A stretch of DNA of 60,309 nt. Origin: Burkholderiaceae bacterium. Its GTDB lineage: Bacteria; Pseudomonadota; Gammaproteobacteria; Burkholderiales; Burkholderiaceae_C. A program made the translations under genes and the position numbers. Numbering within the stretch: position 1 is the stretch's first letter; each line of letters begins with the position of its first letter. The stretch is from positions 1-60,309 of the forward strand of contig JBDSEG010000293.1 in the NCBI GenBank assembly GCA_039920165.1, given 5' to 3'. The notes beneath the pieces are model-generated. The model was not told where the DNA came from. It did no database searches and worked only from the letters and a program-made list of their open reading frames with translations. Positions 1-60,309 of the stretch are shown here, piece by piece.

Positions 1-92
1 GTTCCGAGAAAGTTCGCGTTCTCATCACCGAACGCATACTCAAGGACGCCGCGAAATCCTCTTCCTCGAATAATCTTCTGCATTCCTTTCAT
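1..92 (-). CDS. Relaxase/mobilization nuclease, N-terminal fragment (runs off the window)
   Basis: Minus-strand ATG at 92 gives MKGMQKIIRGRGFRGVLEYAFGDENANFLG..., which resembles MobA/VirD2-type relaxase N-termini. It lies 64 nt downstream of mobC. It is too short to appear in the ORF track. Confidence 0.4.
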   Translation of the reverse strand, partial: MKGMQKIIRGRGFRGVLEYAFGDENANFLG

Positions 93-156
93 TGGGATTT
101 CGCCATCCCCAGATGCTTTTTGACGAATTCGTCGTCAATCCCGATCAGTCTCTCCG

Positions 157-522
157 CTAGCCCGGAAATCTCGAATTTGACGCTAGGGAGTAATTCCAGA
201 AGATCCGGATCAGCTCGGACGCTATTAAGCATTTCGCAATCTGGTTGATGTTATTACCAATATGCTGAAGCGCAACGTACCCTTTCATGTTTAACGCCGG
301 GATCGGACGCGGCAACTTGGCGCCCAACGCTGCCTTTCGAATGAATTCTGTCGCAGTTTTGTACCCCTTCTTTTGGTTGCTACTACCTGTCATCACAACC
401 GCCGCTAACCCGGGCTTCCCCACGCGGCGCTCAAGAATTTCGAGGTCTACATGACTGAAACGAATACCAATACGGAATGATTTCTTTATTTCCGGTGGAA
501 GAGCCCTCTTGTTATTAGGCAT
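157..522 (-). CDS. mobC: MobC-family relaxosome accessory (mobilization) protein
   Basis: Internal ATG at 522 of track ORF 157..756. The C-terminal FIRKAALG...LQHIGNNINQIAKCLI matches the MobC motif (AALG ... IGNNLNQIA). The N-terminal extension in the track looks non-coding. Confidence 0.7.
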   Translation of the reverse strand: MPNNKRALPPEIKKSFRIGIRFSHVDLEILERRVGKPGLAAVVMTGSSNQKKGYKTATEFIRKAALGAKLPRPIPALNMKGYVALQHIGNNINQIAKCLIASELIRIFWNYSLASNSRFPG

Positions 523-587
523 AAGGTTCGAGCAAAACGACCGGAGGGAGAGCCGTATCGACGGCGGGTTCGAGCGATCAGAATTCC

Positions 588-606
588 AATGTGAGTAACT
601 CACATT
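588..606. promoter_or_regulatory. Perfect 9-1-9 palindrome AATGTGAGT-A-ACTCACATT upstream of mobC; candidate oriT element or operator
   Basis: Read directly from the sequence. It lies 66-84 nt upstream of the mobC ATG, in the kfrA-like/mobC intergenic region. Confidence 0.35.
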
Positions 607-619
607 AGCCCTTGCTACG

Positions 620-648
620 AAAAAAAGGCTCGAAAAAATTCTTTCGAG
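620..648 (-). terminator. Rho-independent terminator after the KfrA-like gene
   Basis: On the minus strand: CTCGAAA-gaattt-TTTCGAG hairpin followed by CC and T7. It starts 23 nt after the stop at 671. Confidence 0.55.
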
Positions 649-670
649 GGACCATTTCCACGCGCAGATG

Positions 671-1627
671 TCACTCCATAGGAGGTGAGTCGGCCTTTGG
701 AATGAATCGCCGAAGAACCTCTGCCTCCATTTGGGCCTTCGCAATCTGAATCTCACTATCGTGCACCCGTTGATTCAGGGTACCGACGGCTTCTTCGCTT
801 GTACGCAGACGCTCTCTTAGTGCAGTTATTTCCTCGCGACTTTTCGATTCCGCCCGCTTTAACTCGGCAATCGTGTCTTCATCCATAGCCTTTGCGGCCC
901 TGTGCTGCTCGATCTCGAGGGCGTATCCCGATGCGTGCGCGCGAAACTCTTGATCTTTTTCCGTTTTAACGAGGAGAAGTGAGTCGCTCGAGGCCGTTAA
1001 CTTCGCTTGAAGGTTTTCTATGTCGCGGCGCAGGGACTCAACGGCTTGCTGACTAACCCCCAACTGGGAAAGCAGCCTGGTGTTCTCAATCAGAAGGGTC
1101 GCTCTCTCCGACTCCAGGGCTCTTACCGGCGCAGTTCCTCTGGCGATTTCTTCGTAGGCACGACGGACGTCTTCTTCGCTGCCTTTCAGCTTGGAGAAGA
1201 GCGACTGGTTCGATCTTTCCACTGCTTCCATGTGATCAAGAGCCTCTTGCAGGTCGCGATCGAAACTGAGCCTGTCCGCATCCAAAGAGTGACGTTGCCG
1301 TGCCAGTGCTTGTTCTGTAACTCCCAGAACCATTCTGTAGAACTCTAGGTGAAACTTGTTGAGGTAGGCCGAAAGGTCAGGTGGTAGTTCCACGACAGGA
1401 TGAACGTTCTTCCCGATCTTGCGTATGGCTTTCCATTCCTCAAGCCAGGGGTGATTTGTTCGATGGCTTCCGCCCACACCGTTAGTTGCTCTAAGCCGCA
1501 AGGTAACGGATTGGCATGACGGCATTTTACCTTCATGCAACATTACATCAGCCATAGCAAATAACTTCTCTTTGCTATGCGTCCCGAAAGACTCCTCGGC
1601 GGCGTTGGAATTCTGATCTGCGTTCAT
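671..1627 (-). CDS. KfrA-like DNA-binding protein (KfrA_N-type N-terminal domain plus long coiled coil)
   Basis: The N-terminus KLFAMADVMLHEGKMPSCQSVTLRLRATNGVGGSHRTNHPWLEEWKA resembles the plasmid KfrA N-terminal DNA-binding domain. The remaining ~220 aa are heptad-rich with many E/R/L/Q/A residues. Confidence 0.6.
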   Translation of the reverse strand: MNADQNSNAAEESFGTHSKEKLFAMADVMLHEGKMPSCQSVTLRLRATNGVGGSHRTNHPWLEEWKAIRKIGKNVHPVVELPPDLSAYLNKFHLEFYRMVLGVTEQALARQRHSLDADRLSFDRDLQEALDHMEAVERSNQSLFSKLKGSEEDVRRAYEEIARGTAPVRALESERATLLIENTRLLSQLGVSQQAVESLRRDIENLQAKLTASSDSLLLVKTEKDQEFRAHASGYALEIEQHRAAKAMDEDTIAELKRAESKSREEITALRERLRTSEEAVGTLNQRVHDSEIQIAKAQMEAEVLRRFIPKADSPPME

Positions 1628-1680
1628 ATTTGGTGTATCAACTCCGTCGAAGCGACGCTAACGTGGTGAGCCGGTTACGA

Positions 1681-1734
1681 GTAATGCGGTAATGCGGTAA
1701 TGCGGTAATGTGGTAATGTGGTAATCGGTAATGC
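1681..1734. repeat. Tandem 8-bp iteron array (GTAATGCG x3, GTAATGTG x2, GTAATCG, GTAATGC)
   Basis: Seven head-to-tail units read directly. They lie 54-107 nt upstream of the KfrA-like start codon. Confidence 0.9.
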
Positions 1735-2423
1735 AAGTACGTCTTAAACTGCGCGCAATGGAAGTCACGCAATCTAAAGTGCTCTGACTTTATAGTCTCG
1801 AGCTAGTAGATACCCGCATTGTTTACCTAGTAACATTGACGGCAGGCAATCTATTTCTGCGGCACACATAGTGTTGCTAAATTGCTACATCGCAGGAAAT
1901 AAATACGAAAGTCTCGCGATCGTTGTTAGACGCGGGCGCCGTTAAGCTACTAGGGACTGTCATATTTGCCCACCTGCACGTCGAATACTGCAACCAGCTA
2001 ATTAATTGGTTAACGCGACCGCGTGCAAGCATGGGAAGGCGCGAGTTGGAAGAGCGACGTAGCCAGCCGCCGTGCCCCGCCGGGCCAGCTTCATGCAAGA
2101 GGATGGTTTCGAGGCCCGGCAGACGCCCAACACGCTCCACACGATCGCTCGCGCCGGCCGCCGCAATGCTCACTACGTTTGCGCCGTGGGGAACGACAGG
2201 AAGCGCCGCAACCAGTGACGGGCCGACGCAAAGCCTCACCTGCCACAGCCTCGCCAAGAGGCACCGCGGCGAGCTGAGCCGGGCCTTCGACAGCCTCGAC
2301 GATGCCGGCAGCGACCGCCCGCCGGCCCGCAAGCAGCGACGGGAGCTCGGCTACCGTGCCGACCGAGCGGCGGAATCGACAGCTCATCCGAAGGCGCCGA
2401 CAACAGAGGACGCTAGGGCCGCC

Positions 2424-4412
2424 CTAAGGTGTCGCCTTTCGAATCCGTAGCTCTCTGATTTCTGCCCAAGTGGGTAGGACTAATCCAAAGTCAACCTGAG
2501 CCAAAAACGGCAGAACTTCCGCCACAGGAAAGGCAGGTCCGTTATCGGTCTCGTTGTAGTTTGTGTCCTTTATTGACCTGGTCGAATGCCCCAGCATCCG
2601 CGATTGAAGGTTATCCGACAGCAAAGTCTTCTCGAGGGCTTGCTTAAAATTTGACCGCAGCGAATGAGGTACCTTGCGGCGCTTTCGGTAAATGCCAGCA
2701 ATCCTGAGGAGCTCTCCCATGAACTGGGAGGGCTTGCGACCAAACATGCTTTTTTCCTCCCACTTCAGACCCTTGAATAAGTGGATTGGTCGAGGCGAAC
2801 TCCTCGAAATCGCTCTCACATAATCCAAAATTCCCAACTCGACCAGCTTAGGATGAATAGGCACAATCCGCCGGGAGACCGGAGTTTTTAAGCGTCGGTA
2901 TTCCTCTGAAGACTTGGCGCGAGACTGCCGTCGCTTGCTCGCGCCCTCGGAAGCGTCCTCCGTTTCGTCGGTCGTGTCGTTGATGATCGACAAGCAATTC
3001 ACGCCATCGATGATGAGGATGTCGTTTGTATATAGCTGAGAGGCCTCTGAGACCCGTAGCCCTTGGTACAAGTCAAGCAGTGGAATCCAATAGCACCAGT
3101 CGGCCTTGGTGGCGCCTTCAACAAAGGCCGGCTGCTCGAACAGTTCCTTCACCTCCTCAGAGCTAAGCGCGACGCAGCCCGGCTTCTGCTTAAGTCTGCT
3201 CTGTTGATTCACCAACTTGGCGTCCGCAGCTTTGACGGAGAGGTCCATCTCCTTGATGACGCCCGCGTTGAGCCAGTCCTTGTTTGCCGCAAAGGTCAGA
3301 AATGGACGAACCTGTCCGAGCTTTTTGGAAACGCTTGAGGCGGAGGGCAGTTGAAGCCGCGCGGCCTTAGCATGCGCAATTCGCTCCAGGGCTTCCTTGC
3401 CGTCGTCCCGTTGGCCCTGACGACTACTAAGCAATTGCAAGTTGTTGTGAAAGCTCTGAATATGAGATCGGCGCAACCGGCGTACATCTATGTCTAGCTT
3501 TCCTTCAACGATTGAACCGTTGGCAAGCGTCCGATCTCTTCGGATTTCTCCAACAAGTTCAAGAAGAACCCGGAAAGTTGGTTTGTAAGAGTTCTCCCAA
3601 GATTGGGACGAAAATCTCACGCCACCTTGTAGACGCCATTCATCAATGGCGTCCGACAACCAAATAGTCTGACCCGATGTCTCACAATCGCTCGCGTTGA
3701 GCGAGCCGGGCACCACTGCATCCAGTCCACGGAACTGGTTCAAACCGCATTCGGTGCTGGCGCCCTGAGGGATAGCTTTCGCAGCGCCGGCATGCGGCAA
3801 AGCACCTTCGTTATTAGGTGGCTCTCCAGATTGCCATTCAACGGCAGGGCGCAAGCCTCTCGCAATCATTTGGACCTGCAATTTTTCCATGCAGCGCGAC
3901 ATCAGTTGCAATGTGCACACAGAGGCGTTTGGTGCTAACTCCATGCGGATGCCACCGGCTGAATAAACTAGTGCAAATGATTCTTTTGTTCTTTCATCAG
4001 GAGTGAGCATACTTGCTTCTTTTGAGTTGTACCTGATAAAGAAGTCTATACACATTTTTTGCGCTCGGGCTCGGGCAAGCCTCTTTTGACCCGTCTGAGT
4101 TGAGCGTTTCAGCTCTTTGGGTAATTCAGGATGGGCGGCTCTGATGGCGGCAGGCACTACGAGGCGTAGATACCACGTACCACTCACACTGCGCGTCAAG
4201 TAACTGGCATGAAGTCGCGGAGTCCATTTCAAAGTAGTGCGACCCGAGCCAGAACCCCCCAGTGCGATTGGAGTCGACCGGGCACTTCCCACCGCGTCCT
4301 CCGCACAAGTGGCCGTACCGCGCACTGACACATCTTCGGAAACGGGCTCCGACGGGGAAAAAATTGGAAGGGTTGGATACACGGTTCGATGCAGAAGTTG
4401 GACGTTGACCAT
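2424..4412 (-). CDS. Tyrosine-type site-specific integrase (long, ~662 aa)
   Basis: The C-terminal catalytic motifs are present: GLRVSEASQL (R), HSLRSNF (H-x-x-R), MLGHSTRS (H) and DTNYNE (Y). The N-terminal YLTRSVSGTWYLRLVVPAAIR...KELKRST arm-type motif is typical of island integrases. The ATG at 4412 is preferred over the TTG at 4418. Confidence 0.85.
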   Translation of the reverse strand: MVNVQLLHRTVYPTLPIFSPSEPVSEDVSVRGTATCAEDAVGSARSTPIALGGSGSGRTTLKWTPRLHASYLTRSVSGTWYLRLVVPAAIRAAHPELPKELKRSTQTGQKRLARARAQKMCIDFFIRYNSKEASMLTPDERTKESFALVYSAGGIRMELAPNASVCTLQLMSRCMEKLQVQMIARGLRPAVEWQSGEPPNNEGALPHAGAAKAIPQGASTECGLNQFRGLDAVVPGSLNASDCETSGQTIWLSDAIDEWRLQGGVRFSSQSWENSYKPTFRVLLELVGEIRRDRTLANGSIVEGKLDIDVRRLRRSHIQSFHNNLQLLSSRQGQRDDGKEALERIAHAKAARLQLPSASSVSKKLGQVRPFLTFAANKDWLNAGVIKEMDLSVKAADAKLVNQQSRLKQKPGCVALSSEEVKELFEQPAFVEGATKADWCYWIPLLDLYQGLRVSEASQLYTNDILIIDGVNCLSIINDTTDETEDASEGASKRRQSRAKSSEEYRRLKTPVSRRIVPIHPKLVELGILDYVRAISRSSPRPIHLFKGLKWEEKSMFGRKPSQFMGELLRIAGIYRKRRKVPHSLRSNFKQALEKTLLSDNLQSRMLGHSTRSIKDTNYNETDNGPAFPVAEVLPFLAQVDFGLVLPTWAEIRELRIRKATP

Positions 4413-4444
4413 GGGCAACTTCGAACTTCGATCGGCCGGAAACT

Positions 4445-4468
4445 AAAAAAGCCTTGAGAATCAAGGCC
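4445..4468 (-). terminator. Rho-independent terminator downstream of tRNA-Ala
   Basis: Minus strand: GCCTTGA-ttc-TCAAGGC followed by TTTTTT, 13 nt after the tRNA 3' end. Confidence 0.7.
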
Positions 4469-4480
4469 TTAGGTGCGAAT

Positions 4481-4556
4481 TGGTGGAGAGGAGGAGGATC
4501 GAACTCCCGACCTCTGCATTGCGAACGCAGCGCTCTCCCAGCTGAGCTACCCCCCC
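4481..4556 (-). tRNA. tRNA-Ala (anticodon CGC)
   Basis: The reverse complement folds by hand into a 76-nt cloverleaf: GGGGGGG-TA-GCTC-AGCTGGGA-GAGC-G-CTGCG-TTCGCAA-TGCAG-AGGTC-GGGAG-TTCGATC-CTCCT-CCTCTCC-A-CCA. It has the G3:U70 alanine identity pair and an encoded CCA. Confidence 0.9.
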
Positions 4557-4578
4557 ACGCGCTGCGCATTCTAGCGAA

Positions 4579-5793
4579 TCAATGCAGCGACCCGTGGGTG
4601 GCCTGGACGACTTGCGGAACCTCGGTGGCGGGCGGCGTGTTGCGGCTGCGGCCACAGCGAACGAGGCCGTCGATCATCACCATGCCGACGCCGGGAATAT
4701 CGCCGAGCGACACGCTTTCGAGCAGCGTCCGGCCGGCGGTGTGCTGGGCGCGGTCCATGAAGACGAGGTCGGCGGCGCGGCCGATCTCGATCAGGCCGCA
4801 GTCAAGTTTGCGGATTCGTGCGGTATTGCCGGTCGCGAAGCAGAAGACGAGTTCGGGCGCGATACCGGCCAGGCTAGACAGCATGGCGATCATGCGCAGG
4901 ATTCCGAGCGGCTGCACGCCCGAGCCGGCCGGGCCGTCGGTGCCGAGGATCACGCGGTGCGGACACTTGAGCTGCAACGCCATCTTCGCCGCCGCGATCG
5001 CGATGCGCTCGTTGCCGTTGTGGACGATCTCGATCGCCCGGCCCGAGCGTTCGCACAGCTCGCACACGTGCGCCTCGGGCAGCGCGGTGTGTCCGCCGTT
5101 GATGTGGCCAATGATGTCGGCGTCGGCTTCGAGCACGACGTCCTTGTCGATCAGTCCGGAGCCGGGAATCGACGGACCGCCGGTGTGGATCGTGCTCTGG
5201 ATGCCGTACTGCCGCGCCCACTTCACCATGGTCGCCGCCTCGGTGCCGCCCTTGACCGAACCCAGGCCGATCTCGCCGAGCAGAACGACGCCGGCCTCGG
5301 CCAGTTCGCGAAAGTCGCTCTCGACCATGCCCTTCTCGACGACCGGTGCGCCGGCCAGCACCTTCATGCCAGACGGGCGGAAATTATCGAAGGCGCGCTG
5401 CGCCGTGATGGCCAGCGCCTTCAGGCCGACGATGTCCTTAGGGCGCCCCGGCAGGTGCACTTCGCCGGCCGAGATCATGGTCGTCACGCCGCCGTGCAGG
5501 GTCGAGTCGATCCAGCCGAGCTGACTCTGGCGCGGCGTCCAGTCGCCGAATACCGGGTGCACGTGGCTGTCGATCAACCCGGGGCAGACGCATGTGCCGC
5601 GCGCATCGATCACGGTCGTCGCGCCTTCGACATCGCAATCTGCCGCCTTGCCGATCGCGACGATCCGCCCGGCGTCGATGACGAGCGTGTCGCCATCGAG
5701 GATAGGCCGGTCGATATCGCCGGACAGCATCAGCCCGATATTGCGGATCACGACCTTGCCGGAGAATGTTGATCCGGCGGTGGCGTCGGCCAT
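4579..5793 (-). CDS. Enamidase-like metal-dependent amidohydrolase (candidate 1,4,5,6-tetrahydro-6-oxonicotinate amidohydrolase)
   Basis: The ATG at 5793 (MADATAGST...) is internal to track ORF 4579..6051. The amidohydrolase HxH motif GLIDSHVHPVFGDW is present, at ~404 aa. The enamidase call rests on recalled family resemblance plus linkage to the Hnr-like gene. Amidohydrolase superfamily membership is much more certain than substrate. Confidence 0.7.
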   Translation of the reverse strand: MADATAGSTFSGKVVIRNIGLMLSGDIDRPILDGDTLVIDAGRIVAIGKAADCDVEGATTVIDARGTCVCPGLIDSHVHPVFGDWTPRQSQLGWIDSTLHGGVTTMISAGEVHLPGRPKDIVGLKALAITAQRAFDNFRPSGMKVLAGAPVVEKGMVESDFRELAEAGVVLLGEIGLGSVKGGTEAATMVKWARQYGIQSTIHTGGPSIPGSGLIDKDVVLEADADIIGHINGGHTALPEAHVCELCERSGRAIEIVHNGNERIAIAAAKMALQLKCPHRVILGTDGPAGSGVQPLGILRMIAMLSSLAGIAPELVFCFATGNTARIRKLDCGLIEIGRAADLVFMDRAQHTAGRTLLESVSLGDIPGVGMVMIDGLVRCGRSRNTPPATEVPQVVQATHGSLH

Positions 5794-5814
5794 GGCTTGC
5801 TCCTTGAAATATCC

Positions 5815-5926
5815 GGACGCGAAGGTCGCAAAGGGTCGCAAATATGCAAAGGAAGAGCCAATTTCTTCAGGCCTCGAATTCTTTGCGTCCTTCGCGTCCT
5901 TCGCGTCCGTTGCGTCTTTGCGTTCC
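5815..5926. repeat. REP-like palindromic element, copy A (inverted arrays of 9-bp unit GGWCGCRAA)
   Basis: The left arm is GGACGCGAA GGTCGCAAA G GGTCGCAAA TATGCAAAG. The right arm is CTTTGCGTC CTTCGCGTC CTTCGCGTC CGTTGCGTC TTTGCGTTC. It lies between the tetR and enamidase-like genes. Confidence 0.85.
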
Positions 5927-6673
5927 TGAAACTTCGTCGCGCGCGACCTGCGCGACGAGGGGCGATTGAATGGCAATCCCGCGCAGCACCATCGCCTCGA
6001 CGAACGCTTGCCAGTGCGCGCGTGCCGCGGGCGCTTCGAGATTCTCGCCAAGAAACGCCGACAGCGTATAGCGGTTGCTCTGGTAGAAATAGCCCGCCGC
6101 GGCGATCAGCAGGTAGAGGTCGCGCGCGCTCACGTCGGCACGAAAGAGGCGTTGCTCTACACCGCTGCGCAGCAGCCGTTCGATCACGCCGATCGCCGGC
6201 GAAGAATATTCGCGCAGCCGAGCCGCCTTCGCGGTATGCACGCCGCGGTGCAGGTTCTCGCTGTTCAGCAGGTTGATGAATTCGGGGTGACGGCGGTAGT
6301 AGTTCAGCGCGAAGCCGATCACGGCGCGCAGCGACTCGACCGGCTTGTCTTCATCGAGCCGCAAGGTCGCCTCGGCGGCGTTGAAGCGGCGGTAGATCTC
6401 CTCGAGCGCCGCGACGAAAAGGCCCTTCTTGCTGCCGAAGTAGTAATAGATCATGCGGTCGACCGAGCCCGCTGCGGTCGAGATCTTGTCGACGCTGCCG
6501 CCGCTGAAACCGTGCTCGGCGAATACCGCGATCGCGGCACGCAGGATGGCCTCGCGCGTCGCCTGCGCCGAGAGTTCGCGCGCGCCGGCGGGTCGGCGCG
6601 CCAGCGCCGCCGCAGCCGGCGCGGGTGTCGCGCGAAGGTGGGCCTTGAGTCGCTGATCCACGGCGGGGGTCAC
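5867..6673 (-). CDS. TetR/AcrR-family transcriptional regulator
   Basis: The HTH region is TREAILRAAIAVFAEHGFSGGSVDKISTAAGSVDRMIYYYFGSKKGLF. The GTG start overlaps the fpr stop (GTGA). The last ~20 codons run into repeat copy A. Confidence 0.85.
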   Translation of the reverse strand: MTPAVDQRLKAHLRATPAPAAAALARRPAGARELSAQATREAILRAAIAVFAEHGFSGGSVDKISTAAGSVDRMIYYYFGSKKGLFVAALEEIYRRFNAAEATLRLDEDKPVESLRAVIGFALNYYRRHPEFINLLNSENLHRGVHTAKAARLREYSSPAIGVIERLLRSGVEQRLFRADVSARDLYLLIAAAGYFYQSNRYTLSAFLGENLEAPAARAHWQAFVEAMVLRGIAIQSPLVAQVARDEVSGTQRRNGREGREGRKEFEA

Positions 6674-7443
6674 TGCTCGGCGAAAGCGCGCTCGATCACG
6701 AAGTCGCCCGGGGTCGACGTATTACCTTCCTTGAAGCCGCGGGTTTCAAGCATCTGCTTCAGGTCGCGCAGCATGCCCGGGCTGCCGCAGATCATCACGC
6801 GGTCGCTCGCCGGGTCGAGCGGCGGCGCGCCGAGATCGGCGCAGAGCTTGCCGGTTTCGATCAGCTCGGGGATGCGCCCCATGGTGCGGAAACTTTCGCG
6901 CGTCACGGTCGGGTAGTAGCGCAGCTTGCTCGTCACCATGTCGCCGAGAAATTCGTGCGCAGGCAGGTGCTCGATCAGCAGGTCGTGGTAGGCCAGTTCG
7001 TCGACCTGGCGCACGCCGTGCACCAGGATGATCTGCTCGTAGCGGTCGTAGGTATCGGGATCGCGGACGATGCTGAGAAACGGTGCGAGGCCGGTGCCGG
7101 TCGCCAGCATGTACAGCCGCTTGCCCGGCAGCAGGTAGTCGATCACCAGTGTGCCCGTCGGCTTGCGGCCGACGATGATCGAATCGCCGGGCTGGATATG
7201 CTGCAGCTTCGAGGTGAGCGGACCTTCGTCGACCTTGATGCTGAAGAACTCGAGGTGCTCCTCATAGTTGGCGCTGGCGATGCTGTAGGCGCGCAGCAGC
7301 GGCTTGCCGTTGACGCGCAGGCCGATCATGACAAAGTGCCCGTTCGAAAAGCGCAGCGCCGGGTCGCGGGTGGTGGTGAAGGTGAACAACCGGTCGGTCC
7401 AATGGTGCACGGTCAGCACTTTTTCTTCGTTGAAGGCGCTCAT
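6670..7443 (-). CDS. fpr: Ferredoxin--NADP(+) reductase (bacterial Fpr subclass I)
   Basis: The ATG at 7443 gives 257 aa. Motifs RAYSIAS, LEFFSIKV, GPLTS and MLATGTGLAPF are present, and the protein is near-colinear with Azotobacter-type FPR as recalled. The 404-aa track ORF is an upstream over-extension. Confidence 0.9.
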   Translation of the reverse strand: MSAFNEEKVLTVHHWTDRLFTFTTTRDPALRFSNGHFVMIGLRVNGKPLLRAYSIASANYEEHLEFFSIKVDEGPLTSKLQHIQPGDSIIVGRKPTGTLVIDYLLPGKRLYMLATGTGLAPFLSIVRDPDTYDRYEQIILVHGVRQVDELAYHDLLIEHLPAHEFLGDMVTSKLRYYPTVTRESFRTMGRIPELIETGKLCADLGAPPLDPASDRVMICGSPGMLRDLKQMLETRGFKEGNTSTPGDFVIERAFAEQ

Positions 7444-7501
7444 GGTCGGTCCGGCCGAGGCCGGCGGTTCTGGGTCGGTTTGCAGGTCGGGTAAAAACGG
7501 T

Positions 7502-7530
7502 TTGCGGCGTTTGCAATTGTGCGCTAGATT
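7502..7530 (+). promoter_or_regulatory. Candidate sigma70 promoter TTGCGG-N17-TAGATT for the hnr-like operon
   Basis: The hexamers and 17-nt spacer were read directly. It lies 81 nt upstream of the ATG at 7611. Confidence 0.3.
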
Positions 7531-7536
7531 CCGACC

Positions 7537-7556
7537 AATGTAGCGTTCACTACATT
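7537..7556. promoter_or_regulatory. 7-6-7 palindrome AATGTAG-CGTTCA-CTACATT; candidate operator (TetR?)
   Basis: Read directly. It sits immediately downstream of the candidate -10 in the divergent fpr/hnr control region. Confidence 0.35.
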
Positions 7557-7610
7557 TCCATGGAGTGATTCCCACATGGCGCAGCGTTCGAGCGGCAACC
7601 CCGGGCCTCG

Positions 7611-9218
7611 ATGACCGAACATACCAAGACCGACGGATTGCCGGGCCTGACCGCCGAGCCGACGGTGCCGGCCGAGCCGGCGGCTGGTTTTCTGGAGCGT
7701 TCGCGCCCGCGCAGCGAGCGCATGGCGAGCGACAAGATCGAGTGCAACGCCTGCCCGGTGCTGTGCCAGATCGGACCCGGCAAGTCCGGCGCCTGCGACC
7801 GTTATGCAAATGCCGACGGCGCGCTCGTGAGGGTCGATCCGGTGCTGCTGCTGCGCCGCACGCTCGAAGCCGAGGCCGGAGCACCGGCGCTCGTCGCCTT
7901 CAATGCCGATGCCGGCGCCGGCTGGGACGGCGACCTGCTGCACGCTGGCGAGCTGTTCGTCACCGGCGTCGGCGCCTCGACGACCTACCCCGACTACAAG
8001 CCCGCCCCCTTCATCGTGACGTCGATGGTCGACGGCGTCGATACCGTCACCGTCGTCACCGAAGGCATCTTCAGCTACTGCAGCCTGAAGGTGAAGATCG
8101 ACACCGACCGCTACCTCGGCGCCGAGCAGGCCAACGTGCGCTGCAAGGGCGAAGTGGTGGGCCACGTGACGACGGCCGAATACGGCTCGCAGATGCTGTC
8201 GCTCGGCGGCGTTCACCACCTCACCGGAGGAAGCAAGAAAGAGGGCCGGATCGCCTGCGAGGTCATGGAGCTGCTCGGCAACCGCCAACCGGTCGAGCTC
8301 GCGATCGACGGCGGCTCGCAGATCGTTGTGCAAGCCGGGCGCGCGCCCATCGTCGGCGGTGTTGAAGAGCAACGCATGCGCGTGGGCTGCGGCTCGGCCA
8401 CCATCGGCATCTTCGCGCGCCAGTTCCACGGCCGCGCCGACGAGGTGATCGTCGTCGACGACCACATCACCGGCGTGCTGACCGAGCACCAGGCCGGCCG
8501 CTGCCTGGATATGCGGCGCTCGGGAGTGAAGTTGCGCGGTCGCAAGTCGACGCCGGGACGCTATTTCCAGGTCGCCAATCCCGGCACCGGCTGGGGCGGC
8601 ACCGACCTGACCGATCCCATGGCCATCGTCGAGGGTTTCGATCTCGCACACGCCTGGCCCGGCATGCGCTTGCTGATGACCTCGACCACCGGCGAGCACT
8701 CGGCGTGGTATGTGCTCGACGACGCGCTGGTTCCGCACGAAGAGACGATGCCCCCGGCACTGCAAGCGGTCGTCGACCGCATCGGCGAGAACTGCGAGCC
8801 CTCGCTGTGCAGCGTGCTGTTTCTCGGCGGCGCCGGCGGCAGCCTGCGCGCCGGCGTCAGCGACAACCCGGTGCGTCTGACGCAATCGATCAAGCGCGCG
8901 CTCGTCAACGTCACCTGCGGCGGTGCGCCGGCCTATGTGTGGCCGGGCGGCGGCATCACCGTGATGGTCGACGTGATGCGAATGCCCGAGCGCAGCTTCG
9001 GCAGCGTTCCCACGCCGGCCATCGTTGCGCCGATCGAGTTCAGCATGCGGATGTCGGACTACCGCGACCTCGGCGGTCACGTCGGGCACGTGCGCACGCT
9101 GCATGACGTGCTGCGCACCGGCTCGTGGCACGCCGACGGCGCACCACGCGCCTGGCGCAGCGAAGCGATGGGGGCGGCCAATCCCTGGCCGCTCGGGCAG
9201 GCACCCTTGCTCGGCTGA
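7611..9218 (+). CDS. 6-hydroxynicotinate reductase-like iron-sulfur protein
   Basis: N-terminal Cys cluster CNACPVLCQIGPGKSGACDRYAN. About 500-535 aa. The call is from recalled annotation of this family together with UPF0280 / PF06684 / enamidase neighbours. An alternative start is the ATG at 7722 (MASDKIECN...). Confidence 0.55.
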   Translation: MTEHTKTDGLPGLTAEPTVPAEPAAGFLERSRPRSERMASDKIECNACPVLCQIGPGKSGACDRYANADGALVRVDPVLLLRRTLEAEAGAPALVAFNADAGAGWDGDLLHAGELFVTGVGASTTYPDYKPAPFIVTSMVDGVDTVTVVTEGIFSYCSLKVKIDTDRYLGAEQANVRCKGEVVGHVTTAEYGSQMLSLGGVHHLTGGSKKEGRIACEVMELLGNRQPVELAIDGGSQIVVQAGRAPIVGGVEEQRMRVGCGSATIGIFARQFHGRADEVIVVDDHITGVLTEHQAGRCLDMRRSGVKLRGRKSTPGRYFQVANPGTGWGGTDLTDPMAIVEGFDLAHAWPGMRLLMTSTTGEHSAWYVLDDALVPHEETMPPALQAVVDRIGENCEPSLCSVLFLGGAGGSLRAGVSDNPVRLTQSIKRALVNVTCGGAPAYVWPGGGITVMVDVMRMPERSFGSVPTPAIVAPIEFSMRMSDYRDLGGHVGHVRTLHDVLRTGSWHADGAPRAWRSEAMGAANPWPLGQAPLLG

Positions 9219-9227
9219 TCGAATCGC

Positions 9228-10103
9228 ATGCCCGCCGCCCGCACTCCCCTGCCCGGCGCGCGCTGGCACTTCCAGCACGGGCCGATGGATATCGTGATCG
9301 GCGCCGATGGCGATTCCGACTTCGTCGCGCGCGCGCATGAAGCCGCCTGGCGGCGTTTCGTCCCGCTGCTTGACGAACTGGTGGCCGAGCTGCCGCTGCT
9401 GCGCGCGCCGGTGCGCGGCGCTTGCACCTTGCAAGGCCCGGTGGCGCGCCGCATGTGGCGGGCTTGCGCGCCGTTCGCCGCCGGTTTCATCACGCCGATG
9501 GCCTCGGTAGCCGGTGCGGTCGCGCAGGAACTGGTCGCCTGCTATCGAGGCCCCGGCATCGATCGCGCTTTCGTCAACAACGGCGGCGATATCGCGCTGC
9601 ATCTCGCGCCGGGACAGTCGCTTCGCGTCGGGCTCTACGCCGACCTGGCGCGGCTCGATGCGCGCCAGTTGCACCACGGCATCGCGGTCGACGGCGCGAT
9701 CGACATCACCCACGCGATGCCGGTGCGCGGTGTGGCGACCAGTGGCTGGCGTGGGCGCAGCTATTCGCTCGGCGTCGCCGACAGCGTGACCGTTCTCGCG
9801 GCCACGGCGGCGATGGCCGACGCCGCGGCGACAGTGATCGCCAATGCAGTCGACGTGGCCGATGCGCGCATCGTGCGGCGACCGGCTTGCGAGCTAAAGG
9901 ACGACAGCGATCTGGGCGCCATCCCGGTCACCGTCGATGTGCCGCGGCTCGACGCCACCGCCGTTCGCGCGGCCTTGCTACGCGGCCTGGCACAGGCGCA
10001 GGGCTTGCAAGCCGAAGGACTCGTCGAAGCTTGCGCCCTCGTCTGTCAGGGCCTCATGATGCGCACCGGACCGTCCATCACCACCGAAGCCATCGCTGCA
10101 TGA
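9228..10103 (+). CDS. UPF0280-family protein (ApbE-like fold, function unknown)
   Basis: 291 aa, with segments FITPMASVAGAVAQE and RGVATSGWRGRSYSLGVADSVTVLA. It starts 10 nt after the hnr-like stop, and its stop overlaps the next start (ATGA). Confidence 0.55.
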   Translation: MPAARTPLPGARWHFQHGPMDIVIGADGDSDFVARAHEAAWRRFVPLLDELVAELPLLRAPVRGACTLQGPVARRMWRACAPFAAGFITPMASVAGAVAQELVACYRGPGIDRAFVNNGGDIALHLAPGQSLRVGLYADLARLDARQLHHGIAVDGAIDITHAMPVRGVATSGWRGRSYSLGVADSVTVLAATAAMADAAATVIANAVDVADARIVRRPACELKDDSDLGAIPVTVDVPRLDATAVRAALLRGLAQAQGLQAEGLVEACALVCQGLMMRTGPSITTEAIAA

Positions 10104-10756
10104 ACCGCACCTTGATCGAAGTCCGACGCATCCTCACCACGGTCGAGGATATCCACCACGAGTTCGGCCCCGCACCGGTGCAGCCGTTGCGGCGCGGTGC
10201 GATCGCCGTGGTGCTGACCAATCCGTACGCCGGGCTCTATGAGCCCGACATCCTGCCGATGATGCAAGCGCTCAACCCGATCGGCGCGGATCTGGCGCGC
10301 CAGCTGCACGCGGCGATGGACGTGCCGGTCGAGCGCATCGCCGGGTACGGCAAGGGCGCCATCATCGGCAGCGCCGGCGAGCTCGAGCACGGCGCGCTGT
10401 GGCATGTACCGGGCGGCTATGCGATGCGCGAGTTGCTCGGCTGGAAGGGCGCTGCGGCAGCGTATGCGCAGGGCGGCGGCGGCGAGACATCGACTGGCCA
10501 GCCCGGCAACGGCCTCGCCATCGTGCCTTCGACCAAGAAGGTCGGCCCGCCCGGCTGCGCACTCGACGTGCCGCTGACACATATCAACGCTGCCTATGTG
10601 CGCAGCCATTTCGATGCGATCGAGGTCCGCGTGCCGGGCGCGCCGGCCGCCGACGAGCTCGTCTATATCCTCGCCATGAGCTGCGGTGCGCGGATCCACG
10701 CGCGCGTCGGCGGCCTCGCGGCGGACCAGATTTCGAAGTGGGACGGTCTGCGCTGA
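10100..10756 (+). CDS. 'Amino acid synthesis' family protein (PF06684/DUF1185-like), paralogue 1
   Basis: Segments IRRILTTVEDIHHEFG...GYGKGAIIGSAGELEHGALWHVPGG...VPSTKKVG...DVPLTHINAAYVRSHFDAIEVRV...ARVGGL. It is clearly paralogous to the next gene. Confidence 0.65.
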   Translation: MNRTLIEVRRILTTVEDIHHEFGPAPVQPLRRGAIAVVLTNPYAGLYEPDILPMMQALNPIGADLARQLHAAMDVPVERIAGYGKGAIIGSAGELEHGALWHVPGGYAMRELLGWKGAAAAYAQGGGGETSTGQPGNGLAIVPSTKKVGPPGCALDVPLTHINAAYVRSHFDAIEVRVPGAPAADELVYILAMSCGARIHARVGGLAADQISKWDGLR

Positions 10757-10775
10757 ACCGAACTGGAGAAACCCG

Positions 10776-11360
10776 ATGTCCGCCCAGATCCGCAAGCTCA
10801 TCGTCCAGGTCGACGAGATCCGTCGCGAGATGGACCGCCCGGTCGACCCTCCCACGCGCCGCGCGCTGGCGTGTGCCGTGATCGACAACCCCTGTGCCGG
10901 CCGCTATGTCGAGAAGCTCGACGAGCTGATGGCGATCGGCGAGGAACTCGGCGCCCTGCTCGGCGCGCGCTGCATCAAAGCACTCGGCATCGAACCTGGC
11001 CAGGCGCACAGCTACGGCAAGGCGGCGATCGTCGGCGAGGCCGGCGAAATCGAGCATGCGGCGGCCATCCTGCACCCCAAGCTCGGCGCGCCGCTGCGCG
11101 TGGCGGTCGAAAGAGGCGCGGCGCTGGTCCCATCGGCCAAGAAGCGCGGCGGCCTCGGCACCGCGATCGACGTGCCGCTTGGCCACAAGGACGCCGCCTT
11201 CGTGCGCAGCCACTTCGATGCGATGGAAGCGCGGGTATCCGATGCGCCGCGTGCCAACGAGATCGTGGTCTGCGTCGTTGTCACCGATAGCGGGCGCCCG
11301 CTGGCCCGCATCGGCGGATTGCAGGCGTCCGAGATCAAGGGCGAGGACGGCCTGCGCTGA
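10776..11360 (+). CDS. 'Amino acid synthesis' family protein (PF06684/DUF1185-like), paralogue 2
   Basis: Segments IRKLIVQVDEIRREMD...SYGKAAIVGEAGEIEHAAAILHPKLG...VPSAKKRG...DVPLGHKDAAFVRSHFDAMEARV...ARIGGL. A GGAGAA RBS lies 5 nt upstream. Confidence 0.65.
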   Translation: MSAQIRKLIVQVDEIRREMDRPVDPPTRRALACAVIDNPCAGRYVEKLDELMAIGEELGALLGARCIKALGIEPGQAHSYGKAAIVGEAGEIEHAAAILHPKLGAPLRVAVERGAALVPSAKKRGGLGTAIDVPLGHKDAAFVRSHFDAMEARVSDAPRANEIVVCVVVTDSGRPLARIGGLQASEIKGEDGLR

Positions 11361-11416
11361 AATCTCGAACCTCACTCGCTCACAATGCCTCACGTGCCAA
11401 CTCCAGGAGCTTTCCG

Positions 11417-12625
11417 ATGATCCAACGCAGACCTCTCGCGCTCGCCGCCATCCTCGTGCTGACCGGTCTGGCGCTGTCGTCCCAGGTCCGCGCCCAGAGC
11501 ACGATCAAGATCGGCGAGGTCAACAGCTACAAGGCGCAGCCGGCCTTTCTCGAGCCCTACAAGAAGGGCATGGAGCTGGCAATCGATGAGGTCAACGCCG
11601 CCGGCGGTGTGAACGGCAAGAAGCTCGAGCTCATCACGCGCGACGACAACGCCAACCCGGGCGACGCGGTGCGCGCCGCCGAGGAACTGATCTCGCGCGA
11701 GAAGGTCGACGTGCTGGCAGGAAGCTTCCTGTCGAACATCGGCCTGGCGATGACCGACTTCGCGAAGCAGAAGAAATTCTTCTTCCTGGCGGCCGAGCCG
11801 CTCACCGACAAGATCGTCTGGCAGAACGGCAACCGCTATACCTTCCGCCTGCGGCCGTCGACCTGGATGCAGGTCGCGATGCTGGTGCCCGAAGCGGCGA
11901 AGATGAAGAAGAAGCGCTGGGCCCTCGTCTATCCGAACTACGAGTACGGGCAGTCCGCCGCGGCGACTTTCAAGGAACTGCTGAAAGCGGCGCAGCCCGA
12001 TGTCGAATTCGTCGGCGAGCAGGCCACGCCGCTCGGCAAGGTCGACGCCGGCAGCGTCGCGCAGGCGCTCGCCGATGCCAAGCCGGATGCGATCTTCAAC
12101 GTGCTGTTCGGCGCCGACCTGTCGAAGTTCGTTCGCGAGGGCAATACCCGCGGCCTGTTCCAGAACCGCGAGGTCGTGAGCCTTCTGACCGGCGAGCCGG
12201 AATACCTCGACCCGTTGAAGGACGAATCGCCGAACGGCTGGGTCGTCACCGGCTACCCGTGGTACGCCATCCAGACGCCCGAGCACAAGGCCTTCTTCCT
12301 CGCCTACCACGGCAAATACAAGGACTATCCGCGCCTCGGCTCAGTGGTCGGCTACAGCGCGATCAAGTCGCTCGCAGCCGGCATCCGCAAGGCCAAGAGC
12401 ACCGACACCGAGAAGCTCGTCGCCGCCTTCGAGGGTCTGGTCGTCGATACGCCCTTCGGCAAGATCACCTACCGCCCCGAAGACCATCAGTCGACCATGG
12501 GTGCCTTCGTCGGCAAGACCAAGAACGAAGGCGGCAAGGGCGTGATGACCGACTACCGTTATCTCGACGGCGCGAAATACCAGCCGAGCGCTGAGGCGGT
12601 GAAGAAGATGCGTTCGGGAGTCTGA
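11417..12625 (+). CDS. ABC transporter periplasmic substrate-binding protein (LivK/Leu-Ile-Val-binding superfamily)
   Basis: Signal peptide MIQRRPLALAAILVLTGLALSSQVRAQ followed by IKIGEVNSYKAQP... An AGGAG RBS is present. The gene precedes the permease and ATPase genes. Confidence 0.85.
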   Translation: MIQRRPLALAAILVLTGLALSSQVRAQSTIKIGEVNSYKAQPAFLEPYKKGMELAIDEVNAAGGVNGKKLELITRDDNANPGDAVRAAEELISREKVDVLAGSFLSNIGLAMTDFAKQKKFFFLAAEPLTDKIVWQNGNRYTFRLRPSTWMQVAMLVPEAAKMKKKRWALVYPNYEYGQSAAATFKELLKAAQPDVEFVGEQATPLGKVDAGSVAQALADAKPDAIFNVLFGADLSKFVREGNTRGLFQNREVVSLLTGEPEYLDPLKDESPNGWVVTGYPWYAIQTPEHKAFFLAYHGKYKDYPRLGSVVGYSAIKSLAAGIRKAKSTDTEKLVAAFEGLVVDTPFGKITYRPEDHQSTMGAFVGKTKNEGGKGVMTDYRYLDGAKYQPSAEAVKKMRSGV

Positions 12626-12636
12626 TTACAAGACTT

Positions 12637-12788
12637 GGTCGCAAAGGTCGCAAAGGTCGCAAAGATTCGCAAAGGTCGCAAAGGAAAAGCAATAGAAGTC
12701 AAGACTGGGCAGCTCGCATACGCCCCCGGTCCCTTCGAGCCCTTTGCATTCTTTGCGACCTTCGCGCTCCTTCGCGAACCTTGCGTCC
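12637..12788. repeat. REP-like palindromic element, copy B (largest)
   Basis: The left arm has 5 units of GGTCGCAAA (12637-12682), followed by a unique ~58-bp core. The right arm (12741-12788) has complementary units: CCTTTGCAT TCTTTGCGA CCTTCGCGCT CCTTCGCGAA CCTTGCGTCC. Confidence 0.9.
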
Positions 12789-12830
12789 AAGAAACTGGCT
12801 CTTGAATTTCGACGAACGAGTACACCACTC

Positions 12831-14741
12831 TTGGACCTTTCCGGCCTTCTCGTTCAGTTGCTCAACGGCCTGGCCGGGGCCTCTTCGCTCTTTCTTGTCG
12901 GCGCGGGCCTCTCGCTCATCTTCGGCGTGACGCGGATCGTCAATTTCGCGCACGGGTCGTTCTTCATGCTGGGCATCTATATCGCCTATGCGCTGGTCGA
13001 CAAACTGGGCGGCACCGGTTCCTGGTTCTGGCCCTCGCTCCTGATCGCGGCACTGGCCGTCGGCGCATTCGGCGCGCTGGTCGAGGTGACGCTTCTGCGC
13101 CGCATCTACCGCGCGCCAGAGCTCTTTCAGCTGCTCGCGACCTTCGCGCTCATGCTCGTCATCAAGGACGCCGCCTTGTGGCTGTGGGGTCCGGAAGACC
13201 TGCTTGGCCCGCGCGCGCCCGGCCTTGCCGGCGCGGTGACGATCCTCGGCCGCCGCGTTCCTGAGTACGACCTGTTCCTCATCGTCGTGGGCCCGGCCGT
13301 GCTGGGTGCACTGTGGCTGTTGCTGACCCGAACCCGCTTCGGCATCCTCGTCCGCGCCGCGACGCAGGACCGCGAGATGGTTGGAGCGCTCGGCGTCAAC
13401 CAGGCCTGGCTCTTCACCGCGGTCTTCGCGCTCGGCACGATGCTCGCCGGCCTCGGCGGCGCGCTGCAGCTGCCGCGCGAGCCGGCCAACCTCGGCCTCG
13501 ATCTGCTGACCATCGGCGATGCCTTCGTGGTGGTGGTGGTCGGCGGCATGGGATCGATCCCGGGCGCCTATGTGGCAGCGCTCCTCATTGCCGAGATCAA
13601 GGCGATCTGCATCGGCATCGGCACGGTCCAGCTCTTCGGCATCGACTTCGCCTTTTCCAAGCTGACGCTGGTGGTCGAGTTTCTCGTCATGGCGATCGTG
13701 CTGGTCGTGCGGCCCTGGGGCCTGCTCGGCAAGCCGCAGGCGGGGGTGCGCGCGCAAGGCGCGGTCGAGCAACCGCTGCGTGCCGCCGACGCGGCGCAGA
13801 AGATCGGAGGCGCGCTGCTGCTCTTCGCGCTGCTGGCCTGGCCGTTCGCCACCGCGGGATCGCCCTACATGACGGTGCTCGCGATCGACCTGCTCACCGC
13901 CGCCCTGTTCGCCGCGAGCCTGCACTTCATCATGGGGCCGGCCGGCATGCACTCGTTCGGCCACGCGGCGTATTTCGGCCTCGGCGCCTACGCGGCGGCG
14001 CTCGGCGTGCGCAGCCTCGGGCTGCCGATGGAGGTCGCGCTCGTCGCCGCACCCATCGCCTCGGCGCTCGGCGCGCTCGTCTTCGGCTGGTTCTGCGTGC
14101 GCCTCTCGGGCGTCTACTTCGCGATGCTGACGCTCGCCTTCGCGCAGATCGCCTGGTCGGTCATCTTCCAGTGGGACGACGTGACCGGCGGCAGCAACGG
14201 CCTGAACGGTGTCTGGCCGGCGCCGTGGCTGGAGGACAAGCGCAGCTACTATTTCCTCACCTTGGCCCTGGTGGTTGGCGGCATCCTGCTGCTGCGCCGT
14301 GCCCTTTTCGCCCCGTTCGGAATGGCGCTTCGCGCAGGCCGCGATTCGCCCCTGCGCGCCGATGCGATCGGCATCGATGTCAAGCGTTTGCAGTGGGCCG
14401 GCTTCGTCGTCGCCGCGGTCTTCGCGGGTCTCGCGGGCTCTCTCTACGCCTTCTCGAAAGGCAGCATCTCGCCCGACTCGGTGGGCGTCGGCCGCTCGGT
14501 CGACGGCTTGGTGATGGTGCTGCTCGGCGGCGTGCAGACGCTCGCCGGGCCGATCGTCGGAGCCGTGACGTTCACCTGGCTGCAGGACGCCGTCGCGCGC
14601 AATACCGATTACTGGCGCGCCCTGCTCGGCGCGATCATCCTGCTCATCGTCCTCGCCTTTCCCCAGGGCATCGCCGGATTCTTCGGGCCGTTGTTCTCGC
14701 GACGGAAGGTGGCGATCAAAGAGGCAGCGGAACATGCATAG
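12831..14741 (+). CDS. Fused LivH/LivM-type ABC permease (branched-chain amino acid transporter family)
   Basis: The N-terminal half is LLVQLLNGLAGASSLFLVGAGLSLIFGV (LivH-like). The C-terminal half is YMTVLAIDLLTAALFAASLHFIMGPAGMHSFGHAAYFGLGAY (LivM-like). The start is uncertain: TTG 12831 was chosen because the 12744 start lies inside repeat copy B. Confidence 0.8.
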   Translation: MDLSGLLVQLLNGLAGASSLFLVGAGLSLIFGVTRIVNFAHGSFFMLGIYIAYALVDKLGGTGSWFWPSLLIAALAVGAFGALVEVTLLRRIYRAPELFQLLATFALMLVIKDAALWLWGPEDLLGPRAPGLAGAVTILGRRVPEYDLFLIVVGPAVLGALWLLLTRTRFGILVRAATQDREMVGALGVNQAWLFTAVFALGTMLAGLGGALQLPREPANLGLDLLTIGDAFVVVVVGGMGSIPGAYVAALLIAEIKAICIGIGTVQLFGIDFAFSKLTLVVEFLVMAIVLVVRPWGLLGKPQAGVRAQGAVEQPLRAADAAQKIGGALLLFALLAWPFATAGSPYMTVLAIDLLTAALFAASLHFIMGPAGMHSFGHAAYFGLGAYAAALGVRSLGLPMEVALVAAPIASALGALVFGWFCVRLSGVYFAMLTLAFAQIAWSVIFQWDDVTGGSNGLNGVWPAPWLEDKRSYYFLTLALVVGGILLLRRALFAPFGMALRAGRDSPLRADAIGIDVKRLQWAGFVVAAVFAGLAGSLYAFSKGSISPDSVGVGRSVDGLVMVLLGGVQTLAGPIVGAVTFTWLQDAVARNTDYWRALLGAIILLIVLAFPQGIAGFFGPLFSRRKVAIKEAAEHA

Positions 14742-14774
14742 AAAAACCTCCGGCAACTTCGTCGAAGTGCGCCG

Positions 14775-15539
14775 ATGAGCCTTCTCGAGATCATCGGCCT
14801 GACCAAAAACTTCGGCGGCGTTCGCGCCGTGGACGATGTGAGCTTCCAGGTCAAGGCCGGCGAGTTGCTGGCGTTGATCGGGCCGAACGGAGCCGGCAAG
14901 TCGACCACCTTCAACATGGTCAACGGCCAGCTGCGCGCCGATGCGGGTTCGATCCAGTTCGACGGCCACGAGCTCGTCGGCCGCGCGCCCCGCGCGATCT
15001 GGCGCCTGGGCGTCGGACGCACCTTCCAGATCGCCGAGACCTTCGCGTCGCTGACGGTGGTCGAGAACGTCCAGATGGCCCTGCTCTCCGCCGACGCGAA
15101 GCTGTATGCGATGTGGCTCCGCGCCACGGCCTACCGTCGCGCCGATGCGCTGGCGTTGCTCGAACAGGTCGGCATGGCGGCGCAGGCGGATCGGCCGTGC
15201 AGCGTGCTGGCTTACGGCGACGTGAAGCGGGTCGAGCTCGCGATCGCCCTGGCCAACGCGCCGCGTCTGCTGCTGATGGACGAGCCGACCGCCGGCATGG
15301 GCCCGGGCGAGCGGCGCGACCTGATGGGGCTGACCAAGCGACTGGTCGTCGAGCGCGGCCTGGCGGTGCTGTTCACCGAGCACAGCATGGACGTCGTCTT
15401 CGCGTATGCCGACCGCATCATCGTGCTGGCGCGCGGGCGCCTCATCGCGCAAGGCAAGCCAGCCGAGATCCGCGACCATCCGAAGGTACAGGAGGTCTAT
15501 TTCGGCAGCGGCAAGACCTTCGAGAAGGAACGGGCGTGA
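14775..15539 (+). CDS. ABC transporter ATP-binding protein (LivG-like)
   Basis: Walker A GPNGAGKST, signature-region YGDVKRVELA, Walker B LLLMDEP. Confidence 0.85.
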   Translation: MSLLEIIGLTKNFGGVRAVDDVSFQVKAGELLALIGPNGAGKSTTFNMVNGQLRADAGSIQFDGHELVGRAPRAIWRLGVGRTFQIAETFASLTVVENVQMALLSADAKLYAMWLRATAYRRADALALLEQVGMAAQADRPCSVLAYGDVKRVELAIALANAPRLLLMDEPTAGMGPGERRDLMGLTKRLVVERGLAVLFTEHSMDVVFAYADRIIVLARGRLIAQGKPAEIRDHPKVQEVYFGSGKTFEKERA

Positions 15540-15558
15540 GTACGGCGAGATTTTTCAC

Positions 15559-15641
15559 CGCGAAGGCGCCAGGGTCGCAAAGAACACGAAGGAATGCAGA
15601 TGTCCGTGCTCCTATTCGCGACCTTTGCGCCTTCGCGGTGG
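15559..15641. repeat. REP-like palindromic element, copy C (short, intra-operon)
   Basis: CCGCGAAGGCGCCAGGGTCGCAAAG ... core ... CGCGACCTTTGCGCCTTCGCGGTGG. It is an imperfect long hairpin between the two ATPase genes. Confidence 0.8.
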
Positions 15642-15666
15642 ATATTTCGAATTGAAAGCGCGAAGC

Positions 15667-16392
15667 ATGACCGCCCTTCTCGAAGCCAGCGGCCTCACCG
15701 CCTGGTACGGCGCGGCGCAGATCCTGTTCGGCATCGACCTGCACGTCGGCCGTGGCGAGGTGGTGGCGCTGATGGGACGCAACGGCGCCGGTAAGTCGAC
15801 CACACTGAAGACGCTGATGGGCATGCTGGAGCGGCGCGGCGGTGCGGTCGATTTCATGGGCCGCGCTATCGCCAAGCTCGATTCACATGCGATTGCCCGC
15901 CTCGGGCTCGGCTATGTGCCGGAAGACCGGCGCGTCTTCGCCGATCTGTCGGTGCTGGAGAACCTCGAGGTCGGGCGCCAGCCGCCGCGCCTCTGGCCCG
16001 ATCGGTCGGCGGCGCCGCTGTGGTCCGCCGAGGCGCTGTTCAAGCTCTTCCCCAACCTTGCCGAAATGCCCGACCGCGCTGGCGGGCGCATGAGCGGCGG
16101 CGAGCAGCAGATGCTGACGGTCGCGCGAACGCTGATGGGCAATCCCTATCTCGTGATGCTCGACGAGCCGTCGGAAGGCGTCGCACCGCTCATCGTCGAG
16201 AAAATGTCCGAGACCATCGTGGCGCTGAAGGCACAGGGTGTGAGCATCCTGTTGTCGGAACAGAACATGCATTTCGCCGAACTCGTTTCCGACCGCGCCT
16301 ATGTGCTCGAGCAGGGCCACATCCGCTGGTGGGGCACGATGGCCGAACTCGCCGCCGACGAGGCGCTGCGGCGGGCCTACCTCAGCGTCTGA
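15667..16392 (+). CDS. ABC transporter ATP-binding protein (LivF-like)
   Basis: Walker A GRNGAGKST, signature MSGGEQQML, Walker B LVMLDEP. Confidence 0.85.
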   Translation: MTALLEASGLTAWYGAAQILFGIDLHVGRGEVVALMGRNGAGKSTTLKTLMGMLERRGGAVDFMGRAIAKLDSHAIARLGLGYVPEDRRVFADLSVLENLEVGRQPPRLWPDRSAAPLWSAEALFKLFPNLAEMPDRAGGRMSGGEQQMLTVARTLMGNPYLVMLDEPSEGVAPLIVEKMSETIVALKAQGVSILLSEQNMHFAELVSDRAYVLEQGHIRWWGTMAELAADEALRRAYLSV

Positions 16393-16429
16393 AGCGCGCC
16401 TTGCACCCCAGCCACCCCGAGGAGATGCC

Positions 16430-17152
16430 ATGTCGAACCCGAACCGAAGAACCCTCCTGCTGCAATCCGCCGGCCTCGCGCTGGTCACCGCGCTGCCCGT
16501 GAGGGCGCGCGCCGCCGCCATCAAGCCCGATGCCGCGTCGGCGCTGATCGTGGTCGACGTGCAGAACTGCTTCGTCACCGGCGGCACGCTGCCGGTGAAG
16601 CAGGGCGAGGACGTGGTGCCGGTCATCAACAAGCTTGCCAAGGCATTCGAGAATATCGTCGTGACGCAGGACTGGCACACCCCCGGCCACGCCTCGTTCG
16701 CGAGCAGCCATACGGGCAAGAAGCCGTTCGAGACGACCAAGCTCGCGTACGGCACCCAGGTGCTGTGGCCCGACCACTGCGTGCAGGGAACGCCCGACGC
16801 GGCGTTGCACAAGGACCTCGACCTGCCGACCGCGCAGCTCGTCGTGCGCAAGGGCTATCACAAGAATATGGACAGCTATTCGGCTTTCGACGAGGCCGAC
16901 CACAAGACGCCAACCGGACTCTCGGGCTATCTCAAGCAGCGCGGCATCAAGCGCGTCTTCATTACCGGCCTGGCGACCGATTTCTGCGTTGCCTGGACCG
17001 CGATGGATGCGCGCCGCCTCGGCTTCGAGACCTATGTGATTGAGGATGCGACGCGTGCGATCGATCTCAACGGCTCGCTCGCCGCAGCCTGGAAGCAGAT
17101 GGCCGCCAAGGGCGTGAAGCGGATCAAAGCGGCCGATATCGCCGCCGCATAG
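16430..17152 (+). CDS. pncA: Nicotinamidase/pyrazinamidase with twin-arginine signal peptide
   Basis: The ATG at 16430 is preceded by GGAGA. The Tat-like N-terminus is MSNPNRRTLLLQSAGLALVTALPVRARAAA. Isochorismatase-fold motifs are LIVVDVQNCF, DWHTPGHASF, VRKG..., and GLATDFCV (catalytic Cys). Confidence 0.8.
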   Translation: MSNPNRRTLLLQSAGLALVTALPVRARAAAIKPDAASALIVVDVQNCFVTGGTLPVKQGEDVVPVINKLAKAFENIVVTQDWHTPGHASFASSHTGKKPFETTKLAYGTQVLWPDHCVQGTPDAALHKDLDLPTAQLVVRKGYHKNMDSYSAFDEADHKTPTGLSGYLKQRGIKRVFITGLATDFCVAWTAMDARRLGFETYVIEDATRAIDLNGSLAAAWKQMAAKGVKRIKAADIAAA

Positions 17153-17658
17153 TGCAGTCCGATGTGCTCGCCGCGGCGTGGCCCACGCAGCCGTGCTTCG
17201 AGCTGATCGTCAACGGCGTCGCGCATACGCTCGCCGCCGGTCGCGAGGCATCGCTGCTCACCGTGCTGCGCAACGACCTGGGGCTGAACGGTCCGAAATA
17301 CGGTTGCGGACTCGGTGCCTGCGGCGCGTGCATGGTGCTGGTCGACGGCATGGCGGCGCGCGCGTGCGTGATCCCGGCCGCGGGTGTGGCCGGGCGCGCA
17401 ATCACGACCCTCGAAGGACTCGGCGCCCGCACGCATCCGCACCCGGTTCAGCAAGCTTTTATCGATGCGCAGGCGGCGCAGTGCGGCTACTGCCTGAATG
17501 GGATGGTCATGGCAACGGTCGCGCTGCTGGCGCATACGCCACAGCCTACCGAGCCGCAGATCCGCTGCGCGCTGGCCGGCAACCTGTGCCGCTGCGGCAC
17601 GCATGTCGAAATCGTCGAAGCGGTGCGGCGCGCGGCCGATGCGCTGAAGGCGACATGA
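17152..17658 (+). CDS. nicA: Nicotinate dehydrogenase small subunit-like (2Fe-2S)-binding protein
   Basis: Motifs LRNDLGLNGPKYGCGLGACGACMV and AAQCGYCLNGMVM...NLCRCGTH are typical of xanthine dehydrogenase-family small subunits and closely recall P. putida NicA. GTG start at 17152, or at 17164. Confidence 0.8.
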   Translation: MQSDVLAAAWPTQPCFELIVNGVAHTLAAGREASLLTVLRNDLGLNGPKYGCGLGACGACMVLVDGMAARACVIPAAGVAGRAITTLEGLGARTHPHPVQQAFIDAQAAQCGYCLNGMVMATVALLAHTPQPTEPQIRCALAGNLCRCGTHVEIVEAVRRAADALKAT

Positions 17659-20600
17659 CGAGCCGCGGCGCAAATCTGCGCACGCGCAGCGACTTCCTCG
17701 CGGCCGACGGCGTGCTGCTCGTCGTCCGCGATCCGCCGCCCGCGGCGCCGTCGGCACGGGGCCAGCCGCCGGCTACACCGGCCGATCCGGCCGAAGGCGT
17801 CGAGGTGCTGCTCGCGGTCTGGGACGACGCCAGCGTGACCGCGCTGCACGGCCACGTCGATCTCGGCACCGGCATCGCGACCGCACTCGCGCAGTTCGTC
17901 GCCGAGGAACTCGACGTGCCGATGGCCGCGGTGCACATGGTGCTCGGCGATACCGCGCGCGCGCCGAACCAGGGGCCGACGATCGCCAGCGCCTCGATCC
18001 AGGTCCACGCCGCGCCGCTGCGGCTGGCGGCGGCGCAGGCACGGGCCTGCTTGCTGCAGATGGCGGCGCAGGCGCTGGGCCTCGCCGGCGACTCGCTCGA
18101 TGTGCGAGATGGCGCGGTGTACGCGCGCGACGGCCGCTGCGCGGCGTATGCCGATCTGCTGCGCGGGCAGCGACTGCACCTGCGGCTGGATATGGGTACG
18201 CGCGTCAAGGCGCAGCCCGAGCACCGCATCGTCGGCCGGTCGGTGCCGCGCAGCGATATCCCGGCCAAGGCATTCGGCGAACTCGTCTTCGTCCACGATA
18301 TGCGCGCGCCGGGCATGCTGCACGGTCGCGTCGTGCGCCCGCCGTATGCCGGCGCCGACCACGGCGAGTTCATCGGCAATACGCTCGAAGGCGTCGACGA
18401 GACCTCGATCGCGCACCTGCCGGGAATCCGGGCGGTCGTCGTGATCCGCGATTTCGTCGGCGTGGTGACCGAGCGGGAAGAGATCGCCGAGCAGGCCGCT
18501 TTGCTGCTTCGCGTGCGCTGGAGGCCGTGGCCTGGCATGCCGGCACTCGACGATCTCGGCAAGGCGCTGCGCGACAACCCCGCCACGCCACGCCGCCTCG
18601 TCGACGAAGGCGATGTCGATGCCGCCCTGCGCAACGGCGCATCGATCGAGCGCAGCTATACGTGGCCCTACCAGATGCACGCGAGCCTCGGCCCGTCGTG
18701 CGCGCTGGCGCAGTGGCATGGCGAGGGCGAAGCGCCCCCTGTACTCACCGTGTGGGCCGGGACCCAGAGCCCGCACGCGCTGCGTGCCGACCTCGCCAGG
18801 CTCATGGGCGTGGCCGACAGCGCGGTCGAGGTGGTCCGCATGGAAGCCGCCGGCTGCTATGGCCGCAACGGCGCCGACGACGTGGCGGCCGACGCGGCGC
18901 TGCTGTCACGGGCCATCGGCGCGCCGGTGCGGGTGCAACTCTCGCACGAGCAGGAGATGCAGTGGGAGCCCAAGGGCGCGGCGCAGTTCATGACGGTCGC
19001 CGGCGCGCTGGCCGACGACGGCGCGCTCGCGGCCTGGGACTTCTCGACCTCGTACCCGTCGAACGGCGCGCCGACCCTCGCCCTGCTGCTCACGCGGACG
19101 ATCGAGCCCGTCGCGCGCGCCTTCGAGATGGGTGACCGCAGCGCGCGCCCGCCCTACCGCGTGCCGAACCTGCGCGTCACGGTCAACGACATGGCGCCGA
19201 TCCTGCGCGCCTCGTGGCTGCGCGGCGTCTCGGCGCTGCCGAACGCATTCGCGCACGAGTCTTATGTCGACGAACTGGCGACGCAGGCCGGCGCCGATCC
19301 GCTCGCCTACCGGTTGCGCCACCTCGACGACACGCGTGCCGCCGAGCTGCTGCGCGCCACCGCCGTGCGCGCCGGCTGGGTGCCGCACAACGCGCCGCTG
19401 CAGAAGGCGTCCACCGGCGACTGGCTGCACGGCCAGGGCGTGGCACAGGCGCGCTATGTGCACAGCCAGTGGCCAGGCTTCGGCGCGGCGTGGTCGGCGT
19501 GGATCGCCGATGTCGATGTCAACAGGACGACCGGCGATGTCTACGTCAAACGCGTCGTCGTTGGCCATGACGCCGGCCTCGTCGTCAACCCGGCCGGTCT
19601 GCAGCACCAGGTGCACGGCAATGTCATCCAGACCACGAGCCGGGCGTTGCGCGAGCGGGTCGAAGTCGATGACGCGCGCGGCGGCGTCGTCGCGAACCGC
19701 GAATGGGGCAGCTACCCGATCCTCAGCTTTCGCGAGGTGCCGGTGATCGAGGTGGTCTCGATGCCGCGCCCGGGCGAGCCGCCGCTGGGCGCGGGCGAAT
19801 CGGCGTCGGTACCGGGCACTGCGGCGATCGCCAATGCGATCTTCGATGCCACCGGGGTGCGCTTTCGCGAACCACCGTTCACGCCCGAGGTGGTCCGCGC
19901 GGCGCTGAATCCGCCGACCTTCCGCGCCGATGCCGCCGCGCCGCCACCGCATCCCGCCGCAGCCGACCCCGTGTGGCCATCGCGCGGTGGCCGCTGGACG
20001 CGCGTCGCAGCGCTGCTGGCGGGCATCGTCGGCGTGGGCGCCGCACTGCTCGGCGGACGCGCCGCGATCGCGCCGGTCGCGGCCGGCCATGCATCGATCT
20101 ATACGCCCGAGACGATAGAGCGCGGCGAGCGCCTGGCCGCGCTCGGCGACTGTGCCGGCTGCCATACCGTGCCCGGCGGGGCGCGCAACGTCGGGGGCCT
20201 GCCGATCGCCACACCCTTCGGCGCCGTCTACTCGACCAACCTCACGCCGGACCCGGATACCGGCATCGGCGGGTGGTCGTTCAGCGCCTTCCAGCGAGCG
20301 ATGCGCGAAGGCATCTCGCGCGACGGGCACCACCTGTACCCGGCGTTCCCGTACCCGTCGTTCACGCGCATGACCGACTCCGACCTGACCGACTTGTATG
20401 CCTACCTCATGGCGCAGCCCGCCGTGCGTACCGACGTGCATCGCACCGCCCTGGCGTTCCCGTTCGGCGTGCGCCCGTTGATGGCGCTGTGGAACGGACT
20501 CTCCCTCGCGACCGGTGCTGCCGTTGCCACTGCGGCTGCCGTGCCGTCGGGGTCGGCGCAATGGCAGCGTGGCGAATATCTCGTCACCGGCGTGGGCCAC

Positions 20601-21287
20601 TGCGGTGCCTGCCACACCGCGCGCGATGCGCTCGGCGCCGAGCGGCCGGGCAAAGCCTTCCTGGCCGGCGCGATGGTCGACGGCTGGGAGGCGCCGGCGC
20701 TCACCTCGCAAACACGCGCACCGGTTGCATGGACCGAAGCGGCCTTCTACGACTATCTGCGCCATGGCCACAGCGCGCTGCACGGCACGGCGACCGGCCC
20801 GATGGCGACGGTGGTGCGCGAACTCGGCCCGGCGTCCGATGCCGACGTGCGCGCCATGGCGACCTACCTCGCTTCGTTCAACCCGCCACAAGGCGATGCC
20901 GACGCGGCCGCGGCGGCACAGCGCGCCGTTGCCACTGCGCAATCCCACGCGCCTTCGCCCGACGCCGCGCAGCGCATGTTCCAGACCGCCTGCGGTGCCT
21001 GCCATCACGACGGCGACGGCCCGCGCGGGCTCGGCGTCAACGTGCCGCTGGCGCTCACGAGCAAGCTGCACGCAGACCGGCCCGACAACCTGCTGCGCGT
21101 CATCCTCGACGGCGTGCGCGAACCGGCCTCGCGCGAGATCGGCTTCATGCCGGCATTCCGCGATCACCTCGAAGACCGGCAGATCGCCGCGCTCGCCGCC
21201 TATATGCGGCTGCGCTTTGCTCCCGGCCGGCCGGCGTGGAGCGATCTCGAAGGTGCGGTGACGAAGCTGCGCGCTGTACGGCATTGA
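17655..21287 (+). CDS. nicB: Nicotinate dehydrogenase large subunit-like: molybdopterin-binding domains + TM helix + three cytochrome c motifs
   Basis: The ATG at 17655 overlaps the nicA stop (ATGA), giving 1210 aa. Aldehyde oxidase/XDH-type MoCo domains are present. A hydrophobic helix WTRVAALLAGIVGVGAALLGG follows. Three CxxCH motifs occur at nt 20151 (CAGCH), 20601 (CGACH) and 20991 (CGACH). This is the same architecture as recalled for P. putida NicB. Confidence 0.8.
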   Translation: MTSRGANLRTRSDFLAADGVLLVVRDPPPAAPSARGQPPATPADPAEGVEVLLAVWDDASVTALHGHVDLGTGIATALAQFVAEELDVPMAAVHMVLGDTARAPNQGPTIASASIQVHAAPLRLAAAQARACLLQMAAQALGLAGDSLDVRDGAVYARDGRCAAYADLLRGQRLHLRLDMGTRVKAQPEHRIVGRSVPRSDIPAKAFGELVFVHDMRAPGMLHGRVVRPPYAGADHGEFIGNTLEGVDETSIAHLPGIRAVVVIRDFVGVVTEREEIAEQAALLLRVRWRPWPGMPALDDLGKALRDNPATPRRLVDEGDVDAALRNGASIERSYTWPYQMHASLGPSCALAQWHGEGEAPPVLTVWAGTQSPHALRADLARLMGVADSAVEVVRMEAAGCYGRNGADDVAADAALLSRAIGAPVRVQLSHEQEMQWEPKGAAQFMTVAGALADDGALAAWDFSTSYPSNGAPTLALLLTRTIEPVARAFEMGDRSARPPYRVPNLRVTVNDMAPILRASWLRGVSALPNAFAHESYVDELATQAGADPLAYRLRHLDDTRAAELLRATAVRAGWVPHNAPLQKASTGDWLHGQGVAQARYVHSQWPGFGAAWSAWIADVDVNRTTGDVYVKRVVVGHDAGLVVNPAGLQHQVHGNVIQTTSRALRERVEVDDARGGVVANREWGSYPILSFREVPVIEVVSMPRPGEPPLGAGESASVPGTAAIANAIFDATGVRFREPPFTPEVVRAALNPPTFRADAAAPPPHPAAADPVWPSRGGRWTRVAALLAGIVGVGAALLGGRAAIAPVAAGHASIYTPETIERGERLAALGDCAGCHTVPGGARNVGGLPIATPFGAVYSTNLTPDPDTGIGGWSFSAFQRAMREGISRDGHHLYPAFPYPSFTRMTDSDLTDLYAYLMAQPAVRTDVHRTALAFPFGVRPLMALWNGLSLATGAAVATAAAVPSGSAQWQRGEYLVTGVGHCGACHTARDALGAERPGKAFLAGAMVDGWEAPALTSQTRAPVAWTEAAFYDYLRHGHSALHGTATGPMATVVRELGPASDADVRAMATYLASFNPPQGDADAAAAAQRAVATAQSHAPSPDAAQRMFQTACGACHHDGDGPRGLGVNVPLALTSKLHADRPDNLLRVILDGVREPASREIGFMPAFRDHLEDRQIAALAAYMRLRFAPGRPAWSDLEGAVTKLRAVRH

Positions 21288-21348
21288 CCGCCGGCACGGT
21301 GCGCGGCATGCTCTTCGCCCTCGCTTCGTCCGCTCAAGGAGACCCTCC

Positions 21349-22023
21349 ATGAAGCTCTACTGCCACCCCGCCTCGACCACCAGCCGCACGGTGATGATGT
21401 TCGCCGCGAACGAAGGAATCGATCTGCACTATCAGGTCGTCGACATCTTCACCGGCGAGCACATGCAGCCGCCGTACGCCGCCGTCAATCCGAGCAAGAT
21501 GGTGCCGGTGCTGGAAGACGGCGACTTCCGCCTGACCGAGTGCTCGGCCATCCTCAAATATCTGGCCGATGTGAAAGGCTCGGCGGCCTACCCGAAAGAC
21601 CTCAAGCAGCGCGCCCGCGTCAACGAGACGATGGACTGGTTCAATACCAATCTGTACCGCGACCTGGCCTACGGCGTGGTCTACCCGCAGGCCTTCCCGC
21701 ACCACAAGCGGCCGGGCGACGACCTGCAGGCCGGCACCCTCGCCTGGCACAACGAACGCGCGCGCGGCTGGCTCGCCATCCTCGACCGCAACCTGATCGG
21801 CGCGCAGCGCCCCTACCTGTGCGGCAACGCGATCAGCATCGCCGACTATCTGGGTGCCGAGATGGTGGGCGCCGGAGAACTGATCGGCTGCGACTACGCC
21901 GCCTACCCGAACGTGCAGCGCTGGATGAAGAATATGAAGGCGCTGCCGGCGTGGAAGCAGGTTCACGAAGTCTTCGACGGCTTTGCCGGATCGCTCAAAG
22001 GCAAGGCTTTCGTGACGGTCTGA
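21349..22023 (+). CDS. Glutathione S-transferase family protein
   Basis: 224 aa. The thioredoxin-like N-domain has VPVLEDGDFRLTECSAILKYL, followed by an alpha-helical C-domain. An AAGGAG RBS is present. Confidence 0.8.
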   Translation: MKLYCHPASTTSRTVMMFAANEGIDLHYQVVDIFTGEHMQPPYAAVNPSKMVPVLEDGDFRLTECSAILKYLADVKGSAAYPKDLKQRARVNETMDWFNTNLYRDLAYGVVYPQAFPHHKRPGDDLQAGTLAWHNERARGWLAILDRNLIGAQRPYLCGNAISIADYLGAEMVGAGELIGCDYAAYPNVQRWMKNMKALPAWKQVHEVFDGFAGSLKGKAFVTV

Positions 22024-22039
22024 AGCGCGACCCGGCGCT

Positions 22040-22939
22040 ATGACGAATCTGGAGCAGCTCTTCCCCGGTGCACGGCAGCGGCGCATCGAGACCGAACCCG
22101 GCATCGAGATCGCCGCGCTCGTCACCGGCACCGGTCCGCCGCTGCTGCTGCTGCACGGCCACCCGCAGACGCGCGCGATCTGGCACAAGGTCGCGCCGGT
22201 CCTCGCGCAGCGCTTCACGCTCGTCGCCACCGACCTGCGCGGCTATGGCGATTCGAGCAAGCCCGAAGGCGCGAGCGACCACGCCAACTATTCGAAGCGG
22301 ACCTTGGCGCGCGACCAGATCGTAGCGATGCGTGCGCTCGGCTTCGATCGCTTCGACGTGCTCGCGCACGACCGCGGTGCGCGCGTCGCGCACCGTCTCG
22401 CGCTCGACCATCCGGCTGCGGTTCGGCGGATGATGCTGCTCGATATCGCCCCGACATTGGCGATGTACGAGCAGACCAGCGAAGCCTTCGCACGCGCCTA
22501 CTGGCACTGGTTCTTCCTTATCCAGCCTGCGCGCCTGCCCGAGCGGCTGATCGAGGCCGATCCGAGCGCCTACCTGCACGACATCATGGGCCGGCGCAGC
22601 GCCGGCCTCGGTCCGTTCGATCCGCTAGCCTTTGGCGAATACGAGCGCTGCCTGGCGCTGCCCGGCGCGGCGCACGCCACCTGCGAGGACTACCGCGCCG
22701 CCGCCTCGATCGACCTCGAGCACGACCGCTGCGACCGCAGTGCCGGCCGCCAGCTCGAGCTGCCGCTGCGGGTGCTGTGGGGCGCCGACGGCGTGATCCA
22801 GCGCTGCTTCCAGCCGCTTGACGAATGGCGCCGCGTGGCCCGCCAGGTCAGTGGCGCCGCGCTGCCCTGCGGCCACTACATCGCCGAGCAGGCGCCGCAG
22901 TTATTGATCGACGAGGCGCTGGCCTTCTTCACGGCCTGA
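22040..22939 (+). CDS. Alpha/beta hydrolase, haloacetate (fluoroacetate) dehalogenase / epoxide hydrolase-like
   Basis: Motifs [30 protein letters not shown], the nucleophile elbow AHDRGARV and YWHWFFL. Confidence 0.7.
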
Positions 22940-24116
22940 CGTTGAAGACCTGGCGCAGGTAGGCCAGAAATGTCTGGTCGTCGCACATCGTCTTGCCCGG
23001 GCTGTCCGACAGTTTGGCCACCGGCTGGCCGTTGCAGTGGGTCAGCTTCATCACGATGCCGATCGGCGTCTGGCCCACATCGTTCGTGATGTGCGTGCCG
23101 ATCCCGAAGCCGAGCTGGGTCCGGTCGGCGAAGTGGCGGTACAGCGCCCTGGCACGCTCGAAATCCAGGCCGTCGGAGAAGACGAGCCGCTTGGTATGCG
23201 CGTCGATGCGCAGCCGCGCGTAGTGCGCAAGCGCCTTTTCGCCCCACACCACCGGATCGCCCGAATCATGGCGCAGGCCGTCGAATAGCTTGGCGAAATA
23301 GAGGTCGAAGTCGGCGATGAAGGCATCCATGCCGACGACGTCGGTAAGCGCCACGCCGAGGTCGCCGCGGTATTCCTGGACCCAGCCTTCGAGCGCGGCG
23401 CGCTGGAAGTCGCGCAGGCGTACGCCCAGAGCCTGGTAGCTCTGCAGATATTCGTGCGCCATGGTGCCGATGGGCACCAGGTCGAGGTCGCGCGCCAGCA
23501 GCACGTTCGACGTGCCCTTGAAATATTCGGGGATCTCGCGCTTGAGCGTGGCGACCACTTCGCGCTGCCAGTCTCCCGAGAAACGCCGGCGCACGCCGAA
23601 GTCGAAAAATTCGAACGGATGGCGGCGCGCTGGCTCGTTACCGAATTCGCGCAGCTGGTCGATCTTCTCGGCCAGTCGGCGACGGCCGTCGACGCGCGCC
23701 GCAGGAGCATCGAAGCGGCGGAAGTAGAGCTCGTTGACGATCGCAAGCACGAAGATCTCGAACGCCATCACGTGCACCTGCGGACCGCGCGCGATGATCT
23801 CGAGGTCGGGACCGACCGCGCGCGCGCTGATGAAGCCGCGCTGGAAATGGAAGATCTGCAGGAAGTCGACGAAGTCGGACTTGATGAAGCGCAGCCCGCG
23901 CAGGTAAGCCAGTTCGTCGGGTGCGAACTGCAGCCGGCACAGATGGTCGAGCTGCGCATTCATCTCGTCCGCCAGTTCGGCCAGCGGATGCGCCGGCCGG
24001 TTGCGACATACGAAGGTGTACTCGGCCTGGGTCTGCGGATGACGATGCAACATCGTCTGCCACATCGTGAACTTGTACAGGTCGGTATCGAGCAGGCTCG
24101 TGATGACGGGTTGCAT
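22929..24116 (-). CDS. pncB: Nicotinate phosphoribosyltransferase
   Basis: Motifs [31 protein letters not shown] and GIGTHITND. 395 aa. Confidence 0.9.
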
Positions 24117-24222
24117 GGTGTCCTTTACCCGCGGCGCCGGGGCGCGGCGATGATAGACCGGTGCCGTCGACGGGCATGCGATTTGCTGCGGTTCCGGTTC
24201 TCAAACGCTCCCGGAGATTGAT

Positions 24223-24675
24223 GTGCACCCGTACCTGCGCTTTGCCGCGATGATCGCAACCTCGACGCTCGTGATGTTCGGGCTGATGTACCTGAACACT
24301 TTCGAACTCGACCATGTGACGTACAGCGAGACACGCGCTTACATGGCATTGCTGATGGGCGCCGTGATGGCGCTCGTGATGCTCGCGTTCATGGGACACA
24401 TGCTCGAGAACCGGGCCGCCAATGCCGGCATCGTGGTCGCGAGCGTCGCCGTCTTCGCGCTGTCGCTGTGGCTCGTGCGCAGCCAGCGCACGGTAGAGGA
24501 CGTGTCTTACATGAAGGCGATGATCCCGCACCACTCGATCGCGATCATGACGAGCCGCCGGGCCGGGATCGTCGATCCGCGCGTGCGCAAGCTGGCCGAC
24601 GGCATCATCGAAGCTCAGGTCCGCGAGATCGGGCAGATGAAGTCGTTGATCGCCGACCTGCAGGGCAAACGATGA
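24223..24675 (+). CDS. DUF305-domain membrane protein
   Basis: GTG start with GGAG 6 nt upstream. Three predicted TM helices are followed by MKAMIPHHSIAIMTS...IIEAQVREIGQMKSLI (DUF305 signature as recalled). Confidence 0.65.
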   Translation: MHPYLRFAAMIATSTLVMFGLMYLNTFELDHVTYSETRAYMALLMGAVMALVMLAFMGHMLENRAANAGIVVASVAVFALSLWLVRSQRTVEDVSYMKAMIPHHSIAIMTSRRAGIVDPRVRKLADGIIEAQVREIGQMKSLIADLQGKR

Positions 24676-24793
24676 GGTGAACGGGGCTGCCGTCGCGGAC
24701 GGTCGCCGCCCGATAGCGCCGCTTCGAGGGCCGAGCCGCTATCCTGCGCCGCACGGGCGCGGTGTCGCCGGCAACCTCCTTGAAGGGCACGGC

Positions 24794-26251
24794 ATGACAT
24801 CGACGTCGCTTCCGCTGCGCTGGATCTACACCGTGCCGACGCCGCTGGGCGATACCGAGTCCCGCATCGAACTCGACGACGATGCGTTGCGCTTCTACTC
24901 CGACGATCCGATGGGCCCGGGTGACCAGACGCTGCGCTGGGACGCGATCGACGCCGGCGGGACCGCCGCGATGCAGGGCATGGGTGGGCGCGGCGCCCCC
25001 CAGATGGCGCGATGGATCCCGGCCCGGCTCGAATGGCTGCTCGTATCGCACCGCGTCGGCACCGTGACCGGCGGTCGTGCCCCACCCGCCGCGCCCGGCT
25101 TCATGCGCGTGCTGCCGCAGGGCGCTGACCGCGCGGCCATCGTGGCGGCGGTGCGCGGGCGCCTGGGCACGCGCTGGATCGGCGAGCAGGTGCCGCTGCT
25201 CGAAGCGCAGAAGCGGCTCGGGATCGCACCCGACGCCATGAGCCAGGCCAAGGTCTGGGGCATCGTCGTCGCGGTCATGGCCGCGCTGGTCGGGTTGATC
25301 CTGCTGATGGGGATCCTGCTGCATCCGGTCATCTCGGTGCCAGCCGGCTTCGCGTTCGGCGGCTGGATCTTCCGCAAGGGCCTGGTCGGCCTGCGCGATG
25401 CCATTGCCGTCGCCAACACGCCGACCGCCAAGGCGTCGAGCGCGGCGATCGGCCGGGTCGAGCTCGAGGGGCGCGCGATCACCGAGCGTCCGGTCGCGTC
25501 CGGCATCACGGCCCGGCCCAGCGTGTGGTGGGACGTCGCGGTCTACCTCTGGTACGAGGACGGACACGGCCACGGCGATGGCGAGTGGGAGCAGGTCGCT
25601 GCGCGCTGGGGCGGCAACATCGACGTCGTCACCCTCGAGGACGATACCGGCCGGCTGCCGGTGTGGCTGTACGACGCTGACCTGCTGCTCGAAACTCAGA
25701 TCTGGAAGTCCGACCGCGACACGCTGCCGCCGGCCGGCGCGGCGCTGCTCGACGAGCTGGGCTTTCCGTTCAATGGCACGCGCTTGATGCGGGTGTCCGA
25801 ACGGTGCGTGGAGGCCGGCGGCACGCTCTATGTGCTGGGCACCCTGGGCATCCGCCGCCAGGTGCCGCCGGCGTCGGAAGCCAGCGCCCTCGACAAGCTG
25901 GTCCGACTGTGGCGCAGCGGGCGCTGGAAGCGCGAACTGGTGGCGGCCTTCCCGCGCCCGATGCGCATCGTGGTGGCGGTGCTGATCGGCTACCTCGACA
26001 TGATGGTCAAGCTGGGCCAGGGCGGCGAGCGGCCCGAGCGCGCCGAGGCTGGCGAGGAGCCGCCGCCGATGGCGCCGGATGCGACACTGGTGTGGAAGGG
26101 CCGCGACGGTCACCCCTTCCTGGTCTCGAACCGGCCCGAGACCGCCGCACTGGCGGCGCTGCGACGTCGCTCGCTCATGCTGTGCGCGGTCGGCATCGGC
26201 GTCATGTGCTACGCGCTCTACGCGCTGGTGGACGCCGTGTTCGGACGGTGA
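24794..26251 (+). CDS. GIDE-like (bacterial homologue of the MUL1/GIDE domain) membrane protein with a ~170-aa N-terminal extension
   Basis: The ATG at 24794 (MTSTSLPLRW) is internal to the track ORF. It has TM pair VWGIVVAVMAALVGLILLMGILL / VPAGFAFGGWIF, a GIDE-like core VELEGRAI...WWDVAVYLW...VVTLEDDTGRLPVWL...ERCVEAGGTLYVLG, and a C-terminal TM helix. Confidence 0.55.
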   Translation: MTSTSLPLRWIYTVPTPLGDTESRIELDDDALRFYSDDPMGPGDQTLRWDAIDAGGTAAMQGMGGRGAPQMARWIPARLEWLLVSHRVGTVTGGRAPPAAPGFMRVLPQGADRAAIVAAVRGRLGTRWIGEQVPLLEAQKRLGIAPDAMSQAKVWGIVVAVMAALVGLILLMGILLHPVISVPAGFAFGGWIFRKGLVGLRDAIAVANTPTAKASSAAIGRVELEGRAITERPVASGITARPSVWWDVAVYLWYEDGHGHGDGEWEQVAARWGGNIDVVTLEDDTGRLPVWLYDADLLLETQIWKSDRDTLPPAGAALLDELGFPFNGTRLMRVSERCVEAGGTLYVLGTLGIRRQVPPASEASALDKLVRLWRSGRWKRELVAAFPRPMRIVVAVLIGYLDMMVKLGQGGERPERAEAGEEPPPMAPDATLVWKGRDGHPFLVSNRPETAALAALRRRSLMLCAVGIGVMCYALYALVDAVFGR

Positions 26252-26257
26252 GCTGGC

Positions 26258-26848
26258 GTGAATCCGGACGCGATGGCCTGGACCGCTGCGATCGCGCTCG
26301 GCGGGGTGTTGCTCGCGGCGGGCGTGCTGGCTTATGCCGTGGCGCTCTACAACGGGCTGGTGCAGGTGCGCCACCAGGTTGACCAGGCGTGGGCCAACAT
26401 CGACGTGCTGCTGCGCCAGCGCCACGACGAACTGCCGGCGCTGATCGGCGCGGTCGCGGGCCATGCGGCATACGAACGCGCCTTGCTCGAACGGGTGACG
26501 ACCCTGCGGGCGCAGGTGAGCGCCGGCGGCGCCGATGTGCCGGGCCGGCTGGCGTCCGAACAGATGCTGTCGAGCGGCGTGGTGCAACTGCTCGCCGTCG
26601 CGGAGAACCAGCCGACGCTGCACGCCGACGCCTCGTTCCGCAAACTGCAGGCGCGCGCGTCGGCGCTCGAAAGCCAGATCGCGCAGCGGCGCAACTTCTA
26701 CAACGAGGCCGTCAGCCTGAACAACGTGCGCCGCGAGTCGTTCCCCGACCGCCTGTTCGCACCGCTGGCGCGCTTGGTGCAGCGACCGCTGTTCACCGCC
26801 GACGAACCCGACCGGGCCGACGTCGACATCGAAATACGTGCCGGCTGA
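26258..26848 (+). CDS. lemA: LemA family protein
   Basis: N-terminal TM helix followed by YNGLVQVRHQVDQAWANIDVLLRQRHDELPALI...RRNFYNEAVSLNNVRRESFP. GTG start at 26258, or ATG at 26273. Confidence 0.85.
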   Translation: MNPDAMAWTAAIALGGVLLAAGVLAYAVALYNGLVQVRHQVDQAWANIDVLLRQRHDELPALIGAVAGHAAYERALLERVTTLRAQVSAGGADVPGRLASEQMLSSGVVQLLAVAENQPTLHADASFRKLQARASALESQIAQRRNFYNEAVSLNNVRRESFPDRLFAPLARLVQRPLFTADEPDRADVDIEIRAG

Positions 26849-26865
26849 CGGTGCGCCGGACCGGC

Positions 26866-27564
26866 TCAGCAACCAAGCTGTTCGGCCAGGTCGATCAGCC
26901 CCTGCGCCGAGAGGTCGACCGGCACCGTCGCCACGCTTTCGCCGCGCCCGGGTCCACGCTCGTCGGGCCGCGCGATGAAGGCGGTGCGCAGGCCGGCCGC
27001 GGCGGCGGCAGCGAGGTCGGACGAGTGCGCGGCGACCATCAGCGCCTCGCCCGGCGCACAGTCGAAGGCAGAGGCGGCGCTCAGGTAGACGACCGGCTTG
27101 GGTTTGTAATCGCGCGCGAGCTCGGCGCCGACGATCGCGTCCCACGGAAAACCGTTACGCCGCGCCAGATCGACCATCAGCGAGATATTGCCGTTCGAGC
27201 ACGGCGCGATGCGGTATCTGGCGCGCAGCCGCAGCAGTCCGGCGGGCACGTCAGGCCACGCATCGAGCCGATGCCACGCGAGGTTGAGGGCGACTTTCGC
27301 CGGCTCGTCAAGCGCTTCGTCGAGGCCGAGCTCGCGCAGCACCACGTCAAGGTTGCGCCGGTGCAGCACGTCGAGCTTGGAGAACGGCAGCCGGCCACTG
27401 CGCACGTCCTCCATTGCCGGCTGGTACTGGTCGCGCCAGGCATCGGCGAAGGCCTCGCCGTCCACGGTATCCCCGAGCGCCGTCCGCACCTCGCGGGCGA
27501 TCGAGGTGCGCCAGTCGACGAGGGTGCCGAAGATATCGAAGACGAGGGCGGAAACGGGCGGCAT
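26866..27564 (-). CDS. Haloacid dehalogenase type II (HAD superfamily)
   Basis: Motifs LVFDIFGTLVDW (DxxGT motif), SNGN, KPKP and VAAHSSDL. 232 aa. Confidence 0.8.
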   Translation of the reverse strand: MPPVSALVFDIFGTLVDWRTSIAREVRTALGDTVDGEAFADAWRDQYQPAMEDVRSGRLPFSKLDVLHRRNLDVVLRELGLDEALDEPAKVALNLAWHRLDAWPDVPAGLLRLRARYRIAPCSNGNISLMVDLARRNGFPWDAIVGAELARDYKPKPVVYLSAASAFDCAPGEALMVAAHSSDLAAAAAAGLRTAFIARPDERGPGRGESVATVPVDLSAQGLIDLAEQLGC

Positions 27565-27669
27565 GGCGGCTCCTGGACGGGCTGAGTCGCTGCGGATTGT
27601 CGGACGCCGCGCCGCCGCCTACGTCATCCGGGGCTAAGCTCACTGCCGTTGCCGCACCGAAAGCCCGCC

Positions 27670-28458
27670 ATGTCCGTTCGCCCGCTGATCGCGCCCTCGC
27701 CCGCGCATGCCGACCTCGATGCCGACGCGGCCGTCACCGCCCGCGTCCACCTTGCCGGCGCATTGCGACTGGCGGCTCTGCACGAGCTCGACGAAGGCAT
27801 CGACAACCACTTTACGCTGACGCTGCCGGGCGCCGAAGGCCAGTACCTGATCCTGCCCTTCGGTGGGCACTGGTCGCACGCGCGGGCGAGCGAGCTCGTG
27901 GTGTTCGACGAGCAGGGGAATGTTTCAGGCGACGATCTGCGCGCGCTCGAACTGTCGGCTCAGTGCATCCACGCGCCGATCCACCGCATCACCGGCGCAC
28001 GGGCCGTGCTGCACACCCACCAGACCTGGGCGATGGCGCTCAATATGCTGCAGGACAACCGGCTGCTGCCGGCCAGCCAGACCGCGGCCTTCTTCGACGG
28101 CCAGATCGCGTACGACGACCATTACACCGGCCTGGCGGCTTCGCTCGAGGAAGGCGAGCGGCTTGCCGATCTGATGGGCGACAAGCCGATCGTCTTCATG
28201 AAGAACCACGGCGTGCTCGTGACCGGCGACAGCGTCGCGCAGGCCTACCGACGCCTGTACCGGCTCGAGCGCGTGTGCCGCAACCAGATCCTCGCGCTGT
28301 CCACGGGCCGTCCGCTGGAGCTGCTGCCGCCGGACATCGTGGCGCGCGTGCGGGCCACGAACCCGAACGACCGCCATTCGCGCGCCGAGCGCGAGCGGCT
28401 GTTCTTCGAGGCGATGCTCGCCGTGCTCGACCGTGAACTGCCGGGGTATCGGGACTGA
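27670..28458 (+). CDS. Class II aldolase/adducin-family protein
   Basis: Motifs IHAPIHRITGARAVLHTHQTWAMAL and FMKNHGVLVTGDSVAQAY. The ATG at 27670 is preferred to the TTG at 27649. Confidence 0.75.
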   Translation: MSVRPLIAPSPAHADLDADAAVTARVHLAGALRLAALHELDEGIDNHFTLTLPGAEGQYLILPFGGHWSHARASELVVFDEQGNVSGDDLRALELSAQCIHAPIHRITGARAVLHTHQTWAMALNMLQDNRLLPASQTAAFFDGQIAYDDHYTGLAASLEEGERLADLMGDKPIVFMKNHGVLVTGDSVAQAYRRLYRLERVCRNQILALSTGRPLELLPPDIVARVRATNPNDRHSRAERERLFFEAMLAVLDRELPGYRD

Positions 28459-28568
28459 ACCGCTGTCGCGTCGTGCGAGCGGCGCGTCCGTCTTTCGTCC
28501 CTGCGTGCCGAGCCGGGACCGCGCCCTGGGCTGACGTCGCCGGTCGGGCCTCCCGGTCACAATGGGCA

Positions 28569-29540
28569 ATGATCGACCGCCGCCGCTGCATCGTGCCGTT
28601 ATTGGCGTGGGCCGTGCCAGTGCCGCCCGCTTGGGCGAAGCCGGCCTCGCGGGCCTACCGGATCGGCTGGCTCACGCCGTCCACGGTGCCCGAGCCCGAG
28701 CGCGAATTCCGCGCTGCGATGACCCGTCTCGGCTACCTCGACGGCCGCAACGTCGTCTACGACAGCCTGTCCGCGCAGGACGAAGTCGGTCGCTTGCCCG
28801 CGCTCGCTGCCCAGCTCGTGAAGGGAAAGGCCGACGTCATCGTCGCAGTCAGCCCGTTTGCAATCCTCCCGGCACGGCAGGCGACCGACGTGATTCCGAT
28901 CGTAATGGCGTTCTGGGGCGGCGGCGGGCTCATCGAGTCAGGACTGGTCCGCAGCCTCGCCCGCCCCGGCGGGACGGTGACCGGTGTCTCCATGCTGCCC
29001 GACGAACTCGAAGGCGAGCGGCTCGAACTGTTGCTCGATCTGGCGCCCAAGGCGCGGCGCATCGGGGTCCTATGGCCGGACCAGAGCTTCGACGCGCCGG
29101 ATGTGCAGCGCGTGGCACGTGCCTCGGGTGTCGTCTTGCGCGTCGTTGCAAGTGGCGACGGCAGCGACGCCTACCGGAGCACCATGGCCGAACTGGCCGG
29201 CGAGCGTGTCGAGGCCTTGCTCGTTCCCTCGCTTCCGCGCTACTTTCGCGACGCACGCCAGATCATCAACCTCGTGGCGTCACTGAAGCTTCCCGCGATC
29301 TACGAGTCGCCCGTCATGGCCGACATGGGCGGCCTGATCGCCTACGGACCGCGGCTCGAGGTGCTCGAATCTCGCGTCGCCAGCTATGTCGACCGAATTC
29401 TTAAAGGCGCCAAGGCGGGCGACCTGCCCATCGAGCAGCCGAGCACGTTCGAGCTCGTCGTCAATCAGACGACGGCTCGGGCCATGGGCATCGTCGTGCC
29501 GGGGTCGCTCGCCCTTCGCGCCGACCGCGTGATCGGCTGA
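28569..29540 (+). CDS. ABC transporter substrate-binding protein (PF04392-like, orphan: no permease or ATPase adjacent)
   Basis: Signal peptide MIDRRRCIVPLLAWAVPVPPAWA, then YRIGWL...ELLLDLAPKARRIGVLW...PAIYESPVMADMGGLIAYGP...ILKGAKAGDLPIEQPSTFELVVN. Confidence 0.7.
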   Translation: MIDRRRCIVPLLAWAVPVPPAWAKPASRAYRIGWLTPSTVPEPEREFRAAMTRLGYLDGRNVVYDSLSAQDEVGRLPALAAQLVKGKADVIVAVSPFAILPARQATDVIPIVMAFWGGGGLIESGLVRSLARPGGTVTGVSMLPDELEGERLELLLDLAPKARRIGVLWPDQSFDAPDVQRVARASGVVLRVVASGDGSDAYRSTMAELAGERVEALLVPSLPRYFRDARQIINLVASLKLPAIYESPVMADMGGLIAYGPRLEVLESRVASYVDRILKGAKAGDLPIEQPSTFELVVNQTTARAMGIVVPGSLALRADRVIG

Positions 29541-29874
29541 CACGCGCCATCGTGCGTTCCGTCGCACGCGCAGCCGCGGTGACACGCTCGAGCAGCGCCA
29601 TCGCGCAAGCGTGCGCCACGCCGGCGCGCCCGCTGCCGTCCAGATCCGGCAGGCAGCGGTTGGTGGCGAAAAAGATGTTCTCGGCGATGCCCTGCAGCGC
29701 ATTCGGCGGGCCGGCGAAGTCGCCGATCGGCAGCAGCCCCATCTCGTCGCGCGTCAAGCGCAGCGCGCTGCGGGCGGCGGCCTGGTACACGTCGGCCGGG
29801 AGCGGCTGCAGGTGACGCTCGGCAAGATCGAGCGCGACGACCAGATCGCGAAGCTGTTTGATCCTGGCATTCAT
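29461..29874 (-). CDS. Hypothetical protein (137 aa)
   Basis: ATG at 29874. High third-position GC holds over ~110 codons (hand count), which supports coding. The last ~26 codons overlap the convergent gene ending at 29540. Confidence 0.45.
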   Translation of the reverse strand: MNARIKQLRDLVVALDLAERHLQPLPADVYQAAARSALRLTRDEMGLLPIGDFAGPPNALQGIAENIFFATNRCLPDLDGSGRAGVAHACAMALLERVTAAARATERTMARVSRSRGRREGRATPARRCPWPEPSSD

Positions 29875-30109
29875 GAGCTGCACGCTCCGGATGAACCTGT
29901 TCTCGGAAGAATCGGCGTTTTGCGGGACGCCTTGAGCGTCTCGACGAATTGAATCTTGCGTCGCGCGAACGAAGTCGGCGCCGAGGCGTGGCCACAAAGT
30001 CGACGTGTCGACAATTTCACGTTCGCCAGACGATCTCGCCAGCAGTCGCCGACACTTGCGAACACCGTTTTCCGACCCATTTGCATCCTCCGCTTGAAAG
30101 AGTCATTCC

Positions 30110-30562
30110 ATGAGCAGCTATCGAAAAACGCCCGAGGCCGTCGCCGCCCTCACCCCCGAGCAATACCGCGTGACGCAGCAGAGTGCGACCGAGCGTCCGG
30201 GCAGCGGCGAATATCTCGACAACCACGAGCCCGGCGTCTATGTCGACATCGTCTCGGGCGAGCCGCTGTTCGCGTCGTCCGACAAGTTCGAATCGGGCTG
30301 CGGCTGGCCGAGCTTCACGAAACCGATCTCGCCGGCGCACGTGAACGAGTTGCGCGACGTCACGCACGGCATGGTCCGCACCGAAGTGCGCTCGACGAAT
30401 GCCGACAGCCACCTCGGCCACGTCTTCGAGGACGGCCCGGCGGATCGCGGCGGATTGCGCTACTGCATCAATTCGGCTTCGCTGCGCTTCGTTCCCCGCG
30501 ACGAGATGCAGGCGCAAGGTTATGGCGACTACATCGACCAAGTGGCGGAGGACAGGACATGA
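30110..30562 (+). CDS. msrB: Peptide-methionine (R)-S-oxide reductase
   Basis: Motifs GCGWPSF and [11 protein letters not shown]. 150 aa. Confidence 0.9.
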
Positions 30563-31074
30563 CAACGACGACGACCGAACGTGCCGTGCTCGCAGGCGGC
30601 TGCTTCTGGGGCATGCTGGATCTGATCCGCAAGCAGCCCGGCGTGATGTCGACCCGTGTCGGCTATACCGGTGGCGAGGTGCCGAATGCGACCTACCGCA
30701 ACCACGGCAATCATGCCGAGGCGATCGAGATCGTGTTCGACCCGCAGCGAACGAGCTATCGCAACCTGCTCGAATTCTTCTTCCAGATCCACGACCCGAC
30801 GACCAAGAACCGGCAGGGCAACGACCGCGGAGCGAGCTACCGCTCGGCGATCTACTTCACCGATGACCAGCAGAAGCGGGTCGCGCTGGACACCATCGCC
30901 GACGTCGATGCCTCCGGCCTGTGGCCCGGGCGCGTGGTGACCGAACTCGCGCCGGCCGGCCCGTTCTGGCAGGCCGAGGCCGAGCACCAGGACTATCTCG
31001 AACGCCTCCCGAACGGCTATACCTGCCACTTCGTGCGGCCGGGCTGGAAGCTGCCGCGCCGCGCCAGCGCTTGA
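30559..31074 (+). CDS. msrA: Peptide-methionine (S)-S-oxide reductase
   Basis: The ATG at 30559 overlaps the msrB stop (ATGA). Motifs GGCFWG, GYTGG and [11 protein letters not shown]. Confidence 0.9.
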
Positions 31075-31147
31075 GCGGAAGGGCAGCTCAATCACCCTGA
31101 GCGTGTCGGATGGCCGCGCTCAGCCCGAACGAGGCTTGTATCGCGCG

Positions 31148-33895
31148 TCAGGGTAGATCGACACCGATGTCGATGCGCTGGCGCTCGCGCAGCGCGGCGC
31201 ACAGGCGCACCTCCTCGATCGTCTGTGCGAGTGCGCGCGGCCCGCCGTCGAGCGCGGCCACGCGCGACCCGAAGCGCTCCTGCAGCGCATCGGCCTCCGG
31301 CTCGCTGCACATATCGTCGGCATAGGCCCGCACCACCCGGACGGCGAACGGTGCGACGCGCGCCGCCACGCTGTCGAAATGCTCGACGATCCATTCGCGA
31401 ATGGCCGGGCGCGCGGCACGGTCACCGTCCTTTTCGCGGCGCAGCAGCAAAGGGATCTCGTTGCGGCGCAGCGCATCGGGGACGAGCACCAGCGCGCGCA
31501 GCCTCGCCTGCTGCGGCGGTTCGCGCGCCGCATTCAGGGCCGCCAGCAGATCGCCGCGCAGATTCGCGTCGGTGCTCGCCGCGAGCTGCGTCATGAGCGC
31601 TTCGAAGACATCGGCCGCGCCATCCTGCTGCAACGCCACCACGAGGGCCAGGCCGCGCACTTCGGCAGCCGCGGCATCGAGGTGCAGGCGGCCGTCTCCG
31701 GGCGCGGCATCGGCCGCGATCGGCAGCCCGAGCATGCGACGGCCTTGCAGGGCGAGCGTGGCGCGCAACTCGGGATCACGCCCTGCGCGCGCCAGCACGT
31801 GCATCAAGCGCAGGCGAAACAGCGCATCCGTCTCGGTTTCGCCCGGCCGCGGCACGCTGCCGAGAGCCGCCAGACGGGGGGCATATAGCCTGCGCAGCAG
31901 GCCGCGCAGGCTCGCCTCCTGGGCGGGGGTCGGGTCGAGATGGAGCAGCATCCACTCGATGGTCTCGGCCGGCGCGAGCGCCGTCTCCAGCGCCGGTGCC
32001 GCAGCCAGTCGCGTGCTGGCACGCAGGAAGCGCGGCACGTCGATCACGCCGGCGCTGAAAGCCGCGTCGATTGAGTCGGCATACGCGCGCTGCTCGCGCT
32101 CGTCCAGGCGATCGAAATTGGCTTCCAGCGCCGCCGCATCCTCGGCGCCGAGCGCGAAGCGGTAGTAGCCGGCGCCGCCCGCATTCGGCATGACCCAGGC
32201 CGGGCAACTCGGCGCCTTCAAGGCGAGCACGTTGCTGCTCGCGCCGACGAGGCTGCACTGCGATCCGCCACCGCCTTGCGCATCGCCCCAGCGCACGCAC
32301 ACCGGGACCCGCCACGCGCCCGCGCTCGACGCCGCCGAGCCGACCGGCAGGAAGCGCGACTGGACGATGCGCAACCGCGGCGCGGCGCCCTGCGGGCAGT
32401 CGAGCGCGACCTGCAGCATGGGCACGCCGGGCTGGTCGAGAAAGCTGCCGATCGCCGCGCGCAGCGCGGCCGGGTCGTCGCTCCGTGCCGCGAGCGAGGC
32501 GACCAGATCGGCGCTCGTCGCGTTGCCCCTCGCGTGCCGGTGCAGATAAGCCCGGATGCCGTTTCGAAAGCGATCCTCGCCCAGATAGCGCTCGAACATC
32601 GACAGCACCGCGGCGCCCTTGGCGTAGGTGATGCGATCGAACGCAGAAGCTACATCGGTCGACGCGCGAATGGGCTCGCGGATGCGCCGCGTCGCGGCCA
32701 GGCTGTCCTGCTCCATCGCGGCGAGCGTGCGGCCCTGCTGATACAGCTCGGGACGCCGGTCGGGCTGCAGCGTGCCGACGACCTTGGCTGACATCCAGGT
32801 CGCGAACGATTCGTTCAGCCACACGTCGTCCCACCACGGCATGGTGACGAGGTCGCCGAACCACTGGTGCGCGAGTTCGTGCGCGTGCACCGCATACGAC
32901 GCATAGCGCAGTGGCAGGTCGGAGTGCTCGTCGGCATACAGGAGCCGGTCGCGGTAGACGATGAGGCCGGGGTTTTCCATCGCGCCGTTGCCGAAGTCGG
33001 GCGCCGCCAACAGGTCGAGCTTGTCGAACGGATAGGCGATGCCGAAATAAGCCTCGAGCGCTGCCACGATCTCGGCCGTGCTACCCAGCATGTAGCGCAT
33101 GCGCGGGCCCTGGCCGCGCGGCGCGATGCCACGCAGCGCAACCGGCCGCGCGCGCACCGCGTTGGGCGGCAGGGGCTCTGCATCGACCACGTCCCAAGGC
33201 CCGACCGCAAAGGCGATCAGGTAGCTCGGCAGCGGCAGCGTGGTCGCGAAGACGAGCTCCTTCCAGCCCGGCGCAGCGGGCAGCGTGCGCAGCAGGCGCG
33301 TATTCGCCGCGCCCTGCATCGCCTCGGGAATGGTGAGACGGATATCCCACGGCTGCTTGAAGCTCGGCTCGTCGAAGGCCGGAAAGGCATGGCGGGCGCC
33401 GAGCGCTTCCATCTGCGTGAGCACGTAGTCCTCGTCGGCGGCGCGAGCCTTGTAGGCGCCCTGAAGCTGGCCGAAGGGTGCGTCGAAGGCGATCTCGATT
33501 CGCGCCCGCCCGGCGGCCATCCTGCGGGCTAGATCGAGGCGCAGCACGCCCGACGCATCGGCGCTCGTAACCGCCAAGGGCCTAGGCGCGCCGCCCTGCG
33601 GGGTGAGCGTGGCGCGCACGATGCGAAGCTCGCTGCCGTGCAGCCAGACCGTTCGCGTCGGCCGCGTCACGCGAACGTCGATTTGCACCTTGCCGCTGAA
33701 GCGTTCCTCGCGCGGGTCGACCGTGAGCGCGAGAACAACGTGGGTCGGCATGACGTTGCGTGGCAGCCGGCCGGCCGGCACCGGGATCGCCGCCTTGGTC
33801 ACGGCCGGCGCCTTGGTGGCGGGGAGCACGCTGCCCGGAACGAATGCGCCCGACAGCGCTACCAGGCAGGCGGCGAGGTGACGACGAAGGTCCAA
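31148..33895 (-). CDS. M1-family zinc aminopeptidase (aminopeptidase N-like), secreted or periplasmic
   Basis: Motifs GAMENPG and HELAHQWFGDLVTMPWWDDVWLNESFA (HExxH-18-E). Signal-like N-terminus LDLRRHLAACLVALSGAFVPG. TTG start with AAGGA 6 nt upstream. Confidence 0.85.
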   Translation of the reverse strand: MDLRRHLAACLVALSGAFVPGSVLPATKAPAVTKAAIPVPAGRLPRNVMPTHVVLALTVDPREERFSGKVQIDVRVTRPTRTVWLHGSELRIVRATLTPQGGAPRPLAVTSADASGVLRLDLARRMAAGRARIEIAFDAPFGQLQGAYKARAADEDYVLTQMEALGARHAFPAFDEPSFKQPWDIRLTIPEAMQGAANTRLLRTLPAAPGWKELVFATTLPLPSYLIAFAVGPWDVVDAEPLPPNAVRARPVALRGIAPRGQGPRMRYMLGSTAEIVAALEAYFGIAYPFDKLDLLAAPDFGNGAMENPGLIVYRDRLLYADEHSDLPLRYASYAVHAHELAHQWFGDLVTMPWWDDVWLNESFATWMSAKVVGTLQPDRRPELYQQGRTLAAMEQDSLAATRRIREPIRASTDVASAFDRITYAKGAAVLSMFERYLGEDRFRNGIRAYLHRHARGNATSADLVASLAARSDDPAALRAAIGSFLDQPGVPMLQVALDCPQGAAPRLRIVQSRFLPVGSAASSAGAWRVPVCVRWGDAQGGGGSQCSLVGASSNVLALKAPSCPAWVMPNAGGAGYYRFALGAEDAAALEANFDRLDEREQRAYADSIDAAFSAGVIDVPRFLRASTRLAAAPALETALAPAETIEWMLLHLDPTPAQEASLRGLLRRLYAPRLAALGSVPRPGETETDALFRLRLMHVLARAGRDPELRATLALQGRRMLGLPIAADAAPGDGRLHLDAAAAEVRGLALVVALQQDGAADVFEALMTQLAASTDANLRGDLLAALNAAREPPQQARLRALVLVPDALRRNEIPLLLRREKDGDRAARPAIREWIVEHFDSVAARVAPFAVRVVRAYADDMCSEPEADALQERFGSRVAALDGGPRALAQTIEEVRLCAALRERQRIDIGVDLP

Positions 33896-34006
33896 GGCGT
33901 CCTTTCAAGGCTACTGCGAAAACGGCAGTATCCCGCGCCGGCAGGCGGGCCGCCCCGAGACACTGGGACAGGGTGCGGCCTATCGGCGCCGGCACAATCT
34001 CGCCGC

Positions 34007-34948
34007 ATGAACGCTCCCCATCCGGAATTCCAGGTCCTGCCGCGCGACCTGTCGCCCTACCGCTCCGGCAATACCGGCATCGACTATGTGCACCGCTTCG
34101 AATCGGGCCGGCCCGGTCCGCACGTGATGGTCAATGCGCTCACCCACGGCAACGAGTTCTGCGGCATGGTCGCGGTCTGCCATCTGCTGGACACCGGCGT
34201 GCGGCCGAAGATCGGCACGCTCACGCTCAGCTTCGCCAACGTCGCCGCCTACGAGACCTTCGACCCCGCGCGACCGTTCGACAGCCGGCTCGTCACGCAC
34301 AACCTAAACCGCATCTGGTCGCCGACCTGGCTCGACGGCGCCGAGGACAGCGTCGAACTTCAGCGCGCCCGCGCCATGCGCCCGGCGGTGGCGGCGGCCG
34401 AGCACATCCTGGACATCCACTCGACGAGCCAGGATGTGATTCCGTTCTGGGTCTATCCCGCCTTCGAACGCAACGCCGCGGTCGCCAGCGCCCTGCCCAG
34501 GCCCGGTGTTCATCTGGTGATGCCGGCCGGCCTGGGCTCGGGCACGCCGCTGATCCAGCACGGCGCCCACGGCGATGGCGCATCGACCGCCGGCACGGCG
34601 CTGGTGGTCGAGTGCGGACAGCATTTCAAACAGGCGAGCGCCGATCTGGCGACTGCGGTCGCGCTCGATTTCCTCGGCCACTTCGGCCTCGTCGACCGGC
34701 CGGCGGCTGCGCCGATGCCAACTGCGTCGCGCCGCTTCGAGCTGCTGCGAACCCACGTCGTGCAGCACGCCGACTTCGCCTTCGCCCGACCGGTGGTCGG
34801 CTTCGAAACCTTTGCCGGCGACGAACTCATCGCCACCGACGGCCCGCTCGAGATCCGCGCGCCCTGCGACGACTGCACGATCTTCATGCCCACGCGCGAG
34901 CCGATCGTGGGGCGTGAAGGCGTCTATCTGACACGGCCGATCGGCTGA
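34007..34948 (+). CDS. Succinylglutamate desuccinylase/aspartoacylase (AstE/AspA) family protein
   Basis: The ATG at 34007 is internal to the track ORF. Motifs VNALTHGNEFCG and ILDIHST, typical of M14-like AstE/AspA zinc hydrolases. Confidence 0.7.
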   Translation: MNAPHPEFQVLPRDLSPYRSGNTGIDYVHRFESGRPGPHVMVNALTHGNEFCGMVAVCHLLDTGVRPKIGTLTLSFANVAAYETFDPARPFDSRLVTHNLNRIWSPTWLDGAEDSVELQRARAMRPAVAAAEHILDIHSTSQDVIPFWVYPAFERNAAVASALPRPGVHLVMPAGLGSGTPLIQHGAHGDGASTAGTALVVECGQHFKQASADLATAVALDFLGHFGLVDRPAAAPMPTASRRFELLRTHVVQHADFAFARPVVGFETFAGDELIATDGPLEIRAPCDDCTIFMPTREPIVGREGVYLTRPIG

Positions 34949-34973
34949 AGACCGCCGCGCACCCGGACACGGT

Positions 34974-35486
34974 TCAAGCCGGCCCTCGGAACCCGCTCTC
35001 GATCCAGGCCGAGGCACTTCGCACGTTCAGACGGAACGCGGGATCGACGCCGACCCGCGCCAGTTCGTCGCCCGCCGCATCGAATGCGCTCAGCTGGGCG
35101 CGTGCATCCTCATCGCCGGCCTCGATATCCAGCCTGACCTCGATACGGCCGGCGCCCGCCGTGACGGTGACGCTGCGGTGCCGTGCCGCATGATCTTGCT
35201 GCTCGTGGCGCCGCAGCACCTCGGCGGCGGTCTTCACGAGCGTCAGAAAGGCCGACTGGTCGAGCGGCTTCGGGTTCTTCTTGTCGCGCCCCATGGTCCA
35301 CGGCCCGACCAGCGCCGGCTCGGCTTCGCCATCCTTCACCATCTCGACCGCCCAGCCCTCGTCGTCCTCGTTCTTCACCACCCGCGCGGTCCAGCCGGTA
35401 TCGCGCCAGAGGCGGGCTTCGTTGACGGCGGCAGGGGCGTCGGGGTCGGTTTCGGTCATCCGCCAATTGTCGTTCAGCGTCGTCAT
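34974..35486 (-). CDS. Hypothetical acidic protein (170 aa)
   Basis: ATG start. It lies 10 nt downstream of the TPR gene on the same strand. No recognisable motif. Confidence 0.5.
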   Translation of the reverse strand: MTTLNDNWRMTETDPDAPAAVNEARLWRDTGWTARVVKNEDDEGWAVEMVKDGEAEPALVGPWTMGRDKKNPKPLDQSAFLTLVKTAAEVLRRHEQQDHAARHRSVTVTAGAGRIEVRLDIEAGDEDARAQLSAFDAAGDELARVGVDPAFRLNVRSASAWIESGFRGPA

Positions 35487-35496
35487 CGGAGCCCGG

Positions 35497-37341
35497 TCAT
35501 AACCGGGTCAGATCCGGTCCCCCGCTCGGGCCGAACCAGGCCCGGGCGTACGACCGCCGCGCCGCCGCTTCGGCGTTGCGGTCGCCTTTTTGCCGGTACA
35601 CCTCGGCCAGCCCCGCGAGTGCCCAACCGTTGTTGCGAACGCGGGCCAGCGAATCGCGGAACGCGCGTTCGGCATCGTCGAGCCGGCCTTGGCGCAGCCG
35701 CACGCCGCCGAGCGACTGGCGCACCGGGTAATACCAGTACGGCGGCTCGGTATAGCTCAGACCGTCCTCAAGCGCGATCGCTTCCTCGTAGGCCTTGCCG
35801 GCGCCGTTCAGGTCGCCGGCCGCGTCGGCGATCCGGCCGGCGGCGACCAGCCGCGCGGTCTGCAGGATCGCCTTCGCCGGCACGCCCCACGCGTCATAGG
35901 GTTTGAAATCGGCCTTCGCTTCAAGCTCGGCGATGGCAGCGGTCTCGGTGCGTGCCGCGGCGGCGTCCTTCTTTCGCGCCAGCGCCACCGCACGCGCGTA
36001 GTGGCGCATCGCTCGAACGAGCACGAGTTGATCGTCGGGCGCGGCGAGCGACAGGACCGTGTCGGGATCGGCGAACTGGAGCTGCGTGGTGTAGGGCGCG
36101 GCCTTCACCGGCTCCATGATCTGGAACTCTTTTGCGAGTTCGTCGGGAACCGAAGCGTCGAGCTTCTTGGCCGCGTCGATCGCGGTCGCGGCGTCGCCAC
36201 CCATCTGCGCCGAGACCATCACGAAGTGGATGTTGTGCGGGTAGTACGCGCCCCTGTACATCGGGTCCGAGGGCGAGGTCTTGAAATATTTCTCGTCGAT
36301 GGCCACCGCGCGCTTGTTGGTATCGAGCGAGCGCCGGTACTGGCCGACGCGGTAGTAGATGTGCGCCGGCATGTGCACGACGTGGCCAGCGCCCGGCATC
36401 AGCGCACCGAGCCGCTCGGCAAACGGCAGCGCGCGTTCGGGCGTGGTCGAGGCCTCCACCGCATGAATGTAGAGATGGATCGCGCCGGCGTGGGTCGGGT
36501 TGCGCCGGAGCACCGTCTCGAGGTCCGAGACGATCTCGGCACCGCGCCCTTTCGGCATCGCGCCGCCGGGCTCCCAGTAGTCCCACGGCTGGGTGTCCAT
36601 GGCGCTTTCGACGTACAGCGTGCGCACGGTATCGTCGCCCGGGAAGCGCTTTGCGACCTGTTTCATCGCATCGGCATACGCCGCGTCGAGAACCGCCCGC
36701 TCGGCCTTCGGGTCGTCCGAATAGCGCTGCTGAAGCGCCTCGATCAGAGCCCGCTCCCTGGCGCCGGCACGATCCTTCAGCGCAACCGCTTTCGCGAGCG
36801 CGGCAAGCGCCGGCGCATTCGCCGGCGCCATCATCGGCGCGTTGATATTCGGGCCGAGCACCAGCGCCTCGCCCCAGAAGCAGGCCGCGCAATGGGGGTC
36901 GAGCTGCTGCGCCGTCTGGAAAGCGCGTTGCGCCTCGGCGTGGTTGAACCCGAAGGCCAGCCGCAATCCCTGGTTGAAATAGGTCTGCGCCCGCGGCTGG
37001 CGCGTGGTGATTCGCCAGGACAGGTTGCCAAGGTCGGGGTACAGCGGCACGGCACCGACCGCAGCCTGCATCGGTTGCGGCTGGAACGGCGCCGTCTCGG
37101 TCTTCGCCACGGCAAGGAGCAGTCGATACGGCTTTGGCTTCGCGACGCCGAACATCGGCCCGCAGCCGCTCGCACCGCCGCCGTCGAGCAGCGGGTCGAA
37201 AGTGGGATCGGCGGCAGTAGCTGCGGCGGTGCGGCCGACGCTGCGGCGGTCGGCGACCGACAGGCTGGCCAGCAGCAAACCGGCGGCGGCCAGCGCCAGC
37301 GCCAAGCGGCGCAGCGAACGATGCGTGGGGTGTGGCAGCAC
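35497..37341 (-). CDS. Secreted tetratricopeptide-repeat protein
   Basis: GTG at 37341 with GGAGG 8 nt upstream gives signal peptide VLPHPTHRSLRRLALALAAAGLLLASLS. A conserved HMPAHIYYRVGQY block and TPR-like C-terminal repeats are present. Confidence 0.7.
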   Translation of the reverse strand: MLPHPTHRSLRRLALALAAAGLLLASLSVADRRSVGRTAAATAADPTFDPLLDGGGASGCGPMFGVAKPKPYRLLLAVAKTETAPFQPQPMQAAVGAVPLYPDLGNLSWRITTRQPRAQTYFNQGLRLAFGFNHAEAQRAFQTAQQLDPHCAACFWGEALVLGPNINAPMMAPANAPALAALAKAVALKDRAGARERALIEALQQRYSDDPKAERAVLDAAYADAMKQVAKRFPGDDTVRTLYVESAMDTQPWDYWEPGGAMPKGRGAEIVSDLETVLRRNPTHAGAIHLYIHAVEASTTPERALPFAERLGALMPGAGHVVHMPAHIYYRVGQYRRSLDTNKRAVAIDEKYFKTSPSDPMYRGAYYPHNIHFVMVSAQMGGDAATAIDAAKKLDASVPDELAKEFQIMEPVKAAPYTTQLQFADPDTVLSLAAPDDQLVLVRAMRHYARAVALARKKDAAAARTETAAIAELEAKADFKPYDAWGVPAKAILQTARLVAAGRIADAAGDLNGAGKAYEEAIALEDGLSYTEPPYWYYPVRQSLGGVRLRQGRLDDAERAFRDSLARVRNNGWALAGLAEVYRQKGDRNAEAAARRSYARAWFGPSGGPDLTRL

Positions 37342-37460
37342 GGTACAGCCCTCCTTGAACGGGGTGCGACGGTCAAACTCGCAGGTGCCCTGCCGGCGGG
37401 ACCGGACCGTCTCAACGGGTCCCGAGGCATTACTGAAGCGTTGGTCGTCCTGCATTCGCG

Positions 37461-37628
37461 ATGCTGACACCGGCGAAGCCGCAGCGCAATGCGGCGTCGG
37501 GGCCCGCGTTCCGCGTTGCCAGCTTGATCAGGATGACCATCGGGTTGCCGTCGGCACTGGTGCAGCGCCTGATCGACCGCGACCTGATGACGAGGATCGT
37601 CAACGAGTCGGGCATCACGCGCGAGTAA
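37461..37628 (+). CDS. Small hypothetical ORF (55 aa), below the ORF-track size cut-off
   Basis: MLTPAKPQRNAASGPAFRVASLIRMTIGLPSALVQRLIDRDLMTRIVNESGITRE. By hand count, 51 of 55 third positions are G/C, which is coding-like for this genome. The overlapping 62-aa minus ORF 37430..37618 has no such bias. Confidence 0.4.
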   Translation: MLTPAKPQRNAASGPAFRVASLIRMTIGLPSALVQRLIDRDLMTRIVNESGITRE

Positions 37629-37647
37629 TGCGGCGCGCAGCGGGCTT

Positions 37648-38994
37648 TCAGCGCTCGCGCCCCGCCCGCCTCAGCACCTGCGTCACCGGCTCGACCAGAT
37701 ACTGCAGCGGCGTGCGCTCGTCGCCCTTGATATACACCTCGGCCGGCATGCCGGCCTGCAGCTTGATCTCGCCGGACTGTGCGAGCGAGCCGGCGTCGGC
37801 CTCGACCAGCGCGACGTAGTACGGTTGACCGGTGTTGCGGTCGACGGTGCGGTCGGGTGCGACGTAGAAGACCTTGCCTTCGACGAGGCGCGTCGTGCGG
37901 TACTGGAACGCGGTGAAGCGGATGTCGGCGCGCTGGCCCTGCGCGACCCGTCCCACATCCTCGGTGCGCAGATGCGCCTCGACAACCAGGCGCGGGTCGG
38001 TCGGCACGATATCGGCTATCGGTTCGCGCGGCGAGATCACGCTTCCCGGCGTCGTGAACTTGAGGTTGATGACCGCGCCCGCGACCGGTGCGGTGATGAC
38101 CTGGCGGGTCGAGGCGTCGAGCGTCTTGCGCTGCTCCTGCTGGATCTCGGCCAACCGCGCCGCGCTCACCTTCAGCTGGTCGCTCGCCTGCTGGCGGTAG
38201 TCGCCCTCGAGCGACTTGATGCGCAGGTCGGCGTCGAGCAGGCGCTGTTCGGCACGCGCCAGTTCGGAGCGCCGTTCCTCGAGCTTGACTCCGTAGTCGG
38301 CCACGGTCGCCTCGAGCTGCGAGATGCGGGTGGCCGAAATGAAGCCATCGTTCAGCAAGCGACGGTTGGTCTCGAGTTCGGCCTTCTGGTGGCCGAGCGA
38401 TTCGCCGGCCTGGGTGATCTGCGCCCGCAGCGCCGCTGCCTCCTGCACCACCTTTGCCTGCTGCGAACGCAGCAGCACCGACTGCCCGACGAGTGCGCCC
38501 CGCCGCGCGGCGAACAGCGCCTGCTCCTTGGTGACTTGCTCGGCCACGCGCGGATCGGCCTTGGCCGCCGTCGTCACGTCGGGCGGGAAAAGCAGCATGG
38601 GCGCCGAGAGCTGCTCGGCCTCGAGCCGCGCCAGGCTCGCGCGTTCGACCGCGACCCGATAGTCGAGCCGGTTCAGGTCGGCCGCGACCGCGACATCACC
38701 CAACACCAGCAACGGCTCGCCCTGCGCGACGCGCTGGCCGTCGCGCACCTTGACCTCGCGAACCGTCCCGCCCTCGGCGTGCTGAACCACGCGGCGGTCG
38801 AGATCGACCTTGACGAAAGCGCTGGCGACCACCGCCGCCGACAACGGCGCGAGCGCCAGCCAGGCGCCGACCGGCAGCAGCCCGAGCAGCAGCACCGCGC
38901 CGGCACGACGCGCCAGCCGGCGCGCATCGGCGAGTTGTTCATCGAGCGGCGACAAGGTCACCACGGTATGCAGTCCCAGGACGTCGGCGCTCAC
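37648..38994 (-). CDS. HlyD-family type I secretion periplasmic adaptor (membrane fusion protein)
   Basis: The GTG at 38994 overlaps the ABC stop (GTGA). A TM helix AVLLLGLLPVGAWLAL is followed by VVQHAEGGTVREVKVRDGQRVAQGEPLL, long coiled coils and a C-terminal barrel PAEVYIKGDERTPLQYL. Confidence 0.9.
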   Translation of the reverse strand: MSADVLGLHTVVTLSPLDEQLADARRLARRAGAVLLLGLLPVGAWLALAPLSAAVVASAFVKVDLDRRVVQHAEGGTVREVKVRDGQRVAQGEPLLVLGDVAVAADLNRLDYRVAVERASLARLEAEQLSAPMLLFPPDVTTAAKADPRVAEQVTKEQALFAARRGALVGQSVLLRSQQAKVVQEAAALRAQITQAGESLGHQKAELETNRRLLNDGFISATRISQLEATVADYGVKLEERRSELARAEQRLLDADLRIKSLEGDYRQQASDQLKVSAARLAEIQQEQRKTLDASTRQVITAPVAGAVINLKFTTPGSVISPREPIADIVPTDPRLVVEAHLRTEDVGRVAQGQRADIRFTAFQYRTTRLVEGKVFYVAPDRTVDRNTGQPYYVALVEADAGSLAQSGEIKLQAGMPAEVYIKGDERTPLQYLVEPVTQVLRRAGRER

Positions 38995-40733
38995 GAGACC
39001 TTCTCCATCGGCGCCGCGCGCGGCAGATTGACCACCTGCGCACCGCCCGCGACGGCCGCCGCCTTGGTCTGCATCGCCCGCATGACCTCGGCCACGCTGC
39101 CGTAGAGCGTGACCTTGCCGGACTCGAGGACGAGCATCTTGTCGACGTGCTGGGTGAGCGTCGAGCGGTGCGTCACGACGACCACCGTGACCTCGCCGCG
39201 CAGCCCCTTCAGGCACTCGGCCAGCGCCTGTTCGCCGGCGCCGTCGAGGTTGGCATTGGGTTCGTCAAGCACCACCAGCCGCGGATCGCCATACAGCGCG
39301 CGCGCCAGCGCGATGCGCTGGCGTTGGCCGGGCGAGACGATGGCCGACTGCGGATCGATGAAGGTGTCGTAGCCCTGCGGCAGCGTGAGGATGAGCTCGT
39401 GCACATGCGCGCGCTGTGCGGCGCGAACCACCTGCGCCGAATCGACCGGGCCAAGCCGCGCGATGTTCTCGGCCACGCTGGCGGGGAAGAGCTCGACATC
39501 CTGCGGCACGTAGCCGAGCCAGGGTCCGAGGTCTTCGCGCGGCCACTGCGCGAGGTCGGCCTGGTCGAGCCGCACACTGCCCGCGCTCGGCGCCCACACG
39601 CCGGTCAAGAGCCGCACCAACGTCGACTTGCCGGCACCGCTGGCGCTGACGATGGCGAGCGACTCGCCCGCTTCGAGCGCAAGCGACACGCCGGCCAGCA
39701 GCAGTCGCTCGCCCTGCGGCGCGCGGTAGACCAGGTTGTGCGCGACGAGCGCACCGGTCGGCGCCGGCAGCGACATGCGCAGAGGCTGCGCCTCGGCCGC
39801 ATCGAGCAACGCGACCAGGCGGCGGAACGCGGCACGCCCTTCGGCCAGGATGCGCCAGCTGCCGACGATCTGCTCGACCGGCGCGAGCGCGCGGCCGAGC
39901 AAGGTGGTGGTCGCGATCATCACGCCGGCGGTCGCCTCGCCGCTGACGACGAGCCAGGCGCCGAGTGCGAGCATGAGCACCTGGACCGCCTGGCGCACCG
40001 TGCGCGTGAGCGCCGCCATCGCCACCGACTTGGCGGCGGTCGGTTGCTGCAGCGCCGTGACCTCCGCGTTCTTCGATCGCCAGCGCGCGATCAGCGCATC
40101 GGTCATGCCGAGCGTCTGCGCGACCTCGGCGTTGTGCAGCGAGGCCTCGAGATAGCGCGTCGCGCCGGCAGCGGTCTTCTGCAGCGACTCGATATCGCGT
40201 CGGGTGACGAGGTCGTTGACGATCGCGAGCGTGAGCATCAGCAGCGCCGCGCCGAGCGCGGCGAAACCCAGCAGCGGATGCGCAAGCCAGATCACCGCCG
40301 CATACACCACCACCCACGGCGCATCGAAGAGCGCGAGCAGGCCCTGCGCCGAGAACAACGCGCGCAGCGAGCCGACATCACGCAGACTCTCGCCCGAACC
40401 GCGACCGTTGCGGCGCGCGCCCTGCGCGACGACGATCTTCGTCACCGCCGGCGACAGCGCCTCGGCCACGATGTTGCCGGCCACGCCCTGCAGGCGAGCA
40501 CGCAGATGATCGAGCGCGAACAGCAGCGCGAGCGCGATGCCGGCACCGATCAGCAGCACCGCCAGCGTCGCCCCGCTCTGGCTCGACAGCACCCGGTCGA
40601 AGACCTGCAGCATGAACAGCGCCGGGACGAGCAGGAGCAGGTTGACGAAGAAGGACAGGCCTGCAACGTGGAGGAGCGGGCGGCGCAGCACGCCCAACAG
40701 TAATTTCATCGGCAACCCCGGGAATCTAATCAT
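38991..40733 (-). CDS. Type I secretion system permease/ATPase (PrtD/HasD class, no C39 or CLD domain)
   Basis: Motifs FFVNLLLLVPALFMLQVFDRVL, Walker A-region SASGAGKST, signature-region VSPGQRQRIALARAL, Walker B LVVLDEP and H-loop VTHR. ATG start at 40733, or ATG at 40709 (MKLLLGVL). Confidence 0.9.
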   Translation of the reverse strand: MIRFPGLPMKLLLGVLRRPLLHVAGLSFFVNLLLLVPALFMLQVFDRVLSSQSGATLAVLLIGAGIALALLFALDHLRARLQGVAGNIVAEALSPAVTKIVVAQGARRNGRGSGESLRDVGSLRALFSAQGLLALFDAPWVVVYAAVIWLAHPLLGFAALGAALLMLTLAIVNDLVTRRDIESLQKTAAGATRYLEASLHNAEVAQTLGMTDALIARWRSKNAEVTALQQPTAAKSVAMAALTRTVRQAVQVLMLALGAWLVVSGEATAGVMIATTTLLGRALAPVEQIVGSWRILAEGRAAFRRLVALLDAAEAQPLRMSLPAPTGALVAHNLVYRAPQGERLLLAGVSLALEAGESLAIVSASGAGKSTLVRLLTGVWAPSAGSVRLDQADLAQWPREDLGPWLGYVPQDVELFPASVAENIARLGPVDSAQVVRAAQRAHVHELILTLPQGYDTFIDPQSAIVSPGQRQRIALARALYGDPRLVVLDEPNANLDGAGEQALAECLKGLRGEVTVVVVTHRSTLTQHVDKMLVLESGKVTLYGSVAEVMRAMQTKAAAVAGGAQVVNLPRAAPMEKVS

Positions 40734-40737
40734 CCTA

Positions 40738-40762
40738 CCGCCCCACTTCGCAGGCGGGGCGG
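40738..40762 (-). promoter_or_regulatory. GC-rich hairpin just upstream of the T1SS ABC gene
   Basis: CCGCCCC-N11-GGGGCGG. It lies 5 nt from ATG 40733 and 29 nt from ATG 40709. Confidence 0.4.
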
Positions 40763-40803
40763 CAGGATTGCACGCCAGCTTCGAGCAGTTGAAGTAACAC
40801 GCC

Positions 40804-40822
40804 GATGAGGGGACCCCTCATC
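40804..40822 (-). terminator. Strong palindromic hairpin GATGAGGGG-A-CCCCTCATC downstream of the RTX gene (partial terminator or attenuator; no T-tract)
   Basis: Read directly. It begins 23 nt after the stop codon at 40846. Confidence 0.35.
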
Positions 40823-40845
40823 ACGGTCCCCCAGGATTTGGAAGC

Positions 40846-43800
40846 TCAGGAACCGATCCGGATGTCATTCCAGTCGAAGGTGTCGGTCGGGTTTGTCAAC
40901 GTTACGGTGGCCACCAAATCGCGCCCGGTGCTGGTTCCACCGTCGGTGTCGTAATACATATTGCCGGTTGAGCTCTCGTAAATCACGCGAATGTTTCCGC
41001 TCAGCGCCCCGAGATTCACAGCCGCCGCGCCGCTTGTCACGGCGATGAACTGGGAGGCCGAGAGGGCGCTGCCCACTGAACCCGCGAGCTGAGTGAAGTA
41101 GGCCAGCGACAATTCGAGAAAGTCGCCGTCGGTCGGAGACCCCGAAGCGTTGAAATCGACGATCGTGTCCGCGTTGACCTTGTCGCTGAAAACAAAGGTG
41201 TCGCTTCCGGCCCCCCCCACGAGCGTATCGATTCCTGCACCACCACTGAGCCTGTCGTTCCCGGAGCCCCCCACGAGAAGGTCGTTTCCGGTGCCACCCT
41301 TGAGCGTGTCTCCCGACGCGTTGCCGAAGATCAGGTCCTTCTTGGACGAGTTGTCCCCGCCAATCACGACATCGCCGCCTGCGCCGCCTGCCAACACGAA
41401 GTTTTTGTTGCCGCTGCCCGATGCATCCAGTGTCGTGATCAGTTCGTAGCTGCCTTCCAGTGCGTATCCGAAGTACGTTTGGCCGTTGGCAAACTTGATG
41501 TTTTCGATGGTGCTGGTGGTTGTGCCACCGGTGACGGCGTCCGCGTACTGGTTGAGAACTGTGATCTGCATGGCGTTCACGTCGATCACGAGGTTTCTGC
41601 CGACCTGCTCGAAGTTGAGGTTCGTCAGGGCGAGGTTGGTGGGCGCTCCAATATCTATCGTGTCGTTGCTGCCTCCGCTGTCTGAAATCGACTTGAGACC
41701 GGCGTCCGTTGACGCATTGAAGGCATACGTGTTGTTGTTGCTTCCCGTGTCGCTTATCGCAGTGGCATTCACGTTGATCGCCCGGGTATCCGTGTCCGTC
41801 AGGGCCGGCCCGCCGGTGTTGCCGTTGTCGTTTGTCACCATGGTCAGCGTATCTGTGCTGATGTAGCCATTGGTGCCGGCCACTGCCGCATAAGTCAGGT
41901 TGCTGCCAGCCAGTGTTGCATTGATCTGTGCCAGCGTCCCGTTCAGCGTGATCGACGAAGTGCCGTTGTTCGAGATCGTCGCGCCCCCTGAAACCACCGC
42001 CGCCGACAGCTTGCCGTTCAACACCGAAAGTGTCGTCGTCAGGATGCCGGTGCCGGCATCGGCATCGCTGACGCTCAGTCCTGTCACCGCCACCTTCGGC
42101 GCGGCGACCGCAAGCGGGGTAGCCGGCAAGGTATTCACCGGGGCGGTGTTGGTTGCCGGCTCGTCCTTACCGTTGATCGTCACTGTCACCAGCTGGCTCT
42201 TGCTGCCATCGAAAGACAGCGCGGTGAAGCTGTCGGTCAGCGACTGGTCGTTGTTGAGTGCCTGGATCGCCGCCAGGCTGTTGTTGGCGCTGTAGGTCCA
42301 GTTACCGTTGGTGGCGAGCGTAAAAGTGCCGTAGCCGTTGCTGCCGGTCGTTGCGCTTTGCAGCACAAAGCTCGACTGCCCGGCATCGGCATCACTGATG
42401 CTCAGTGCCCCGTTCGTCACGAGGTTGCCGCCGACGACGGCGGTGTCTTCGGTCACCACTCCAGTCGACGTACCACCGATCACGGCCACGTCGTTGGTGC
42501 CGTTGATGGTCACCGTCACGAGCTGGCTGGCACTGCCGTCACTCGACACCGCGGTGAAGCTGTCGGTAATCGACTGCGTGGCGCCGAGCTGCTGGATCGC
42601 GCTCTGGCTGTTGTTCGCCGTGTATGTCCATGCGCCATTGCTGGCCAGCGTGAAGGTGCCGTAGGTGCCCGCCGCGCTGGCTTGCGCGGTGAAGTTCGAC
42701 TGCCCCTGGTCAGCGTCACTGATGGTCAGCGAGCCGCTGGTCGTCAGGTTGCCCGAACCATTGACCGCGGTGTCCTCCTTGACGGTACTCGTGTTCACTC
42801 CTCCAATCACAGGCACGTCGTTGGTGCCCGTGATCGTGATCGTCACCACCTTGCTGGCCGAGCCGTCTTGCGACCACGCCGTGAAGCTGTCGGTGATCGT
42901 CGCGCCCTCGGGCAGCGCCTGCACCGCCGTGTCGCCGTTGCTCAGGCTGTAGGTCCACACCCCGTTGGCGCCCAGCGTGTAGCTGCCGTGGCTGGTGCTG
43001 CCAGACGCCGGCGTGAAGAAGCTTTCGCCGGTGTCGGTGTCCACGATCGTCAGCGTGCCGCTGGCGCTCAGGTCGCTTTCTTCCTTGACAGCACGGTCGC
43101 CCGTGGTCTCGCCGCTGATCACAGGCACGTCGTTGGTGCCCGTGATGGTAAACGTTATGTTCCGCGTCGCGGAGTCAGCCATGCCGTCGTTGACTTTCAC
43201 CGCATAGGTGACAGTCAGGCTCTGCCCGGCACGCAGGAAATCCAGGTTCGCAGCGCTCGGGTCGTATTTGTAGTTCACCGACAGCGCACCGCCCGTGGAA
43301 GTCTGGCTCGCGTTGGTCAGGCTAAAGGCACCGCTAGCGATCAGCGCCGCGGCACCGGCAGGCAGCGAAAAAGCAACCCCGTCAAGTTTCACGACCGGGC
43401 TGCCGACCACCGACGCGGTCAGCGTATTGCCAATGTCCAGGTCGGTGACCAAGAAACCTCCAGTGATCGCCGCCAGGTCCTGCGCAGATGCGTTGCCTAG
43501 TTCCACCACCGCCCCAGGGTCGGTCGTGTCATTGAGCACCGGCCCATCGTTCTTGCCGATGTACTCGACATACGCCGTCGCCCAGCTGAGCGTGCCGTTG
43601 CCCAGACGGATCGCATACGTAAAACTGTCAGTCAGGGTTTGACCTTCAGCAAGCGCCTGGAGTTGCGCCTTGAAGGTGGTGCTCAGAGCCGTCGCGCTGT
43701 ATCCGACCTTTCCGTCGTCAGTGATCCAAATCTTCGCGCCGTTCAGACTCGTATCGCTGCTCAGCGTCTCGGTTCTGGCGAAATCTTGAGTGAGCAGGTC

Positions 43801-44007
43801 AGCCGGCGCATAGATTTTCGTCGCGGTTGAATCGCTGATCCCGTCATCCAACGACCACAGCACCTTTGCCTTGCCTCCAAGATCGTTGGACATGACGTCC
43901 AGAATCACCGTCTTCAACCAATCTTCGGTCAGACCGGTCATCGCAGAGGTGAATATGTCGTCACCGGCTTGCGGGGTGTTGGTGAACGATGTCGAGTTGG
44001 TGGCCAT
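40846..44007 (-). CDS. Large secreted VCBS/cadherin-like repeat protein with C-terminal RTX nonapeptide repeats (T1SS substrate, adhesin-like)
   Basis: There are three ~110-aa repeats ending in ...TITGTNDVPVI / TINGTNDVAVI / TINGKDEP, each with GxYGTFTLxxNGxWTYxxNN...ITDSFT (VCBS-type). The RTX block is GNASGDTLKGGTGNDLLVGGSGNDRLSGGAGIDTLVGGAGSDTFVF. There is no Cys and no N-terminal signal peptide. The gene sits directly upstream of the ABC and MFP genes. Confidence 0.9.
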   Translation of the reverse strand: MATNSTSFTNTPQAGDDIFTSAMTGLTEDWLKTVILDVMSNDLGGKAKVLWSLDDGISDSTATKIYAPADLLTQDFARTETLSSDTSLNGAKIWITDDGKVGYSATALSTTFKAQLQALAEGQTLTDSFTYAIRLGNGTLSWATAYVEYIGKNDGPVLNDTTDPGAVVELGNASAQDLAAITGGFLVTDLDIGNTLTASVVGSPVVKLDGVAFSLPAGAAALIASGAFSLTNASQTSTGGALSVNYKYDPSAANLDFLRAGQSLTVTYAVKVNDGMADSATRNITFTITGTNDVPVISGETTGDRAVKEESDLSASGTLTIVDTDTGESFFTPASGSTSHGSYTLGANGVWTYSLSNGDTAVQALPEGATITDSFTAWSQDGSASKVVTITITGTNDVPVIGGVNTSTVKEDTAVNGSGNLTTSGSLTISDADQGQSNFTAQASAAGTYGTFTLASNGAWTYTANNSQSAIQQLGATQSITDSFTAVSSDGSASQLVTVTINGTNDVAVIGGTSTGVVTEDTAVVGGNLVTNGALSISDADAGQSSFVLQSATTGSNGYGTFTLATNGNWTYSANNSLAAIQALNNDQSLTDSFTALSFDGSKSQLVTVTINGKDEPATNTAPVNTLPATPLAVAAPKVAVTGLSVSDADAGTGILTTTLSVLNGKLSAAVVSGGATISNNGTSSITLNGTLAQINATLAGSNLTYAAVAGTNGYISTDTLTMVTNDNGNTGGPALTDTDTRAINVNATAISDTGSNNNTYAFNASTDAGLKSISDSGGSNDTIDIGAPTNLALTNLNFEQVGRNLVIDVNAMQITVLNQYADAVTGGTTTSTIENIKFANGQTYFGYALEGSYELITTLDASGSGNKNFVLAGGAGGDVVIGGDNSSKKDLIFGNASGDTLKGGTGNDLLVGGSGNDRLSGGAGIDTLVGGAGSDTFVFSDKVNADTIVDFNASGSPTDGDFLELSLAYFTQLAGSVGSALSASQFIAVTSGAAAVNLGALSGNIRVIYESSTGNMYYDTDGGTSTGRDLVATVTLTNPTDTFDWNDIRIGS
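41188..41391 (-). repeat. RTX Ca2+-binding nonapeptide (GGxGxDxUx) repeat block
   Basis: About 6 consecutive GGxGxD-type repeats in residues ~873-940. Confidence 0.85.
42169..43146 (-). repeat. Three tandem ~330-bp intragenic repeats encoding VCBS-like modules
   Basis: DNA-level similarity recurs with a 330-bp period, for example ...gctggc...gccgt...gcggtgaagctgtcggt... near 42178, 42508 and 42838. Confidence 0.8.
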
Positions 44008-44403
44008 GGTTTAAATCCTGAGTCGTATCGATGAATCGCGGGCAAGGCGGTGCCTGCGGCGGATGGCGCAAGCCTCCGCGCGTCAGGTCACGTTGAAAAG
44101 AAGGGTGCGGGTCAGCGACGCATGGGCGACGCGATGCGTTTGAAGAAACTGTCGACCGTCGCCGGGTACCTGGCGGGGTCGTCGATTCCAGACATGGTCG
44201 TTCTGCTCATGGGCGTCGTGCGTCGTTGAAAGAAGCTGGCGCCAGAGTAACCAACCGTGTCCACCGGACGGTCCCCCTTCTCGTGGGGTCGACGCACGGA
44301 TCGGAGCTAGGCAGCGTGAGAGATTCACGAAACATCGGATCCCCGTGCGCGAAGACGATTCCGCGCCGCGCCTCCCGACGCGATCGTCGAGCCGCCAGGG
44401 GGC

Positions 44404-45348
44404 TCAGCGGGACCGCAGCACCTCAAGCAGCAGTTCCACGCGCGCCTGCACCGCCGTGCTTGCGCCGGCTGCAGCAAAGCCCTCGTCAGGGCCGCCGATC
44501 ACCGGGCCGTCCGCGCAGCGGCTGCAGCGCACGACCCGTACCCCGGCGCGCTCGGCTTCGCGCAGGGCCGCCTCGAGTGCTTGCGCCATCGAGCCGTTGC
44601 CGGTGCCTGCAACCACGATGGCGTCGACGCCGTGCGTCAGGAGCGCGTTGACCACGGCAGGTCCGGCACCGACGTGGTTCACGATGATCTCGACGCGCGG
44701 CCATGCCGCGGCTTCGACGTCGATGCGCGCGAGGCCGAGTGCTGCGCCTTCGGGCCACGGCCGCAGCATCCGCAGCCGGCCCTCTTCGACGAAGCCGATC
44801 GGCCCGGCCTCGCCGGCGCCGAACGCGTCGAGCCGATAGGTATGGACCTTGCGCACGTCGAAAGCCGAGAAGACCTTGCCCGCCAGCACCGCGACGACGC
44901 CTCGCGCGCCCGCGCTGCGCGCCACGCGCACCGCGTCGAGAAGGTTCTGCGGCCCGTCGGCGAGGAGCGCCGTGGCCGGGCGCATCGCCGCCGTCAGCAC
45001 GACCGGCTTGCCGGGTGCGAGCACGCGCTGGAGGAAGTACGCCGTCTCCTCGAGCGTGTCGGTGCCGTGCGTGATGACGATGCCGCTCACCTCGGCGCGC
45101 GCCAGGTGGTGGGCGACACGGTGCACAAGGCGCTGCCAGGTCGCGAAGTCCATGTCCTTGCTGTCGAGTTGCGCGACCTGCTCGGACTCGATCGCCAGCC
45201 CCGCCAGCGCCGGTACCGCCTCCACCAGCTGCGCCACGCCGATCTGCGCGGCGTCGTAGCCGACGTTGTCGGCGGGGTCGGCGGCGGTGCCGGCAATGGT
45301 GCCCCCGGTACCGAGGACGACGGTGCGGTCACGCGCTGTGCTTTGCAT
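44404..45348 (-). CDS. L-asparaginase/glutaminase family protein (no signal peptide)
   Basis: Motifs [25 protein letters not shown] and VVLTAAMRP. 314 aa. Confidence 0.85.
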
Positions 45349-45359
45349 TTTTTGCGAAC

Positions 45360-45375
45360 CTGGATGAAAATACAG
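45360..45375. promoter_or_regulatory. LexA (SOS) box CTGG-ATGAAAAT-ACAG
   Basis: It matches CTGT-N8-ACAG with one mismatch and an AT-rich spacer. It lies 46 nt upstream of the lexA GTG and 12 nt upstream of the divergent asparaginase ATG. Confidence 0.6.
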
Positions 45376-45420
45376 TGGCTGGTCAAATCCTCAGCCGGCC
45401 CACGAACCGAAAGGTCACAC

Positions 45421-46113
45421 GTGCACGAAACCCCGAAGCTCACCGACCGGCAGCAGCAGATCCTCGAGCTGGTCCACAGCGCCATCGAACGCACCGGCGC
45501 CCCGCCCACCCGCGCCGAGATCGCCAATGAACTCGGCTTCAAATCGGCCAACGCGGCCGAGGAACATCTGCAGGCGCTCGCGCGCAAGGGCGTGCTCGAA
45601 CTGGTGGGCGGCACCTCGCGCGGCATCCGTTTGAAGTCTGACACATTGCGTGCGCTGAACCAGTCGCGCAACAAGCAGTTCACCTTGCCGCTGCCAGGGT
45701 TCCAGCAGCTCTCGCTGCCGCTGATCGGGCGGGTCGCGGCCGGTGTGCCGATGCTCGCGCAAGAGCACATCGACCAGACCTACATCGTCGAGGCCAGCAT
45801 GTTCCCGCGCCTGCCCAACTACCTGCTCAAGGTCCGCGGCATGAGCATGATGGGCGCCGGCATTCTCGATGGCGACCTGCTCGCGGTGCAGAAGGCCAAG
45901 GATGCGAAGAACGGCCAGATCGTGGTGGCGCGCCTGGGCGACGAGGTCACCGTGAAGCGTTTTCGCCGCACCAAGACGGCGATCGAGCTGATCCCCGAGA
46001 ACCCCGACTTCAAGACCACCGTCCTGCCGCTGACGGGCGAGGGTTCCGGCGAGATCGCGTTCGAGATCGAAGGCCTCGCGGTCGGGCTGATCCGCAACCA
46101 CATGCTGATGTAA
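45421..46113 (+). CDS. lexA: LexA repressor
   Basis: GTG start with AAGG 6 nt upstream. The N-terminus is [52 protein letters not shown]. The Ala-Gly cleavage site is VAAG. The S24 peptidase motifs are GMSM (Ser) and VTVKRF (Lys). Confidence 0.9.
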
Positions 46114-46116
46114 GCC

Positions 46117-46479
46117 ATGGCAGCCCTCCACTCCGCGCAACGCCGGCAGCCCGCCGATGAACGCGACAAGCCGGTCGCCAAGGTCATCAAATCGCCCAAG
46201 GCCGCGAGCGCGGCCGAGTGCCGCACGCTCGAGCAGTTGCCCAATATCGGCCCGTCGCTCGCGGCCGATCTGCGCATGATCGGCATCCACGCGCCGGGCG
46301 ATCTGCGCGGCAAGGATGCTTTCGTGCTGTACCAGAAGCTGTGCGCCGCCACCGGCACGCGGCAAGACCCGTGCGTGCTCGACACCTTCATGGCCGCCAC
46401 CGACTTCATGCGCGGCGCTCCGGCCGCGCCCTGGTGGCACTACACGGCGCAGCGCAAGGCGCTGTTCGGCACGGTCTAG
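46117..46479 (+). CDS. Helix-hairpin-helix domain protein (Cdd1/mitomycin-resistance McrB-like family)
   Basis: HhH motif LEQLPNIGPSLAADLRMIGI. It starts 3 nt after the lexA stop. Confidence 0.6.
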   Translation: MAALHSAQRRQPADERDKPVAKVIKSPKAASAAECRTLEQLPNIGPSLAADLRMIGIHAPGDLRGKDAFVLYQKLCAATGTRQDPCVLDTFMAATDFMRGAPAAPWWHYTAQRKALFGTV

Positions 46480-46742
46480 CGATCCATCGATCGGGCGTCG
46501 TCTTGCGGCTGTGGTCTTGCGGCCGAATCCCTTGTCGTCTCGCCCAACTCCCGCGATATCGGCGGGGTCGCATAGGAAGACGGGGCCCCGGCGTCCGGGC
46601 GCACACAAGCGCTTTTCAGGATCGGCGGCCGTGCGCGCCGATCTGCGCCGCGAAGTGCCGCTAATTTCACGCTTCGCCGGGCCGCCGGCGGCCGAACAAT
46701 GGGCGGACGCTTCGCTCGTTTGTCGAGGCGGGAGCCTCGCGC

Positions 46743-47147
46743 ATGCATCGATTGTCCCAATCCCGATTCAGCGGGCTGCTCGCCGAGGCGGGCACGCCGG
46801 AGCCGCTGCGTCGCTGGTTCGACGCCGGCCGCTCGCGGCTCGCGAGCTGGGGTTTTGCGCCAGCCTCGGGACTTCCGACCGACCGCGCGGCCGCCAAGGC
46901 GCGCACGACTTTTCTTGCTGGCGTGGCCGACATTCCCGGCCCGCGCAGCATCGAGCTACAGCGGCGCATCCGCGCTGCGGCGGGCCTGCGCGACCTGTGG
47001 CATCTGCGCTCGGACATCTTCGCGCTGGTCTCGCATGCGCTCGACCAGTCGAGCGCGCAGTCGCGCCTGGCGACGCTGAACAAGCATTTCCCGACGCGCA
47101 GCCCGCGCTCCGGATTCGCACCCCTCGAGCCGACGTCGCGACCATGA
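46743..47147 (+). CDS. Hypothetical protein (134 aa), paralogue A
   Basis: High GC3 throughout (hand check). It shares the pattern ...R....LRDLWHLRSDIF.L......L..L.KHFP with the next gene. Confidence 0.55.
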   Translation: MHRLSQSRFSGLLAEAGTPEPLRRWFDAGRSRLASWGFAPASGLPTDRAAAKARTTFLAGVADIPGPRSIELQRRIRAAAGLRDLWHLRSDIFALVSHALDQSSAQSRLATLNKHFPTRSPRSGFAPLEPTSRP

Positions 47148-47467
47148 ATGCGCAGCCGCATGCCATCGCCGGAACGGCCGCCGCCTACCTCGGCTACGGA
47201 CTGCCGGCGGACCGGCAGGCCCGCATCGAGGCGCGCCGCCGCTTCGTCGAGATGAAGGCCGACCTGATGTGCGCCTGCGCCGTCCTGGCCGGAACGCGCG
47301 GCCAGCAGCTTCGCCATTCGGTGCGCCAGGCGACCGAGGCGGTCGAGCTGTGGCGGCTGCGCCGCATCGTGCTCGACGCGCTGCCTGCCGCGCACCCGCG
47401 CACACCCGGCCACCGCGAAGGCCTGCTGCGCCGGATCACCGAGCTGTTTCCCGACTCGACCTTCTGA
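47144..47467 (+). CDS. Hypothetical protein (107 aa), paralogue B
   Basis: The ATG at 47144 overlaps the preceding stop (ATGA). Segment ...QLRHSVRQATEAVELWRLRRIVLDAL...LLRRITELFPDS parallels paralogue A. Confidence 0.5.
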   Translation: MNAQPHAIAGTAAAYLGYGLPADRQARIEARRRFVEMKADLMCACAVLAGTRGQQLRHSVRQATEAVELWRLRRIVLDALPAAHPRTPGHREGLLRRITELFPDSTF

Positions 47468-47497
47468 CCGCCGCGCCGCCGCGGCGCCCTCGCCGCC

Positions 47498-48007
47498 TCA
47501 CTGCAAGGCGCCGAGAAAATCGTTCTTGCCGAGCGCCACGCCGCTGTGGCGCAGCAGCGCATACGCCGTAGTCACGTGGAAATAGAAATTGGGCAGGACG
47601 AAGTTGAGCAGGTAGACATCGCCGCGCAGTTGGATCGGGCCATCGCGCCGGGGCAGGGTCACCTCCTTGGCTTCGGTGCCGTCGATGCGCGCCGCAGGGA
47701 CCGACTGCACGAAGGCGAGCGTCTTGCGAACGCGCTCGCGCAAGTCGGCCAGGCTCGCCTCGTCATCGTCGAATTTGGGCGCCTCGACGCCGCTCAGCCG
47801 CGCGACGCCGAATTTCACGCTGTCGCAGGCGATCTGGATCTGCTTGGTGAACGCCAGCATGTCGGGCGCGAGCCGCGCCGTGAGGTAGACCGCCGGCTCG
47901 AACTTGCGCTCCTTGGCGTGCGCCTCGGCCTTGTCGAGCCACACCAGCAGATTGCCGAGCATGCGAACGAAAACCGGCACGCTGGCCGTGTGCATCGAGA
48001 GGGACAT
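47498..48007 (-). CDS. DUF1993 domain-containing protein
   Basis: ATG at 48007 (MSLSMHTASVPVF...). Motifs ARLAPDMLAFTKQIQ, LPNFYFHVTTAYALLRHSGVALGKNDFLG. Confidence 0.75.
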   Translation of the reverse strand: MSLSMHTASVPVFVRMLGNLLVWLDKAEAHAKERKFEPAVYLTARLAPDMLAFTKQIQIACDSVKFGVARLSGVEAPKFDDDEASLADLRERVRKTLAFVQSVPAARIDGTEAKEVTLPRRDGPIQLRGDVYLLNFVLPNFYFHVTTAYALLRHSGVALGKNDFLGALQ

Positions 48008-48303
48008 GGAACGCTCCGCGGATGAGGGGAGGCGAATGCTAGTCCACTGAGTCACTGCAAGCGTCGGTGAAGGACGCGCGGGACGCCCTTCGGTGCCAGG
48101 GGCACAGCGCAGCGATGCCTCTGGGCATCGCGAGCATTCGCAACGCCGCAGCACACCCGTATCGCGGGGACGGCACCGATCCGATCGCGGTGATTTCAAT
48201 GGGCCGACCCCCGGACGCGCCGACGCATCGTCGCAGGCACAATGAGCCGCAGCCGGCATCCGTCCTGCTCTCCGCCCTGCCCTGTCGGCGCGCCCGTCCC
48301 GAC

Positions 48304-49329
48304 GTGAACTGCCACCCGCCCTTGAACATCATCATCCTCGACGACTACCAGGACGCCGTTCGCAAGCTGCGTTGCGCCGGGTTGCTGGAACACCTCAACG
48401 CCAAGGTCTTCACCAACACCGTCAAGGGCATCGGCCAGTTGTCGGTGCGTCTGCGCGACGCCGAAGTGCTGGTGCTGATCCGCGAGCGCACGCATCTGCC
48501 GCGCCAGCTGCTCGAAAAGCTGCCCAAGCTCAAGCTCATCGCGCAGACCGGCCGGATCGGCTCGCACATCGATATCGAAGCCTGCACCCGCATGGGCATC
48601 GCGGTCGCCGAAGGCGCCGGCTCGCCGGTCGCGCCGGCCGAGCTGACCTGGGCGCTCATCATGGCCGCGATGCGGCGCCTGCCGCAGTACATCGGCAACC
48701 TCAAGCACGGCGCCTGGCAGCAGTCGGGGCTGAAGGCAGCGTCGATGCCGCCCAATTTCGGCCTCGGCGGGGTGCTGAAGGGACGCACCCTTGGCATCTG
48801 GGGCTACGGCAAGATCGGCCAGCTCATCGCCGGCTATGCCAGGGCGTTCGGCATGCACGTCACGGTCTGGGGCAGCGAGGGCGCGCGCGAAAGAGCGGTG
48901 GCCGACGGTCTCGTCGCCGCGCCGAGCTGCGAGACGTTCTTCGAGGCCTGCGACGTGCTCACGCTGCACCTGCGCCTGACCGACAGCACGCGCGGCATCG
49001 TCCGCCACGAAGCGCTCGCGCGAATGAAGCCGACCGCGCTGCTCGTCAATACCTCGCGCGCCGAACTCATCGAGGAAGGCGCGCTCGTCTCGGCGCTGAA
49101 CCGCGGGCGCCCCGGCATGGCCGCGGTCGACGTCTTCGAGAGCGAGCCCATCCTGCAAGGCCACCCGCTGCTGCGCCTGGAAAACGCGGTGTGCACGCCG
49201 CACATCGGCTATGTCGAGCTCGACAGCTACGAGATGTATTTCAAGGCCGCGTTCGACAACGTGATCGCCTTCATTTCGGGTCAGCCGACAAACATCGTGA
49301 ACCCCGAGGCCTTGCGGGTCCTGCGGTGA
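48304..49329 (+). CDS. D-isomer-specific 2-hydroxyacid dehydrogenase family protein
   Basis: NAD-binding GIWGYGKIGQ, the motif NTSRAELI, and catalytic-region TPHIGY. The start is uncertain (GTG 48304 or TTG 48322). Confidence 0.8.
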   Translation: MNCHPPLNIIILDDYQDAVRKLRCAGLLEHLNAKVFTNTVKGIGQLSVRLRDAEVLVLIRERTHLPRQLLEKLPKLKLIAQTGRIGSHIDIEACTRMGIAVAEGAGSPVAPAELTWALIMAAMRRLPQYIGNLKHGAWQQSGLKAASMPPNFGLGGVLKGRTLGIWGYGKIGQLIAGYARAFGMHVTVWGSEGARERAVADGLVAAPSCETFFEACDVLTLHLRLTDSTRGIVRHEALARMKPTALLVNTSRAELIEEGALVSALNRGRPGMAAVDVFESEPILQGHPLLRLENAVCTPHIGYVELDSYEMYFKAAFDNVIAFISGQPTNIVNPEALRVLR

Positions 49330-50567
49330 CCCGGCCGACGCCCGAGGCGGCGCCCGAGTCCCCCGCTGGACCCGTGCGCGGTGCGGTCGCAGCGTCGCGC
49401 TGGGCGCTGCTGTTCGGCAATTTCGTGATCGGCTGCGGCGTGATGTCGGTGGCCGGCGCCATCAACGACCTGAGCGAGTCGCTGCAAATCTCGGTCTCGC
49501 TCGCTGGCCAGCTCATCACGATTGCGGCGGTCGTCATGTGCTTCGGCGCGCCGCTGGCCGCAGGCTGGGTCTCGGGCTTCGACCGGCGCCGCCTGCTCGC
49601 GTGGGCGATGGTCTGGTATGCGGTCGGGCATGCAGCGTGCGCGCTGATGCCGAACTACGCCGCGCTGTGGCCGGTGCGCGCCGCGACCATGCTCGCCGCG
49701 GCCGTCTTCTCGCCGCAGGCCGCCGCCGCGATGGGCGTGATGGCGGCACCGGCAGAACGCGGGCGCGCCATCGCTTTCATCTTTCTCGGCTGGTCGATCG
49801 CGTCGGTCTTCGGGCTGCCGCTCGCATCGTGGGTCAGCGCGACCTTCGGCTGGCGCAGCATCTTCGAGCTGATCGCCGCGCTGTCCGCCGCGGCCGCCCT
49901 CTGGGTCTTTGCCTCGATGCCAGACGGCGTGCGGCCGGCGGCGCTGTCGCTGCGCACCTGGCAGCGCCTGCTCGTCGATCCGCTGCTGATGCCGATGGTG
50001 CTCGTCACCGCGCTGCTGAGCGCGGGCCAGTTCACGCTCTTCTCGTACCTCGCCCCCTACTACCGCGAACGGCTCTTCGCGACGCCGCTCGAAATCACGC
50101 TGCTGTTCGCGTGCTTCGGCATCTTCGGCCTGATCGGCAACCTGTTCATCGCGCGCCACATCGACCGGATCGGCCCGGGTCGCGCGGTCTTCGTCGCCGG
50201 CACGGGGATGCTGCTGACGATGCTCGCCTGGCCGCTGGGCACCGGCATCCTCGCGATGGGCCTGGTCACCGTCCCGTGGGCGCTCGGCTGCTTCTCGTCC
50301 AATTCGGCGCAGCAGGCGCGCCTCGGCAACGCCGCGCCGATGCTGGCACCGGCGCTGATGGCGCTGAACACCTCGGCCATGTACCTCGGCCAGGCCGGCG
50401 GCGCCGCGGGCGGCGGCTGGCTGGTCGCCCATCCGGGCTACGACGCGCTGCACTGGCTCGGCGCGGCGTGGGTGACGGCGGGGGTGGCGCTCAGCGTCTG
50501 GGTCGCCCGGCGTGCGCTGCGGGGCAGCGGTGCCGCCGTCAGCGAGATCGGCCGGCCGCGTCGATGA
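49326..50567 (+). CDS. MFS transporter
   Basis: The GTG at 49326 overlaps the upstream stop (GTGA). About 12 hydrophobic segments; 413 aa. Confidence 0.75.
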   Translation: MTRPTPEAAPESPAGPVRGAVAASRWALLFGNFVIGCGVMSVAGAINDLSESLQISVSLAGQLITIAAVVMCFGAPLAAGWVSGFDRRRLLAWAMVWYAVGHAACALMPNYAALWPVRAATMLAAAVFSPQAAAAMGVMAAPAERGRAIAFIFLGWSIASVFGLPLASWVSATFGWRSIFELIAALSAAAALWVFASMPDGVRPAALSLRTWQRLLVDPLLMPMVLVTALLSAGQFTLFSYLAPYYRERLFATPLEITLLFACFGIFGLIGNLFIARHIDRIGPGRAVFVAGTGMLLTMLAWPLGTGILAMGLVTVPWALGCFSSNSAQQARLGNAAPMLAPALMALNTSAMYLGQAGGAAGGGWLVAHPGYDALHWLGAAWVTAGVALSVWVARRALRGSGAAVSEIGRPRR

Positions 50568-51160
50568 GCGACGAAACCCACCCGCCGTCGCGCAACGTCC
50601 AGCTCGACAGCCCGGTCGGTCCGCGAACGCTCGCGGAACTCTTCTTTGCATTCAACGCGCTCGCACTGCAGGGTTTCGGCGGCGTGCTCGCGGTTGCGCA
50701 GCGCGATCTGGTGGAAAAGCGCGGCTGGCTCACCACGCCGCAATTTCTCGAAATCCTGTCGGTCAGCCAGGTGCTGCCGGGGCCGAATATCGTCAACCTC
50801 GGGCTGATCGTCGGTGACCGCTTCTTCGGCCTGCGCGGCGCCTTCACGGCCATGATCGGCATGCTGCTGGTGCCAACCGCGATCGTCCTGACCCTGACGG
50901 CGCTGTATGCCGAGTTCTCGCACCTGCCGGTGGTCGCCGGCGCCTTGCGCGGGATGGGCGCGGTCGCGGCGGGACTGGTTTTCGCGACCGCCCTCAGGCT
51001 GTCGATCGGGCTGCGCCGCAACCCCATGGGGCGCGCCGCCTGCGCTGGCTTCGTCGTTGCCACCGTGCTGGCGATCGGCGCCCTGCGCTGGCCGCTGGCG
51101 GCGGTGCTCCTGGGTCTGGGGTCGCTCGCGATCGGCGTCGCGTGGCGCCGGCTTCGATGA
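50564..51160 (+). CDS. chrA: Chromate transporter (CHR) family, short-chain half 1
   Basis: ATGA overlap with the MFS stop. Motif ALQGFGGVLAVAQRDLVEKRGWLT...VLPGPNIVNL. Confidence 0.8.
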   Translation: MSDETHPPSRNVQLDSPVGPRTLAELFFAFNALALQGFGGVLAVAQRDLVEKRGWLTTPQFLEILSVSQVLPGPNIVNLGLIVGDRFFGLRGAFTAMIGMLLVPTAIVLTLTALYAEFSHLPVVAGALRGMGAVAAGLVFATALRLSIGLRRNPMGRAACAGFVVATVLAIGALRWPLAAVLLGLGSLAIGVAWRRLR

Positions 51161-51714
51161 CCGCACACGCTGCACTCTCGACCGCCGACCTGTGGAGTCT
51201 CTTCGGTCACTTTCTGGTCCTGAGCCTGCTGGCGGTGGGCGGGGCCATCGCCGCCGCACCCGACATGCACCGCTATATCGTCGAGCAGCAGCACTGGCTG
51301 ACCGACGGCGAGTTCAGCGCCTCGGTCGCGATCGCGCAGGCAGCGCCAGGGCCGAACGTTCTGTTCGTCGCCGCCATCGGCTGGAATGTCGCCGGCCCGA
51401 TCGGCGCCATCGCAACCATGGCCGGCATCCTGCTGCCCTCGACCCTGCTCGCCCTGGCTGCCACTCGCTACGCCAGCCAGCGGCGCGAGACGCTCGGCGT
51501 TCGCGCCTTCACGACGGGCCTCGCCCCGCTGACGATCGGCCTGCTGCTCGCCACCGGCTGGATCCTCGCCGAGCCCTATCTGCGCCAGCCGACGCAGCGC
51601 CTGGGCGCGATCGCGCTCATCGCGGTGTCGGTCTTCGCGATGCTGCGCACCCGCATCGGTCCGATGTGGCTGATCGGCCTGGGCGCGCTGGTGGGCGCGC
51701 TCGGCGGGATCTGA
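51157..51714 (+). CDS. chrA: Chromate transporter (CHR) family, short-chain half 2
   Basis: ATGA overlap with half 1. Motif LLAVGGAIAAAPDMHRYIVEQQHWLT...AAPGPNVLF. Confidence 0.8.
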   Translation: MTAHAALSTADLWSLFGHFLVLSLLAVGGAIAAAPDMHRYIVEQQHWLTDGEFSASVAIAQAAPGPNVLFVAAIGWNVAGPIGAIATMAGILLPSTLLALAATRYASQRRETLGVRAFTTGLAPLTIGLLLATGWILAEPYLRQPTQRLGAIALIAVSVFAMLRTRIGPMWLIGLGALVGALGGI

Positions 51715-51723
51715 GCGCCGCGA

Positions 51724-52464
51724 TCACACCCCGCGCTGGCGCAGCGCCTCGTACAGGCAAATCCCCGAGGCGACCGACACATTCAGGCTCTCGACCACGC
51801 CGTGCATGGGCAGGCGCACCAGTTCGTCGCAGGTCCTGGCGGTGAGCTGGCGCAGCCCGCTGCCCTCGGCCCCCAGCACCAGCGCGAGCGGGCCGGTCAG
51901 GTCGGATTCGTACAGGCTGCGCGGCGCCGCGTCCGAGGTGCCGACGATGCGGACGCCGCGCTCCTTGAGCTCGTTCAGGCTGCGCGCCAGATTGGTCACC
52001 ATCAGGTAGGGCACGGTTTCGGCCGCACCGCTCGCCACCTTGGACACCGTCGCGCTGATGCCGGCCGCATGGTCCTTGGGCGCAACCACCGCGTGCACGC
52101 CGGCGGCGTCGGCCACGCGCAGGCAGGCGCCGAGGTTGTGCGGATCGGTCACGCCGTCGAGCACCAGCACCAGCGGCGCACCGGCCACGGCGTCAAGCGT
52201 GTCGTCGAGCGAATGACTGCGCGCAAGCGGCTCGACACGCGCCACGACGCCCTGGTGACGGTCGCTGCCGGCGAGCTTGCCCAGCCGCTCGGCATTGCTT
52301 TCGACCAGTCGCACGCCAGCCTCGCGCGCGCGCTCGACGAACTGGCGCATGCGCTGGTCGTTGCGGCGCGGATCGAAGTGCACCTCGGCGACCGAGTGCG
52401 GCGCCACCTTGAGCCGCACCGTCACCGCATGAAAGCCGAACAGCAGTTGCATCGCCTGGGTCAT
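51724..52464 (-). CDS. rlmB: 23S rRNA (guanosine-2'-O-)-methyltransferase RlmB (SpoU/TrmH family)
   Basis: Motifs HQGVVA, LDGVTDPHNLGACLR, LVLGAEGSGLR and SLNVSVASGICLYE. Confidence 0.85.
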   Translation of the reverse strand: MTQAMQLLFGFHAVTVRLKVAPHSVAEVHFDPRRNDQRMRQFVERAREAGVRLVESNAERLGKLAGSDRHQGVVARVEPLARSHSLDDTLDAVAGAPLVLVLDGVTDPHNLGACLRVADAAGVHAVVAPKDHAAGISATVSKVASGAAETVPYLMVTNLARSLNELKERGVRIVGTSDAAPRSLYESDLTGPLALVLGAEGSGLRQLTARTCDELVRLPMHGVVESLNVSVASGICLYEALRQRGV

Positions 52465-52562
52465 GCGTCGATGGTACGGGCAAGTCGCGCCGACAGGCCC
52501 CAGCGTCGAGTACGATCCGCGCCGCTTTCCCGCCCTGCCAGGGCCGATCCGAAAGATCCCAC

Positions 52563-53177
52563 ATGCAAATGATCTGCCTCGATATGGAAGGCGTTCTCGT
52601 CCCGGAGATCTGGATCGAGGTGGCGCGCCGCAGCGGGATTGCCGAGCTCACGCGCACCACCCGCGACGAGCCCGACTACGACACGCTGATGCGATTCCGG
52701 CTCGACCTGCTGCGCCAACATGGCCTCAAGCTGGCGGACATCCAGGCCGTCATCGAAGGCATGGGACCGATGGCCGGCGCGCGCGAATTTCTGGACGACC
52801 TGCGCAGCCGCTACCAGGTGCTGATCCTCTCCGACACCTTCTACGAATTCGCGCAGCCGCTGATGCGCCAGCTCGGCTGGCCGACGCTGCTGTGCCACCG
52901 TCTCGTCGTCGCTTCGGACGGCAGCGTGCGCGACTACCAGCTTCGCATGCCGGACCAGAAGCGGCATGCCGTGAACGCGCTGCGGGGCCTCAACTTTCAG
53001 GTCATCGCCGCGGGCGATTCGTACAACGACACCGGCATGCTCGCCGCCGCGCACGCCGGCTTCTTCATTCACCCGCCCGAAAGCATCGTCGCGCAGTTTC
53101 CGCAGTTCCCGGTGACCCGCAGCTACGCCGAACTGACCGCCGCGATCGACGCCGCCGCCCTGCGCCTGCGCGGCTAG
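52563..53177 (+). CDS. thrH: Bifunctional phosphoserine phosphatase/homoserine phosphotransferase ThrH
   Basis: The protein is near-colinear with recalled P. aeruginosa ThrH: CLDMEGVLVPEIWI, DTFYEFAQPLMRQLGWPTLLCH, AAGDSYNDT and FPQFP. Confidence 0.85.
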   Translation: MQMICLDMEGVLVPEIWIEVARRSGIAELTRTTRDEPDYDTLMRFRLDLLRQHGLKLADIQAVIEGMGPMAGAREFLDDLRSRYQVLILSDTFYEFAQPLMRQLGWPTLLCHRLVVASDGSVRDYQLRMPDQKRHAVNALRGLNFQVIAAGDSYNDTGMLAAAHAGFFIHPPESIVAQFPQFPVTRSYAELTAAIDAAALRLRG

Positions 53178-53941
53178 AGCGACCGCAGCCCGACGGCTGC
53201 CATCATCAAGCCGATCAGCAACGGCTGGTGCAGCATGTAGAAACTTAGCGACCAGCGGCCGAGCAGCGCAAGCGGCGCCAGGCCGCGCGGCAGCGCGCCG
53301 GCGAGCCATTCGCGTCGCCGTTCGAGCAACAGGCTGCCGCCGGCCATGCCCCACCACAGCATGCCGAGCCAGGGCAGCAGCGGAACGAAATCTTCTGTGA
53401 CTGGCTTGTGGGTGACGAGGCCGATCCAGTTGGTCGCGCGTGCGTCGAAGAATGGATTGGCGACGAGGTGCGGCAGCAGCATCGCGACCAAGCCGAGCGG
53501 CCACAGCCACGCGCCCCAGCCGGCGCTCAGCCGGGCGATGAGCAGCATCACCGCGAGTCCGTGCAGCACCCCGAAGCTGATATAGCTCTTTGGAAACATG
53601 ACCAGCGTCGCCGCGGTCACGAGCAGGGCGCACGCCGCCACCTGTCCCCAGCGGCGCCAGAAGCGCGGCCAGTTCAGACGCTGCGCGTGCGCGATCGCCT
53701 GGCCGACGCCGGCACACAGCAAAAAGAGGCTGACGATCGCGCTGCGTTGCCCGGTCCAGAACGGATCGGCATAAAAGTTCTGGCGCGTGAAGCCGAAGTG
53801 CGCGAGGTCGAAGGCGAAGTGGAACAGGGCCATCCAAACGACCGCGAAGCCGCGCCAGGCGTCCAGCCGGTCGTAGCGAAACGGGCGTTCGAGCGCACCG
53901 CCGCGTATCGATGAGGATGTCGAATGTCGGGTCGCCGTCAC
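53174..53941 (-). CDS. DUF1624 (heparan-alpha-glucosaminide N-acetyltransferase-like) membrane protein
   Basis: Motif [18 protein letters not shown], followed by multiple TM helices. The start is uncertain (GTG 53941 or 53950). The track start at 54052 would overlap cbpA. Confidence 0.65.
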
Positions 53942-54050
53942 GGCGCGCACGATAGCGCACGCCGTTCCGCGACCGGCTCGTTGGGCACGCGCTCGGGGGT
54001 GTGATTTCAAGACCGTGCGAAGATGCCGCGGCACCGAAGGGATCGCGCGC

Positions 54051-55037
54051 ATGGAATGGAAGGACTACTACAAGGTTCTCGGGGTCGAGCGCTCGGCGAG
54101 CGAGGACGAGATCAAGAAGGCCTACCGGCGGCTGGCGCGCAAACACCATCCCGATGTCAACAAGGCGAGCGACGCGGCGACGCGCATGCAGGACATCAAC
54201 GAGGCGAGCGAGGTGCTGCGCGACCCGAAGAAGCGCGCCGCCTACGACACCCTGGGCGAGCGCGGCCAGTTCGCGCAACCGGCCGGCGCCGGGGGCGACT
54301 TCCGCCCGCCGCCGGACTGGAATCCGGGCTTCGACTTCGCCGATGCCGGTAACGGCGATTTCGGTTCACACAGCGACTTCTTCGAGGCCCTCTTCGGCGC
54401 TGCGCGGCGCCGCGGCGGCCGTCCGGGTGCCGGCACCGCGGGCTTCGAATCGGCGCGCAGGCGCGGCCAGGACCGGCACGCGAAGATCGTGATCCCGATC
54501 GAAGATGCCTTTGCCGGCGCGACACGCGGCCTCGCCTTCGGCGAGCCCGAGATGGACGCGCACGGCGAGATGACGATGCGCGAACGGCACCTGGACGTGG
54601 CCATCCCGAAAGGCGTTCGATCGGGTCAGCAGATCCGCCTGACGGGCCAGGGCACGCCCGGTCTGGGCGGCGCGCCGGCGGGCGACCTGTACCTCGAGAT
54701 CGAGTTCGCGCCGCACCCGCACTTGCGCGCCGAAGGACGCGATCTGTACCTCACGCTGCCGGTGGCGCCGTGGGAGGCCGCGCTCGGCGCAAGCGTTCCG
54801 GTGCCCACGCCGGGCGGCGCGCTCGAAGTGACATTGCCGCCGGGGTCGAAGGCCGGGCGCAAGCTGCGTCTGAAGGGACGCGGCATTCCCGGCTCGTCGG
54901 CCAACGTCGCCGCGGGCGACTTCTATGCGGTGCTCGAGATCGTCCTGCCGGCCGCCGATACCGATCCGAAGCGCGAGCTGTACCAGCGCATGGCGCAGGA
55001 ACTCGCCTTCAACCCGCGCCAGCATCTGGGAGTCTGA
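54051..55037 (+). CDS. cbpA: Curved DNA-binding protein CbpA (DnaJ-class co-chaperone)
   Basis: ATG at 54051. The J-domain is [33 protein letters not shown]. There is no Zn-finger region. DnaJ C-terminal domains are present. Confidence 0.85.
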
Positions 55038-55039
55038 AC

Positions 55040-55378
55040 ATGGCCGACCAATGGACTGCCGCAACCGCCCGCGGCGTCGTCGTGACAGGCGTATGCCTGG
55101 GCGACGATGCCTGGCTCGAGATCGACGAGATCGCGCTTGCCTGCCAGGTCGAACCGCATTTCGTCGAACTGCTGATCGACGAAGGCATGGTGCAGCCGGC
55201 GCGCACCGACACCGGCTGGCGCTTCGGCAGCGACGAACTCGCCCGCGTGCGCCGCATCCGCCGCCTGCAGCGCGACTTCGACGCCAACCTGCAAAGCATC
55301 GCGGTGATGCTCGATCTGCTCGACGAAGTGGATCGTCTGCAAGCGGCGCTGCGGCGAGTCGGGATCAAGGCGTTGTAG
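55040..55378 (+). CDS. cbpM: Chaperone-modulator protein CbpM (MerR-like)
   Basis: It starts 3 nt after cbpA. Segments IALACQVEPHFVELLIDEGMV and RIRRLQRDFDANLQSIAVMLDLLDEV. Confidence 0.75.
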   Translation: MADQWTAATARGVVVTGVCLGDDAWLEIDEIALACQVEPHFVELLIDEGMVQPARTDTGWRFGSDELARVRRIRRLQRDFDANLQSIAVMLDLLDEVDRLQAALRRVGIKAL

Positions 55379-55389
55379 GCACGTACAAC

Positions 55390-55405
55390 GGCCGACCGAT
55401 CGGCC
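55390..55405. terminator. Short bidirectional hairpin GGCCGA-ccga-TCGGCC between convergent genes
   Basis: Read directly. It lies between cbpM (end 55378) and the hydrolase gene (end 55434). No T-tract. Confidence 0.3.
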
Positions 55406-55433
55406 TGCGCGACGAAGTTGCAGTGGCAACGTT

Positions 55434-56255
55434 TCAGCTTTGCCCGACCACTGCGAATTGCGCCGCGTGGTCGAGCAGCCATTGCGCCGAAGCCGGCGCC
55501 GGCTGGTGGTGCGGGTGGAAATCCGGCGCGAGATAGGCGCGCCACGCCGGCCTCGCCACGGTCCACATGCCGTCGCGGCCGAACAGGAACCTCGCCCCGC
55601 TGCGCCACGTTCGCCACTCGAAGACCGCGCCGTCGTGCCACAGGTTGCGCAGCGTCTGGCGCGCGAGATCGAGCATGAACTGGCGCGTCACGAGGCGCAG
55701 CCAGCGCACCCGCCATTCGTGGCTGCCGCCGAGCGCGATGTAGAGGTCGAAGGCGGTCGCGCGATGCTCGGACTCCTCGGCGCTGTGCCACAGCCAAAGC
55801 GTCGAAAGGCGCGCCTCGGCGCCTTCGAAGATTGACGGGCGCGACAGCATCCAGTCGGCGAGGATGGCGGTCAAGTGCTCGGTGGCCGCGGTCACCGCGA
55901 CCGCGTGGCGTGGATCGAAAGACGCCATCGCAGCGACGCGGCGCGCCGAGCGCGGGCCCCAGCTGTTGACGAGTCCCTGCGCTTCGAGTTGCGCATTGAA
56001 CAGGGCATGGATGCGCCGGTGCGTCGCCTCCTGGCCGATAAACCCCTGCACCTCGCGCTCCATCCGTTCGCGCTCGGCAGTTGGCAGCGCCTGCATGCCG
56101 CGCCGGACCGCGTCGATGAAGAACTGCTCGCCGACCGGAAAGCTCATCGACAAGGCATTGAAGAGCGCGCTGCGAAAGGCGTCGCCGCCGTTCCAACGAC
56201 GCGCGATGGGCGTCTGCAGATCGATCAGCAAACGGCGGACGACGAGTTCGGTCAT
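55434..56255 (-). CDS. Predicted metal-dependent hydrolase (PF10118-like)
   Basis: Motifs FNALSMSFPVGEQFFIDAVR, FIGQEATHRRIH and WHSAEESEHRATAFD. Confidence 0.7.
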   Translation of the reverse strand: MTELVVRRLLIDLQTPIARRWNGGDAFRSALFNALSMSFPVGEQFFIDAVRRGMQALPTAERERMEREVQGFIGQEATHRRIHALFNAQLEAQGLVNSWGPRSARRVAAMASFDPRHAVAVTAATEHLTAILADWMLSRPSIFEGAEARLSTLWLWHSAEESEHRATAFDLYIALGGSHEWRVRWLRLVTRQFMLDLARQTLRNLWHDGAVFEWRTWRSGARFLFGRDGMWTVARPAWRAYLAPDFHPHHQPAPASAQWLLDHAAQFAVVGQS

Positions 56256-56279
56256 GGCGTGGCCCTGGTGTACCTTGTT

Positions 56280-60272
<3,993 letters not shown>

Positions 60273-60309
60273 GAGTCCGTGATTTTAGAGGGCCGATGAG
60301 ATAATCGAC

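Follow-up and report, generated by a model that had tools for sequence, protein, structure and literature searches.

A probable Azorhizobium-type nicotinamide and nicotinate catabolic cluster in a Burkholderiaceae bacterium

Described nicotinate clusters and layout of the locus

The nic cluster of Pseudomonas putida KT2440, described by Jimenez et al. in 2008, reportedly combines nicAB with nicCXDFE, and NicAB-type hydroxylases are said to have first been defined in this nicCXDFE context. The P. putida protein NicS is a TetR-type regulator. The clostridial 6-hydroxynicotinate reductase (Hnr) is an oxygen-sensitive Fe-S flavoprotein. For the aerobic system of Azorhizobium, the hydroxylase is said, from work by Kitts in 1992, to be membrane-bound and cytochrome c-linked, which fits NicAB, and Alhapel et al. 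reportedly found the cluster in nine Proteobacteria in 2006.

In Azorhizobium caulinodans, AZC_2790-2804 encode a hydroxylase, Hnr, an enamidase (Ena), an ABC transporter and two conserved unknowns. Shettigar et al. 2012 (PMC3511419) describe this cluster, give the same type for B. japonicum (blr3818-3830), R. palustris HaA2 and Bradyrhizobiaceae SG-6C, and tie it explicitly to the THON/glutarate pathway, in which nicotinate is converted via 6-HNA to 1,4,5,6-tetrahydro-6-oxonicotinate (THON) and, after ring opening, to glutarate. The paper also states that A. caulinodans and SG-6C degrade nicotinate or 6-HNA, and cites Alhapel et al. 2006 for conservation of the cluster in Proteobacteria and Kitts et al. 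1992 for an aerobic THON route in Azorhizobium. The preliminary description of our locus knew of no genetically defined version of the route. The novelty this implied does not hold, as the cluster is published for Proteobacteria and linked to THON (PMC3511419); the locus is a further member of a cluster type already reported in 2006 and 2012. A literature search found no genetic or biochemical study of the proteobacterial THON-branch enzymes.

We analyzed 60,309 nucleotides of a Burkholderiaceae bacterium (GCA_039920165.1, contig JBDSEG010000293.1, positions 1-60,309; hereafter the window), in which the locus spans 4579-21287. With coding frames chosen by GC3 analysis, it resolves into two divergent operons, fpr-tetR-ena on the minus strand, with ena last, and hnr-UPF0280-PF06684-PF06684-Liv-type ABC importer-Tat-pncA-nicA-nicB on the plus strand. 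Every gene listed in the preliminary description was found, at the same or nearly the same coordinates. An open reading frame at 17178-21287 (1369 aa) was rejected as a frame artefact: nicA is encoded in a different frame, and the first codon of nicB is at 17655. The gene pncB adjoins the locus, and an alpha/beta hydrolase gene (22040-22939) lies shortly after nicB. Overall, the locus is probably an Azorhizobium-type cluster for the aerobic catabolism of nicotinamide and nicotinate. Compared with the published description of that type, the kinds of gene listed there and the proposed chemistry are the same, whereas the window derives from a Burkholderiales organism and carries a fused permease and a Tat-PncA inside the operon. 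What was observed directly is sequence homology, domain composition, conserved gene order and conservation of the operator; the substrates, the route of the electrons, the regulation and the parts played by the accessory proteins are proposed from homology.

Most of 80 species-representative Burkholderiales loci repeat the order ena-tetR-fpr/hnr-UPF0280-PF06684x2-ABC-(pncA)-nicAB. It is also found on a Comamonadaceae plasmid, and plasmids of Neorhizobium and Sulfitobacter retain a core of fpr, hnr, UPF0280 and two PF06684 genes, also where the hydroxylase is XDH-type. This synteny across dozens of species shows that the genes of the locus belong together. Nicotinate and nicotinamide are vitamins and common root exudates. 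Roots are enriched in bacteria that carry nic clusters, and the 6-hydroxynicotinate these produce primes plant immunity (PMC13510662). An Hnr homolog occurs in at least 600 matching stretches of species-representative genomes, and therefore the THON branch is probably a major aerobic route.

Nicotinamidase, importer and hydroxylase

The proposed pathway would begin in the periplasm, where a Tat-exported nicotinamidase, PncA (16430-17152, plus strand), would convert nicotinamide to nicotinate and NH3. PncA matches the nicotinamidase/pyrazinamidase model NF008623 with 188 bits (cut-off 174). By inspection, its N-terminus (MSNPNRRTLLLQSAGLALVTALPVRARAAA; MSNPNRRTLLL...ARAAA) carries a twin-arginine signal, with the motif NRRTLLL, a hydrophobic stretch and the site ARA-AA. 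About half of the 80 loci contain pncA. Nicotinate uptake would then be carried out by the Liv-type ABC importer, encoded on the plus strand by a periplasmic substrate-binding protein (11417-12625; Peripla_BP_6, E 7e-73) with a signal-peptide-like N-terminus, a fused LivH/LivM-type permease (12828-14741) with two stretches of BPD_transp_2, and LivG-like (14775-15539; ABC_tran and BCA_ABC_TP_C) and LivF-like (15667-16392; ABC_tran) ATPases. The permease frame opens at 12744 and its start is uncertain. Across the loci the binding protein is kept at 71-88% identity and the fused permease is conserved as well. The importer presumably takes up nicotinate or 6-hydroxynicotinate. Pfam and NCBIfam matches thus recover the Tat-nicotinamidase, Liv-type importer, fpr and TetR gene named in the preliminary description, the Tat signal being read by inspection.

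Hydroxylation of nicotinate at C6 is assigned to NicAB, which would pass electrons via three c-type haems to the respiratory chain. The small subunit NicA (17152-17658, plus strand) consists of two [2Fe-2S] domains (Fer2 and Fer2_2) and is 59-79% identical in most loci. The large subunit NicB (17655-21287, plus strand; 1210 aa) combines MoCoBD_1/2 with three cytochrome c stretches, and shares 49% full-length identity with a Neorhizobium plasmid gene annotated nicB. Its CxxCH motifs lie at 833, 983 and 1113, and a single hydrophobic segment at 781-810. Pfam domains and motif positions therefore agree with the architecture first proposed, two 2Fe-2S domains in NicA and MoCo, transmembrane segment and three CxxCH in NicB. 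In domain architecture, both the two [2Fe-2S] domains of NicA and the MoCo and three cytochrome c motifs of NicB are common to P. putida NicAB, while E. barkeri has the four-subunit NdhFSLM. A TetR-family regulator is likewise present in both the window and the P. putida nic cluster. In a Burkholderiales root isolate, deletion of nicAB abolished 6-hydroxynicotinate formation and impaired growth on nicotinate/nicotinamide (PMC13510662).

NicAB might instead feed a nicCXDFE 2,5-dihydroxypyridine/maleamate route encoded elsewhere, with Hnr and Ena acting on another substrate or as a redundant side branch. We judge this unlikely. P. putida nicCXDFE is reportedly the original context of NicAB-type hydroxylases, the visible sequence covers 60 kb of the genome, and NicD shares the generic alpha/beta hydrolase fold of the protein encoded just after nicB. 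However, hnr to nicAB form one gene string in dozens of species, the GST/hydrolase pair does not follow nicB in the Comamonadaceae plasmid copy, and no nicC/nicX/nicF/nicE-like gene occurs in the window or among recurrent families within ±10 kb of hnr in the 80 loci. Across the 60-kb window, Pfam scans of about 45 further open reading frames turned up nothing like nicC/X/D/F/E or Hgd/Hmd/Mgm/Mii/Dmd/Dml, and no gene for a glutaryl-CoA or aldehyde dehydrogenase; for the window, this confirms that the P. putida nicCXDFE and E. barkeri downstream genes are missing, as had been noted at the outset. In the favored Azorhizobium-type reading, 6-hydroxynicotinate is predicted to be reduced and not, as in P. 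putida, oxidatively decarboxylated.

The proposed reductive branch and its accessory genes

The E. barkeri fermentation cluster (Alhapel et al. 2006) is represented here by the Logan contig L001, which encodes an Ena with 97% identity to PDB 2VUN. The window hnr (7611-9218, plus strand; 535 aa, alternative start possible at 7722) encodes a short form of the reductase. It has no Pfam, NCBIfam or PDB match, but its relationship to Hnr, which the preliminary description had proposed, is evident from 40% identity over 455 aa to L001 Hnr (E 5e-94), and NCBI labels its homologs '6-hydroxynicotinate reductase'. The first aligned residues are C45 (window protein) and C68 (L001), and across 17 diverse representatives C45, C48, C52 and C62 never vary. 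The window Hnr is without the two-[4Fe-4S] ferredoxin domain found at the N-terminus of the clostridial enzyme, and has no counterpart to the two CxxCxxCxxxCP motifs of L001. An AF2 model (pLDDT 48.8) was unusable, and the cofactor content would be that extrapolated from E. barkeri. Hnr is expected to reduce 6-hydroxynicotinate to THON.

Ring opening of THON to 2-formylglutarate and NH3 would be catalyzed by Ena (4579-5793, minus strand; 404 aa). It aligns with the enamidase 2VUN over residues 12-393 at E 3e-107, the next PDB match being 1.6e-7, and without gaps to L001 Ena at 45% identity (E 4e-123). The protein groups with enamidase, the match being about 100 orders of magnitude better than with dihydroorotase or isoaspartyl dipeptidase. 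Judged by these alignments, the amidohydrolase is a true enamidase homolog distinct from other amidohydrolases, in line with the original annotation, and most of the 80 loci keep it at 75-85% identity. L001 carries hgd, hmd, mgm, mii, dmdAB and dml, none of which the Pfam scans found in the window; here 2-formylglutarate would be decarboxylated and oxidized to glutarate and on to glutaryl-CoA by genes encoded elsewhere. The route suggested initially, from nicotinamide via nicotinate, 6-hydroxynicotinate and tetrahydro-6-oxonicotinate to 2-formylglutarate, is thus supported by homology and synteny.

Identities to the characterized enzymes are just 40-45%, MoCo hydroxylases of the NicAB family take diverse N-heterocycles and the transporter ligand is a presumed one, so Hnr, Ena and NicAB might act on another N-heterocyclic carboxylate such as picolinate, isonicotinate or a hydroxypyridine/quinoline derivative. 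This is highly unlikely in view of the nicotinamidase within the operon, the adjoining pncB, the nicAB deletion in the related Burkholderiales isolate (PMC13510662) and the presence of a cluster of this type in the nicotinate/6-HNA degraders A. caulinodans and SG-6C (PMC3511419).

The third alternative concerns physiology: the genes might serve NAD salvage or homeostasis, or make 6-hydroxynicotinate as a signal, with Hnr and Ena inactive under oxic conditions. Both pncA and pncB are salvage genes, and clostridial Hnr is oxygen-sensitive. In root isolates, most of the 6-hydroxynicotinate produced is secreted (PMC13510662). On the other hand, nicotinate as the only source of C and N supports growth of isolates that carry nic clusters (PMC13510662), the Azorhizobium THON route is aerobic (Kitts et al. 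1992, as cited in PMC3511419), and ena, hnr and the accessory genes are strongly conserved, which points to selection as a unit. We therefore regard this alternative as extremely unlikely and retain the catabolic reading.

Of the 80 genome loci, 74 have a UPF0280 gene after hnr; that of the window lies at 9228-10103 (plus strand; NF003322, 378 bits). Its product is 35% identical (E 5e-24) to that of the gene directly downstream of hnr in L001, to which Pfam assigns PF27030 AbpE_bact. A Foldseek search with the AF2 model (pLDDT 90.5) returned DUF375 2O34 first and then about 39 ApbE/Ftp/FmnB chains, which fill ranks 3-41 (E 3e-5 to 4e-3, TM 0.32-0.55), and nothing else under E 0.1. From this we predict an ApbE flavin-transferase fold for UPF0280, an assignment new to this study. 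For the ApbE active-site motifs (GGD and SVTV...ADAxxT), profile alignments place NNGGD and sVTV..ADAaAT on E. coli ApbE residues 170-204 and 268-286, with non-significant scores; D198 and T202 are invariant across the UPF0280 set. The protein may be a maturation factor for Hnr acting by flavin transfer. The canonical flavinylation motif [S/T]G[A/S][S/T] is absent from Hnr, the presumed target: neither the window protein nor its L001 counterpart nor any of 15 other representatives contains it.

Two PF06684 (AA_synth/DUF1185) paralogs follow on the plus strand, where L001 has one gene, beside ena. The first (10100-10756; Pfam E 5e-64) contains a Gly-rich insert of about 25 aa, is 39% identical to the L001 protein and is retained as a distinct ortholog in alpha- and betaproteobacterial loci. 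The second (10776-11360; Pfam E 6e-70) is closer to L001 (51% identity, E 2e-66) and matches PDB 2QTP (E 8e-82). For such a protein, a fold like that of Bacillus chorismate mutase and a hexamer are described (PMC2954203). ApbE-like and PF06684 genes are present in L001, the window, 74 of 80 genome loci and three plasmids; their presence in the E. barkeri-type cluster, alongside Hnr and Ena, is a new observation. UPF0280 and both PF06684 proteins would belong to the reductive module.

In a more far-reaching reading, which is less likely than not, the three accessory proteins, whose genes accompany hnr and ena in clostridial and proteobacterial clusters alike, would be dedicated parts of the reductive branch. 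UPF0280 might then work in the cytoplasm as a non-canonical relative of ApbE, installing or servicing a covalent flavin of Hnr at a site without [S/T]GA[S/T]. The PF06684 proteins, with their chorismate-mutase/YjgF-like fold, might act on what enamidase produces, the enamine/imine or 2-formylglutarate, and Fpr could act as a direct NADPH-linked reductase in place of the lost ferredoxin domain, fitting the clostridial reductase to aerobes. If true, two structurally solved families, DUF375/UPF0280 and DUF1185, would gain a function.

Proposed electron supply and regulation

The fpr gene (6670-7443, minus strand), absent from the E. barkeri-type cluster, encodes FAD_binding_6 and NAD_binding_1 domains, and its best NCBIfam match is ferredoxin--NADP(+) reductase (E 3e-49, under the model cut-off). 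It lies beside hnr in most of the 80 Burkholderiales loci and on the Neorhizobium and Sulfitobacter plasmids, regardless of hydroxylase type. Two of the Hnr representatives carry a fused NAD(P)H-input module made up of Fer4, Fer4_20 and Pyr_redox_2; these fusions, described here for the first time, support Fpr as electron donor. We infer that Fpr is the NADPH electron-input partner of Hnr, and most likely Hnr, which lacks the 2x[4Fe-4S] domain, draws NADPH electrons via the divergently encoded Fpr. Against this link, the usual partner that Fpr reduces is a ferredoxin or flavodoxin, for which the locus has no gene, and fpr is missing within ±10 kb in the Paraburkholderia arrangement. The locus provides a clean, complete example for asking how an anaerobe's Fe-S flavoprotein reductase works in an aerobe, whether Fpr is its donor and what roles the ApbE-like and DUF1185 proteins have.

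The TetR-family regulator (5867-6673, minus strand; TetR_N and TetR_C_29) has weak RutR-like NCBIfam matches, all under cut-off. In the 167-bp fpr/hnr divergent control region, operator-like palindromes span 7537-7576, with a perfect palindrome AATGTAGCGTTCACTACATT at 7537-7556 and, 22 bp downstream of it, a degenerate second copy TGGAGTGATTCCCACA at 7561-7576. The pattern matches once in the window, which is weak alone because 17 of 100 shuffles also match. Across loci, with up to one mismatch allowed, TGTAG-N6-C(T/A)ACA is found in 65 of 78 within 400 bp before or 130 bp after the start of hnr, nearly always upstream and often paired 22 bp apart. This conserved TGTAG-N6-CTACA operator-like site upstream of hnr is likewise new. 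TetR is likely the repressor of both divergent operons and would act on them via these putative operators between fpr and hnr. Its position is conserved in most loci (53-84% identity), whereas two alphaproteobacterial plasmid loci carry a MarR regulator.

Organization of the nicotinate locus and its control region

Because the window is high in GC (~68%), coding frames were picked by third-position GC. The locus is composed of two divergent transcription units around one common 167-bp control region (7444-7610). The minus-strand unit comprises fpr (6670-7443), a gene for a TetR-family regulator (5867-6673) and the amidohydrolase gene ena (4579-5793). On the plus strand, the gene for a protein resembling 6-hydroxynicotinate reductase (Hnr; 7611-9218) is followed by one for UPF0280 (9228-10103), a pair of PF06684 'AA_synth' genes (10100-10756 and 10776-11360) and the genes of a Liv-type ABC importer (11417-16392). 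This unit also comprises a nicotinamidase gene whose product bears a twin-arginine leader (16430-17152) and the nicotinate hydroxylase genes nicA (17152-17658) and nicB (17655-21287). Several of these genes overlap or lie only a few bases apart, as operons would show. A 1369-aa ORF at 17178-21287 was considered as a NicA-NicB fusion and rejected, since across nicA its opening ~160 codons represent a wrong, Arg-rich frame; NicA itself is encoded in a different frame.

Between fpr and hnr lies a perfect 20-bp palindrome, AATGTAGCGTTCACTACATT (7537-7556), with a degenerate copy 22 bp downstream. In 65 of 78 loci its core, TGTAG-N6-C(T/A)ACA with at most one mismatch, occurs near the start of hnr, in almost all cases upstream of it. 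The core is often paired at a distance of 22 bp and is also found in Paraburkholderia. The pair has the look expected of a putative TetR-family operator pair. Promoter and terminator scans of the control region and of the sequence after nicB were uninformative.

Homology to the clostridial pathway and electron supply of Hnr

An enamidase query rebuilt from the alignment of the E. barkeri enamidase structure 2VUN led to a cluster representative with 97% identity and from there to its 20-kb Logan contig, L001, which carries the whole clostridial pathway in a single gene string. A LysR regulator, Hnr (499 aa, with Fer4 domains), an ApbE-like protein, Hgd, NdhF/S/L/M, a transporter and enamidase (Ena) are followed by PF06684, B12 mutase, a PrpF-type isomerase, a MutL-type reactivase, Dml, Hmd and DmdAB. 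The Hnr-like protein of the window is 40% identical to the L001 Hnr across 455 residues (E 5e-94). Searching the PDB with the window amidohydrolase gave a full-length match to 2VUN (E 3e-107), while the second-best chain was atrazine chlorohydrolase (1.6e-7), and dihydroorotases and isoaspartyl dipeptidases scored about 1e-5. With 2VUN so far ahead of the other PDB chains, the protein is an enamidase rather than a generic amidohydrolase; it aligns to the L001 Ena with 45% identity and zero gaps. The preliminary description had proposed a hybrid locus in which the NicAB hydroxylase is joined to an Hnr/enamidase branch. Since the two proteins resemble Hnr and group with enamidase, respectively, both assignments stand; the gene content it described is present in the window, and its functional reading is supported by homology.

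The N-terminus of the clostridial Hnr contains two CxxCxxCxxxCP motifs, forming a 2x[4Fe-4S] ferredoxin domain. In contrast, the window Hnr lacks this domain: the alignment opens at C45, and only the next four-cysteine motif is retained (C45, C48, C52 and C62, invariant in 17 diverse representatives). According to Alhapel et al. 2006, the E. barkeri Hnr reportedly carries a covalent flavin, one [2Fe-2S] and two [4Fe-4S] clusters and accepts electrons from reduced ferredoxin. As the N-terminal domain is absent, the short form has lost this ferredoxin-type entry port, and no ferredoxin gene lies within the locus.

Comparative sequence evidence points to NADPH, supplied via Fpr, as the probable replacement. 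Among the best 80 of at least 600 matches, fpr adjoins hnr in most Burkholderiales loci, and plasmids of Neorhizobium and Sulfitobacter keep the two genes together although the hydroxylase there differs. Moreover, two distant Hnr representatives are fused N-terminally to a Fer4 + Fer4_20 + Pyr_redox_2 module, a GltD/NfnB-like NAD(P)H-input unit. In these proteins of ~970-980 aa (P0247 and P0254) Hnr forms the C-terminal part behind a Fer4 dicluster, Fer4_20 and Pyr_redox_2, which makes them a naturally occurring 'Rosetta stone' for Hnr's electron donor. In the Paraburkholderia arrangement fpr is absent within 10 kb of hnr. An AF2 model of Hnr, built on a 36-sequence alignment, reached a pLDDT of 48.8, too poor for a fold search.

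Accessory genes UPF0280 and PF06684

Two accessory genes labeled 'unknown', ApbE-like and PF06684, are common to the clostridial cluster and the window. In 74 of 80 loci (best 80 of at least 600 matches) UPF0280 comes after hnr. It shares 35% identity (E 5e-24) with the gene 3' of hnr in L001, which carries the precomputed Pfam label PF27030 'AbpE_bact'. An ApbE-like fold is predicted from the AF2 model of UPF0280 (pLDDT 90.5). The top Foldseek match was 2O34, a DUF375 structure; ranks 3-41 consisted solely of flavin transferases of the ApbE/Ftp/FmnB kind (E 3e-5 to 4e-3, TM reaching 0.55), and below E 0.1 nothing fell outside the 2O34/ApbE-type set. The NNGGD and sVTV..ADAaAT segments align to residues 170-204 and 268-286 of E. 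coli ApbE, with profile scores that are non-significant alone. A flavin-related role is attractive because the clostridial Hnr has a covalent flavin. All Hnr representatives scanned, however, lack the canonical flavinylation motif [S/T]G[A/S][S/T], and we consider a flavin-transfer or maturation factor for Hnr a possible but rather unlikely identity for UPF0280.

The second PF06684 paralogue matches PDB entry 2QTP (SPO0826, DUF1185) with E 8e-82. In the paper on that structure, involvement in 'amino-acid metabolism' was deduced from adjacent branched-chain-type ABC transporter genes (PMC2954203). These neighbors, behind the family name 'amino acid synthesis', are the Liv-type ABC genes SPO0822-0825 of Ruegeria. 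Judged by the synteny described here, they probably encode the Liv-type importer belonging to a nic/Hnr cluster, and the family name is therefore likely an artefact of context. In L001 a single PF06684 gene adjoins ena. Alhapel et al. 2006 are said to describe a pathway in E. barkeri that reduces 2-formylglutarate and does not decarboxylate it, which would place a common PF06684 role at or before 2-formylglutarate. Speculatively, the protein could handle the enamine/imine product of ring opening.

Conservation, modularity and flanking regions

The Hnr family is small, with 283 clusters (50% identity) at E<=1e-30, many of them fragments, and its homologues are widespread, with at least 600 confirmed matches in species-representative genomes. 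Synteny was compared in the best 80 of these matches, taken from a narrower Hnr alignment; the set is nearly all Burkholderiales and leaves out the Azorhizobium, Bradyrhizobium and E. barkeri genomes. With few exceptions, these closest loci share the order ena-tetR-fpr / hnr-UPF0280-PF06684-PF06684-SBP-permease-ATPases-(pncA)-nicA-nicB, in Variovorax, Polaromonas, Acidovorax, Caldimonas, Paraburkholderia xenovorans LB400 (chromosome 2) and others. A Comamonadaceae plasmid from an Arabidopsis leaf (L083) repeats this gene order exactly, and its hnr product is named '6-hydroxynicotinate reductase' by NCBI.

Clustering of the unexplained ORFs within 10 kb of hnr in the 80 loci revealed no further family common across lineages. 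The neighbors that did emerge are lineage-specific: Variovorax has MetH, Paraburkholderia has a CoA-transferase plus a lyase, and additional SBPs occur as well. Since no extra family recurs, the steps after 2-formylglutarate are not clustered, in line with the lack of downstream genes originally noted, and this agrees with a pathway that joins general glutarate/glutaryl-CoA metabolism.

In seven loci (L039, L045, L075, L076, L079, L080 and L081) and on Sulfitobacter plasmids, an XDH-type hydroxylase gene is found directly upstream of hnr. In the seven loci it lies about 3 kb upstream; the enzyme is a ~950-aa fused 2Fe-2S + hammerhead + MoCo protein, and in Sulfitobacter (L084, 8449-12020) the FAD subunit is separate. 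At least two unrelated hydroxylase types thus occur together with the reductive module. The plasmid of Neorhizobium sp. NCHU2750 (L082) has nicAB and no ena homologue within 25 kb. Here, the PF06684 gene pair is followed by hyuA/hyuB (15662-19455), of the N-methylhydantoinase/oxoprolinase type of ATP-dependent cyclic-amide hydrolases, which may have taken over ring opening as a non-orthologous replacement. From gene content, fpr, hnr and UPF0280 together with both PF06684 paralogues form the apparent invariant core; that hydroxylase and ring-opening modules would be interchangeable around it is a modest addition of this analysis.

Three further Hnr-family representatives (P0303, P0362 and P0381) appear as either MoCo-Hnr fusions or read-through gene calls. 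A conserved hypothetical gene of ~470-490 aa lies beside the Liv genes in L082 and in L084 (6158-7567) and is not found in the window. The N-terminus of the window NicB (within residues 1-30, ..NLRTRSDFLAADG..) resembles a decayed Tat motif of IorB-type subunits, and a single hydrophobic segment (residues 781-810) separates its MoCo domain from the tri-haem domain. Such a topology would leave the MoCo cytoplasmic and the haems periplasmic without an obvious membrane-spanning electron-carrying cofactor, which is a puzzle.

The abstract of Alhapel et al. 2006 reportedly states that nine Proteobacteria carry genes encoding the first three enzymes. The NCBI pipeline already names these genes. In a 6-chloronicotinate degrader, Shettigar et al. 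2012 found a homologue of the E. barkeri Hnr (42% identity) and placed the cluster in the 1,4,5,6-tetrahydro-6-oxonicotinate/glutarate route, citing Alhapel et al. 2006 (PMC3511419). The preliminary description rightly pointed to physiological evidence from Azorhizobium but overlooked this genetic side. When nicAB was deleted in a Burkholderiales root isolate, 6-hydroxynicotinate was no longer formed, and growth on both nicotinate and nicotinamide was impaired (2026; PMC13510662). Full-text literature searches returned no open paper with experiments on the Hnr, Ena, UPF0280 or PF06684 proteins of Proteobacteria or on electron donation by Fpr. The locus is a further member of a cluster type known from comparative genomics since 2006/2012 and therefore no new pathway architecture. 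Our modest additions are Hnr's loss of its ferredoxin domain, the Fpr and NAD(P)H-fusion evidence, the clostridial counterparts of the accessory genes, the ApbE-like fold predicted for UPF0280, the probably mistaken name of PF06684 and the conserved putative operator.

The left edge of the locus lies directly right of a tRNA-Ala(CGC) gene (4481-4556, minus), which abuts ena. The segment 1-4556, ending at this tRNA, is lower in GC (50-56% vs ~68%), encodes KfrA-like, NikA-like and 664-aa integrase-like (DUF6538) proteins, and looks like a mobile island integrated at tRNA-Ala(CGC). On the other side, nicB is followed on the same strand by genes for a GST (21349-22023) and an alpha/beta hydrolase (22040-22939), a pair not found after nicB in the Comamonadaceae plasmid copy. 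Convergent to them is pncB (nicotinate phosphoribosyltransferase; 22929-24116, minus), so that NAD salvage adjoins nicotinate catabolism. Farther right, a region of lower GC (62-63%; 37648-44007) holds a type I secretion set, HlyD-like (37648-39216) and ABC exporter (38991-40733), beside a 1053-aa cadherin-like/RTX repeat protein (40846-44007). In a LexA-type repressor ORF (44581-46113), the LexA DNA-binding and S24 peptidase domains are confined to residues 286-484 of 510, reflecting either a mis-set start or a long N-terminal extension.
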